Shown here: positions 1 to 30,908 of the stretch, one piece after another | Numbering within the stretch: the stretch's first letter is position 1 | Layout: each line of letters starts with the position of its first letter | IMG/VR virus record: IMGVR_UViG_3300036801_000124 | Span: 1-30,908 of that record | Source: a virus | Taxonomy: Duplodnaviria > Caudoviricetes | Direction: 5' to 3' (one strand) | Length of the DNA: 30,908 nucleotides | Made by a program: the position numbers and the translations under genes | The notes under the pieces: generated by a model | The model's input: the letters and a program-made list of their open reading frames with translations, nothing else | Told to the model about the DNA's origin: nothing | Database searches by the model: none

Positions 1-187
1 TGAGCGTCCCGGCGGTGTCGAGGACCTGAAGGTCCGACATGCTGACTCCTTCTGTATGGCTCCAGAGAACGTAAGCGAGGTGTGGCGGGCCTGGAGCAGC
101 CAACTCCACCTGATGTGCCAACTGCCGGAGCAGCCGGGCCACGAACGGCCCGTTGTGCTCGACAAGTTGACGCCAAAATCCCTTCAT
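1..187 (-). CDS. 5' part of a gene running off the window; two in-frame starts (ATG 187 and ATG 40)
   Basis: GAGAGGAG SD before ATG187 and AGAAGGAG SD before ATG40; frame open between them (MKGFWRQ...EGVS-MSDLQVLDTAGTL). Confidence 0.6.
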   Translation of the reverse strand, partial: MKGFWRQLVEHNGPFVARLLRQLAHQVELAAPGPPHLAYVLWSHTEGVSMSDLQVLDTAGTL

Positions 188-212
188 AGATCTCCTCTCT
201 CGCCGAGTGAGA

Positions 213-884
213 CTACCTGGCCCAGTCGATCCGGGTCGCGTCACACTCGAACTCGGACTCGTCACCGATGAAGTAATACGCCCGGCGGCCTGGATCGCGG
301 CCGTCGCCGACGCGTTTGTGGCCGTTCATCACGGACGGTTCCGTGTCGGGGTGCTCGACCAGTGACGGCACGGTCGCCATGACCGGCGTGTTCGCGTAGT
401 AGAGGAAGCGCCCGGCGATCTCGTCGTCGGCGCGCCAGGCGGGCGGCCGGTTCGTCGCCGCCCATGCGAGCAGGCCCTCGGCGAGCGCTCGCGGCCAGGC
501 TGTCGCCACGACCGGACACCACGACCCCGTCGGTAGCTCCGCCCAGACGCCGCCGTCGCGTCGGACGCAGTAGATCGCGTTGATGTACGCAGGGAGCTTG
601 CCGGGAACGAAGAACGCGACCGGGTTGTCCGGCCGGGCGGCCAGCGCGAGTTCGACGCCTTCAAGGAAGCGGCCGCAGATGAGCACGTCCTCCTGGATGA
701 CGAGGATCGAGTCGGTGCCGAGTTGGAGGCCGCGCCGGAGGCACGCTTCGTAGGTGCGCCACGGCGACGGTGGGGCGTCCGGGTCGGGGTCGTAGATGAT
801 CTCGCCAGCGCCGAGACAGTCGAGCAGACTCTCCGCGAGTTCGGCCCGCGCAGGGTGCGCTTGGATCAGGACTTGTACGGTCAC
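213..884 (-). CDS. Glycosyltransferase-like protein (GT-A fold, phage type)
   Basis: IQAHPAR at the N-terminus, LVIQED (DxD-like), ADDE and TVPSLVEH motifs resemble actinophage GTs; start placed at GTG884 to avoid overlap with the upstream gene. Confidence 0.6.
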   Translation of the reverse strand: MTVQVLIQAHPARAELAESLLDCLGAGEIIYDPDPDAPPSPWRTYEACLRRGLQLGTDSILVIQEDVLICGRFLEGVELALAARPDNPVAFFVPGKLPAYINAIYCVRRDGGVWAELPTGSWCPVVATAWPRALAEGLLAWAATNRPPAWRADDEIAGRFLYYANTPVMATVPSLVEHPDTEPSVMNGHKRVGDGRDPGRRAYYFIGDESEFECDATRIDWAR

Positions 885-903
885 CGAAGCTCGATTCGGT
901 GCC

Positions 904-1605
904 CTACAAAATCCCGGTCCATGTAGCGTTTCCAGCCGTCCCGGCGACCGTGCAGCGGTAGATCGTCTCGCTCGCGCCGCCCGGGTCGGTACGGATGAAA
1001 ATGTCGCCGATTTCACCACCGATTGCGGGTGCGCCATGACCCGAGGCCAGCATCGCGCCGTTGTTTCCGGCGGGGGTGTTGATCTGCAAGCCGCCGTCTA
1101 TGTCGGAGTAACCGGGTCGTTTCCCGCCTGGGTCGGAGGTTCCGAATCCCAGGGTTGTTCCTGGCCGCTTCCCGACGATCAGGCTGTCTCCGAGAAGTAG
1201 GCCAGCCGCAAGTGCGTTCTCCCCTGCGTTGAATGGATCGTAAGATCCGTCCCCCATGAAAAGGCCGAGAGTCGCATCGGCGTACATGACCCAGCGCGGG
1301 AAAGCGTCGCCCTCTATGGCGACGGCCAGGATCGGTGCGTTGGTTGGTAGCACAAGCGTTGCGAGTTTCGTTCCGGGATTGGCCGGGTCGTCGTAGCTCG
1401 TCGTGTCGAGCGTCGCGCCGGTCGGCGTTGCGTTCGGAAGCACCGACCCGTCAGGCGTCGAACCGCCGCCCCCGACCTCGACCCGCGACCCGTCCGGCTT
1501 GATGTAGATGACGGTGCCGTCGTCCTGCTGAGCAAGTCCGGGCGGCTCCGACGCGCCGAGATCGGTCGTGCGAAACGCCCTTGCGAAACGGTCGAGGAGA
1601 CTCAT
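904..1605 (-). CDS. Putative minor virion or fibre-like protein
   Basis: Gly/Thr-rich; C-terminal GHGAPAIGGEIGDIFIRTD...IYRCTVAG..TW resembles repeats in phage tail-fibre and decoration proteins; ATGA overlap with the upstream gene. Confidence 0.5.
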   Translation of the reverse strand: MSLLDRFARAFRTTDLGASEPPGLAQQDDGTVIYIKPDGSRVEVGGGGSTPDGSVLPNATPTGATLDTTSYDDPANPGTKLATLVLPTNAPILAVAIEGDAFPRWVMYADATLGLFMGDGSYDPFNAGENALAAGLLLGDSLIVGKRPGTTLGFGTSDPGGKRPGYSDIDGGLQINTPAGNNGAMLASGHGAPAIGGEIGDIFIRTDPGGASETIYRCTVAGTAGNATWTGIL

Positions 1606-1862
1606 GACGGCGGCGCTCCTTTCCAGAGGCGGCGGCAGCAGCCAGCGAACCCGAGCGCCCAGACGGCGTCAGCCGAGTTCGTGATGGCGGAGCGGAAGAT
1701 GAGCAGGAAGCCAGGGATCAGGGTGCCGACGGCTGCGGCGACCGCCTGCGGAAGAACCAGCCCGGCCTGGAGGAGGCCCCAGACGAGGAGCGTCGTGATC
1801 GGCGTCGTGCTGAGCACGAACGTCGCGTTCGGGTGCTTCTGGACGGCTTCAGGCGCTTGCAT
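1602..1862 (-). CDS. Small two-TM membrane protein (holin-like)
   Basis: Two hydrophobic segments and a basic C-terminus. Confidence 0.5.
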   Translation of the reverse strand: MQAPEAVQKHPNATFVLSTTPITTLLVWGLLQAGLVLPQAVAAAVGTLIPGFLLIFRSAITNSADAVWALGFAGCCRRLWKGAPPS

Positions 1863-2358
1863 CGGGGGCCGCCAGTCTCACTGCGGCGTCGATGCTGTCG
1901 AGCGCCCGCTCGGCGAACCTGATCCGCCCGTCCCCCCCGGCGACCAGCGGCTCCTCGACCGGCCGCACGTCGAGCGGCCGCATCGCGAGCGCCAGGACGC
2001 GCTCATAGGCCGCCTCTGACCCGGGGATGGGCCAGACCTGCTCCCAGCCTTCGCCGGTCGGCAAGTAGCTCTCAGCGTCTCCTACGACGCCGTTGACGCC
2101 GTCGATCTCCATGAACGCGGCGTGCGCGGCGGCGACCTCGTCGTTCGAGGACCAGTCGGCGGGCACCCAGTAGACGGTGCCGTCGGCGGCGTTGTAGGCC
2201 GTCTCCCCGTAGCCGCCGTCCGGCGCGTGCTCCTCGGCGACGCGCCGGAGTTCGGCAGTGGTGTCCCCGCCCGATGAGTCCGGCGACGCGGCCCCCGTTG
2301 TCTCCGGATCGGGCGGGGATTCTGTCCGCGCGAAGCGGAGTCTGGCCCGAGCACGCAT
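1849..2358 (-). CDS. Hypothetical acidic protein
   Basis: Starts 2 nt after the protease stop codon; native GC3-rich codon use. Confidence 0.65.
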   Translation of the reverse strand: MRARARLRFARTESPPDPETTGAASPDSSGGDTTAELRRVAEEHAPDGGYGETAYNAADGTVYWVPADWSSNDEVAAAHAAFMEIDGVNGVVGDAESYLPTGEGWEQVWPIPGSEAAYERVLALAMRPLDVRPVEEPLVAGGDGRIRFAERALDSIDAAVRLAAPDASA

Positions 2359-2360
2359 GT

Positions 2361-5300
2361 CTACGCCTCGGTGACCTCGTTGACGAGGCTGCGGATCTCG
2401 TCCTCGACGGTCGGCGCGACGATCCCGGCAGCGACGAGCGCGACCGCGACGGGCTCGTCATCGACCTGCTCGAATGACGCGCGCAGCGAGCGCGGCACCG
2501 GGAAACCCGGCACGTTGACGCTGAGCAGGGCGACGAGTTCGAGGTTGCCGTCCACTCCGCGCCAGTCGCCCGAGACGGTCGAGCCGCGCAGGATCCGCAG
2601 CTTCTCCTCGGACAACTCCGGGTTGATCGCCCCGGCGAACCAGCCGCCGTGCTCGTCCTCTCCGAACGAGACGTGGGCGGCGACGGTGCCGGTGTTGTCG
2701 TAGTGGCTCGTCGCGTCCTGGCGCGAGAGGCGCGTCCCGGCGTGCGCGGAGTCGAGCGTGATCTTGCCGACGGCCAGGTGCTCGCCCTCGTCGCACTCGA
2801 TCTCGCCGAGCAGGTAGTAGGCGTAGTTCGTGTTCGAGTGGGGCGCGGTGACGCACTGCTCGAACGAGAGGTGGCACGTGTCCCACTGCCAGGCGTGCCC
2901 GAAGATCTGGCCGCCGTCGGTGATCGTGAGCGGCGTCACCTCGTCGAACTCGGGATTCGCGAACCAGTCGGCGGGCGGCGAGACCGGCGCGAGCCCGGCG
3001 GCGGCAGCGGTGAGGGAGGGCTCCTCGACGATCAGCGGGATCGGCTGGAGCTTGTAGTACGGCTCGACCAATGTCTCGGCGCAGCCGCAGTCGATCTCGA
3101 ACTCGGCCGGGCCGGTGTAGCGATGCGGTACCCAGCCACCCCCCGCAGCGACGAGGTCGATGCTGGCCTGTCCGAACGCAGGGAACGGGCAGACAGTCGC
3201 CATCCCGATCACCGCACGGTTGATCGCGAGGACGAGATCGCCGTTGAAGAAGGCGTCCATCAGGTCCTCCTCGGGCGGGGCGTCTTCACCAGACGCACCC
3301 GACCACACGCCGTCTTCGCCCTGCACCGCGATCCACTCGCCGTCTTCGTTGAACCAGTCGGCCTTCGAGACGTGCTCCCAGTCGAGCGGTGCGATGTCCA
3401 CCGACAGGCCGGTGAGGGACTTCTCACCGACCAGGGCCTCGATCTTCTGGCCCCACTCGTCGTCGCTGAAGACGCCGGATGCCTTGATCTTGCCGTCGTC
3501 GCGCCACATCGCGTCGATCCGGCCTGCGACCTTCGCGCGGTCGTGGCCGCCCTCGGCGCTCGTCTCGATCAGACCCATCAGCGTCAGCGGAAGCTGGCGC
3601 GCCTGCTCGTCCGGGGGGAGGATGATCGAGCCCGGCGCGAACGCGCGGCCGTCCTCGGTCAGGACGCCCTCCGGCACGAAGGTCGCAGTCCACTCGTGGC
3701 CAGCCGGATTCGCGGGCGGCGTGATCTCGTCGGAGCGCTCCGGGATGACCTCGGAGACCTCCGGGATCGCCGCCTCGGCGGCATCGGCGGTCAGCGTGAG
3801 GTCGGTCAGCGAGAACTTCAGCTTCGACTGGCGCTCCATCTTCGTTTCGACGTATCCGGCGTCCTCGACCTCGACCCAGTCAGCGCGGTCGGCGAGCACG
3901 GGGTCGCCGTCGCCGCCAACCGTCAGACCAGCGACGTAGTAGTCGCGCTCGTCGCAGATCAGGACCTTGTCGAGTCCGACGCTCACATCGACGGCGGCGG
4001 GCCAGTAGGACGTGTCGCTCTCGTTCGGGTGCAGCAGCGCGTTGATGTCGCAGAGGAGATCCATAAGACCCTCTTCCGGCCCCCAGACGACATCCCCGGC
4101 GGCCGCGCTGAGCGCGAGTAGCGCGCGGCGCGCGATCTGGCCGATCTCCGCCTCGAACCCGGCGAGATCTGGCCGTGTGGCGACGATCACGTCGGCGAGC
4201 GCGGTCACCTCGGACTCCGGGTAGGCGAACTCGCCGCAGCGGCAGGTGCCGCGACCGTCTTCGTGGTCGCAGGTGCCACCCGCGCCGGAATGCTCCGAGA
4301 AGGCGTGGCCGCACGCGCACTGCACGCTGGCGGCGAAGTCATCGACGGCGTCGAGCGCCGCGAGTTCCGGCTGCGCCGCCATGTCGTTGTCGTCGGGCTG
4401 GTCGTTCGAGGGGGTACCGCCGTCGTTCCCGTCACCACTGCCACCCTTGTTCTTCTTCAGCCGCTTGTCCTTCTTCGTGCCCTGCGACGGCTCGCCGCCG
4501 AGTTCGACCGAGATGATTTCGGCGATCTCGCCCTGGATGACGAGCGCCCAATCGGGGTCAAGTTCTGCCGCGCCCGGGCCTAGCGTCGTCTTCCAGTAGT
4601 GGTAGCGCTCGGCGAGCGCCGGGGGGTTCTCCGACCCGATCTCGGCGTAGGCCAAACGATAAGCGGCTACCTGGAGCCCTTCCGATTCAGCGCTTTCATC
4701 TCCTGCCAGATCTGCTCCTGTTCCGTCAGCGCTGTCGGTGTCGTGCTGAGATCCCCGCGCGCCCGGCGTCCTGGCATGGTCAGCGCGAGACGCGCCTGCG
4801 GCAGCTTCACGACCAGGTACGGCAGCATCAGTCGAAGCAGTTCCCTCGCCGTCGGCCCCGTCCAGACCAAGCGATATGCCTGCCGCCAGTTCGGATTCGT
4901 TCTCCGCATCTCCATCAGCGAGCCCCGACCGAGCCAGCCCTGGATCATCTCCAGCGCTGCCCGGTCGCAGTTCGCGATCACGACCGTCAGCGAGTACGTC
5001 CACGCGTCCGTGACCGTTCGCCGCGCCCCCACTGGTCCCCGCTGCGCTCTCGCGCGACGAATCGTGATCGTTCCCTCCCCGTCCAGAAACCCCGCCAACC
5101 AGGCGCGTTGCGCTCTCGTCAGCGGACTCACTATCGGCCCACGGGACCGTGATGCTCTCGTCGCCATACTTCTTCCTGGCGGCAGCATAGTACGCCGCGA
5201 TCTTCGGCTTGGCCGCGTCGCCGCCCTCGACGCTCGCACCACGCGCCCCCTGAAGCGCTGCCGCTGCGGCGGTGACGCCGCGCCAGACAGCGGTGAGCTT

Positions 5301-5636
5301 CCCGTCGATGACGGTCGCGAACGGCAGGTGGAAATCGCTGAAGTTTGAGCCATCCCCGTCCTTGACGAAGAACGCCCGCCCGTACTTCGCGTTCGGCGCA
5401 TCGTCGGCTCCGGCCCACGCGCGCACGGCCTTGTCGGCCGCGCCCGAGTCCCACGCAACGCCGCGATCTGACAGCGGCAGGCCGGTCGAGCCGGACGCTG
5501 CGGCTACGACGCTGAAGACGAGGTCGTGGATGTCGCGGATGTCTGCGAGGCTGAGCGTGTTGGTTGCGAGGCGGCGGCTGGCTGCGCGGCGTGCGCGCCT
5601 GCGGTCTTGGCTGTTCCCGCCGATGTTGCGGCGCAT
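2361..5636 (-). CDS. Capsid maturation (prohead) protease/scaffold multidomain protein
   Basis: SD AAGGAGG. N-domain LPL..AWD..A...Y.RAF..D...FHLPFA...LQGARG...YY...PW; protease-like block EGVLTEDGRAF...GHD.A.VAGRID...GLSVD...ATVCPFPAF; C-domain PPADWF.NP...FGH..W..CH...HYDNTG...SGDWR...VNVPGFP, as in actinophage capsid maturation proteases. Confidence 0.8.
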   Translation of the reverse strand: MRRNIGGNSQDRRRARRAASRRLATNTLSLADIRDIHDLVFSVVAAASGSTGLPLSDRGVAWDSGAADKAVRAWAGADDAPNAKYGRAFFVKDGDGSNFSDFHLPFATVIDGKLTAVWRGVTAAAAALQGARGASVEGGDAAKPKIAAYYAAARKKYGDESITVPWADSESADESATRLVGGVSGRGGNDHDSSRESAAGTSGGAANGHGRVDVLADGRDRELRPGSAGDDPGLARSGLADGDAENESELAAGISLGLDGADGEGTASTDAAVPGREAAAGASRADHARTPGARGSQHDTDSADGTGADLAGDESAESEGLQVAAYRLAYAEIGSENPPALAERYHYWKTTLGPGAAELDPDWALVIQGEIAEIISVELGGEPSQGTKKDKRLKKNKGGSGDGNDGGTPSNDQPDDNDMAAQPELAALDAVDDFAASVQCACGHAFSEHSGAGGTCDHEDGRGTCRCGEFAYPESEVTALADVIVATRPDLAGFEAEIGQIARRALLALSAAAGDVVWGPEEGLMDLLCDINALLHPNESDTSYWPAAVDVSVGLDKVLICDERDYYVAGLTVGGDGDPVLADRADWVEVEDAGYVETKMERQSKLKFSLTDLTLTADAAEAAIPEVSEVIPERSDEITPPANPAGHEWTATFVPEGVLTEDGRAFAPGSIILPPDEQARQLPLTLMGLIETSAEGGHDRAKVAGRIDAMWRDDGKIKASGVFSDDEWGQKIEALVGEKSLTGLSVDIAPLDWEHVSKADWFNEDGEWIAVQGEDGVWSGASGEDAPPEEDLMDAFFNGDLVLAINRAVIGMATVCPFPAFGQASIDLVAAGGGWVPHRYTGPAEFEIDCGCAETLVEPYYKLQPIPLIVEEPSLTAAAAGLAPVSPPADWFANPEFDEVTPLTITDGGQIFGHAWQWDTCHLSFEQCVTAPHSNTNYAYYLLGEIECDEGEHLAVGKITLDSAHAGTRLSRQDATSHYDNTGTVAAHVSFGEDEHGGWFAGAINPELSEEKLRILRGSTVSGDWRGVDGNLELVALLSVNVPGFPVPRSLRASFEQVDDEPVAVALVAAGIVAPTVEDEIRSLVNEVTEA
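4667..5131 (-). CDS. Single-motif LAGLIDADG homing endonuclease nested in the +1 frame of the protease gene
   Basis: AWLAGFLDGEGTITI motif, YSLTVVIANCD...LEMIQ..LG.G, YRLVW, LL..MLPYLVVK..QA and C-terminal MKALN.KG; likely GTG start at 5131 (154 aa). Confidence 0.85.
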   Translation of the reverse strand: MSPLTRAQRAWLAGFLDGEGTITIRRARAQRGPVGARRTVTDAWTYSLTVVIANCDRAALEMIQGWLGRGSLMEMRRTNPNWRQAYRLVWTGPTARELLRLMLPYLVVKLPQARLALTMPGRRARGDLSTTPTALTEQEQIWQEMKALNRKGSR

Positions 5637-5686
5637 CTCGATCCTCCTTCTACAGGGGGTCTCCCTTCGCGGGAGTGGATGCGCCG

Positions 5687-5701
5687 GAGGCTACTACGAG
5701 G
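5687..5701. repeat. 15-bp motif GAGGCTACTACGAGG, copy 1 (copy 2 at 22015-22029); candidate late promoter element on the minus strand
   Basis: Exact repeat; both copies lie just upstream of head genes and contain TAGCCT (TANNNT) on the minus strand. Confidence 0.55.
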
Positions 5702-5954
5702 AGGTGTCGGCGTCCTCGGGCCAGGCGAAGTGCGTCTCGTAGCGGGTGACGCCGTCGCCGTGCTCGGTCACCTCGCTGCGGTCGATCAAGTCAAGCGTCT
5801 CCTGGACGGCCTCGGAACGGGACGCGTTCCGGACCATCAGGCCGATGGCGACGAGCGCGCCGTACATGCGGTCGGACTGGCCTTCGCCGGGGGTGAGCCC
5901 GGCCGACACCTGGCCCGCGAGCGACAGAGCAAGGCCCTCGTCAATGTGCGGCAT
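5694..5954 (-). CDS. Hypothetical protein
   Basis: Last gene of the leftward accessory operon; native codon use. Confidence 0.6.
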   Translation of the reverse strand: MPHIDEGLALSLAGQVSAGLTPGEGQSDRMYGALVAIGLMVRNASRSEAVQETLDLIDRSEVTEHGDGVTRYETHFAWPEDADTSS

Positions 5955-6228
5955 GGTCGGACCCTACCTCGGGGCACTCCAGGTGGATGTAGGCGATGCC
6001 CTGGTACGGCCTGTCCTTCCAGCGGAACTGGATCACGAGCGTGCGGTTCTCGATGAACTGGCCGCAGGCGCGGCAGCGCGGGCGGCGGCCGGTGAAGCGG
6101 AGCCGGGTGCGGACGGGGCCGTAGACGCGGCCGCGTTCACCGAGTCGCTTGATGGCGAGGTCGCCGGTGTAGCTGAGCGAATCCTCGCGGAGCGCGGCCG
6201 CCTCGCGGTCATTGATGTACGTCGTCAC
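5941..6228 (-). CDS. Small putative Zn-binding protein
   Basis: CRAC...HLEC ligand pattern; GTGA coupling. Confidence 0.6.
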   Translation of the reverse strand: MTTYINDREAAALREDSLSYTGDLAIKRLGERGRVYGPVRTRLRFTGRRPRCRACGQFIENRTLVIQFRWKDRPYQGIAYIHLECPEVGSDHAAH

Positions 6229-6680
6229 GGTGAGTCCCTATCGGCAGCAGCCTTCAGTTTGTTGAGCATCTGGACGGCGCTCGCGCGCTCATGCTCACCC
6301 GTGCCCGGGTGGTCGATCAGGGCGCGCAGCTTGCCATCGCGAGCGCCACGCTTCCCCTTGTCCTGCTCAGCGCGCAGCATCCCAACGATCTTCTCCGCGC
6401 TCGCGAGCAGCATCTCGAAGTCGGGGTTCTGGTGGTCGCCAGGCGGTCCGAGGTCGAAGCCGAGCATCGTTCCGCCGTCGGAGTGGTAGTACGCCTTCGG
6501 TGGTCGCTGGTTGACGACCATCTCGACGGCGTCGAGGACGCTACTGAGGAAGCGCTCGACTTCCCAGTCGGAGGCGGTGTCGTCGATGGCGAACCAGCCG
6601 CCCTTGCGCGCCCACGTGGCGGCGGTGCGGAGGCCGCGCTCGACCTTCTCGGTCCGCTCGATGCGTTCCCGGTAGCTCAT
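6225..6680 (-). CDS. Hypothetical protein with a DUF2786-like C-terminal motif
   Basis: KLRALIDHPGTGEHERASA..ML.KL; ATGA coupling. Confidence 0.55.
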   Translation of the reverse strand: MSYRERIERTEKVERGLRTAATWARKGGWFAIDDTASDWEVERFLSSVLDAVEMVVNQRPPKAYYHSDGGTMLGFDLGPPGDHQNPDFEMLLASAEKIVGMLRAEQDKGKRGARDGKLRALIDHPGTGEHERASAVQMLNKLKAAADRDSP

Positions 6681-7666
6681 CGGTTGAGCACGAACGCGCG
6701 GCGCGGTTTCACGACGAGCGGCAGAGACTCGTCGCCCTTCACATAGGGACTAATCCAGATCTGGCGGTGGACGTTCGACGCCGGGTACCACTGGTTACGC
6801 CAGTGGCCGGACACGATGAACCGGTGGCTGTAGTTCGCCGGGCCGTGCTCGTCCTCGGTCGGCTTCGACCGCTCCCGGCGCAGCCGGACGACCAGGACCT
6901 CGCGGTCGGTGAAGCCGAGCCGTTTCGCCTGCCGCCGCTGCGGCCGTGGCCCGTACTGGCGCTGCTGGACGGCGATCTGCTGCTGCATCAGCCGGAACGT
7001 GACCTGGAGGATCCGCCACCACCAGCCTGCGCCGGTCGGCTTACCCTCGGTGTCGAACTCGTTTCCGTCGAACGTCATCCCGAAGTACCAGGGGGTGAAG
7101 TGGGTGATCTCGACCGGTGGGGAGACCAGTCCTCTTGTGCGGTACGACTCCGGGTCACCGACGACGTAGATCGTGAGCGCGATCCCGTGGCTCCGGCCGT
7201 CCGCGCCTTCGTTGTCGAGCCAGTCGCGGAGGCTGGCCTCGTCGGTCAGCTTCGGCGGCGGGTCGTCCGGGTCGTGGCCGAAGAGGGGCGTCCACGAGAA
7301 CCCGGCGATCTCGATGGGCGTGTCGAACCGGTCGAGCACGTCAAACGGCTTCTCGTAGAGGAGGAACCCGGACATGGTCGGCAGGTCGGTGACGTACAAC
7401 GGTTCCGGCAGGAACGGCTCGGCCAGACCGGGGTCGGTGGCGTAGTCGATCAGGTCGCACATCTCGCCGGACACGAAGATCGGGTCGGCCCCTTCGAGCT
7501 TCACCTCTTCGACCGAGGCGAGGCGGATCGTGAGGTCGCGCGACTGGTCGTTCATGCCGCGCATGAAGTCCTGCATCCGCAACTCCATCGAGCCGCGCCC
7601 GATGGGGCTGCGGAGCCACCGCCAGAGGCCCATCTGCGCGTCGAACGCGTCACGCCATCCGCTCAC
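6677..7666 (-). CDS. Conserved phage hypothetical protein with a C-terminal GHWR/IWI.P..KG motif
   Basis: HRFIVSGHWRNQWY...IWISPYVKG; GTG7666 is coupled to the upstream stop. Confidence 0.7.
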   Translation of the reverse strand: MSGWRDAFDAQMGLWRWLRSPIGRGSMELRMQDFMRGMNDQSRDLTIRLASVEEVKLEGADPIFVSGEMCDLIDYATDPGLAEPFLPEPLYVTDLPTMSGFLLYEKPFDVLDRFDTPIEIAGFSWTPLFGHDPDDPPPKLTDEASLRDWLDNEGADGRSHGIALTIYVVGDPESYRTRGLVSPPVEITHFTPWYFGMTFDGNEFDTEGKPTGAGWWWRILQVTFRLMQQQIAVQQRQYGPRPQRRQAKRLGFTDREVLVVRLRRERSKPTEDEHGPANYSHRFIVSGHWRNQWYPASNVHRQIWISPYVKGDESLPLVVKPRRAFVLNR

Positions 7667-7848
7667 GTCGTCACCCGGTCGAGGACGTGCGAACGCGGGA
7701 CGCGGAACAAGCCGCCGCCGAGTTCGCCGAAGTCGATCCAGACCCACTTCGTCCCGACGGAGTCCACCGTGCCGGTCTTGATGACGCCGAACATGCGCGG
7801 GTGCCACGCCTCCACGGTGTCGCCGACCTTCGGGACGTAGCCGGTCAT
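7663..7848 (-). CDS. Small SH3/KOW-like beta protein
   Basis: KVGDTV...GTVDSVGTKWVWIDF; ATGA coupling. Confidence 0.6.
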   Translation of the reverse strand: MTGYVPKVGDTVEAWHPRMFGVIKTGTVDSVGTKWVWIDFGELGGGLFRVPRSHVLDRVTT

Positions 7849-8033
7849 GCCTCGCCCCGCTGCTCGGCCTGGTCGAGGTCGTACATGAGGGTGTCGTCCT
7901 CGGCCGACCCGTGGTCGTGAAGCCAGCGCTTCACCTCGGCGCGCGTCGCGAGGCCGGGCTTGCCGTAGTGGAGGTTGATCGCCCGGCGGTAGTCGTCACC
8001 GACCGTGGTCGTGTAGGCGACGCGCACCCTCAC
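7845..8033 (-). CDS. Hypothetical protein
   Basis: GTGA coupling with both neighbours. Confidence 0.6.
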   Translation of the reverse strand: MRVRVAYTTTVGDDYRRAINLHYGKPGLATRAEVKRWLHDHGSAEDDTLMYDLDQAEQRGEA

Positions 8034-8689
8034 GACTTCGCCTCCCATTTCGCACCGGTCGCTTCGGCCTGCTGGAGCAGCCACTCGAACACGTCAGGAT
8101 CGACGCGCACGTCGCCGTACGAGAATCCGGTCGGCCGACGCCGGTAGCTGCCGCTGCTCACGTACGCCGTGCTGATCGAGCGGTCTACATCGCCGTGGAT
8201 GCCGGAGTAGTCGTTGTGGATGATCGCGTCGATTCCGAGCGCCCCGAGCCGGGACAGGTACGCGGCGAGCTTCGGCTCGAACTCGTCTGCCTGAGCGTTC
8301 GCGTCGGCGTGCTGCTGCCGTTCGTGCTCCTCAGCAGAGCGCCGCTCAGCCTGGATGTCATCCCAGAGGCCGACGAACAGCTTGCCGACCTGGCCCTTGC
8401 CGTTGCGGCTCTCGTGGAAGGCGTACGTCTTCGCGATGTCGCCTGCGTGCTTGTTCGTGTCGGCTACGAGGTTGAACTCGCCGAAGCCAACGCGGGTCGG
8501 CTCGGTGAACTCGACGAGGATGCAGCCACCCTTCGTAACGGTCTCGCGAGTGCCAGCCCAGTGCCGGTACTCCGGCCAACTGGCCTCCACATCGACGGCG
8601 ACGACTTTCGCCGGGACGACGTGCGAGTGCTTGCTCGGCTTCAGCCGGACGCCGTAGGTCTCTCCGACCTTGATGTCCGCACGCTTCAC
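8030..8689 (-). CDS. Hypothetical protein
   Basis: MKRADIKVGETYGV start typical of phage early proteins; central coiled coil; GAGG SD. Confidence 0.7.
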   Translation of the reverse strand: MKRADIKVGETYGVRLKPSKHSHVVPAKVVAVDVEASWPEYRHWAGTRETVTKGGCILVEFTEPTRVGFGEFNLVADTNKHAGDIAKTYAFHESRNGKGQVGKLFVGLWDDIQAERRSAEEHERQQHADANAQADEFEPKLAAYLSRLGALGIDAIIHNDYSGIHGDVDRSISTAYVSSGSYRRRPTGFSYGDVRVDPDVFEWLLQQAEATGAKWEAKS

Positions 8690-8964
8690 GACGGCACCTC
8701 CTCGCCGGTCGCCGTGTCGAAGACGGTGACCCAGCCGCCCGGCACGAACCCGTACCGGTTGGCGGCCGCCTCGGCAGTCCCAAGCGTGTCGCTGCGCTTG
8801 ATCGTCTCCGGCCCGAACGCGTAGTACGTCTGCGGGACGTAGCTGTTAGTCGCGCCGTCCCAGCGGCGTCCGTCGAAATCATCGGGGCGGCAGGCTACGG
8901 CGATGTAGCGGCACTGGCTCTGGTTGCGGAGCGTTAGGCCGCGAATGTTGAAGGTGCCCTTCAT
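8686..8964 (-). CDS. Hypothetical protein
   Basis: ATGA and GTGA coupling. Confidence 0.65.
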   Translation of the reverse strand: MKGTFNIRGLTLRNQSQCRYIAVACRPDDFDGRRWDGATNSYVPQTYYAFGPETIKRSDTLGTAEAAANRYGFVPGGWVTVFDTATGEEVPS

Positions 8965-9896
8965 GCCGCCACCGCCTCGGGGACTGCCAGCGCGGCGGCG
9001 TCCCCCGCCGCGCTGGTCTCTTCATCCTCGAACGTCGCGCCGACAACCAGGTCGGCCGCCTTCTGCGCCTGAGCGGCAGCCTGGACGACGAGCTTTTTGT
9101 CGTCCTTCAGCGCGCTCAGCCAGTTGGCGATGTACGAGGCCGAGTTCTCGTGCGTCTCGTCCTCGATCCCCGAGAGGCCGCAAAGCATCGCGGCCGTCAT
9201 CTCGGCGACGAGTTCTTCCTTCGCGTACGGCTCGATCGCGAACCCACCGGCGACGTACCGCTTCAGCCGCGACGGGTGCCCGGTCGAGTGAGCAAGCTCG
9301 TGGAACAGCGTCTTGTAGTAGAACGGCGCATTTTCGAACTGGCCCAGCAGCGGGATCCGGACGGAGTCGAGCGAGGGCGCGTAGTACGCCTGGTCGCCAC
9401 CGAACGAGTAGGCCGGGCCGCGACCGTCGAGGTAGTCCTCGACGAGGGCCTGCGCCTGCCCGATCCGCTCGTGCTCGGGAAGCTCAACAGTCGGCAGCGG
9501 CTCGATGCCGTCGGCCTGCTCGACGTTGAAGACGGTGTAGTCGCGGAGAAACATGACCTGCGGCACACGGCCGTTCTCGTCGGGCTCGGCGTCCCGCTTC
9601 GGGATCCGCTTCCAGAGGATGACGTGGGTGCCCTTCTCGCCCTTGCGGATCTGGCCACCCTTCTCCGTGATCGCCTTGTACGTGCCCCAGCGCGGGTCGC
9701 TGTAGCCGCCTTCGAGCGCGGCCAGGCCGAGCAGGAAGACATTGATTCCACGGTAGGGCTTGCCGCTCCGCACGTTGCGCGGACGGCTGTCGGCACCGAG
9801 GTTCTTCCACGGCTGGTGCCAGGGCACGGTGCCCTTCTCCAGCGACGCGATGATCCGGTCGGTGACCTCCTGGTAGATATCTCTCTTCTCTCTCAT
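8961..9896 (-). CDS. ardC: ArdC-like antirestriction protein (ssDNA-binding domain plus zincin-like metallopeptidase)
   Basis: DIYQEVTDRII..LE.G.VPW..PW, Y.GIN..LL, W.TYK...GGQIRKGEKG, YTVFNVEQ, AYY.P..D.V..P, HELAHSTGH..RL.R, YA.EELVAE, SASYI..WL..LK.D. Confidence 0.92.
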   Translation of the reverse strand: MREKRDIYQEVTDRIIASLEKGTVPWHQPWKNLGADSRPRNVRSGKPYRGINVFLLGLAALEGGYSDPRWGTYKAITEKGGQIRKGEKGTHVILWKRIPKRDAEPDENGRVPQVMFLRDYTVFNVEQADGIEPLPTVELPEHERIGQAQALVEDYLDGRGPAYSFGGDQAYYAPSLDSVRIPLLGQFENAPFYYKTLFHELAHSTGHPSRLKRYVAGGFAIEPYAKEELVAEMTAAMLCGLSGIEDETHENSASYIANWLSALKDDKKLVVQAAAQAQKAADLVVGATFEDEETSAAGDAAALAVPEAVAA

Positions 9897-9933
9897 GTCA
9901 GGGACTCTACCACTACGACCGTAGTGTTGTCAA
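9897..9933 (-). promoter_or_regulatory. Sigma70-type promoter for leaderless ardC transcript with an operator-like palindrome in the spacer
   Basis: TTGACA (9933-9928), 18 nt, TGG-TAGAGT (9909-9904), 7 nt, ATG; spacer contains CACTACG-GT-CGTAGTG (9911-9926). Confidence 0.8.
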
Positions 9934-10304
9934 ACTCGCTCGGCCTTCACGACCGGGTCGTTCCGCTTCGACCGATACCCGGCGAACGTCGTGACCGCTG
10001 GGAGGTAGAACGCCGTGCGGATCGCAGCGTGCTCGTTCACGGCCCGGACAGTGAACGCCTCGCGGCGGCGCTTATCGCGCTTGCCGCGCACGGTCACCTT
10101 CCAGAGGTGAAGCTCCTCGATCTCGCTGACACGACCGTCCGCGTATGAGTCGCCCATCGTGGCGCGGCACTTCTCGCGAGCGGCCGCGAGGGCGGCGTCG
10201 CGGTCGGGCGCTTCGACGTTGCCGCCCCACTGCATCGCCGCCTTCCACGGCCCGATGTCGAGCCGGTCGCCCGAGTCGAGGACGACGTGCCAGTGGCGGA
10301 TCAT
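9930..10304 (-). CDS. Hypothetical protein
   Basis: ATG10304 with AAGGAG SD and ATGA overlap; two similar V.A.D/N..AA units. Confidence 0.6.
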   Translation of the reverse strand: MIRHWHVVLDSGDRLDIGPWKAAMQWGGNVEAPDRDAALAAAREKCRATMGDSYADGRVSEIEELHLWKVTVRGKRDKRRREAFTVRAVNEHAAIRTAFYLPAVTTFAGYRSKRNDPVVKAERV

Positions 10305-10543
10305 GCTCCGCTCCTTCCGTAGATCGAGACTCCGCCCTGGCCGTCCGCTTCCGCGCGACCGACGACGTTGCCGTTGGGACACCGGACGTAGAAGGTCTCG
10401 TCGCGCCCGGCGCGGGTTGCGTTGTTGGCGAACGTGGTCGCGGCGCTGAGCCCCGGCCCTTCGCCCTCGGCGGGCCGGTCGATGCCGGGGCCGCTGACGG
10501 TGAAGTCGCCTTTCCTCTTGCTGTTCAACTTGTCCTCTCTCAC
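10301..10543 (-). CDS. Hypothetical protein, first gene of the leftward accessory operon (start uncertain)
   Basis: ORF directly downstream of a TGC-TACGAT -10 element. Confidence 0.55.
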   Translation of the reverse strand: MREDKLNSKRKGDFTVSGPGIDRPAEGEGPGLSAATTFANNATRAGRDETFYVRCPNGNVVGRAEADGQGGVSIYGRSGA

Positions 10544-10550
10544 GATTGCC

Positions 10551-10564
10551 CTACCATCGTAGCA
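10551..10564 (-). promoter_or_regulatory. Extended -10 (TGC-TACGAT) overlapping a CTAC-N4-GTAG palindrome
   Basis: The + strand reads CTACCATCGTAG at 10551-10562. Confidence 0.55.
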
Positions 10565-10678
10565 CAACGGCTTGGCGGCCCTCCGGACAGAAGTTGCCTA
10601 TTTGCGAAACAACGCGTCCCGCAATCCCTTTGTGTGAGCCAATGTAAAACCGACTTGACGCCTATTTCAGGATCGGGC

Positions 10679-10708
10679 TTGACTACGGCCGTAGTGGGCT
10701 GCTATCGT
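10679..10708 (+). promoter_or_regulatory. Sigma70-type promoter of the rightward accessory operon with a palindromic operator-like site
   Basis: TTGACT, 18 nt, TGC-TATCGT; perfect palindrome ACTACGGCCGTAGT at 10682-10695. Confidence 0.75.
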
Positions 10709-10739
10709 CCCCGGTGTGAGTGAGAAGAGAGGAGACCCA

Positions 10740-11009
10740 ATGAACTACGACGCCCTATGGCGCGAGGACGCGACCGAGGACGAGGTCATCGAGACCTACC
10801 AGGCGCTTGTCGATACCGGGCAGGCATGGAGGCTCGAAGGACACGTCGGTCGCACCGCGATGTCGATGATCGAGGACGGCGTGATCGCGCTCGGCCCCGA
10901 GGGACACCGCGACTACTACGGCAACTACGTCCCGAGCAGGACTGAGGTTGAGCCTGGATCGAAGGGCTCGGTCGAGTTCGTGCTCGAACACTCCGGAAGA
11001 GAGGTGTGA
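10740..11009 (+). CDS. Small conserved phage protein
   Basis: GAGGAG SD; YQALVDTGQAWRLEG.VGR.A..MIE.G motif seen in small phage proteins. An alternative leaderless GTG lies at 10716. Confidence 0.7.
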   Translation: MNYDALWREDATEDEVIETYQALVDTGQAWRLEGHVGRTAMSMIEDGVIALGPEGHRDYYGNYVPSRTEVEPGSKGSVEFVLEHSGREV

Positions 11010-11314
11010 CGATGATCCATACAGACGGAATCCAGACGGTCGCGAACGCGCCGGTCTTCACGCCCGCCGAAGGGGCCGACCCCGAGAGGGTGGCGGCCTA
11101 CCAGTTGGGGCTCGCGAGGCTGAAGCCTGCGTGCTCGCACTGCGGACGGACGCTCGGCAAGCGCGAGCAGACCAACGGGCGCGGACGATGCGCGAAGCGC
11201 GACGACTGCCGGTTGCGGCAGATCTTCGCTGGCCCAAAGCACGTGGGAGGCAAGGGACTTTGCCTTGCCGAGGTTCACGAGCGGAGACGCTTGATCGAGA
11301 AGGTGGCAGCGTGA
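11006..11314 (+). CDS. Cys-rich putative Zn-binding protein
   Basis: CSHC...C....DC; GTGA coupling. Confidence 0.55.
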   Translation: MTMIHTDGIQTVANAPVFTPAEGADPERVAAYQLGLARLKPACSHCGRTLGKREQTNGRGRCAKRDDCRLRQIFAGPKHVGGKGLCLAEVHERRRLIEKVAA

Positions 11315-11469
11315 AGATCGAGTACGCGGACGGCTTCGAGGAGATCGTCGCCGTCCAGGCGCGCAACATCAACTCCGGCTTCGGCAAGGCGCTGAAGCGG
11401 GCGAACGAGCCGCTGGGTAACGGGCGGCGGCGCGAGCTTCACTCCGTCGCGTTCTGGATGGTGAGGTGA
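11311..11469 (+). CDS. Small hypothetical protein
   Basis: GTGA overlaps at both ends; native codon use. Confidence 0.55.
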   Translation: MKIEYADGFEEIVAVQARNINSGFGKALKRANEPLGNGRRRELHSVAFWMVR

Positions 11470-12122
11470 GCATGTTCCCGCCCATCGAAGATCTCGTAAC
11501 GCCCGAGGCGCTGGCGGCGATGCCCAGCAGCCAGCGCGCGACGTGGGAAGGACTCCTGCGCCAGCGCGAGGAAGGCAAGCGCATCCTGGATGCCCACATC
11601 GCCGATGGCGACTGGAACAAGGCGCTCCAGCTTTGCGATTCGCAGAACCGCGCACCGATCCTGGTGCAGGCGTGCGCGACACTCGAAGGCGACAGCCTCC
11701 GCGCCCTCCTCGCGGACTGGTGGTCCACGACTGAGGCATGGTCGGGAGATCCCGAGCTTCGCCGGGGGATGATGTCGGCGCTCCGCAAGGCGGCACCCGT
11801 GATCGTGCCCTCAGACGACGCAGGACGACGCCAGCGGCCGCCCGACGGCCTGTTCAAGGTCTACAGGGGAAACCTCGGCGAAAAGCCGGACGCGGGCTCC
11901 TGGAGCCTCGCCCGTGAGACAGCCGAGTTCTTCGCCCGGATGGCGGGGAGCGTGCGCGGCCAGCTTATCCTCGGGATGAGCGGCCCTGGCCCGGCGTCGA
12001 TCTGGCAGGCCGTCTGCGACTCGGACGACGTGCTCGGATTCTTCGACGACCGGGGCGAGTACGAGATCGTGACCGACCGCGTGAAGAACGTGAAGCTGAT
12101 CGCGACGCTGGAGGCGTCATGA
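11466..12122 (+). CDS. Putative ADP-ribosyltransferase-fold protein
   Basis: R-S-E pattern: VYRG...GSWSL....A.FFA...RGEYEIV. Confidence 0.55.
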   Translation: MSMFPPIEDLVTPEALAAMPSSQRATWEGLLRQREEGKRILDAHIADGDWNKALQLCDSQNRAPILVQACATLEGDSLRALLADWWSTTEAWSGDPELRRGMMSALRKAAPVIVPSDDAGRRQRPPDGLFKVYRGNLGEKPDAGSWSLARETAEFFARMAGSVRGQLILGMSGPGPASIWQAVCDSDDVLGFFDDRGEYEIVTDRVKNVKLIATLEAS

Positions 12123-12586
12123 CGTGGACGTTCGACGCCATGCTGGCGCGGGTGTTGCCGCACGCGACGACCTCCGTCGCGTCAGAAGATCACGGCCCCG
12201 AGCATTGGCGACGCGTTGCCCAGAACGGCGAATACCTGGCCGCCTTGACGCAGGGGGCCGACTGGCACGTGATCGTTGCGTTCGCGGCCCTGCACGATTC
12301 GCAGCGCCATAACGAGTACGTGGATCCGGAGCACGGACGGCGCGCGGCTGAACTCGCGAACCGCCTCGATCTCGGGCTGAGCCTCCCCCAGTTGGCGATG
12401 GTGCGCTATGCGTGCGAGCACCACGACCAGGGGTTGCTGACCATCGACCCGACGGTCGGGTGCTGCTGGGACGCAGACAGGCTCGACCTGCCGCGCGTCG
12501 GCATCGAGCCCAACCCAGCCCTGCTTTCGACGCAGGCTGCGCGGGCGGCGATCCGCACCGGCTACCAGGAAGACGAACCGGCATGA
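12119..12586 (+). CDS. HD-domain phosphohydrolase
   Basis: HG.EHW.RV, FAALHD..R, EHG.RAA, C.HH, CWDADRLDL.RVG..P. Confidence 0.85.
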   Translation: MTWTFDAMLARVLPHATTSVASEDHGPEHWRRVAQNGEYLAALTQGADWHVIVAFAALHDSQRHNEYVDPEHGRRAAELANRLDLGLSLPQLAMVRYACEHHDQGLLTIDPTVGCCWDADRLDLPRVGIEPNPALLSTQAARAAIRTGYQEDEPA

Positions 12587-13401
12587 GCGACAACGCGAAG
12601 AAAGAGATCAACGAGATCATCCGCAAGCTGAAGGCCCACGGCGTCGAGGTTGAACAGCTACGGAACGGCCACTGGCGGACGAAAACGACCCCGCCGGTGA
12701 CGATGTCATTCTCGCCCTCAGACACGAACGCCGCCCACGCGGCCCGTCGGGATCTGCGGAGGCTGCTCGGGATCGACTTGCGTGCTCCGCAGAAGAAGAA
12801 GGGTTCGACGCACGACTTCGCGATGCAGCGTCTCCACGCCCGGGCACTCGCACAGATGGAGCGCGGCGCGAGCATCGCCGACCTCGCACGGATGGCCGTC
12901 TATGAGAGCGAGGCGAAGCGGATCGGTGGCTGGACATCGTTGAACGCGGCTGAAGTCGGGATCTCCGCGATGCTGAAGAAGGGGTCGCGGCTGATGAAGC
13001 CGAACCACGACGCCGTCGCGGCCGCCCTGAACAAGCTGGAGTCCTCGACCGACGATGTGTTCGTGAAGCATCTCGACAAGGCTGCTGAGCACTTCGGGAA
13101 GACGCGGATCAAGGCGAAGGCCGAGCCGAAGTCGGAGAAGGCAGAGACCCATCACCCGGCACCGGCGGAGGCGACAGGCTCGAACCTCGTCGGCCTGACC
13201 GAGGAGGAGCACCGCACGATGCGCGCCGAGAACGACCGACGGCTGGAAGCTGCCGAGGTCGAGGTCAACGAGTTGAAGGATGAGCGGCTACGGCTGATCG
13301 AGGCCGCCGAGGCGAACGGCTCCGGCAAGGTCGAGGTGACCGTGAAGATCGGTCTCGATGAGAAGACGCTCGCACTGCTCACGAAACTGCTACCGTCGTA
13401 G
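12583..13401 (+). CDS. HicA-like N-terminal domain fused to a helical/coiled-coil C-terminus
   Basis: EII.KL...GV.V....NGHW......V.....PSD......RRDLRR resembles phage HicA-like proteins; ATGA coupling at 12583. Confidence 0.55.
   Translation: MSDNAKKEINEIIRKLKAHGVEVEQLRNGHWRTKTTPPVTMSFSPSDTNAAHAARRDLRRLLGIDLRAPQKKKGSTHDFAMQRLHARALAQMERGASIADLARMAVYESEAKRIGGWTSLNAAEVGISAMLKKGSRLMKPNHDAVAAALNKLESSTDDVFVKHLDKAAEHFGKTRIKAKAEPKSEKAETHHPAPAEATGSNLVGLTEEEHRTMRAENDRRLEAAEVEVNELKDERLRLIEAAEANGSGKVEVTVKIGLDEKTLALLTKLLPS
13388..13401 (+). promoter_or_regulatory. Extended -10 TGC-TACCGT within CTAC-N4-GTAG, 7 nt before ATG13404
   Basis: TGCTACCGTCGTAG recurs exactly on the minus strand at 29949-29962. 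Confidence 0.6.
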
Positions 13402-13403
13402 GC

Positions 13404-13565
13404 ATGGCTGAAGACGAGATCGACAAGATCCTCGCCGACGACCCGAACGCGAACGTGGTCGAGGGCGGCGACGAGGTGTGGCTGCTGACCGGCGACCAGG
13501 TCAAGGCCGCCCGAAAAGCGACCGGCCGAGATCAGCCTCCGCCCGAAGATCGCTCGACTCAGTAG
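13404..13565 (+). CDS. Small acidic protein (53 aa, not in the ORF track)
   Basis: MAEDEIDKILADDPNANVVEGGDEVWLLTGDQVKAARK...; GC3-rich codons; leaderless-type promoter upstream. Confidence 0.6.
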   Translation: MAEDEIDKILADDPNANVVEGGDEVWLLTGDQVKAARKATGRDQPPPEDRSTQ

Positions 13566-13786
13566 CGCAGCGCGGAGACCTTCTCCTCGACCACGTCGAG
13601 GACGGCCCGCTCCGCCGTCGGCTCAACCCAGCCAGGGCTGAGCGCACGTAGAGAGCCTTCCAGGATCGGGTCGCTGTACGTGCCCATGAGCGCGTCGTAG
13701 ACGCGGACAAGCTGGAGGCCGTCGGCGTCCTTCCCGGCGTCGATCATGAACCGGTGGTCTCCCTGTTGAGCGACGATGGCAGCCAT
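13559..13786 (-). CDS. Small protein coupled to the MuF fusion (possible partner or immunity protein)
   Basis: TGATG overlap with the MuF stop codon. Confidence 0.6.
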   Translation of the reverse strand: MAAIVAQQGDHRFMIDAGKDADGLQLVRVYDALMGTYSDPILEGSLRALSPGWVEPTAERAVLDVVEEKVSALRY

Positions 13787-16700
13787 CAGATGCGGAGGTT
13801 CGCAACGTCGCTGAGGATCTTGAAGTCCTGGTAGTTGTCAACAACCTTGCCTGCGAGGCCGACGCGAGCGAGGAGATCGGCGAGTGCGCCTTGGCGGGCG
13901 TTCGCCGCCTTCCCGATGTCACGCAGCGACTTGTAGAAGTCGAAGGAGGTCGGTGGCTCGGTCGGGATGCCTGCCTGCTCGGTCTGCGGGCTGGCCTGCT
14001 GGGTGCCCTTGTTGTTCGCGTACAACTCGGTGACCGCCTCCACGGCCTCTCGCACGCGGCGTGCGTCTTCCCGTGACTGGATCAAGGCCATGTCGGGAGT
14101 GATGCCGCCGATCTCGGCGCTCGTGAGGCCGCCGTGGATCTCAACCTCGACGTATCGGCTGATGTCTTCGAGGTTGCCGGATTCGTATGCCTTGACGATG
14201 TCGAAGTCGCCCGTCCACGATCCGATCCCCGGGTCGGCGAGGAGCGACGGCGACAACTCCCCTCTGATCGCGGCGCGGTACGAGTCGCCGATGGTGAACG
14301 TGGCGCGGGCGTTCACGGACGGGTCGAGGTTGAGGATCAGGTCACCGTACTCCTGCACAATCCCGCCCTCGTCCGCCGTCCCGGAGAGGTAGCCGTAGAC
14401 GGGGCGCTCCACCGGGTCCGCGCCCGCCGGATACCCGAACATATTGCGCTCCGCCTCCGCGCGGCTGGCTGCCATCTCCGGCGTGACGCCGGGAAGCTCG
14501 TACTCCGTCTTGTAGCGGCCGTCCTTGACGATCTCTGCCAGCGTCTCGGGGGTGACACGAATCCGGATCTGTGGGTGCGCCCTGACGTAGCTTGAGATGA
14601 CCTCCTTCGCTGCCGCCTTGTATTCGCCGCTGGTCATGTGGTGGTCGGCGGCGTATTGCGCGATCTGCTTGTCGCGATGCTGGACGGCGGCTTCAGCGAT
14701 ATCGCGAGGCTGGCCGGGGAAGAAGTCGCCGCTGCCCACGGTCGGCGTCGGGTGTGTGATGCCGTCGGGGACGGGCTTCGCGACATCGGTGCAGGAGACG
14801 CCGTAACTGAACACCGCGACGAGCGAAGACTCCGCAGCCGTAGCGCACTTCGGGGCCTCCTCGATGGTGACCACGACGCGGTCGGCCCCAGTGTCGCCCG
14901 GCACCAGTGGATGATCTTCGGGGAAGACATCCTCCATGTGGTTGACCGTGACCGACTTGACCCGGTACATCGTCTCGGGCGGAGCCAGAACCTCGTGCTC
15001 GCCGATGTGGGAGGAGTACGGCCAGATCGGCGCGCCGGTGTGCGCCTTCTCGACACGGAAGATGAGGCCCGGCCTGTACGGGTTGGCGTAGCCAGACGCG
15101 AGCGCCGCATCGGTGGTCAGCGACTCGACCTCCCCCGGCTCGCCCATCTTGACGTAGCTGCCGACCCGATACTTCTTCTGCGCCCAGTTCGCGAGCGCGT
15201 CGGTCTGTTCCTTGAACGTCTCACGGAGGCGAGCCTGCGCCAGCGCCGCGTTACCGAGTCCCATCTTGCCGATGATGTCCTGCTCGATCTGGTTGTACGT
15301 CTCCGACAGGTTCGGGTCGATCCCGTTCGCCTTGACGGCCCGGTAGAGCGTCGTGTCGGGCGGCAGCGGCGGGGCCGATTCGACGACTCGTTTCAGGTTG
15401 TCGGCCGCCGTTTCGACTTCCTTCTTCGTGCGGTACCACTGCAACTTCTTCGGGTCGAGCTTCTTGCCCGCGAGGAAGTCGTTGATGTCGATGTAGCCGG
15501 TCTGCGTCCAGTCGTCGAGGATCTTCTTGTCGGCGGCCGAGAGGTTGTCGAGCCACGTCTTCTGCGGCGGGGCGTTGATGAGCTTGTCCATCTCCGGCCA
15601 CTCGGGCGCGATGATGGCCTCGCCCCGCGCCGTCTTCACCGTGGGCGTGTCGGCCGTCGGCACATCGGTCGCGGTCACGCCCTTCGGCCGCGAGAACTCG
15701 TCGAGGGCCTTCTGGTAGTCGCCCGTGTCGCGCTCGATCATCGAGAGCGTGCCGCGCTTCACGTCGTAGCCGCCGAGATCGTGGCCGAGCTTCGTGAGTT
15801 GCTTGACGAAGTCCGCGCCGGACCCGATCACCTGGAGGCGACCGTCGGAGGTGAACCGGCCGCCTGAAACTCCGGCGGACTTCATCGCTGCGAGGACCTT
15901 GTCCTGCGGCGTCGCCGTGCGGAACGTTGCCATCAGATCGTCGCCGGTGGGCTTGACGTTGATCGTGAGCGAGTCGATGAGCGGCTGGAGTTTCGGACGT
16001 GTCTCGCCGCCGACCTGGTCGAACGGGATCGCGTCGAACGCCTGAGCATCTGCGTCGATCTTGTCGCCGAGCTTCCAGAAGACGGGGTTGCCGCTCTTGT
16101 CGGTGCTGAGTTGGAGGAGATTCCAGTCGGGATTGCGGGCGGCCATGCCCATCCCGAACTGCACGCCGTCGAGAGTCGAGAAGTTGCCGTGGACGACTGA
16201 GCGCTTCAGGTCACGCGAGACACGGGCGAGCATGGCGCGGGCGTAGCCCTGTCCCTCGAACTTCTTGTCGAGCGCGAGCAGACCGATGTAGACGTGGTCC
16301 GGGTCTTCGGGCTTCGTGTAGAAGTCGAAGTGGCCGAGGGAGTTGCCCTCCTTGTCGGTGACCTTCATCAGTTTCCCGATCTTGCTCGGGTGCGGCCGTG
16401 GCGGGTACTCGTACGAGTAGTCCTCGTACTCGACCTTGAACCCATCGAGGGCCGCGTCAGCGCCTTCCGGCGCGTAGTCGAGCGCTGGCGTCCTCGCCCT
16501 GAAAAGGAGCACGCCGTCCTGGTTGTACGACTTGCCGAGGTTCGCCGAGAAGGCGTGCGCTCGGGCATCCAAGTTGAACCGCTCCAGGTTCGGTGGCGAC
16601 CAGCCCCACTCCAGCACGGAGTTCGCGTCGGTGAAGACCTGGCTGGCCGGAACCTGCATCGAGATGACGTGACTCTCTAGGTCCTGGCCGAGGTTGCCGT

Positions 16701-19700
16701 CCCCGTTCAACTCGGCGTACTTTTTCACCGGGCTGACCCAGTCTCCCGGGTTGATCTCGGTGACGTTCTCCGGGACGGCGCGGTAGATCGTGACCATCGC
16801 GCTCGGGTCGCCGTGGACCTTGTCGATGATGTCGAAGGCTTCTTGGTCCATGTCCGCCTGCCCGGTCCCGTAGATGCGAATGGCAGGCACGACCTTCGGC
16901 TGGTAGGCGACCTGGATGTTCTTCGAGTAGATGTCTCGCGGATACAGGTCGTGCTGGGTGAGGTCGTACATCGGCGCGTTGTAGCCGTCGTCGGTCGGGG
17001 CGCGATGCTGGATCTTGTAGGTGTCGTCTTCGGGCTTCGGCTCGGTCGGGCTGACGTGGATCGAAACTGACGGCTCGGTGTCGCCCTCCCAGATGCCGGT
17101 GACCTTGTCGATCCCGTCGATATGGACGCCGTACGCGTCCGCCGATTTCTTCGCGTCCTCAATGAACTGCTGGTACTTCGCCGAGTCGTAGAAGCCGACG
17201 GCGTTGTCGATGCCAGCCCGGAACGGCGTGATCCCGATGTCGATGGACTGATCCGGCATCTGCGCCATCACGGTCGGCGGCACCTCGGCCGGGACGGGCG
17301 GCTTCACAACCGTCTTCGTCGCGTCGAACGCCGACTGCGGCGGAATCCCCATTTTCTCGCTGAAGTCGCGCGCCTGCTGGAGCAGCGTCGAGATCGGCTC
17401 GTCGATCCGCTCGACCTTGATCGGGTGCGGCACGTCCGTGCCGGTTTGGTAGTCGCGGCCGAGGGACGCGGCCCAGCGGTGGTGGCCGTCGAGAATGTAG
17501 TTGTCGCTGGAGATCACGACCGGGTTGCTGGCGATAGGCGTCGCGCCCTCGGTCTCCATCTCGTCCATCGTCTTCGCGATCTTCGGGCCGTCCAACTCCG
17601 TCTGCGTGGCCCGCAGTGACTCCGGATTCACCATCTCCTCCTCGACCTTCACGCCCTGGTCGCGGAGCGACTGGAAGAATGGCTCCGAGATGTCACGCCA
17701 CGGCGACGGCTTCCCCTCGAAGATCGTGCCCGGCAGCTTCTCGGCCGGTGAGCCGGGGATCGGGAGGCCCGCCATCTGTGGCATGTCGATGCGCGGGATC
17801 CCGAGCGAGTCCTGCGTGAACAGGTTCGTCCCCGGCACCGACACCTTCCCGAGGTCGAGGCTGGGTGCCTCCTTGCCCGCCTTCTGCGCGTCGGCGGCCA
17901 TCTTGCCGAGGTCGTCGATGAACGTGTTGACCTCGCTGGTCTGCGCGAGCCGGACATTCTTTCCGGCGGCCAGTTCCCTCGCCGCCTCCTCCACGCTAGA
18001 GGTCGTGAGATCCGGCTCCGGCCACGGCACCCTGACCTGCCCGGCCTCGCTCGTGACGAGGTTCTTCAGGTCGTCGCCGATGGTCTGGATGAGTCCCGGC
18101 TCTTGCTCCGCCTCGCTCTGACCGGCAGCGACAGGTGCTTCCGTGTACGTGAGGGTGCAGCGACAGTTGATCGTCTCGCCCGGCTCACCGTTCGGGTCGC
18201 CCGGGAACTGAAGCTGGTCGCCGCCAACCTCGAACGTCGCGTCTTGCGGGACGGTCTGGCCGTCGAGCCCGGCGTAGTCCTCGTGGCGCGGGTAGCGCGC
18301 GCCGGGCGCGGTGTGCCAGACCTTGTTGTATTTCTGGCCGGTGACGGACGCGACGAGTTGGGTCGCGGCGAGCGAGCCGCCGTTCACGGCGCGGGCGAGT
18401 TCGGTGCGCGCGATCATCGTCGATCTGACCTTCGAGGCAGCCTTCATGCCGTCGCGGATCAGTCCGGCAGTCTGCGGCACCGTGAGCCCGTTCTGATAAG
18501 CCGAGCCAATGATCTTCATAAGGTTCGCGCGTGTTGTCATCGCGATGTTCGTCACCTGGCTCGCGCTGACGGCGAGCATCTGCGCGGTCAACGGATTCGA
18601 CACGTCCCACGAAAGCCCGGCCTGCTCCAGCGCCGGAGTCATCGTCTGCTCGATCATCGCCCTCCGGACAGGGTCGGTCTTGGCGAGGATCTGCTGGACG
18701 AGCGCGTTCACGTCGATCAGTTCGTCCGGGTAGGGCGGCGTCCACGACGCGGCGGCCGTGAGGGCGCGCACGCCGACGAGCGGCAGCGCAACCTCCTCGT
18801 CGTTGCCTCTGACGATGTGGAGCGAGTCGAAGTGGAGCGGGGCACCGGAGGCTGATTCGGGATAGCTACCTACCTCTTCTGCCGCTCCCGCCAACGCCGA
18901 GTCGCTTCGCGTCGGCAAGCGAGACAGATCCCCCAACCGCGACTGTCCCGCCGCTCGTAGCGCGTCCCGTGGATCGAACACACGGCTTGCCCCGGGTTGT
19001 GAATCTGACCGTGCTCCGAGTTCGTGACGGCCTGCATGTGTCGTGTATTCAGACACCGGCCCTTCCGGCAGCGATGATGCAGGTGAACCGCCGAGGGCAG
19101 GTAGCCCTTCTCCACCATCCAGACGATCCGATGGGCTTGAATCGGTCGCCCCGAAACCTTCACCTGCACGCTCGCTGCCGACGGGTTCCTCTCGCAGATC
19201 AGGCAGTCGCCGTCCGGTCTCGCCTCCGCGAGCAGTCGTCCCGCTTGCTCCTCCAACGTCAGCGCTCGCATTGGTTAGGCCCACATTACCGTCGTTCACC
19301 GTCAAGTGAGGCAGGAAGCCGTGGTCGCGGCTGAAGTTGATGCCCGCATCGAGGAGCGCTTCAGCGACGGCTGTACGCGTCTCTACGAGGCCGCGCACGT
19401 CCGGCAGAAGGATTCCCACCCCTGGCGGATCGAACGTCCCGTAGCCGCCGACAACGCCGGAGAGAGGCGCATACGAAGCCGCAACGGGCTTCAGGGCGTC
19501 GGCGATCTCCTGCAACGGCTGATCGGTCTCGCCGAGGTAGGCGAGGGTGACATGCAAAATCTCGGGCGGGTCGCCGTCAGGGTCAGCGAGAGCGGCGGCC
19601 TCGACCGGTCGCGGCTTCAACGCGATCATGGTCGAAGTCGAGGCCACATCCGCATTCGCCGCCGACGCGCCGAAGTGGCGGAGCGCCTTGTCCTGGAACC

Positions 19701-19857
19701 GCGCCGCCGCCTTCGTGCCAGCACGGGCGAGGATCGTCTCGATGATCGTGGCGAGCCGTGGCTCCAGATCATCGACGCGCTTCTGCGCCGCCTTCACGAC
19801 GGCGTTGTGCTCGCGCGCACTGACCTTCGGGCGTTGCCGACGTTCGACCGCCGCCAT
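13786..19857 (-). CDS. MuF-family minor head protein fused to multiple enzymatic domains
   Basis: Directly after the portal. 2H motifs HVT/HLT (~19550, ~19305); MuF IARTE...KVW...H...DGQ.V...F.VGG..L.FPGDP......INCRC (~18150-18750); ParB-like ILDGHHRW (~17480); GNAT FEGQGYA (~16250); VIP2/Alt-like ART LYR...SLTT...EHEVL (~14900-15550); DUF3626-like RPVYGYL...TFTIGDS...YVEVEIHGG (~14110-14570). Confidence 0.85.
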   Translation of the reverse strand: MAAVERRQRPKVSAREHNAVVKAAQKRVDDLEPRLATIIETILARAGTKAAARFQDKALRHFGASAANADVASTSTMIALKPRPVEAAALADPDGDPPEILHVTLAYLGETDQPLQEIADALKPVAASYAPLSGVVGGYGTFDPPGVGILLPDVRGLVETRTAVAEALLDAGINFSRDHGFLPHLTVNDGNVGLTNASADVGGASGTTARGGETGRRLPDLREEPVGSERAGEGFGATDSSPSDRLDGGEGLPALGGSPASSLPEGPVSEYTTHAGRHELGARSDSQPGASRVFDPRDALRAAGQSRLGDLSRLPTRSDSALAGAAEEVGSYPESASGAPLHFDSLHIVRGNDEEVALPLVGVRALTAAASWTPPYPDELIDVNALVQQILAKTDPVRRAMIEQTMTPALEQAGLSWDVSNPLTAQMLAVSASQVTNIAMTTRANLMKIIGSAYQNGLTVPQTAGLIRDGMKAASKVRSTMIARTELARAVNGGSLAATQLVASVTGQKYNKVWHTAPGARYPRHEDYAGLDGQTVPQDATFEVGGDQLQFPGDPNGEPGETINCRCTLTYTEAPVAAGQSEAEQEPGLIQTIGDDLKNLVTSEAGQVRVPWPEPDLTTSSVEEAARELAAGKNVRLAQTSEVNTFIDDLGKMAADAQKAGKEAPSLDLGKVSVPGTNLFTQDSLGIPRIDMPQMAGLPIPGSPAEKLPGTIFEGKPSPWRDISEPFFQSLRDQGVKVEEEMVNPESLRATQTELDGPKIAKTMDEMETEGATPIASNPVVISSDNYILDGHHRWAASLGRDYQTGTDVPHPIKVERIDEPISTLLQQARDFSEKMGIPPQSAFDATKTVVKPPVPAEVPPTVMAQMPDQSIDIGITPFRAGIDNAVGFYDSAKYQQFIEDAKKSADAYGVHIDGIDKVTGIWEGDTEPSVSIHVSPTEPKPEDDTYKIQHRAPTDDGYNAPMYDLTQHDLYPRDIYSKNIQVAYQPKVVPAIRIYGTGQADMDQEAFDIIDKVHGDPSAMVTIYRAVPENVTEINPGDWVSPVKKYAELNGDGNLGQDLESHVISMQVPASQVFTDANSVLEWGWSPPNLERFNLDARAHAFSANLGKSYNQDGVLLFRARTPALDYAPEGADAALDGFKVEYEDYSYEYPPRPHPSKIGKLMKVTDKEGNSLGHFDFYTKPEDPDHVYIGLLALDKKFEGQGYARAMLARVSRDLKRSVVHGNFSTLDGVQFGMGMAARNPDWNLLQLSTDKSGNPVFWKLGDKIDADAQAFDAIPFDQVGGETRPKLQPLIDSLTINVKPTGDDLMATFRTATPQDKVLAAMKSAGVSGGRFTSDGRLQVIGSGADFVKQLTKLGHDLGGYDVKRGTLSMIERDTGDYQKALDEFSRPKGVTATDVPTADTPTVKTARGEAIIAPEWPEMDKLINAPPQKTWLDNLSAADKKILDDWTQTGYIDINDFLAGKKLDPKKLQWYRTKKEVETAADNLKRVVESAPPLPPDTTLYRAVKANGIDPNLSETYNQIEQDIIGKMGLGNAALAQARLRETFKEQTDALANWAQKKYRVGSYVKMGEPGEVESLTTDAALASGYANPYRPGLIFRVEKAHTGAPIWPYSSHIGEHEVLAPPETMYRVKSVTVNHMEDVFPEDHPLVPGDTGADRVVVTIEEAPKCATAAESSLVAVFSYGVSCTDVAKPVPDGITHPTPTVGSGDFFPGQPRDIAEAAVQHRDKQIAQYAADHHMTSGEYKAAAKEVISSYVRAHPQIRIRVTPETLAEIVKDGRYKTEYELPGVTPEMAASRAEAERNMFGYPAGADPVERPVYGYLSGTADEGGIVQEYGDLILNLDPSVNARATFTIGDSYRAAIRGELSPSLLADPGIGSWTGDFDIVKAYESGNLEDISRYVEVEIHGGLTSAEIGGITPDMALIQSREDARRVREAVEAVTELYANNKGTQQASPQTEQAGIPTEPPTSFDFYKSLRDIGKAANARQGALADLLARVGLAGKVVDNYQDFKILSDVANLRI
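18870..19271 (-). CDS. HNH homing endonuclease nested in the +1 frame of the MuF gene
   Basis: DGDCLI, AHRIVW....G.LP....LHHRC....CLN..HM.AVT..EH (HNH_3-like) and C-terminal C.IHG...C.ACRR Zn motif. Confidence 0.85.
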   Translation of the reverse strand: MRALTLEEQAGRLLAEARPDGDCLICERNPSAASVQVKVSGRPIQAHRIVWMVEKGYLPSAVHLHHRCRKGRCLNTRHMQAVTNSEHGQIHNPGQAVCSIHGTRYERRDSRGWGICLACRREATRRWRERQKR

Positions 19858-19861
19858 CAGG

Positions 19862-21805
19862 TCAAGCCTTCGCGAGGACGCCAGTGATGTAGACGTGGAA
19901 CTGCGGCGGCAGCGGCGACGGCTTCATGTCGTACAGGGTGCGGAGCGCGTGACGTTCGATCTGGTCGAGCAGCAGCACCCGCGTCGCCTCCGGCAGATCC
20001 CACATCATGAACGTCTCCTCGACCACGGCGCGGGCGTTGCCGACGAGATCGGTCTCGTCGCCGACGAGCGCACGCACGCGGTCGCGCTTCAGGAACGCAG
20101 CGATGTCGCGAGCACGGATCTGGTTGCGCTCGATCTCCGCACGGATCTCGGGATCGCGGTTCGCGAACGACAAGATCCGGTTGCCCGCCTGCTCACGGAA
20201 GCGCATGACAGCGAGGTCGGCCGCACCAGCGATTCGGGCAGCCGCCCCAGCGGCTTCGAGGTTCCCGGCCTCAGCCTCGCCCGGCTGGCCTCCGTTCCCG
20301 TTCGGACCTCCGGCGGGCGGGCCAGTCTCGACCTCGGCCCCGGTCGTCGGCCCGGTCACCGGCGTCCCAGCGGTGCCCGCCGGTGACTCGACCACTCCAG
20401 CCTCCGGCTCGATGCCACCAGCCTTCACGGACGGGATGCCGTAGAGGGCAAGTGACCCGTCGCGGACGGCGACGCCGATCATCTCGTTCAACTCGTCCTG
20501 CGTCGGGGCGTCGGTCTCGTCGAACGCGGCCGCCTCGCGAAGCGCGGTCTTGCCGATGGCGCGCTTGTCGTAGAGATCCTTCGCGTCCTTCGTGCGGTCC
20601 GGATGGTTCACGACATCGGACGCGTCGTAGAGGATCGCGTACATCTCCCAGTCCGGCTTGTTGATCTCGCGCAGCGACGGGAGGAAGAACGAGGTCGTGA
20701 GGTCGCCGACAAGCTGGTTCGCGGCTGGCTGGCCGTGCGCCTTCCACGTCTGGTCGTCCACGATCCAGCCCGTCCAGTGGTTCGCGTCGGTCAGGCCGAG
20801 CAGGATCTCCGGCGGCATGTCGAGGCCGAGCGCGATCCGCTTGATGATCTCGTAGCGCAGCCCCGTCTCCGGGTAAAGCTGGGTCGGATCAACGATCTGG
20901 ATGTGGCGGAGGCCGTTCTGGATGGCGTCGGTTGGGCCTCTGACGACGATGGGGACGATCTGGGACGCCGCACCCTCGTTCATGATCGGCGCGAGCATCG
21001 CGTCACGGAGATCGCGCAGGAACGGGTCCATGTCCACGTCCTCGTCCGGTGTCGCCTCGACCGGCGCGTGGCTGAAGTCCTCCGAGATCGCGAGGATGCC
21101 CGTTCCGGCGAGGCGCGAGCGTGCGCGAGCGCGGACGGCGCGCGTCAGCAGCAGTAGCTCCTCGCAAAGATCGAGGACGCCCTTCATCGGCGCGTCGGCG
21201 AGCATCGAGTAGCGCGGATGGCGACGCCAGAGCCGGTAGACGACGGCCGTGTCCTCGTCGATGGGCTCGAAGTCGTCGTCGTCGATCTCGTGGAGCGTCT
21301 GCGCGTTCATCGTCGGCGCGCGGTACCGGACGTACGTGTTGCCCTGGACGCGAAGCTCGTCGGTGCTCAGCATCTCCCACTGCTCCAGCTTCGTCTTCTC
21401 GTTGATCGAGCAGAGCAGGTACGCCTCACCGGTGACGAACATCAGGCGGCCGTACGAGGAGAGCAGGCCCTCGCGGTCGCCATCGCCGCCACCCGGGTCG
21501 CGAATCCGGTCGAGGAGATCCTTCGCGTCGGGATCGTCGGTCTCTTCCCACTCGCCCTCGGCGTTCTTCTTCGCCGGGTAGAGCTTCAGCAACGACAGCA
21601 TCCGGGCGTAGAACTGGCTCGCGTACCAGATCTCGCCGAGCGCGTCGTAGTACGAGAACGAGCGTGCCTGCCACGGCTGGATGAGCCGCCGCATCTGGTC
21701 CGCGTCGGTCTTGCCGACACGGGAGCCAGCGGCGGTGAGCGCTTCGCGACCCGCGCCTACGTTCGGGTTGCCCGCTTTCGGGCGGCTCCGGCCCCAGAGG
21801 GCCAT
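19862..21805 (-). CDS. Phage portal protein
   Basis: PWQ..S..YYD.LGEI.YA, L.V.GEAYL, RLWR.HP.....AD.P, R.RL.G.GIL, A...VPIV, I.R.A.GLD.PPE.LLG..D.NHW..W, as in actinophage (mycobacteriophage cluster-B-like) portals. Confidence 0.88.
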   Translation of the reverse strand: MALWGRSRPKAGNPNVGAGREALTAAGSRVGKTDADQMRRLIQPWQARSFSYYDALGEIWYASQFYARMLSLLKLYPAKKNAEGEWEETDDPDAKDLLDRIRDPGGGDGDREGLLSSYGRLMFVTGEAYLLCSINEKTKLEQWEMLSTDELRVQGNTYVRYRAPTMNAQTLHEIDDDDFEPIDEDTAVVYRLWRRHPRYSMLADAPMKGVLDLCEELLLLTRAVRARARSRLAGTGILAISEDFSHAPVEATPDEDVDMDPFLRDLRDAMLAPIMNEGAASQIVPIVVRGPTDAIQNGLRHIQIVDPTQLYPETGLRYEIIKRIALGLDMPPEILLGLTDANHWTGWIVDDQTWKAHGQPAANQLVGDLTTSFFLPSLREINKPDWEMYAILYDASDVVNHPDRTKDAKDLYDKRAIGKTALREAAAFDETDAPTQDELNEMIGVAVRDGSLALYGIPSVKAGGIEPEAGVVESPAGTAGTPVTGPTTGAEVETGPPAGGPNGNGGQPGEAEAGNLEAAGAAARIAGAADLAVMRFREQAGNRILSFANRDPEIRAEIERNQIRARDIAAFLKRDRVRALVGDETDLVGNARAVVEETFMMWDLPEATRVLLLDQIERHALRTLYDMKPSPLPPQFHVYITGVLAKA

Positions 21806-21809
21806 TCAG

Positions 21810-21986
21810 CTACCCGCGAGCGGGCTCGCGAGTCACGGTCGGCCGGGGCTCCGCTGCCGGGCGGTCAGGCCCGTGCCACGTGAACCCGCCGTCGCCGCCG
21901 TTCTGGGACGCGCCCGGCTGCTGCCGGACCGTCTCGCGCGGGACGCGCGCCGCCGTCTGAGCCGAGCCTCCACATCCGCAACCCAT
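21810..21986 (-). CDS. Small protein with an MGCGCGG N-terminus (58 aa, not in the ORF track)
   Basis: AGGGAG SD; the CGC-type N-terminal motif is common in small actinophage proteins near structural genes. Confidence 0.65.
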   Translation of the reverse strand: MGCGCGGSAQTAARVPRETVRQQPGASQNGGDGGFTWHGPDRPAAEPRPTVTREPARG

Positions 21987-22014
21987 TTCGTCTCCCTGTT
22001 CGCTTTTGCCCGCC

Positions 22015-22029
22015 GAGGCTACTACGAGG
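22015..22029. repeat. 15-bp motif GAGGCTACTACGAGG, copy 2
   Basis: Identical to 5687-5701. Confidence 0.55.
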
Positions 22030-22189
22030 GTTTGTCGCCTCCCTCGCGCGTGTGCGCGTCGCCGGTCAGCGCGTACCCCTGGCCTTCGCGAAGGATGTTC
22101 TCCAGTCGTGCGCGCTCGCGAGGGTCTGTCGCCGCTTCGAGTTGAGCCCGAAGCTCCGCTAGAACAGCCTCGCTGTAGAACGTCTTCAC
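22022..22189 (-). CDS. Small helical hypothetical protein
   Basis: GTGA coupling to the upstream membrane gene. Confidence 0.55.
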   Translation of the reverse strand: MKTFYSEAVLAELRAQLEAATDPRERARLENILREGQGYALTGDAHTREGGDKPS

Positions 22190-22656
22190 TTTGCAGGTGG
22201 CGGCGGTGACAGCGCGTACGAGTAGTGGTTCGGCGGCTCGGCGAGGCCGACGGCCGGTGCGGGGTGCTCGCCGACGGTCAGGACGCCTTGTACGGCTCTG
22301 GCTCCGGCGGTGAGCGCTCCGAGGATGACCGCGACGGCCAGCGACCCGGCAGTGCTGAGGTTCGGGGCTCCCGCGATCCCGGGTAGCGCCACGATCAACG
22401 CGGCGACGAAGCCCTGGAGGAAGGAGTCGGCCCAGTCGCCGTACGGGTGGCCGAGGTACTTCGCGAGCGCGAGCCCGGGCAGGTACGCCTGGATGACTCT
22501 GAGCCCGGCCGCGAACGCGCCGACGAGGGCGGCGACGCCGAAGAGGGCGAGCTTGTTGAGGCTCGGAGCGGCGGCGATTCCGACGGCGTAGGTGATGATC
22601 GAGGCCACGAGCGCTCTGAGGAACGCGCGGCCTGCGGTGCTGAGAACGTGAAGCAC
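22186..22656 (-). CDS. Four-TM holin-like membrane protein built from two repeats
   Basis: AGGAGG SD before GTG22656; repeats FL..xVA.I....GIA.AP.L...........GA..AG.R..Q..L. Confidence 0.65.
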   Translation of the reverse strand: MLHVLSTAGRAFLRALVASIITYAVGIAAAPSLNKLALFGVAALVGAFAAGLRVIQAYLPGLALAKYLGHPYGDWADSFLQGFVAALIVALPGIAGAPNLSTAGSLAVAVILGALTAGARAVQGVLTVGEHPAPAVGLAEPPNHYSYALSPPPPAK

Positions 22657-22721
22657 GGGTGGCCTCCTGGAAGTCGGTTGTCGCCGCGAAGCGTGGCACG
22701 AGGGGGCCTCGGGAGCCTGAG

Positions 22722-22739
22722 CGCAGGTCGCGACCTGCG
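22722..22739. repeat. Perfect 18-bp intergenic palindrome CGCAGGTCGCGACCTGCG
   Basis: Seen directly; lies in the ~97-nt gap upstream of the holin-like gene. Confidence 0.7.
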
Positions 22740-22753
22740 GCGGTGGGGAGCGC

Positions 22754-22963
22754 CTAGCCCGGGCTGGCGGTGCCAGCGCGAAGCACGTACTCCGCCGACC
22801 CACGAGGTATATACCGGAACACGAGGCCGTCGTGGATGTCGTTCATGAGCATGACCTCGCCGAACCGCATCAGTTCGGCCCGGATCTGGTCGCGGTCCTT
22901 CACGAGGCAGCGCCTCGGGGTGCCGCCCTCGCCCATCGCCTGAATGTACGTGTCGGGCTTCAT
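22754..22963 (-). CDS. Hypothetical protein
   Basis: ATGA coupling at 22960-22963. Confidence 0.55.
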   Translation of the reverse strand: MKPDTYIQAMGEGGTPRRCLVKDRDQIRAELMRFGEVMLMNDIHDGLVFRYIPRGSAEYVLRAGTASPG

Positions 22964-23130
22964 GCGGCGATCCATGCGGCGATCCCATATGCAACCCAGA
23001 GCGACGCCGCGCCGAGCGTGACCACGATGACGAGCGCGTGGTAGTGGCTTCGGTTTTGCGCGCTAGCCCAGCCCCACGCGACGAGGATGGAGTAGAGGAT
23101 CGCGCTGCCGAGATAGATGACGGCGGTCAC
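22960..23130 (-). CDS. Small two-TM membrane protein (56 aa, not in the ORF track)
   Basis: VTAVIYLGSAILYSILVAWGW...ALVIVVTLGAASLWVAYGIAAWIAA; coupled at both ends. Confidence 0.65.
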   Translation of the reverse strand: MTAVIYLGSAILYSILVAWGWASAQNRSHYHALVIVVTLGAASLWVAYGIAAWIAA

Positions 23131-23390
23131 GGTGAAGCAGGCTCGGCAGCGAGGATCTTCTGCACGAACTCAGCGGCCAACGCGCCGCTATTGAACGGGA
23201 CGCGGAACGCAGCCTGGCCACACGAAGCGCAGAGGTACCAGACAGACGACTCGTGCTGAAGGATCTCCCAGGACGGGCCGCCACCGCACGCCGCGCACGA
23301 CCGCCGCAGCGTGCGCGTCCAACCGGTAGCCGCCGTCCGGAGGATTCGCTTCTCTTGCTTCTGCTGGCGGCGTCGCTCGCTGCGGTTCAC
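23127..23390 (-). CDS. Zn-ribbon protein
   Basis: MNRSERRR start; CAAC...CASC. Confidence 0.6.
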   Translation of the reverse strand: MNRSERRRQQKQEKRILRTAATGWTRTLRRSCAACGGGPSWEILQHESSVWYLCASCGQAAFRVPFNSGALAAEFVQKILAAEPASP

Positions 23391-23539
23391 TCCTCCTCCT
23401 CGCAGTAGGGACAGACCTTCGGCTCCTCCGCGTGGAACGAGATGCCGCCGCACACGTCGCACTGGTACGCGAACGGGCGGCTGAGACTCGACGGGTGTGA
23501 GTCGGGCAGGTCGCAGTCGTGGAGGCGCGTGAAGGTCAC
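23387..23539 (-). CDS. Small Zn-ribbon protein
   Basis: CDVC...CPYC; GTGA coupling. Confidence 0.55.
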   Translation of the reverse strand: MTFTRLHDCDLPDSHPSSLSRPFAYQCDVCGGISFHAEEPKVCPYCEEEE

Positions 23540-23880
23540 GGGTCCCAGTTCTTTGCGATTAGGCCGACCGCCGCGCTCAGCGCGAACGGGGCGAGGCCGT
23601 ACAAGACCTCGGTAGGCACGAACAGCCAGAGCACGTAAACGAGGCACGACAGCCAGAAGCCGATGCACCACGGACACGCCAGGAACTTAGCGAGGACCGG
23701 CCGCGTGTGCGTGCCGCGCTCGTCCGTGGCGAAGACCTTGACGCCCCGGTTGCGTTCGTTACGGCCGCCGAGCCAGTCGCGGGCGCGGACGGCGTACGGC
23801 CAATCGTCCCAGCCGATCAGGCGGACGATCCGGAAGGTGCCGAGCGCGAGCACGACGGCGATCCACGGCGACGGGATCAT
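23536..23880 (-). CDS. DUF1360-like membrane protein
   Basis: LA.GTFRIVRLI..D...R; FL.CPWC.GFW; hydrophobic tail. Confidence 0.75.
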   Translation of the reverse strand: MIPSPWIAVVLALGTFRIVRLIGWDDWPYAVRARDWLGGRNERNRGVKVFATDERGTHTRPVLAKFLACPWCIGFWLSCLVYVLWLFVPTEVLYGLAPFALSAAVGLIAKNWDP

Positions 23881-24110
23881 GTCGGACGCAGCCGATTAGT
23901 CACGGTGATCTCGGTCAACACGCTGCCGCAGGCCGGGCAGTGAGTCCATTCGCGCGGCATATCTTCCTCAGTGCCGTGGAAACCGCGCTCGCAGTGGAAG
24001 GTTGTGCAGCCCCAGTAGACGCGGACAGCGTTCACTCGTGGCCCGTCGTCGCGCGATTCGCCAGCACCGCCGAGCACGTCGCCGTCCCCGGCGGTGTCTG
24101 GCGCATCCAT
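23877..24110 (-). CDS. Small Zn-ribbon protein (start uncertain)
   Basis: C....C...CPACG. Confidence 0.5.
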   Translation of the reverse strand: MDAPDTAGDGDVLGGAGESRDDGPRVNAVRVYWGCTTFHCERGFHGTEEDMPREWTHCPACGSVLTEITVTNRLRPT

Positions 24111-24112
24111 GC

Positions 24113-24340
24113 TTAGGAGTCGGCGTCGGACGTGTAGCCACCCTCATCCGGGTGGACATGGCGAGCCTCATCCGTCGCAGACTCCGGCTGCTCCGGCTCG
24201 CCGTAGCCCGGTGCTTCCTCGTCCGGGGTCGGCTGTCCGGCGGACTCGACCGCCGCCTCCGTGCGCGCGGCGACCTCCTCGTCGCTCGGTGCCTCCGGAG
24301 TTGCCTCAACCTCGGCCTGCTCTGCCGGTGTCTCACTCAC
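24113..24340 (-). CDS. Small highly acidic low-complexity protein
   Basis: E/P/A-rich; GGGAGG SD. Confidence 0.6.
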   Translation of the reverse strand: MSETPAEQAEVEATPEAPSDEEVAARTEAAVESAGQPTPDEEAPGYGEPEQPESATDEARHVHPDEGGYTSDADS

Positions 24341-24524
24341 TGGTGCCTCCCTTCTCGATTGCGCGCTTCGACCAGAGGAACGCTTCCTCCAGCTTCGTCG
24401 CGATGATGGCCTTCTCCCGGCCCACCGGGTCTTCCGGGTTGCCGGTCAGGTCTTGAACGGCGAACAGGGCCGCCTCGATGTCGTCTCTGACCTCGCGGAG
24501 CACCTGGAGCGCGCCCTCGTCCAT
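24333..24524 (-). CDS. Acb2/Tad1-like helical hairpin protein (candidate nucleotide-signal sponge)
   Basis: GREKAIIATKLEEAFLWSKRAI matches the RE.A...TKLEEA..W signature; TGATG coupling. Confidence 0.6.
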   Translation of the reverse strand: MDEGALQVLREVRDDIEAALFAVQDLTGNPEDPVGREKAIIATKLEEAFLWSKRAIEKGGTSE

Positions 24525-25321
24525 CACTCGCCTCCTCGTAGAGGTGCCGGATCTTCTATCAGTGTGGTGTCGTCGTGGGGCTGGTGGATCTCGAACGCAT
24601 TGTGGAACGACGCCACGATCTGCTCGTCCGAGTCGCCGTCGTAACAACGCCAGCCAACACCATAGGTTGCGGGCAGGCTCGTGACGGCGTAGGCGAGGCG
24701 GCCGTTCTTGATCTTGCGGAGGAACTGCTGCTCGCTGCGCCAGGAGAAGTGGCGGACGTTGAATGGGCCATCGACGGTGAGCGTCTTGCCGTTGGTCTGC
24801 GCGCCGTGGTTGCCCATCTCGATGTAGAGGTCCGGCCGCAACCGGCAGATCACCTTGAACATGCCGAATGTGCGCTGACGCCACCGGATCCGCTTGACCG
24901 GGTTCTCCTGGTACGTGTCGTCGCTCGTGGTGCAGAGGTGGTTGAAGACGGGGACGCGGAAGATGCCGACATCGGGGCCGCAGCCGCCTAGATGGTCCTT
25001 GATCCGGACACGCGGGTCGTTGTGCTGCCAGATCTCGTCGGCGTCCACTGGCACGACCCAGCGGTGTCCACGCGCGAGCGCTTCCATCGCGAGCCCGGTC
25101 GTCTTGCGATCCTGGTAGTAGCCAACCTCCAGGTCGCCGTGAACCTGAAGTCGTTCGCCGAACTCCTCGATGAGAGCCATAAGGATGTCGGGCGTAGCGT
25201 CGGCGCTCATGTTGTCGGCAACGATCACCTCGTCCACGTGCCAGAGCAGGTGCCGGATCGTGGTCTCGATGATGTCGGACTCGTCTTTACACAACATCAC
25301 GGCGCACACACCGCCGCTCAC
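24524..25321 (-). CDS. Glycosyltransferase family 2-like
   Basis: CAVML.KDE.DII...I.H, VIVADN.S.D.T..IL, WVVPVDADEIW, VRHFSWRS..QF..K. Confidence 0.85.
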   Translation of the reverse strand: MSGGVCAVMLCKDESDIIETTIRHLLWHVDEVIVADNMSADATPDILMALIEEFGERLQVHGDLEVGYYQDRKTTGLAMEALARGHRWVVPVDADEIWQHNDPRVRIKDHLGGCGPDVGIFRVPVFNHLCTTSDDTYQENPVKRIRWRQRTFGMFKVICRLRPDLYIEMGNHGAQTNGKTLTVDGPFNVRHFSWRSEQQFLRKIKNGRLAYAVTSLPATYGVGWRCYDGDSDEQIVASFHNAFEIHQPHDDTTLIEDPAPLRGGE

Positions 25322-25815
25322 TTCGCCCTCCGCTTCCGCATGTAATCGCGGATGTAGTCGCGGCGGCAGATCCGGCAGCCGCGCCGACCGTCCGGATAGC
25401 TGTAGACGTTGTCGTCCGTGAGGTCGTGGCCCTTGTCGCAGATCGTCTTGCGCGAGTTACGGGCTGGTGCTCCTTCGCCTCGCAGAATGTTTTCGCGATT
25501 CGTGACGGCTTCGAGGTGCGCCGGGTTGACGCAGTTCCGCACACGGCAGAGGTGGTCAATCGTTGCGCCTTCGGGGATCGGCCCGTAGGCCAGTTCGTAT
25601 GCCTGCCGGTGGGCACCGATGGACTGGTACGAACGTGGTGTGAAGCGCCCGTACCCATCCGCGCCAGTCGCGCCCGTCCAGAGCCAGCACCGACCGAGCG
25701 TTGGATACTCGGGGCCGTGGCGGTCGATCTTCGCCTCGAAGCGTTCGGTAAGGGACACGCCGACATCATATTCCTCGTCCTTGACGAGCATGACCGCGCA
25801 GACGCCGCCGCTCAC
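25280..25815 (-). repeat. Duplicated 14-codon gene start (25774-25815 and 25280-25321) bracketing the HNH gene
   Basis: MSGGVCAVMLVKDE versus MSGGVCAVMLCKDE; 32/42 nt identical. Confidence 0.85.
25318..25815 (-). CDS. HNH homing endonuclease fused to the captured glycosyltransferase N-terminus
   Basis: ERFEAKI...CWLWTGA...GYG.F...AHR.AYEL..GPIPEG..IDHLCR.R.CVNP.HLEAVT..EN..RG...KT.C..GH...R.C..C. Confidence 0.92.
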   Translation of the reverse strand: MSGGVCAVMLVKDEEYDVGVSLTERFEAKIDRHGPEYPTLGRCWLWTGATGADGYGRFTPRSYQSIGAHRQAYELAYGPIPEGATIDHLCRVRNCVNPAHLEAVTNRENILRGEGAPARNSRKTICDKGHDLTDDNVYSYPDGRRGCRICRRDYIRDYMRKRRAK

Positions 25816-26024
25816 TCCGCTCCTCGGATCTCGCCGTGGGTGATCTCGCGCCACGGCGACGGCTTCGGGGTGATCTTGCGCCGCAGCTTGCGGATTAGCC
25901 GGTCGCGCGTCCACGCCCGGTAGTACGTCGAGCAGTCGAACTCAGCGAGCGTTTCGTCTGGATTGACTGCGACCCACCAGAGACCCGTCCAGCTTCGCCG
26001 AATCCAGAAGCGCTTCTCGGTCAT
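25812..26024 (-). CDS. Hypothetical Trp/Arg-rich protein
   Basis: ATGA and GTGA coupling. Confidence 0.55.
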   Translation of the reverse strand: MTEKRFWIRRSWTGLWWVAVNPDETLAEFDCSTYYRAWTRDRLIRKLRRKITPKPSPWREITHGEIRGAE

Positions 26025-26626
26025 CGGAACACAACTCCGATGCCGCCCCACTGGCCGCCGTGAGACGCCGGGCGGCGATCCACGATCTCGACCGTGTTCG
26101 GCTCCGACGCGACGATCTCGTTCCAGACCGGCTCAACCTCGACCCCAGATACGGGCGGGTGCGGCAGGATGTCGTGCAGCGCGATGATCCCGGGGCGGAC
26201 AAGCACCTCGTAGCGTTCCCAGTCCCGACGGACGCCTCGCTCGGAGTGGTCGCCGTCGATCAGGAGCAGGTCTGGTCTGGGGCCGAGACGGGAGATGCCC
26301 ACGGTAAGCGAGTTGCCGCGCACGACCTGGAAGTCACTTGCGCCCGCGTCACGGATCAAGTCGTGCAGTGCGGCGTCCGGGAGGCACTGCGCGCCGCCGT
26401 GCGGGCCTCCGGGGAGGTCAATCGAGACGTAGCACGACCCTTCACCGAAGACGCTGGCGAGCGCCCAGAGGGTTCCTCCGGTCGCAGTGCCGATCTCCCA
26501 GATGGTCGGATAGCGCTCGTCGAAGTGGCTGTGAAGGAGGCAGAGGAAGGCGGCGAGTTCGGTGCGCTTCTGCATTGCGCCGTGGACATCTATCGCGTCG
26601 TCGGCTATCCCGAGGAAGTCGATCAT
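26021..26626 (-). CDS. Class I SAM-dependent methyltransferase (Methyltransf_24-like)
   Basis: WEIGT..GGT, VSID, DLLLIDGDHS..GV..DW..Y..LV.PG.IALHDI. Confidence 0.85.
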   Translation of the reverse strand: MIDFLGIADDAIDVHGAMQKRTELAAFLCLLHSHFDERYPTIWEIGTATGGTLWALASVFGEGSCYVSIDLPGGPHGGAQCLPDAALHDLIRDAGASDFQVVRGNSLTVGISRLGPRPDLLLIDGDHSERGVRRDWERYEVLVRPGIIALHDILPHPPVSGVEVEPVWNEIVASEPNTVEIVDRRPASHGGQWGGIGVVFR

Positions 26627-27351
26627 CCCGTCCACGTGAACCCATCACTGCGCTCCGGGCGGCGACCTTCGCGCATGTCGCGCACCGCCTCAACGCCCTC
26701 CGCCGCCGCATCGCGGTACTCGGCCGCCAGCACGAACCCTTCGACGTAGCCGATACCGCCAGGAACCGACTCGGGGAGACGCGGATGCCACGAGTGAAAC
26801 AGTGGCCCATCGACCCGGCGCTCTGGGTTGCCGGTGTAGGCGTGGCAGGCGTAGGCGAACGCGGCATCGTCGCCGCCCCAGAGCCCGAACCGCTCGTCGT
26901 AACCGTGGGCCTTCTCCCACGTCGAACGCGAGAAGACGGTGATCGGGCCGCAGCCGCCGCTCCCCGAGAACTGGCAGTCGGCCTCGGCCACGGCGTCGGG
27001 GAGGTCGCCGGACGGGAGGGCGTGCATCCGTGCGGTCGCCTCTTCGTTGAGGTAGTGGTAGGTCGAGTAGGGCACGATGAGACCGTCCCGAAAGCTCGCG
27101 CCAGTGATCGCGTAGAGGATCTGCCAGAGCGGGGCGACGCTGTCAGGATCGGCCTGGACGATCACGTCCCCCTCCGCTTCTCTGATGGCGGCGTTGAGTC
27201 CGGCTGCTCGCGTGAACGGCTCGGGCGTCCCGACGACAAGCTCGGCGTGCGGGAAGTGGTGATTCCAGTAGCGGCGCGTGAACACGAACGCGGCCCGTCG
27301 GTGCGGGTCGCCCATGTCCTTCCACGCGCAGACGATGGAGACGGCGGTCAT
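26623..27351 (-). CDS. Glycosyltransferase (GT2/GT7-C-like)
   Basis: F.RA.GLN......GDVIVQADPD, GYDERF..WGGDD..F, LFH.WHP. Confidence 0.85.
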   Translation of the reverse strand: MTAVSIVCAWKDMGDPHRRAAFVFTRRYWNHHFPHAELVVGTPEPFTRAAGLNAAIREAEGDVIVQADPDSVAPLWQILYAITGASFRDGLIVPYSTYHYLNEEATARMHALPSGDLPDAVAEADCQFSGSGGCGPITVFSRSTWEKAHGYDERFGLWGGDDAAFAYACHAYTGNPERRVDGPLFHSWHPRLPESVPGGIGYVEGFVLAAEYRDAAAEGVEAVRDMREGRRPERSDGFTWTG

Positions 27352-27617
27352 TCCGACTGCACCTCGACGACGCGCGCCTGGAGCGCCCGCTCCACCTGGC
27401 CAAGCCAGTGCTCGGCGATGGCCGCGCCGATGCTCTCAGCGGGCCAGAGCGCACGGTAAGGGCCGATGATCTTCCCCTTGCAGGCCATGAAGACCTGGTT
27501 CGCCCGCCACTGTCGTTCGGCCTCGGGCGGCATCACGTTCCCGGCGGGGTTGAGCACGCGGATGTCGCCCGGCTTCACCTCGTCCGGCTGCGGTTGTGGG
27601 CGTCCGGCGCGGCTCAT
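27348..27617 (-). CDS. Hypothetical protein
   Basis: ATGA coupling at both ends. Confidence 0.5.
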   Translation of the reverse strand: MSRAGRPQPQPDEVKPGDIRVLNPAGNVMPPEAERQWRANQVFMACKGKIIGPYRALWPAESIGAAIAEHWLGQVERALQARVVEVQSE

Positions 27618-27691
27618 GGGGCCGCTCTCGCAACGATGATGCCGAGCACGAACGAGGCCAGGCAGAGGAGGATGATCCAATCCGTCGTCAT
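27614..27691 (-). CDS. 25-aa single-TM peptide
   Basis: MTTDWIILLCLASFVLGIIVARAAP; ATGA overlaps at both ends fill the gap exactly. Confidence 0.55.
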   Translation of the reverse strand: MTTDWIILLCLASFVLGIIVARAAP

Positions 27692-28410
27692 GGGTTGGTG
27701 AGGCGGTCGCGCTCGGCGACGCGCCAGCCGTAGATGTCGGGATGGACGACGGCGCGATGGCTGAGATGCCACTCGACGCGCTGGAGCTTCTCGCTGAAGA
27801 ACTCCACCTGGCCGAACAGGAGCATGTTCTGGCGGTACCACGGCTCGACGCGCTCGTCGTTCCAGAACTCCCAGCGGAGGAAGTCGGTGCAGGAGTAGCC
27901 CTTGTCGGCGAACAGCGTCGCCCAGTAGTCGGGCCACTGCTCGTTGACGTGGCCGTGGCCGCCCTGGTTCGGGATCGCCGCCGAGAACAGGACGACGGGC
28001 GCGAGTTGGCAGAGTCCTTCCACCAGCGCCTCCGCCTGCTCGGGCGGTAGATGCTCGCCGACTTCAAGGCAGACGGCGAGGTCGAAGTCGGGTGATCCGC
28101 CGTGAGTGTCGCTGATCGCCAGGCGCTCGTCGGCGAGTCTTGCCGCCCACGAGGGTTCGAGCAGATCGCACGGCATGAGGTCGAGTCGGTGGTCGCTGTC
28201 GGTCTCGAATCGCCATTCCTCGAAGGTCTCGTCGGCGACCATGACGGAAGCCCCGAGGTCATAGAAGGCGCGGCCCCACCACCCCTCGCCGCCGCCGACA
28301 TCAACCACGGTCGAGGGCTTCACGAGGTCGTACACGGTCGGCACGACGGCGGCGGCGCTGCGTTGCGCGCCTTCGCGGATCTGCTCGTACACCTCGGGCG
28401 TGAATGTCAC
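27688..28410 (-). CDS. Class I SAM-dependent methyltransferase
   Basis: VVDVGGGEG.W, FDLAVCLEV.EHL, LFSAA.P.QGG.GHVNEQW..YW, W....V..WY.QN. Confidence 0.85.
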   Translation of the reverse strand: MTFTPEVYEQIREGAQRSAAAVVPTVYDLVKPSTVVDVGGGEGWWGRAFYDLGASVMVADETFEEWRFETDSDHRLDLMPCDLLEPSWAARLADERLAISDTHGGSPDFDLAVCLEVGEHLPPEQAEALVEGLCQLAPVVLFSAAIPNQGGHGHVNEQWPDYWATLFADKGYSCTDFLRWEFWNDERVEPWYRQNMLLFGQVEFFSEKLQRVEWHLSHRAVVHPDIYGWRVAERDRLTNP

Positions 28411-28637
28411 GACCGCCTCCCGAATCTCGTGAGTCCGCGCCGAATCGGCTTGAAGCTGAGGCGGCAGTAGGCGATCCCCGACTCCGACCAGCCTGCGTGA
28501 AGTTCGAGCGTGACACGGCCGGGTTCGGTGACTTCGAGGGTCGTCTTGTCGCCCATTCGGACGAGCCAGCCGTCGTCGGGACGCGCCTCTCCGGACGGGA
28601 CGGAGCGCTGGACGCGGATCATCCTATCCCCGCCCAT
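28407..28637 (-). CDS. Hypothetical protein
   Basis: TGATG and GTGA coupling. Confidence 0.5.
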   Translation of the reverse strand: MGGDRMIRVQRSVPSGEARPDDGWLVRMGDKTTLEVTEPGRVTLELHAGWSESGIAYCRLSFKPIRRGLTRFGRRS

Positions 28638-28909
28638 CACTCGGCCACCACCCATTCCTCCGATCCGTACTCGCCCTTGAACTCGTTGACTGGAATCGCC
28701 TCGACGGTGACGCGGAACGCCCGGAACCAGTCGCGGCCGACGCAGTCGAACACGAGCTTGCCGTCGCGGTGCCGCCAAGTGTTGTCCGCCGTCTCGCCCT
28801 CAGCGAACGGCCTCGGGTGCATCCGAACTTCACTCTGAGTCGGGCACGTCTCCCCCTCCTTCAGCGCGCGGCGGATCGTGAGGACGACATCGTCGCCATG
28901 AATCCCCAT
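28637..28909 (-). CDS. Hypothetical protein
   Basis: TGATG coupling. Confidence 0.55.
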   Translation of the reverse strand: MGIHGDDVVLTIRRALKEGETCPTQSEVRMHPRPFAEGETADNTWRHRDGKLVFDCVGRDWFRAFRVTVEAIPVNEFKGEYGSEEWVVAE

Positions 28910-29247
28910 CAGCAGTCGCCCTCGTGGCCGAGGCCCCAGGTGAGACGATCACCGACGCGGACGGAGATGCCACCGAACATGGATGACAACATCTCGGCGT
29001 CAGTGTCGGTTGAGACTGCGACTTCGCCGTGACGCTCGGGCCGGAAGCGAAGCGTCCGCCAACGCGAGGGGAGATCATCTAGGTCGTCGGGGGACTCAAT
29101 CCGCGCGACGCCGGGTCGGCCAAGCTCCTCCATCACCACGAGCACGACGCGAGCCCAGAGAGGGTCCAGGTTGTCGTTCGCGGCCCGCATCGTCACGGAG
29201 ACGGCGAAGTCGTCGTTCGAGAAGTGCATCGAGTGGTCGGTCTCCAT
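28909..29247 (-). CDS. Hypothetical protein
   Basis: GAGGAGG SD and TGATG overlap at 29247. Confidence 0.6.
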   Translation of the reverse strand: METDHSMHFSNDDFAVSVTMRAANDNLDPLWARVVLVVMEELGRPGVARIESPDDLDDLPSRWRTLRFRPERHGEVAVSTDTDAEMLSSMFGGISVRVGDRLTWGLGHEGDC

Positions 29248-29945
29248 CAGTAGCCTCCTCCGCTGCCGTCGCGGCGTCCAATGTGCTGCACCCACGGCTC
29301 GCCGGAGCCCCAGACGCCGAAGCTGAAGCCGCGCTTGACGAGGTCGATGCTGAAGCGTCCCTCGCATTGGCCCGCGTCGTCGTCGGGCCACGGGTTGAGC
29401 GCCATGAACTCGGAGCGCATCAGGGATGGGTTCGTCGTGAAGTAGGAGCGATGCGACTGCCAGATACACACATCGCCCGGCACGTTCGTGATCGGCGGCT
29501 CGGGCACCCACATGCGCGGCGTGTAGTCGTCCCGACGCATCTCGAACAGACCACCAGCCGCGATCTCCGCCTGCGCGACCGGCGTCCTCATCAACTGCAT
29601 CTGGGCGACCGTCGGATCGGCGCGCAGCGTCGCCGCGAGCGGTTCGAGATCGACCGGTCGCAGGAACACGAAGTCGTGCTCCAGCCAGAAGACGAACTCG
29701 GTCTCGCCGTCGGACGCCCACTTCCAAAGCCGCCCCGTCGCGCGACAGAAGCCCCGCTGCTCCGAGTCGAAGCTCTGCTCGGCGAGCAGATCGAGCGCGC
29801 GGACGGGAGCTTGTCTGGGGCCGTCGCAGTGGACGGCGATCCGTGACGGACGCGGAGTCACCTTGTCCTGGAACGAGGCGAGGACCTGGTAGATCGTCCG
29901 GCCTGGTCCGTGGGTGAGCACGGCGAGCGTGTAGTCGAGGGCCAC
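29247..29945 (-). CDS. Glycosyltransferase-like protein (GT-A fold)
   Basis: LAVLTHG, VFWLEHDFVF.RPVDL, Q.QL.R.P, FTTNPSL, V.HIG. Confidence 0.7.
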   Translation of the reverse strand: MALDYTLAVLTHGPGRTIYQVLASFQDKVTPRPSRIAVHCDGPRQAPVRALDLLAEQSFDSEQRGFCRATGRLWKWASDGETEFVFWLEHDFVFLRPVDLEPLAATLRADPTVAQMQLMRTPVAQAEIAAGGLFEMRRDDYTPRMWVPEPPITNVPGDVCIWQSHRSYFTTNPSLMRSEFMALNPWPDDDAGQCEGRFSIDLVKRGFSFGVWGSGEPWVQHIGRRDGSGGGY

Positions 29946-29948
29946 GGG

Positions 29949-29962
29949 CTACGACGGTAGCA
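29949..29962 (-). promoter_or_regulatory. Extended -10 TGC-TACCGT within CTAC-N4-GTAG, 8 nt before GTG29945
   Basis: Same 14-mer as 13388-13401; lies in a short intergenic gap. Confidence 0.6.
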
Positions 29963-29972
29963 TGAGACTCGG

Positions 29973-30428
29973 TCAGCGCATGATGCGGCCGTCGGGCCAC
30001 GGCTCGTCGGTCAGCGCGAACGTCATGAAGTCGGGCGGCGAGTGCTCGGGATGGGTGAACCCGAAGTGCTCGAAGAAGGGGACGCAGTCGTACGGCGCGT
30101 GGGTCGTCATGAAGATCGTGAGCGCGTGGGTCGTCGCCTCCTCCGTCGCTCCGGCGAGCAGGTTCCGGGCGTGGCCCTTGCCGCGATGGTCGGGATCGAC
30201 GCCGATCCAGACGATCTCGCTGGTGCTGATCGTGGTCCCGGCCTCGCCGATGCCAGCACCGGGCGCGAACTCGCGGCGGACGACGTAGCGGCGGGCGCGG
30301 AGCCCGATCACGGCGCGCGTGTGGACGATGAAGGGGTTGTCGTCGTCGTTCTCCTCGATGTTGCGGTACGTCGAGACCGGCGGTACCTCGTCGCCGAAGA
30401 GAAGCTGAAGCAGATCGTCGCGGTTCAC
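29973..30428 (-). CDS. GNAT-family acetyltransferase
   Basis: IVWIGVDPDHRGKGHARNLL and FFEHFGF; GTG30428 is coupled to the upstream stop. Confidence 0.8.
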   Translation of the reverse strand: MNRDDLLQLLFGDEVPPVSTYRNIEENDDDNPFIVHTRAVIGLRARRYVVRREFAPGAGIGEAGTTISTSEIVWIGVDPDHRGKGHARNLLAGATEEATTHALTIFMTTHAPYDCVPFFEHFGFTHPEHSPPDFMTFALTDEPWPDGRIMR

Positions 30429-30724
30429 GGCAGCTTCACGTGTTTGACGATCACCGTGACCAGAAGCTCGATCAGCAGCGTCAGCATTAGCTCGCGGAGG
30501 AAGAACGCGGTGACGGCGACCACAATCCCAACCGTGCCGAAGACGGCGAACAGAACCGTCGCGAGCGCGAGCGCGACGACGAGTTCGACGGCGACCTTCG
30601 CGCGGGTACGCGTGCGGCGGAAGCGAATCAGGATGTCGGTGGTCTTCTCCAGCCAGCGGATCCGGCGGTGGGATTCGTAGAGGTCGCTCCACGGATCGAC
30701 CGAGTCATCGTCCCAGTGCCTCAC
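30425..30724 (-). CDS. Membrane protein
   Basis: Long hydrophobic C-terminal half; GTGA coupling. Confidence 0.6.
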   Translation of the reverse strand: MRHWDDDSVDPWSDLYESHRRIRWLEKTTDILIRFRRTRTRAKVAVELVVALALATVLFAVFGTVGIVVAVTAFFLRELMLTLLIELLVTVIVKHVKLP

Positions 30725-30908
30725 GGCAGCAGCCAGTTCGGGTGATCGAGCGTCCAGTGGACAGTGCGCTCCAGCGACTCGGCGAGCGGCACCGGCGGCG
30801 TCCAGCCGAGCCGTGTCATCTTGCCGCCGTCGAGGGCGTAGCGAAGATCGTGGCCGGGCCGCGACGAGTGGAAATCAGCCAACTCGTAGTCGAGCTTGGA
30901 CCCGGCGA
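30721..30908 (-). CDS. rmlB: C-terminus of a dTDP-glucose 4,6-dehydratase-like NDP-sugar dehydratase (partial)
   Basis: Translated by hand: DFHSSRPGHDLRYALDGGKMTRLGWTPPVPLAESLERTVHWTLDHPNWL; RPGHD.RYA.D..K...LGW.P is the RmlB C-terminal signature. Confidence 0.8.
   Translation of the reverse strand, partial: AGSKLDYELADFHSSRPGHDLRYALDGGKMTRLGWTPPVPLAESLERTVHWTLDHPNWLLP

Follow-up and report, generated by a model that had tools for sequence, protein, structure and literature searches.

Genes and Features at the Two Loci

The window, which is the whole 30,908-nt stretch of DNA of a soil phage that was analysed, carries two long genes for head proteins, each enclosing a second open reading frame (ORF) with the characters of a homing endonuclease. 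The features discussed below are:

2361..5636, minus strand: host gene 1, head-maturation-protease-like, 1091 aa (open frame, PHROG matches)
4656..5138, minus strand: host-frame stretch of 161 residues between the conserved PW and LAYA motifs (alignment with relatives)
4667..5131, minus strand: nested single-motif LAGLIDADG ORF, 154 aa, +1 frame, GTG to TAG (motif LAGFLDGEG intact)
13786..19857, minus strand: host gene 2, polyvalent MuF protein, 2023 aa (Pfam, PHROGs)
18754..19662, minus strand: 2H phosphoesterase domain, interrupted by the insert (AF2, Foldseek, motifs)
18862..19293, minus strand: host-frame loop of 144 residues across the HNH insert (alignment with 96 relatives)
18870..19271, minus strand: nested HNH ORF, 133 aa, +1 frame, ATG to TAG (Pfam HNH_3, motif)
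19066..19180, minus strand: strong predicted mRNA stem inside the HNH ORF (z -5.1)
19275..19286, minus strand: short ORF of three codons (ATG TGG GCC TAA), read in the same frame as the nuclease, with 3 nt between its end and the HNH ATG
19862..21805, minus strand: portal gene of the head module, directly upstream of the MuF gene (PHROG 776 portal, E 2e-90)
25318..25815, minus strand: non-nested HNH gene, an internal control (the equivalent phase has three stops, and the host-frame bias is lacking)

Host gene 1 has relatives of 63–83% identity and matches PHROG 18402, head maturation protease (E 5e-48, aa 882–1086), and phrog_859 (E 4e-80, aa 607–1080), its conserved C-terminal part lying downstream of the insert. 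The GTG start of the ORF nested in it agrees with the length of homologs, an in-frame ATG at 5167 being the alternative. This ORF matches PHROG 5046 (E 6e-21), the LAGLIDADG clusters of the ESM-Atlas (0.94–0.95) and, slightly below the cut-off, LAGLIDADG_1 of Pfam (E 6.6e-4), and its AF2 model (pLDDT 77) has a TM of about 0.65–0.74 to I-MsoI/I-CreI/I-CvuI. A single LAGLIDADG helix with an acidic catalytic residue, together with the modelled fold (alpha-beta-beta-alpha-beta-beta-alpha), places it among the single-motif LAGLIDADG endonucleases.

Host gene 2 encodes 2H phosphoesterase, MuF, ParB-like, GNAT, ADP-ribosyltransferase and DUF3626 domains (Pfam, PHROGs). Its insert falls right after the second HxT motif of the 2H domain, with both HxT motifs intact, and the model of this domain matches LigT/2H structures (Foldseek). 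The domain halves are modelled with a pLDDT of 74–98 and model residues 122–259 with <50, a low value that an alignment as shallow as this one (16 rows, 4 of them filled) is expected to give and that is no proof of disorder. The ORF within the insert matches HNH_3 (E 1.4e-8, 34.7 bits against a cut-off of 24.8) and has the core HxC-x4-C-x-N-x2-H-x8-H plus two CxxC motifs, and on this pattern (His-Asn-His/Asn, beta-beta-alpha-metal) it falls among the HNH endonucleases.

Empty and Filled Alleles

The preliminary description of this DNA had read both ORFs as insertions, and the insertion-free alleles that were sought on this account were found in 10 of 25 protease relatives and in 89 of 96 2H domains with a short loop. 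Between the PW and LAYA motifs there are 161 residues here vs. 10–13 in the 10 of 25 relatives with both anchors (two of the ten were counted by hand, the motif pattern having caught an earlier PF), giving a net insert of about 148 codons. This insert is present in one of 26 proteins, the window copy alone, and sits in an inter-domain region whose length varies; its flanks are mosaic, and the mosaicism is not confined to the insertion site. The 2H loop has 144 residues here vs. a median of 9 in the 96 relatives (≤30 in 89 of them), a net insert of about 135 codons. DNA of empty 2H alleles is represented by loci L018–L020, L023, L024, L028, L043 and L044.

Four further HNH-filled alleles, known as protein sequences only, were recognised among 176 proteins, with +1-frame scores of 81–108 bits and a next best of 24. 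Their host-frame net charge is -2 to -6, both HxT motifs are kept, and the full HNH motif is permitted in four of the five filled alleles, the exception being P0033. The five occupy two sites, P0123 being at a different site from the others. Their distribution across the host phylogeny is disjunct (5 changes for 5 filled rows of 97), monophyly is rejected (p-AU 7e-5) and filled alleles have empty sisters with 96–99% support, but such a scatter can also arise by repeated loss. The host-frame inserts of the other filled alleles are only 30–41% identical to that of the window, so the spread of the HNH is old and without sign of recent homing; filled alleles are as diverged as their flanks, or more. 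DNA of the other filled alleles was not found in viral contigs, metagenome contigs (5 loci, none filled) or GTDB genomes, and a word-indexed search using the HNH gave 0 of 20 candidates.

The same 2H loop holds other inserts of 55–57 residues in 3 of the 96 relatives. Inserts of ~100 aa in P0120, P0121 and P0129 were considered as nuclease shadows and rejected, as they are a real mobile domain related to the ORF at 1849–2358.

Reading Frames and Assembly

Both nuclease ORFs lie on the strand of their hosts in the same phase, starting at position 2 of a host codon, such that each host codon consists of bases 3, 1, 2 of the nuclease codons. The host frames have no internal stop in 2361–5636 or 13786–19857, and the third frame of the two nested ORFs has 12 and 4 stops. 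The preliminary description had these points right, as it had the hand count of T-ending nuclease codons (11 + 17 = 28, of which 22 create TCN-Ser and none a stop) and the three equivalent-phase stops of the non-nested HNH gene (25766–68, 25556–58 and 25457–59); a fourth, at 25895–97, is upstream of the likely real start. Six free-standing or antisense homolog genes have 1–8 stops each in the equivalent phase.

As evidence for stop avoidance, on the other hand, the lack of stops among the 28 codons is weak alone, the probability of no stop being 0.23 and 0.14 for the two ORFs with window codon usage, and 0.25 and 0.027 with the nucleases' own codons. Ordinary-gene windows are open in the same phase in 1024 of 4217 cases (134 codons) and 718 of 3821 (155 codons) in this genome of 67% GC; an open shifted frame of such length is therefore not beyond chance. 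It is the amino-acid composition of the host frame that goes beyond chance.

Logan contigs of run X1, which may be the source sample of the window, bridge both inserts with 0 differences (4470–5590 and 18811–19690). The matches listed comprise one DNA run with the sequence and no RNA run. Read depth is lower over the inserts than over the flanks, and none of 15 listed joints crosses either insert, observations that were not used as evidence.

Splicing, RNA Structure and Expression Signals

The claim that the inserts leave no room for an intron is borne out by the sizes: the net inserts measure 148 and 135 codons, and the ORFs themselves 155 and 134. The inserts gave no Rfam match at E ≤ 1 and contain no P7-like or terminal group II motif. 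Intein motifs are lacking as claimed: neither host-frame insert has a Cys, TxxH or HN/HQ+C/S/T motif, or a match to a Hint family (Pfam, PHROG). Bypass of the T4 gene 60 type is marked, in outline, by a stop after the take-off codon, a take-off hairpin and a short gap (50 nt). Here there is no host-frame stop, no junction hairpin above chance (junction structure is unremarkable, z -1.5 to +0.5), and the inserts exceed 400 nt.

The stem predicted inside the HNH ORF was matched by 0 of 100 own-codon permutations and is absent from free-standing HNH controls; in a stem-conservation test on the protein-only alleles the positive control failed, leaving it no power. Two other structures were set aside. 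The internal hairpin of the LAGLIDADG ORF is the strongest of 512 windows under dinucleotide shuffling (z -6.7), but is equalled by 15 of 100 own-codon permutations, and a 7+3-bp helix joining the flanks of the LAGLIDADG insert is treated as chance, with 67% GC, a position between two conserved host motifs and no counterpart for the HNH.

No good Shine-Dalgarno sequence was found at the nuclease starts (-3.7, -4.3 and -3.1 kcal/mol; background median -4.1), and a sigma-70-like promoter scan for the nuclease ORFs returned none. Behind the inserts, no host restart with a Shine-Dalgarno energy of ≤-6 kcal/mol lies near the nuclease stops (nearest aa 477 and 440). The three-codon ORF upstream of the HNH has a Shine-Dalgarno-like energy of -7.6 kcal/mol, a value that 14% of 187 background starts attain, and is a possible, weak candidate for a re-initiation aid.

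Selection on Host-Frame Residues

Synonymous-codon shuffling, put forward in the preliminary description as a check on stop avoidance, gave weak results for openness and strong ones for an acidic Gly/Ala/Ser-rich composition (z 6–8). Against 10000 synonymous resamplings, with the same outcome when only stop-free nulls were used, the host-frame fraction of Gly+Ala+Ser+Asp+Glu is 0.68 vs. 0.44 (z 7.6) in the LAGLIDADG insert, an acidic, Gly/Ala/Ser-rich stretch, and 0.59 vs. 0.39 (z 6.4) in the HNH insert, and the net charge is -19 vs. +4 and -7 vs. +8, respectively. The two free-standing HNH controls gave z 0.1 and 1.8 with a net charge of +20 (L003 and L051, of equal length and coordinates, are one gene and were counted as one control).

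At fourfold sites of the pooled inserts, G:C is 37:5 before A (p 2e-4), 30:3 before C (p 1e-4) and 30:14 before G (p 2.5e-7), and 8:11 before T (p 0.64), where the choice is between Val and Leu and no bias is seen. T is used at 0 of 44 such sites before A and 0 of 50 before G, and the context bias persists outside RNA stems. In the host frame this favours Asp/Glu over His/Gln, Ala over Pro and Gly over Arg, but not Val vs. Leu. The synonymous bias thus occurs only where the host residue changes, and therefore the host frame is likely translated.

Proposed Mechanism and Alternatives

Taken together, the two unrelated endonuclease genes are probably selfish, non-splicing inserts lying one base out of frame in head genes (probability roughly 0.7), and the host proteins are likely read straight through both without splicing. 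An endonuclease gene would enter a phage head gene in the +1 frame, at a loop that varies in length, bringing, by comparison with the empty alleles, little more than its own ORF and leaving the host frame open. Its synonymous positions would then become biased, as observed, exactly where they set the host residue. Ribosomes would traverse the insert in the host frame, the codon bias suggesting that the product is selected for a benign, host-like acidic make-up. The result would be an acidic linker of ~135–150 residues, predicted to be disordered, around which the 2H domain is predicted to refold and which in the protease would follow the N-terminal domain. The nuclease may be translated from an internal start of its own in the +1 frame, cut the empty allele in co-infecting relatives and be copied in by repair. 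For the HNH this homing step is suggested by the filled alleles scattered at two sites and a free-standing relative beside a 2H gene, and for the LAGLIDADG by its family, intact motif and mosaic flanks only. The dual-coded, tolerated linker of the preliminary description is thus supported by the empty alleles, the selected composition, the 2H fold around a low-confidence loop and the lack of a splicing element, whilst homing and nuclease activity of both inserts remain inferred from sequence.

An unlikely alternative is that the linker is translated and then trimmed out by the prohead protease at maturation, tolerance resting on proteolysis and not on a harmless loop. Processing of head precursors is common, and both hosts belong to the head module, the protease itself being one of them. 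The insert in the protease is inter-domain, in a stretch whose length varies, and selection for acidic small residues would suit a protease-accessible linker equally well. The HNH insert, however, lies inside the 2H domain, ahead of strands that in the model pair with the N-terminal half, and a cut there would produce a nicked domain; by eye no common cleavage-like motif is seen at the ends of the five HNH inserts.

It is rather improbable, too, that the nucleases are no longer mobile, being old, fixed or domesticated passengers (the LAGLIDADG maybe a one-off recombination accident) kept since the linker does no harm or since the phage gains from the nuclease in competition. The divergence of the filled HNH alleles, the sequence of P0033, which does not permit the full motif, the lack of a good initiation signal and the single LAGLIDADG copy would fit this, but neither window ORF is truncated and both have catalytic motifs, though shifted frames readily gain stops, and the well-supported empty sisters of filled alleles, at two sites, argue for mobility.

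Removal or skipping at the RNA level, by an unrecognised self-splicing or enzyme-cut intron or by bypass, with the open host frame as a fail-safe, is very improbable: LAGLIDADG and HNH genes are often carried in introns (PMC11855218), Rfam can miss divergent introns, and the HNH stem and the flank helix of the LAGLIDADG insert could be read in this way, but there is no room outside the ORFs, no intron motif, no stop after a take-off codon and no HNH flank pairing, and a discarded segment would be under no selection to prefer Asp/Glu to His/Gln or Ala to Pro, preferences that are not stop avoidance because neither choice affects stops.

Wider Implications

We consider the odds about even that overprinting without splicing gives homing endonucleases, whatever their family and LAGLIDADG among them, a general third way into genes, even essential ones for head assembly. 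Two unrelated nucleases would have converged on the +1 frame in one genome, the HNH family would have moved from a free-standing position next to 2H genes into two or more sites within such genes, and silent positions would have been tuned, residue by residue, to an acidic linker built into the virion. If so, whole genomes could be screened for hidden genes of this kind by their codon signature, and the HNH mRNA stem may govern how the two frames are balanced. A collection of 15 billion proteins contains the host proteins but neither nuclease protein, and such genes are therefore invisible to gene callers. Phage endonuclease inventories would thus be undercounted, and some 'disordered linkers' of phages may be shadows of selfish genes. 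The nested inserts would also be natural examples of long dual-coding sequence.

Comparison With Known Systems

The preliminary description proposed a candidate new system, but the same design is already described for HNH endonucleases in phage methylases: the ShiLan domain and the Pacc40 gp60 insert are hidden out-of-frame HNH genes in mycobacteriophage DNA methylases (Arsenault, Gosselin, Gogarten 2025, PMC11855218), an insert type first described in PMC9957025. The architecture is alike, in that the insert is nearly all nuclease ORF, on the strand of the host and in a shifted frame, with the host frame open, no intein or intron signal and a loop predicted to be unstructured. Also shared are a patchy distribution with a single clade rejected (here tested for the HNH), an insert start that resembles host sequence at the site, and free-standing relatives that adjoin the host gene. 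With empty alleles, an open host frame, no intein or intron and, for the HNH, a disjunct distribution, the window inserts fit the ShiLan-type way of life. They are not the ShiLan domain proper, as its nuclease starts at nt 18–20 of the insert in the third frame (+2) whereas both here are +1, its hosts are dispensable methylases and not head genes, and its nuclease is an HNH whereas one here is a LAGLIDADG. Among the 40 phage records listed, of 116 in all, ShiLan does not occur. The main text of PMC11855218 contains no selection test on the host frame, and the 2025 conjecture that hidden endonucleases are tolerated as loops gains here a measurable footprint, namely selection on host-frame amino acids beyond stops.

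Non-canonical inteins with out-of-frame or antisense endonucleases (bioRxiv 10.1101/2025.01.02.630785), including a cyanobacterial dnaX intein (bioRxiv 10.64898/2026.09.14.751524), likewise have an endonuclease overlapping an open host frame, but sit in a protein-splicing domain that removes the linker, and no splicing domain is present here. The nearest annotated phage kin of the window LAGLIDADG (30–31%) is an antisense LAGLIDADG in the MuF intein of Gordonia phages (L048). I-CreI, I-MsoI and I-CvuI are also single-motif homodimeric LAGLIDADG proteins, whose fold is predicted over the full length of the window ORF, but they are encoded by group I introns and share 17–25% identity with it. 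A lone LAGLIDADG in cluster F methylases (PMC9957025) also lies in a phage gene without a detectable splicing element; it is described as in-frame in the methylase protein and appears vertically inherited, whereas here the LAGLIDADG is a separate ORF in another frame.

The free-standing homing endonucleases Myrna gp95 (L051) and CcrRogue gp61 (L049) belong to the same nuclease families, with 38 and 28% identity, and Myrna gp95 is directly behind gp94, a 2H 'RNA ligase' gene, 2H being the domain occupied by the nested HNH family. Free-standing phage homing endonucleases, unlike the nested ORFs, are intergenic, and their shifted frame has stops and no compositional bias. The open-access literature yielded no intein-free out-of-frame LAGLIDADG and no head-gene host. 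New here are thus a LAGLIDADG without an intein, the use of the +1 phase, hosts that are head genes, and evidence at the level of residues. A design known for HNH/EndoVII nucleases and for dispensable methylases is thereby extended to an intein-free LAGLIDADG and to head genes.

Nested endonuclease ORFs and their hosts

The window is an entire phage contig (30.9-kb, 67% GC) whose minus strand carries portal, MuF and head-protease-like genes, and two endonuclease ORFs are nested in shifted phase inside unbroken host frames, exactly as the preliminary description had it.

2361-5636 (-), head-protease-like gene
4667-5131 (-), LAGLIDADG ORF nested in the protease-like gene
13786-19857 (-), MuF gene
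18870-19271 (-), HNH ORF nested in the MuF gene
25318-25815 (-), free HNH gene, not nested, serving as internal control

Both nested ORFs begin at host codon position 2, and neither host has an internal stop. The 133-aa ORF encodes an HNH_3 nuclease (E 1.4e-8). The 154-aa ORF scores slightly below the Pfam cut-off for LAGLIDADG; it matches PHROG 5046 over its full length as well as LAGLIDADG clusters of the ESM Atlas, and its predicted fold resembles I-MsoI/I-CreI (AF2 model, structure comparison). Both inserts are spanned with 0 differences by contigs of one public soil run, which may be the source sample itself and no independent isolate; this argues against an assembly join.

Alleles with and without the inserts

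Insertion-free alleles, which the proposal predicted, were found for both hosts. Among 25 relatives retrieved for the protease-like host, the 10 with both anchors have a PW-to-LAYA spacing of 10-13 residues, compared with 161 in the window. The net gain is ~148 codons for a LAGLIDADG ORF of 155 codons, the first of which overlap host-like sequence (SESADE, similar to NESAGE), and the shifted-frame trace of a hidden LAGLIDADG is present in 0 of the 25 relatives (179 bits for self, at most 29 for a relative). P0002, the closest relative, has 27-30 identities per 30 residues across most of residues 361-630 and 871-1080, and only 16-20 per 30 in residues 91-180, whilst the 26 residues following the insert are best matched by another relative, P0014. 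The flanks thus look mosaic, which is compatible with co-conversion but says no more than that, as the likeness to P0002 is also reduced across residues 691-870.

For the MuF host, the best 150 representatives from phmmer were taken, and 96 proteins among P0029-P0138 carry all three anchors of the 2H phosphoesterase domain. Behind the second HxT motif lies a loop whose median length is 9 residues. In 89 of these proteins the loop is no longer than 30; it reaches 134-147 residues in four (the window, P0032, P0033 and P0046) and 55-57 in three, with another small domain in P0034. P0123 has the same kind of insert immediately before the second HxT motif; this protein is a 1538-aa fusion of MuF/2H and head-protease domains, with its hidden HNH at this second site. 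At the DNA level, the empty locus L020 reads HLTV, 10 residues, YPESAVG, compared with HLTV, the insert, YPESASG in the window. In the AF2 model the 2H domain folds around the loop and resembles LigT-type structures, its halves having pLDDT of 74-98 and the loop between them <50, a low confidence that is no proof of disorder.

Because the other filled alleles are available only as proteins, the residues permitted by each host sequence in the shifted frame were scored, with shuffled controls as a check. Scored against 176 proteins in the +1 frame, the window HNH picked out P0032, P0033, P0046 and P0123 at 81-108 bits, with the next protein at 24; the +2 frame gave none. An independent free-standing HNH homolog as query recovered the same five filled alleles from these proteins (47-57 bits; next 20). 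The complete HxC-x4-C-N-H-H motif is permitted in 4/5 filled alleles, and both host HxT motifs are kept in all five.

The filled alleles are scattered, requiring five changes on a 97-row 2H tree built with insert columns dropped. The window allele groups with the empty P0030/P0031 (99% support), P0033 lies inside a set of seven of which the other six are empty (96% support), and monophyly of the five is rejected (p-AU 7e-5, LG+G4 quick tree). From this tree gain and loss are indistinguishable, yet the two insertion sites in 2H require at least two gains. The nearest named relative of the nested HNH is Myrna gp95 (38%), a free-standing gene immediately after a 2H 'RNA ligase' gene, suggesting that the tie between this nuclease family and 2H genes is a lasting one.

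Evidence for probable translation of the host frame

The preliminary description relied on the absence of stops, and its hand counts are exact (28 T-ending nuclease codons, 22 giving TCN, 0 stops; three stops in that phase of the free HNH). The argument itself is weak here. With window codon usage, the probability of no stop in the host frame is 0.23 and 0.14 for the two inserts; using the codons of each gene itself gives 0.25 and 0.027. Across 19 segments of ordinary genes, 19-24% of windows of the same length are likewise open in this phase.

Composition, unlike stop absence, is taken to be decisive. In 10000 synonymous resamplings that kept the nuclease protein unchanged, the shuffled frames were not equally acidic or rich in small residues: net charge is -19 (LAGLIDADG) and -7 (HNH) against an expected +4 and +8, with G/A/S/D/E enrichment of z 7.6 and 6.4, and stop-free nulls alone gave the same expected composition. 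No such bias is seen in two free HNH controls (net +20). Of 420 shifted-frame windows from ordinary genes, none exceeds 0.52 in G/A/S/D/E and none has a net charge below -2. The host-frame inserts of the four other filled alleles are acidic too, as real host proteins are.

G is chosen over C 37:5 where this gives Asp/Glu over His/Gln, 30:3 for Ala over Pro and 30:14 for Gly over Arg, and the pattern remains outside predicted RNA stems. A general preference for G-ending codons is ruled out by the 8:11 ratio where the outcome is Val vs Leu. As these choices have no effect on stops, the residue-level bias points to selection on a translated host-frame peptide, which may be tolerated as a loop.

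Splicing and nuclease expression

No splicing machinery was detected: an Rfam search of the window (E<=1) gave no match, the junctions are no more strongly structured than shuffled sequence, and both host-frame inserts lack Cys, TxxH and HN plus nucleophile, in agreement with the earlier reading that neither intron nor intein is involved. Neither host gene has a strong internal restart close to the nuclease stop, so read-through (translation across the insert) would be the simplest way to make the protease and MuF domains that follow it.

Nuclease expression is presumed. Shine-Dalgarno energies at the nuclease starts are at background level and a sigma-70 promoter scan found none; a three-codon ORF upstream of the HNH is a weak lead as a possible aid to its initiation. 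A ~20-bp mRNA stem is predicted within the HNH ORF (19066-19180, -), as well folded in 0/100 codon-aware permutations and absent from free-standing HNH controls. A hairpin in the LAGLIDADG ORF fails the same comparison (15/100 fold as well). Further strongly folding 120-nt windows lie at 841-960, 7801-7920 and 24001-24180 (-), with z -4.1 to -5.2.

Gene context

1849-2358 (-), stand-alone 169-aa gene, no Pfam or PHROG match
5700-13700 (both strands), ~8 kb of non-structural genes between the MuF and protease genes, including ArdC-N + MPTase at 8961-9896
13786-18100 (-), polyvalent part of the MuF protein: after MuF, ParB-like, GNAT, ADP-ribosyltransferase (Alt-like) and DUF3626; relatives span ~200 to 2550 aa
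24524-25321 (-), glycosyltransferase gene
24524-29945 (-), glycosyltransferase and methyltransferase cluster, possibly for virion or DNA modification

The domain of the 169-aa gene is an in-frame module in many MuF/2H relatives (P0080, P0091, P0077, P0121 and others). At the related loci L018 and L022-L025, the matched parts of the MuF and protease genes are only ~0.2-1.7 kb apart. The free HNH, with a Shine-Dalgarno ahead, carries at its start the opening 14 codons (VSGGVCAVML.KDE) of the glycosyltransferase gene that lies downstream. That gene begins anew on a second copy of these codons, recoded synonymously, which overlaps the stop of the HNH. This looks like insertion at the gene's 5' end supplying a recoded, probably cut-resistant start.

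Relation to known systems

The nearest annotated kin of the window LAGLIDADG is an antisense element within Gordonia phage MuF inteins; a further homolog, in Xylella phage Bacata (L050:1501-1935), is annotated from 1687 only, shorter than the match. Endonucleases out of frame or antisense inside inteins (bioRxiv 2025.01.02.630785; 2026.09.14.751524) and a lone LAGLIDADG domain in methylases (PMC9957025) have been described. A search of the open-access literature turned up neither an out-of-frame LAGLIDADG free of an intein nor a case hosted by a head gene. The claim of a new system is not borne out, as HNH inserts of the same design, in the third frame, are known from mycobacteriophage methylases, where a non-interfering loop is proposed (PMC11855218). 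The window inserts would share the working mode of this ShiLan element, possibly including homing, but differ from it in host, frame and, for one, nuclease family. The case is real and well supported, and it functions like the ShiLan element without being a member of it.

Follow-up and report, generated by a model that had tools for sequence, protein, structure and literature searches.

The ShiLan domain and the Pacc40 gp60 insertion in actinobacteriophage DNA methylases were found to be hidden out-of-frame HNH endonucleases (Arsenault, Gosselin, Gogarten 2025, PMC11855218), and another HNH case was noted in PMC12613952. A cyanobacterial dnaX intein was described with an out-of-frame LAGLIDADG endonuclease (Phillips, DeSimone, Gogarten 2026, 10.64898/2026.09.14.751524). 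Inteins of actinobacteriophages were reported to contain antisense LAGLIDADG genes or frame-3 endonuclease VII genes (Gosselin et al., 10.1101/2025.01.02.630785), and a lone LAGLIDADG domain was reported in the methylases of cluster F phages (Gosselin et al. 2023, PMC9957025). The free-standing seg and mob endonucleases of T4 were described as homing without an intron and with co-conversion of the flanks, and T4 homing endonucleases were described as regulated by hairpins that hide the ribosome-binding site (PMC2988022).

The window analysed here, a contig of 30,908 bases with the portal, MuF polyprotein and protease genes all on the minus strand, was found to contain a LAGLIDADG gene nested in the protease gene. 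The first-pass annotation had placed such a gene in another frame of the protease gene, and this was confirmed at 5131..4667 in the +1 frame of 5636..2361 (Table 1). As described for ShiLan and Pacc40 in PMC11855218, the nuclease frame fills the insert, the host frame contains no stop codon and neither an intron nor an intein was found. The LAGLIDADG insert works like ShiLan and is not a member of the ShiLan family, being a LAGLIDADG gene in a protease and not an HNH gene in a methylase.

Table 1. Features of the two nested loci and of the control gene, with positions in the window
Feature	Coordinates	Strand	Description
Host gene	2361..5636	-	1091 aa, single open frame; N-domain, insert, middle domains and capsid maturation protease
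Capsid maturation protease region	2382..3704	-	about aa 645-1085; phrog and tblastn matches
Shine-Dalgarno match AAGGAGG of host gene	5643..5649	-	duplex energy -12.6 kcal/mol
Conserved N-domain	5139..5501	-	aa 46-166, VPW at its end; protein alignments
Host-like 5' segment	5100..5138	-	aa 167-179, ADSESADESATRL, in register with the empty-allele motif; alignment
Foreign host-frame linker	4671..5099	-	aa 180-322, Gly/Ala/Asp/Glu/Ser-rich, predicted disordered; no Pfam match
Host sequence resumption	4554..4670	-	V323 (VAAYRLAYA); V323 codon overlaps the nuclease stop; motif score
Single-motif LAGLIDADG endonuclease gene	GTG 5131..TAG 4667	-	154 aa, +1 frame of host gene
Alternative nuclease start	5165..5177	-	ATG 5167 (166 aa), AGGAAG at 5177-5172, predicted short hairpin over it
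Nested HNH gene	ATG 19271..TAG 18870	-	133 aa, +1 frame; PF13392 E 1.4e-8, phrog_826
Non-nested HNH gene	25318..25815	-	same-genome control; its start is a recoded copy of the downstream glycosyltransferase's first 14 codons

The protease gene and its insert

The protease of the contig was found to have its best matches among actinobacteriophage capsid maturation proteases. The host gene contained matches to phrog_859 and phrog_18402, followed by the presence of a tblastn match to annotated actinophage capsid maturation proteases at about aa 640-1054 of the host protein. The N-domain was also found as a stand-alone protein of about 125 aa, which stops just past the PW residues, as well as fused to other proteases, and its relatives were found in Atlas clusters of 121-124 aa without a Pfam family. 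As the N-domain that precedes the insertion site also occurs on its own, the site is a natural boundary between modules. The site was found to be a variable domain boundary, unlike the conserved motifs that homing elements usually occupy. The later domains of the host protein were acidic throughout, with 16-19% D/E and 5% K/R, and the insert contained 21% and 8%, respectively. A model of the host protein by AlphaFold was uninformative (mean pLDDT 33.5), with aa 158-320 modelled as coil and nearly everything of low confidence.

The insert was absent from all five close full-length host homologues (P0004-P0008; 67-83% identical, 933-984 aa), in which the N-domain and the protease lie in one frame, and also from the more distant P0009. 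The host start at 5636 was found to contain a Shine-Dalgarno match of -12.6 kcal/mol, whereas the next three in-frame starts past the nuclease reached -3.8, 0.1 and 0.0 kcal/mol. Because this ribosome-binding match is strong and because neither a stop before 2361 nor a splicing signature was found, a ribosome from 5636 would likely cross the insert. Translation of the protease only from a start downstream of 4667, which had been named as a refutation of the linker, agreed neither with the start at 5636 nor with the single frame of the five homologues. The public collection contained the host protein only in its 1091-aa form, and the nuclease sequence as called here was absent from it; such nested genes escape annotation.

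The empty alleles were found to read VPW-AGDESAGE-TAAFL-LAYA, whereas the window allele was found to read VPW-ADSESADE-SATRL-(143 foreign residues)-VAAYR-LAYA. The insert had been placed right after the ...YY....ITVPW end of the N-domain, and the nuclease frame does begin two codons past W166. The linker of 155 aa that had been described for the host frame is present, except that its first 13 residues were found to be host-like and its foreign part was found to span 143-148 codons. From aa 169 on, the 5' host-like segment doubles as the first nuclease codons, and its match to the empty-allele motif had a P of 0.001 (fixed-position shuffle). The net insert was 148 codons (444 nt; protein alignment) with a five-codon ambiguity and is a multiple of three, whereas the nuclease frame of 465 nt is longer and overlaps host-like sequence at both ends. 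The region of aa 323-361 was found to be divergent from all close empty alleles, with 0-15% identity to P0004-P0008. Near the 3' end, AGDESAES looked like a second copy of host-like sequence and was rejected as chance (P 0.49), being a shifted reading of the C-terminal helix that is conserved in the nuclease family. No convincing insertion-sequence terminal repeats were found around the insert.

A second filled allele was not found in word-limited searches, which is a weak negative, and one filled allele is known. With one filled allele there is no patchy phylogenetic spread to show homing, and this was counted against homing. No second holder of the foreign linker was found, and none of the 46 host-related loci checked was found to match either nested nuclease. 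Run X1, from which the window may derive, contained one contig that spans the insert without differences and a related contig of 782 nt that joins both flanks about 330 nt shorter, with a loose end that translates to a P0005-like peptide. The window allele was 64% identical to P0005, the closest allele, at aa 101-166, followed by 15% at aa 323-361 and 76-100% downstream of aa 362. The lower-identity flanks fit a co-conversion tract (PMC2988022), but fit ordinary phage mosaicism as well. Phage genomes often contain such mosaic flanks where no homing is involved.

In the Rfam search over the whole window, no family was found at threshold and no intron family at a relaxed threshold, and the folding of the insert region was not better than that of shuffled sequences (z -0.68). 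Neither Cys/Ser/Thr after the insert nor a His-Asn end was present at any of the six codon-level boundaries, and no Hint domain was found in the insert by Pfam. Since the nuclease frame is longer than the net insert, there is no room for a separate ribozyme. By these computational searches, the insert appears to be without an intron or intein signature. An unrecognised intron, a ribosomal bypass or an intein might still remove the insert and leave the open host frame incidental, and such removal would agree with the normal presence of LAGLIDADG genes in introns or inteins and with the antisense position of the closest annotated phage homologues within Gordonia minor capsid genes, an arrangement that has been described for inteins (10.1101/2025.01.02.630785). 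It is considered very unlikely, as the lack of room for a ribozyme (465 against 444 nt), of an Rfam match, of a stable fold, of an intein boundary and of a Hint domain speaks against it, and as an excised sequence would need none of the host-frame codon bias described below.

The nested LAGLIDADG nuclease

The nuclease was found to match phrog_5046 (E 7e-21) and the LAGLIDADG_1 clusters of the Atlas (score 0.95), followed by a match to PF00961 (E 6e-4) that lies under the curated cut-off. A family profile of the nuclease and nine relatives (10 sequences) was found to match I-MsoI over positions 2-143 of 145 (E 5e-11), and I-CreI was also matched. The motif WLAGFLDGEG forms one LAGLIDADG helix near the N-terminus, which was aligned with the DGDG motif of I-CreI/I-MsoI, and the 10-sequence alignment contained invariant D17, G18, E19 and G20 followed by the presence of invariant G70, L106, K109 and A113. 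By the residue roles of I-CreI, E19 is presumably the acidic metal-binding residue and K109 the Lys of the basic pocket. As judged from profile and motif, the nuclease is a single-motif LAGLIDADG endonuclease of the I-CreI/I-MsoI type, which would act as a homodimer. Its identity to relatives was only 24-39%, and antisense LAGLIDADG genes in Gordonia minor capsid genes (30% identical) were among its nearest annotated relatives.

The GTG start at 5131 was found to contain a poor ribosome-binding match (-2.6 kcal/mol). An ATG at 5167, twelve codons upstream, was found to be preceded by AGGAAG at -5.1 kcal/mol, and -5 was reached by 31% of 106 background starts, so that the ribosome-binding site is convincing at neither candidate start. 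The AGGAAG is formed by rare host codons (AGG in 8 of 298 Arg codons and TAT in 10 of 143 Tyr codons), as counted in a phage gene set that also gave the background starts and the 130/358 count below and that included 134 codons of the nested HNH region. The ATG with its AGGAAG and predicted hairpin was proposed post hoc as a nuclease start and is a lead only. A sigma-70 promoter was looked for before the nuclease gene and none was found.

Codon use in the two frames

Each host codon in the insert consists of the third base of a nuclease codon and the first two bases of the next one, so that only the wobble base is free. The host-frame peptide S169-Q322 was found to contain 31 D/E and no K, F, W, Y, C or M, as had been counted from the sequence, and 12 R instead of the 13 that had been given. 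The FoldIndex of aa 168-322 was -0.127, against +0.10 to +0.18 for the host domains. The T-ending nuclease codons were again found to be followed by C in 11 of 11 cases, against 130 of 358 in the phage genes, and the preference that had been noted for GCG (14/17), ACG (12/15), CTG (13/19) and GGG+GGA (8/12) was recovered. The ORF at 3880-4320, which had been offered as a same-phase control with about 40% Arg, does lie in the same phase and contained 38.8% Arg. Several of the tested features had been named in the first-pass annotation after the sequence had been seen.

Three nulls were used in which the nuclease protein was held fixed, namely phage codon use, context-dependent codon use and permutation of the nuclease's own codons, and these control for the caveat that part of the contrast follows from the nuclease being a basic protein. 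The open host frame was rejected as evidence by itself, being expected by chance in 24-43% of synonymous recodings (P 0.24-0.43 under the three nulls) and found in 6 of 28 ordinary windows. The lack of aromatic residues was likewise rejected as evidence by itself (0 against 1.7-2.2 expected, P 0.08-0.17). Under the three nulls, in the order given, the host frame contained 31 D/E against 18.4, 23.0 and 27.0 expected and 12 K/R against 22.5, 26.9 and 14.4 expected, followed by 0 F/W/Y/C/M/K against 4.4, 4.2 and 5.4 expected (P 0.009, 0.013 and 0.0008) and 0 T-ending codons not before C against 5.8, 4.9 and 6.1 expected. In the own-codon permutation neither the D/E excess (P 0.056) nor the K/R deficit (P 0.21) was significant, and the charge signal therefore rests on the G bias.

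At the four-fold sites that precede A, C or G, a C would place His/Gln, Pro or Arg in the host frame, and G and C were found there at 59:12, whereas at those that precede T the choice lies between Val and Leu only and G and C were found at 4:6 (contrast p 0.007). Against a calibration set of 28 ordinary gene windows of 150 codons, the insert was found to lie outside the range for G share (0.83 versus a maximum of 0.60), net charge (-0.12 versus a minimum of +0.02), bulky residues (z -2.99 versus a minimum of -2.04) and T before C (z -4.16 versus a minimum of -3.0). Avoidance of Pro in the permutation test was rejected as non-specific, since ordinary genes had a mean z of -1.67 and a minimum of -4.0, against -3.0 here.

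Homologous nucleases that share the codon bias and the open shifted frame had been named as a refutation of a selected host frame. The best 80 of at least 259 confirmed homologues and 7 others were taken, and 81 distinct LAGLIDADG genes remained once 3 loci whose matched span contained stops and 3 duplicates had been removed. Among these matches listed, the matching shifted frame was open in 0 of 81, the four-fold-site G share was at most 0.57 against 0.65 here, and the shifted frame was closed in all 11 of the GC-rich (>=60%) loci. Avoidance of CpG was rejected as the source of the G bias, as CpG was not depleted (13.3 against 14.8 per 100 nt). The host-frame GC3 was 0.55 in the insert against 0.85-0.92 across most of the host gene, from which it follows that the nuclease frame still dictates the codon pattern.

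The wobble bases avoid Arg, Pro, Lys, stops and bulky residues in the host frame, and acidity as a target is not separable from such avoidance. Dual coding of the insert with a host-frame-specific codon bias is well supported, and the proposal that the host frame was selected as a linker, which would be translated and disordered, is supported by the codon tests. The same DNA can thus encode both an acidic linker and a basic protein that binds DNA.

A second nested nuclease and the known systems

A second nested gene was located by a single scan for drops of host-frame GC3. This HNH gene (19271..18870) was found inside the 2H-phosphoesterase domain of the MuF polyprotein of 2023 aa (19857..13786), with the host frame open; between the HxT histidine and the next strand the domain contained 159 residues, whereas the empty relative L132 contained 21 there. 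The G and C counts of the nested HNH gene were 37:10 against 4:5 before T (p 0.0007 when pooled with the LAGLIDADG gene), and its host frame contained 21 D/E against 13.7 in the own-codon permutation. In L134, a relative of 40% identity was found as a free-standing gene that directly follows an intact gene containing this HxT motif; the codons of the relative were ordinary and its shifted frame was closed. The non-nested HNH gene of the same genome (25815..25318) was found to have ordinary codon use, with G and C at 27:33 and 3 shifted-frame stops. From the presence of two nested and one non-nested nuclease genes, the phage lineage is being invaded by several nucleases without splicing elements, and two nested elements in one contig of 31 kb suggest that such elements are common in soil actinophage-like genomes.

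The same genes bear on the explanation that the host frame is open by chance, with codons brought from a G-preferring donor genome and with the protease made from a downstream start or the allele defective. The chance of an open frame (P 0.24-0.43), the acidity that largely follows from the G bias and the in-frame starts with moderate Shine-Dalgarno scores at 4208, 4190 and 4064 would agree with it; a donor bias, though, should not vanish before T, where the class of the host residue cannot change, nor be shared by two unrelated nested nucleases and be absent from the non-nested HNH gene of the same genome. As none of the 81 homologous nucleases among the matches listed reached the G bias and CpG was not depleted (13.3 versus 14.8 per 100 nt), this explanation is highly improbable.

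The reading that is preferred, with a probability of about 0.78, is that of a homing endonuclease gene that is translated through and not spliced out. The endonuclease gene would have landed at the module boundary past the N-domain in a phase that leaves the host frame open, and ribosomes from 5636 would read straight through the insert as an acidic, predicted-disordered linker. Selection would then have used the third positions of the nuclease codons, which are the first positions of the host codons, in avoiding stops, Arg, Pro, Lys and bulky residues, and this tuning would have fitted the linker to a host protein that is strongly acidic and given the protease precursor a soluble spacer. The linker may be tolerated as it would lie between modules that fold independently, in a protein that probably undergoes proteolytic processing in the prohead, as is general for prohead proteases. 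The nuclease would be made at a low level from an internal start (ATG 5167 or GTG 5131), would act as a homodimer and would cut, within or close to the N-domain end, the empty allele that co-infecting relatives contain, and repair would copy the insert with flanking DNA and so spread it by homing.

It may instead be that the overlap is read through and the nuclease no longer homes, being a fixed or recently stranded passenger or a means of interference with competing phages, with the codon bias as a trace of past accommodation. The presence of one filled allele only among what was searched, the weak internal start signals and the insertion in a variable boundary are in line with this, whereas the full-length frame with the family-invariant residues, the host-frame GC3 of 0.55 against 0.85-0.92, by which the nuclease frame still dictates the codons, and the co-occurrence of an empty allele in run X1 are against it; it is considered unlikely. 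Returning to the read-through homing endonuclease, the chances are about even that homing endonucleases can reside inside essential genes not only by introns and inteins but also, as a general third way, by read-through overprinting, a LAGLIDADG and an HNH gene from unrelated families having each entered a head-assembly gene of this one phage in the +1 frame with the wobble bases tuned to a soluble acidic spacer. If this is true, codons that end in G unless T follows, codons that end in T where C follows and a collapse of host GC3 would be a searchable signature across phage genomes.

Like the dnaX intein (10.64898/2026.09.14.751524), the locus contains a LAGLIDADG gene in a shifted sense frame and a host frame that would be read as a disordered stretch, whereas the dnaX intein excises that stretch and here, with no splicing domain found, the linker would remain in the host protein. 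As in the actinobacteriophage inteins (10.1101/2025.01.02.630785), a nuclease gene is nested in a virion or packaging gene, whereas the nuclease genes reported there lie inside inteins and, for LAGLIDADG, on the opposite strand. In the cluster F methylases (PMC9957025), too, LAGLIDADG occurs in a phage gene and neither an intron nor an intein was found, but there it is described as a same-frame domain of the methylase protein and not, as here, a second reading frame. The T4 seg and mob genes (PMC2988022) resemble the proposed element in homing without a splicing element, in flank co-conversion and in short overlaps with neighbours, with hairpin control as a possible parallel; they lie between genes (overlaps up to about 24 nt) and belong to the GIY-YIG or HNH families, unlike the nested LAGLIDADG gene here.

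The likeness to ShiLan and Pacc40, as far as PMC11855218 describes them, extends to a GTG start without a clear ribosome-binding site, a host-frame product that is predicted to be unstructured, the first ~11 host-frame residues that resemble the host sequence after the site, and free-standing relatives that adjoin the target gene, as L134 does for the nested HNH gene. ShiLan and Pacc40 are HNH endonucleases in a dispensable methylase, at conserved residues and with a patchy spread, whereas here a LAGLIDADG gene of the homodimer type was found in a head-assembly protease, at a domain boundary in the +1 phase and in one filled allele. A codon-level test of the host frame was made here and was not seen in the portions of that study available, in which the case was argued from the absence of stops and from structure models; the codon bias is quantitative evidence for selection on the host frame. 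No intein-free out-of-frame LAGLIDADG gene was found in the literature searched, although supplementary tables could list one. The layout has already been published for HNH endonucleases in methylases, and what is new here is the absence of an intein around a LAGLIDADG gene, the head-assembly role of the host gene and the signature at the codon level, by which splicing-free out-of-frame homing elements are extended from HNH endonucleases in dispensable methylases to a LAGLIDADG endonuclease in a head-assembly protease.

Protease N-domain and the ends of the LAGLIDADG gene

The N-domain of the capsid maturation protease, which was without a Pfam family, was also found to stand alone in Actinomycetota. 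In L003-L051, loci outside the window, it was joined at differing places to prohead proteases of phages that are unrelated to one another. The GTG of the LAGLIDADG nuclease gene nested in the protease gene was found to overlap the tandem stops TAG and TGA of the third frame (5128-5133, minus strand), and this frame was stop-free for 107 codons upstream of the GTG. The overlap is probably due to chance; translational coupling could occur here, provided that the third frame is read. From the nuclease stop onwards, the next six codons of the host frame (4653-4670, minus strand) were mostly rare in the phage (GTA, GCT, TAT, CGT, TTG) and look as if recoded or foreign in origin. In the LAGLIDADG homologues at loci L081 and L128, an antisense frame was open over the whole gene and for 255-288 codons further, and both are possible additional cases of nested or antisense nucleases.

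Features of the contig
Feature	Position	Strand	Remark
Protease N-domain, about 120 aa, unnamed	5139-5501	-	
ArdC-like anti-restriction protein	8961-9896	-	between MuF and protease genes
Polyvalent MuF protein, 2023 aa	13786-19857	-	
HNH endonuclease, 133 aa, second hidden +1-frame gene	18870-19271	-	within 13786-19857
Glycosyltransferase gene	24524-25321		downstream of HNH gene 25318-25815
HNH gene with recoded glycosyltransferase start	25318-25815	-	

Non-nested HNH gene and a candidate sponge protein

The 5′ end of the non-nested HNH gene was found to be a recoded copy of glycosyltransferase codons 1-14 (33 of 48 nucleotides identical over the 16 codons compared), and the gene apparently took over the start of its downstream neighbour. 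The gene at 24333-24884 (minus strand) resembled the Acb2/Tad1 hairpin family weakly, with an E of 1e-5 that narrowly missed the cut-off, and its product is possibly an anti-defence sponge protein.

HNH gene nested in the MuF polyprotein

The MuF polyprotein contained 2H phosphoesterase, MuF, ParB-like, GNAT, ADP-ribosyltransferase-like and DUF3626 domains. The nested HNH gene was located in the 2H-phosphoesterase domain, where the host frame was stop-free across it with the same codon bias as at the LAGLIDADG nuclease. A free-standing relative, 40% identical, was found at L134:2492-2930; the gene immediately 5′ of it is intact and carries a 2H-type HxT motif, a placement that suggests that this HNH family targets 2H genes.

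Follow-up and report, generated by a model that had tools for sequence, protein, structure and literature searches.

An intact HNH endonuclease gene lies in frame +1 over the loop that follows the second catalytic HxT motif of a phage 2H phosphoesterase domain, which forms part of a large MuF head protein. We consider it likely that this is a non-splicing homing gene overprinted on the post-HxT loop, with a host that is translated through it, and that it spreads by cutting insert-free 2H genes. By this mechanism the host protein would be made in one pass straight through the insert, without splicing, so that stops in the host frame would be selected against, while the nuclease would nick insert-free 2H genes at or beside the HxT codons and be copied into them by gene conversion.

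The window (the whole 30,908-nt stretch of phage DNA analysed here) contains a head module in which a portal gene (19862–21805) is followed by the ORF of a 2023-aa MuF polyvalent head protein (13786–19857, minus strand), whose 2023 codons encode 2H phosphoesterase, MuF, ParB-like, ADP-ribosyltransferase-like and DUF3626 domains. The N-terminal part of the 2H domain (approximately aa 75–186, 19300–19635, minus strand) is recognized by Pfam (PF13563, E 1.8e-10) and modelled at a pLDDT of 81–98 per block. It includes the first catalytic motif, H102-V-T (19546–19554, minus strand), and ends with the second, L-P-H184-L-T (19300–19314, minus strand), the inferred homing target; the His and Thr of the first motif are invariant across 71 aligned sequences. 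PHLTV begins at aa 183 (nt 19311), and PLHFDSL, which opens the last two strands of the 2H domain (PLHFDSLHIVRG..., 18772–18840, minus strand, placed by the alignment of relatives and by the model), begins at aa 340 (nt 18840). The MuF domain follows at aa 452–569 (18151–18504, minus strand; PF04233, E 4.2e-7). Further downstream, the ADP-ribosyltransferase-like match (aa 1433–1527) is missing from the closest relative (P0013) and DUF3626 is common to both, suggesting that the C-terminal cassette of the window protein (13786–16000, minus strand) may have been swapped relative to P0013. Elsewhere in the window are a second, free-standing HNH gene (phrog_826, 25318–25914, minus strand) among glycosyl- and methyltransferase genes, a polyvalent anti-restriction protein with ArdC-N and MPTase domains (8961–9896, minus strand), and a gene (24333–24884, minus strand) with an Acb2/Tad1 hairpin-like match (E 1.2e-5, slightly below the Pfam cut-off), which makes it a possible anti-defence gene of the nucleotide-sponge type.

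As the sequence-only reading had it, the HNH gene is nested in the 2H domain right after the second HxT. Its 133-aa ORF (18870–19271, minus strand) is offset by one base from the host codons, begins nine codons past H184-L-T186, and matches Pfam HNH_3 (PF13392) with an E value of 1.4e-8 and 34.7 bits against a cut-off of 24.8. Residues H65-H66, N75, H87 and H91, which we take to be those of the His-Me catalytic motif, are all intact together with the Cys pairs, and the host MuF frame contains no stop across the gene. Read in the host frame, the same DNA (18871–19299, minus strand) specifies a loop rich in Gly, Ser, Ala, Arg, Glu and Pro, devoid of Trp and Cys, and predicted to be disordered (pLDDT 40–57). 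Host sequence restarts at the HNH stop with GSYPESASGA (18841–18870, minus strand), since the insert-free relatives L040, L042 and L043 read DGYPESAVGN or DDYPSSACGK at this position and thereby identify it as host sequence. At the junctions no direct repeat or target duplication flanks the insert. Within the gene, a 22-nt inverted repeat (86% complementary, arms 71 nt apart, 19066–19180, minus strand) has one arm that spans a stretch where the window HNH deviates from its family consensus. The closest HNH relative (P0006, also 133 aa, 55–57% identical) lies on a 973-nt contig.

A comparison with related proteins establishes how much has been inserted. Between T186 and P340 the window protein has 153 residues. 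Among its best 150 relatives, of which 109 had a measurable loop from the second HxT to the PLHF strand (four were unresolved and 37 lacked a clear 2H domain), this loop is at most 30 aa long in 102, contains a 45-aa Cys-rich insert in three, and exceeds 100 aa in four, the window protein included. The net insert therefore amounts to approximately 133–138 codons, and to judge from these alignments it is essentially the HNH gene alone. The approximately 45-aa Cys-rich module (CxxC...C...C) that occupies the same post-HxT loop in P0017, P0021 and P0077 resembles, by eye, an N-terminal module of P0015 and P0016; as inserts of differing kinds are found in the one loop, it evidently tolerates them. 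The closest protein, P0013 (74% identical), is insert-free, as is a 372-nt contig from a soil run (X1, possibly the sample from which the window came). This contig is approximately 84% identical to the window and brings 19315 and 18840 together, leaving space for 60 nt between the two, its short side being only 30 nt. Its next 30 nt encode T-A-H-I-T-I-S-G-D-G, with 15 of the 30 positions differing from those of the window, so that an upstream identity of approximately 84% drops to 15 of 30 nt from the second HxT (19300–19314) onward.

The nested layout recurs beyond this phage, and the host frame is open in all three nested loci for which DNA is available (the window, L005 and L028) and in three further proteins. 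The latter (P0015, P0016 and P0029, known from protein sequence only, with hosts 53–59% identical to each other) carry long inserts homologous to the window insert in the host frame (Smith–Waterman scores 129–198, against shuffle maxima of at most 90), and their +1 frames are compatible with 19–20 of 20 conserved HNH residues (scores 212–254), as compared with 3–12 of 20 (scores 34–64) for four control stretches put through the same test. On a tree of 40 host proteins the four insert-bearing MuF hosts require four changes, and a single clade is rejected (p-AU 0.001). The HNH family itself is represented by six distinct loci with DNA, all six inside or just after a 2H gene. In L005/L006 a Myrna-type 2H gene contains the HNH gene, which follows PHITVAY. 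In L028 the host is a MuF-protease ORF with an open frame of 1361 codons, and the HNH gene is nested directly behind its 2H domain; TurkishDelight is an empty relative. In the remaining three, namely Myrna gp95, L004 (with L007–L010) and the cluster C1 phages, the HNH gene lies downstream of the 2H stop. The three nested HNH genes do not form one clade (p-AU 0.013, on a tree with one long outgroup branch).

A single-sequence search with the window HNH gave no matches and a profile search gave 11; a metagenome scan found three loci, all of the L004 type; a scan of viral contigs with the 2H N-terminus, a search of a genome collection for the HNH and for the MuF host protein, and a comparison of the HNH sequence profile with solved structures returned none. 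A profile of the host-frame shadow, weak as a census, picked out two proteins from 8000 scored candidates, namely P0029 and that of L005.

Insertion beside active-site codons had been regarded as typical of homing targets, and cluster C1 mycobacteriophages lend substance to this idea, since among these relatives the HxT codons are recoded with HNH presence. The HNH gene is found in 66 of 202 C1 records, a set of related phages with duplicates included, and all 66 carriers match Ghost at 99% or better from the HxT motif to the HNH start. With a 50-nt motif query, 68 records match at 99% or better, 39 at 95–99%, 89 at 90–95% and six lower; read by identity band, approximately 41 of the 136 HNH-less records would have the recoded motif and approximately 95 would be without it. 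In 11 aligned records, CCT-CAT-TGC appears in all three HNH carriers and in three of eight non-carriers, the other five of which have CCG-CAC, so that the catalytic motif is polymorphic in cultured C1 phages (IPHCT versus IPHIT). The differences between the alleles cluster on the catalytic codons, where 4 of 7 nt are changed in DNA that is otherwise nearly identical. We infer that such recoding is the pattern expected of a carrier allele immune to its own nuclease, the target being drawn mainly from these free-standing C1 family members. Across the family, the His codon of the HxT motif is CAT in five of six HNH-linked loci, and in HNH-free motifs it is CAC in 51 of 65 and CAT in 14. The window, unlike the other five HNH-linked loci, keeps CAC, although its motif does use CCT and TTG (in the rest of the gene CCT makes up 7 of 135 Pro codons and TTG 11 of 135 Leu codons), and its own target-site allele difference is suggestive only.

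The same C1 data bear upon a different reading, in which the HNH gene is linked to 2H genes as a mobile passenger but has its cleavage site elsewhere, or benefits the phage, for instance in packaging, and the recoded HxT is merely part of a linked haplotype. Several further differences at 3' positions of the 2H gene do distinguish the C1 HNH haplotype, and the window element sits in a head-packaging module beside the portal gene. Against this, the C1 differences gather on the catalytic codons, as described above, and the recoded patch (CCT-CAT-TGC) also occurs in Megamind, ET08 and Alice (L033, L120 and L121), which have no HNH gene and otherwise carry the downstream markers of HNH-less phages. 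Moreover, the HNH is dispensable, because it is absent from 136 of the 202 C1 records and no family member was found within 1.5 kb of any of 80 further related 2H loci. A passenger of this kind is in our estimate rather improbable, and homing into the HxT codons remains the preferred explanation.

If the host is indeed translated through the insert, its 2H domain must close around a long additional loop. An AlphaFold2 model of aa 73–376 assigns a pLDDT of 81–98 per block before the insert, 40–57 within it, where there is almost no secondary structure, and 88–97 to the two strands that follow, although the underlying alignment of 71 mostly insert-free sequences favours a closed fold. Both HxT motifs and the complete 2H fold are present in the model, and in a Foldseek search 2H enzymes rank first. 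Its VIA alignment to drCPDase (Z 16.4, rmsd 3.0, model range 1–297) covers 157 of 182 residues, more than the approximately 120 that the pre-insert part can supply, and an alignment to Acb1 (7t26) is weaker (Z 9.3, rmsd 3.5, 127 residues aligned). In the model the post-insert strands thus complete the 2H fold, as had been supposed from their resemblance to other phage 2H domains, and the domain is predicted to close around a disordered loop of approximately 140 residues.

The absence of host-frame stops requires a more cautious treatment. Under three null models the probability of finding none across the window HNH gene is 0.019–0.025, so that at this locus alone the open frame is weak evidence (p approximately 0.02). 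The corresponding values are 0.0002–0.0016 for L005 and 0.001–0.058 for L028, and the shifted frame contains 0, 0 and 0 stops in the nested loci (window, L005 and L028) versus 2, 5 and 2 in the downstream loci. Control HNH genes, however, also fall below expectation (2 observed vs 2.9, 5 vs 7.1, 2 vs 4.1 and 4 vs 5.2, the four stops being those of the free-standing gene at 25318–25914), and the nulls therefore overstate significance; among 17 distant HNH loci, two likewise lack stops in the shifted frame along the matched part. Part of the earlier argument had been that the 17 T-ending HNH codons yield 11 Ser and no stop in the host frame. This count is exact (the others giving three Leu, two Phe and one Tyr), but it has no force as a sign of selection, since Ser is as frequent in non-nested HNH genes (11 of 18 T-ending codons in Myrna, 14 of 28 in Ghost and 15 of 40 in L004); the Ser bias is a codon-context effect.

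This weak statistic leaves some room for the view that the insert leaves the 2H domain inactive or in two parts, with the open frame a matter of chance or a residue of the past and MuF expressed from an internal start downstream. Such starts do exist, in-frame GTG or ATG codons being found at aa 363, 383, 401 and 406 of the MuF ORF, one of them with GGAGG 3 nt upstream. Similarly, the L028 insert is followed by an SD-like AAGGAAGG and an ATG, and read-through may therefore be dispensable there. Accordingly, the sequence-only claim that MuF and the residues beyond it depend on read-through is not airtight, and survives in part: the last 2H strands strictly need it, and for the downstream MuF portion dependence is likely only. 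Nonetheless, the frame is open in every nested case, in hosts as far apart as those of the three protein-only inserts, and each of the four MuF proteins with the insert keeps its two HxT motifs and the later strands intact. We regard an inactivated or split 2H domain as highly improbable, and translation through the insert as the better account.

The nuclease itself would be translated separately, either from an internal transcript with a short leader or by re-initiation after a mini-ORF. Both of the sequences earlier put forward as possible drivers are present: TAATGT, a putative -10-like hexamer (19283–19288, minus strand), lies 11 nt before the HNH ATG, and a mini-ORF in the HNH frame, M-W-A-stop (19275–19286, minus strand), a putative re-initiation route, ends 3 nt before the ATG and is preceded at 9 nt by an SD-like GGTGA (19296–19300). 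Hexamers of the form TAnnnT occur at 0.97 per kb on the minus strand of the window; L005 has TACTGT 7 nt before its HNH ATG, and L028 has no such hexamer. Neither a sigma-70 promoter nor a terminator was called.

Splicing is unlikely. The insert has at most approximately 27 nt before the HNH ATG and the host restarts at the HNH stop, so that, being essentially the HNH ORF, it has no room for a ribozyme. It has no Rfam match at E values up to 1, and a group I or II intron was rejected on these same grounds. As a whole it folds no better than shuffled sequences (z -1.27), and no RNA structure joins its ends. Nor is there an intein Hint family among the Pfam matches listed for P0015, P0016 and P0029, or among five of the six Pfam families matched by the window protein. 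Removal of the insert after transcription or translation, whether by an unrecognized intron, ribosomal bypass or intein-like splicing, deserves hardly any credence, since the one feature in its favour, a strong hairpin at the inverted repeat inside the HNH gene (z -6.0, in a window chosen after the fact), has no counterpart at this position in relatives, no stop follows a take-off site, the host-frame insert has no predicted fold, and splicing would need no open frame.

A broader proposal, to which we would give about an even chance, is that a single HNH family has specialized on the HxT codons of 2H genes and has repeatedly moved from an adjacent to a nested position, where it would continue to home although wholly overprinted, leaving a virion MuF protein with a shadow peptide of approximately 140 residues and a C1 motif recoded from IPHIT to IPHCT even where no HNH is present. 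Its loci show a route from adjacent through nested to overprinted HNH. Hidden non-splicing HNH inserts have so far been computational findings, with neither cut site nor homing test in the available text of the report describing them (PMC11855218). The family described here offers a predicted target, the second HxT, and cultured M. smegmatis phages that carry three natural alleles, namely HNH with the recoded motif, the recoded motif only, and the unrecoded motif. Through this family a layout described in dispensable methylases is also found in a polyprotein of head morphogenesis, the 2H domain of which has been proposed to counter host nucleotide signalling, and the family implies that some ‘low-complexity linkers’ of phage proteins may be shadows of unannotated nuclease genes.

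Among known systems the nearest is the ShiLan domain (Arsenault, Gosselin, Gogarten 2025), a computational description of stop-free, out-of-frame HNH inserts in actinophage methylases (PMC11855218). The same report includes the hidden HNH of Pacc40 gp60 and a nested-versus-adjacent pair (Pacc40 and Sashimi/Tiff81). Judging by its available text, these cases share with the window a same-strand HNH ORF in another frame, a stop-free host frame, the lack of an intron or intein signature, a looped insert of low confidence and a patchy distribution, and as in the window family the HNH related to that of Pacc40 also lies beside the gene in other phages. Membership in the ShiLan family proper was nevertheless rejected. 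The two HNH sequences align over the core only (21.9 bits, 22 of 72 residues identical), indicating a different family, the frame is +1 in the window versus +2 in ShiLan, and in place of a methylase the window element occupies a 2H phosphoesterase within a MuF head protein. Furthermore, the window family differs from ShiLan, as far as the accessible part of that paper goes, in that a candidate target is identified for which recoded alleles exist, and in that the HNH gene occurs in three layouts and was nested independently several times.

Other parallels are more partial, and are drawn here from the portions of the cited sources at hand. The free-standing HNH enzymes of T4-like phages, mobA and mobE, undergo ‘intronless homing’, with a target in the adjacent gene and co-conversion (PMC2988022). 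Like them, the window family has a nuclease with a C-terminal domain and patchy inheritance, and in its adjacent members the start codon overlaps the stop of the gene before it (TAATG in Myrna, GTGA in Ghost); the recoded C1 alleles match the co-conversion of the free-standing T4 enzymes (PMC2988022). Unlike them, the window copy is contained in the gene that it would target, at a distance of nine codons from the inferred site, and its whole length overlaps the coding frame. In Aeh1, nrdA is split by mobE and function is restored without RNA or protein splicing by two polypeptides joined through their tails (PMC3045599); here too an HNH gene lies inside the coding region of an enzyme, but the window keeps one continuous frame. 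Non-canonical actinophage inteins, whose hosts include minor capsid proteins, carry an out-of-frame endonuclease and thus likewise have an endonuclease gene overprinted on a host-frame insert (bioRxiv 10.1101/2025.01.02.630785), whereas the window insert lacks a splicing domain and is only of HNH length. As to the host, 2H domains of MuF and portal polyvalent proteins have been proposed to act on RNA ends or on host signalling nucleotides, and Acb1 and the MuF 2H proteins have in common with the window the HxT/HxT tetrad and a 2H fold fused to MuF (PMC5512222, PMC9117128); the window model is closer to CPDase/LigT (Z 14–16) than to Acb1 (Z 9.3). No earlier report of an HNH family linked to 2H phosphoesterases was found in a literature search that was thin on subscription journals. 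The layout is already published (ShiLan, 2025), and the novelty lies in the family of the nuclease, in its candidate target in 2H genes, in the repeated nesting, and in the cultured phages in which these can be tested.
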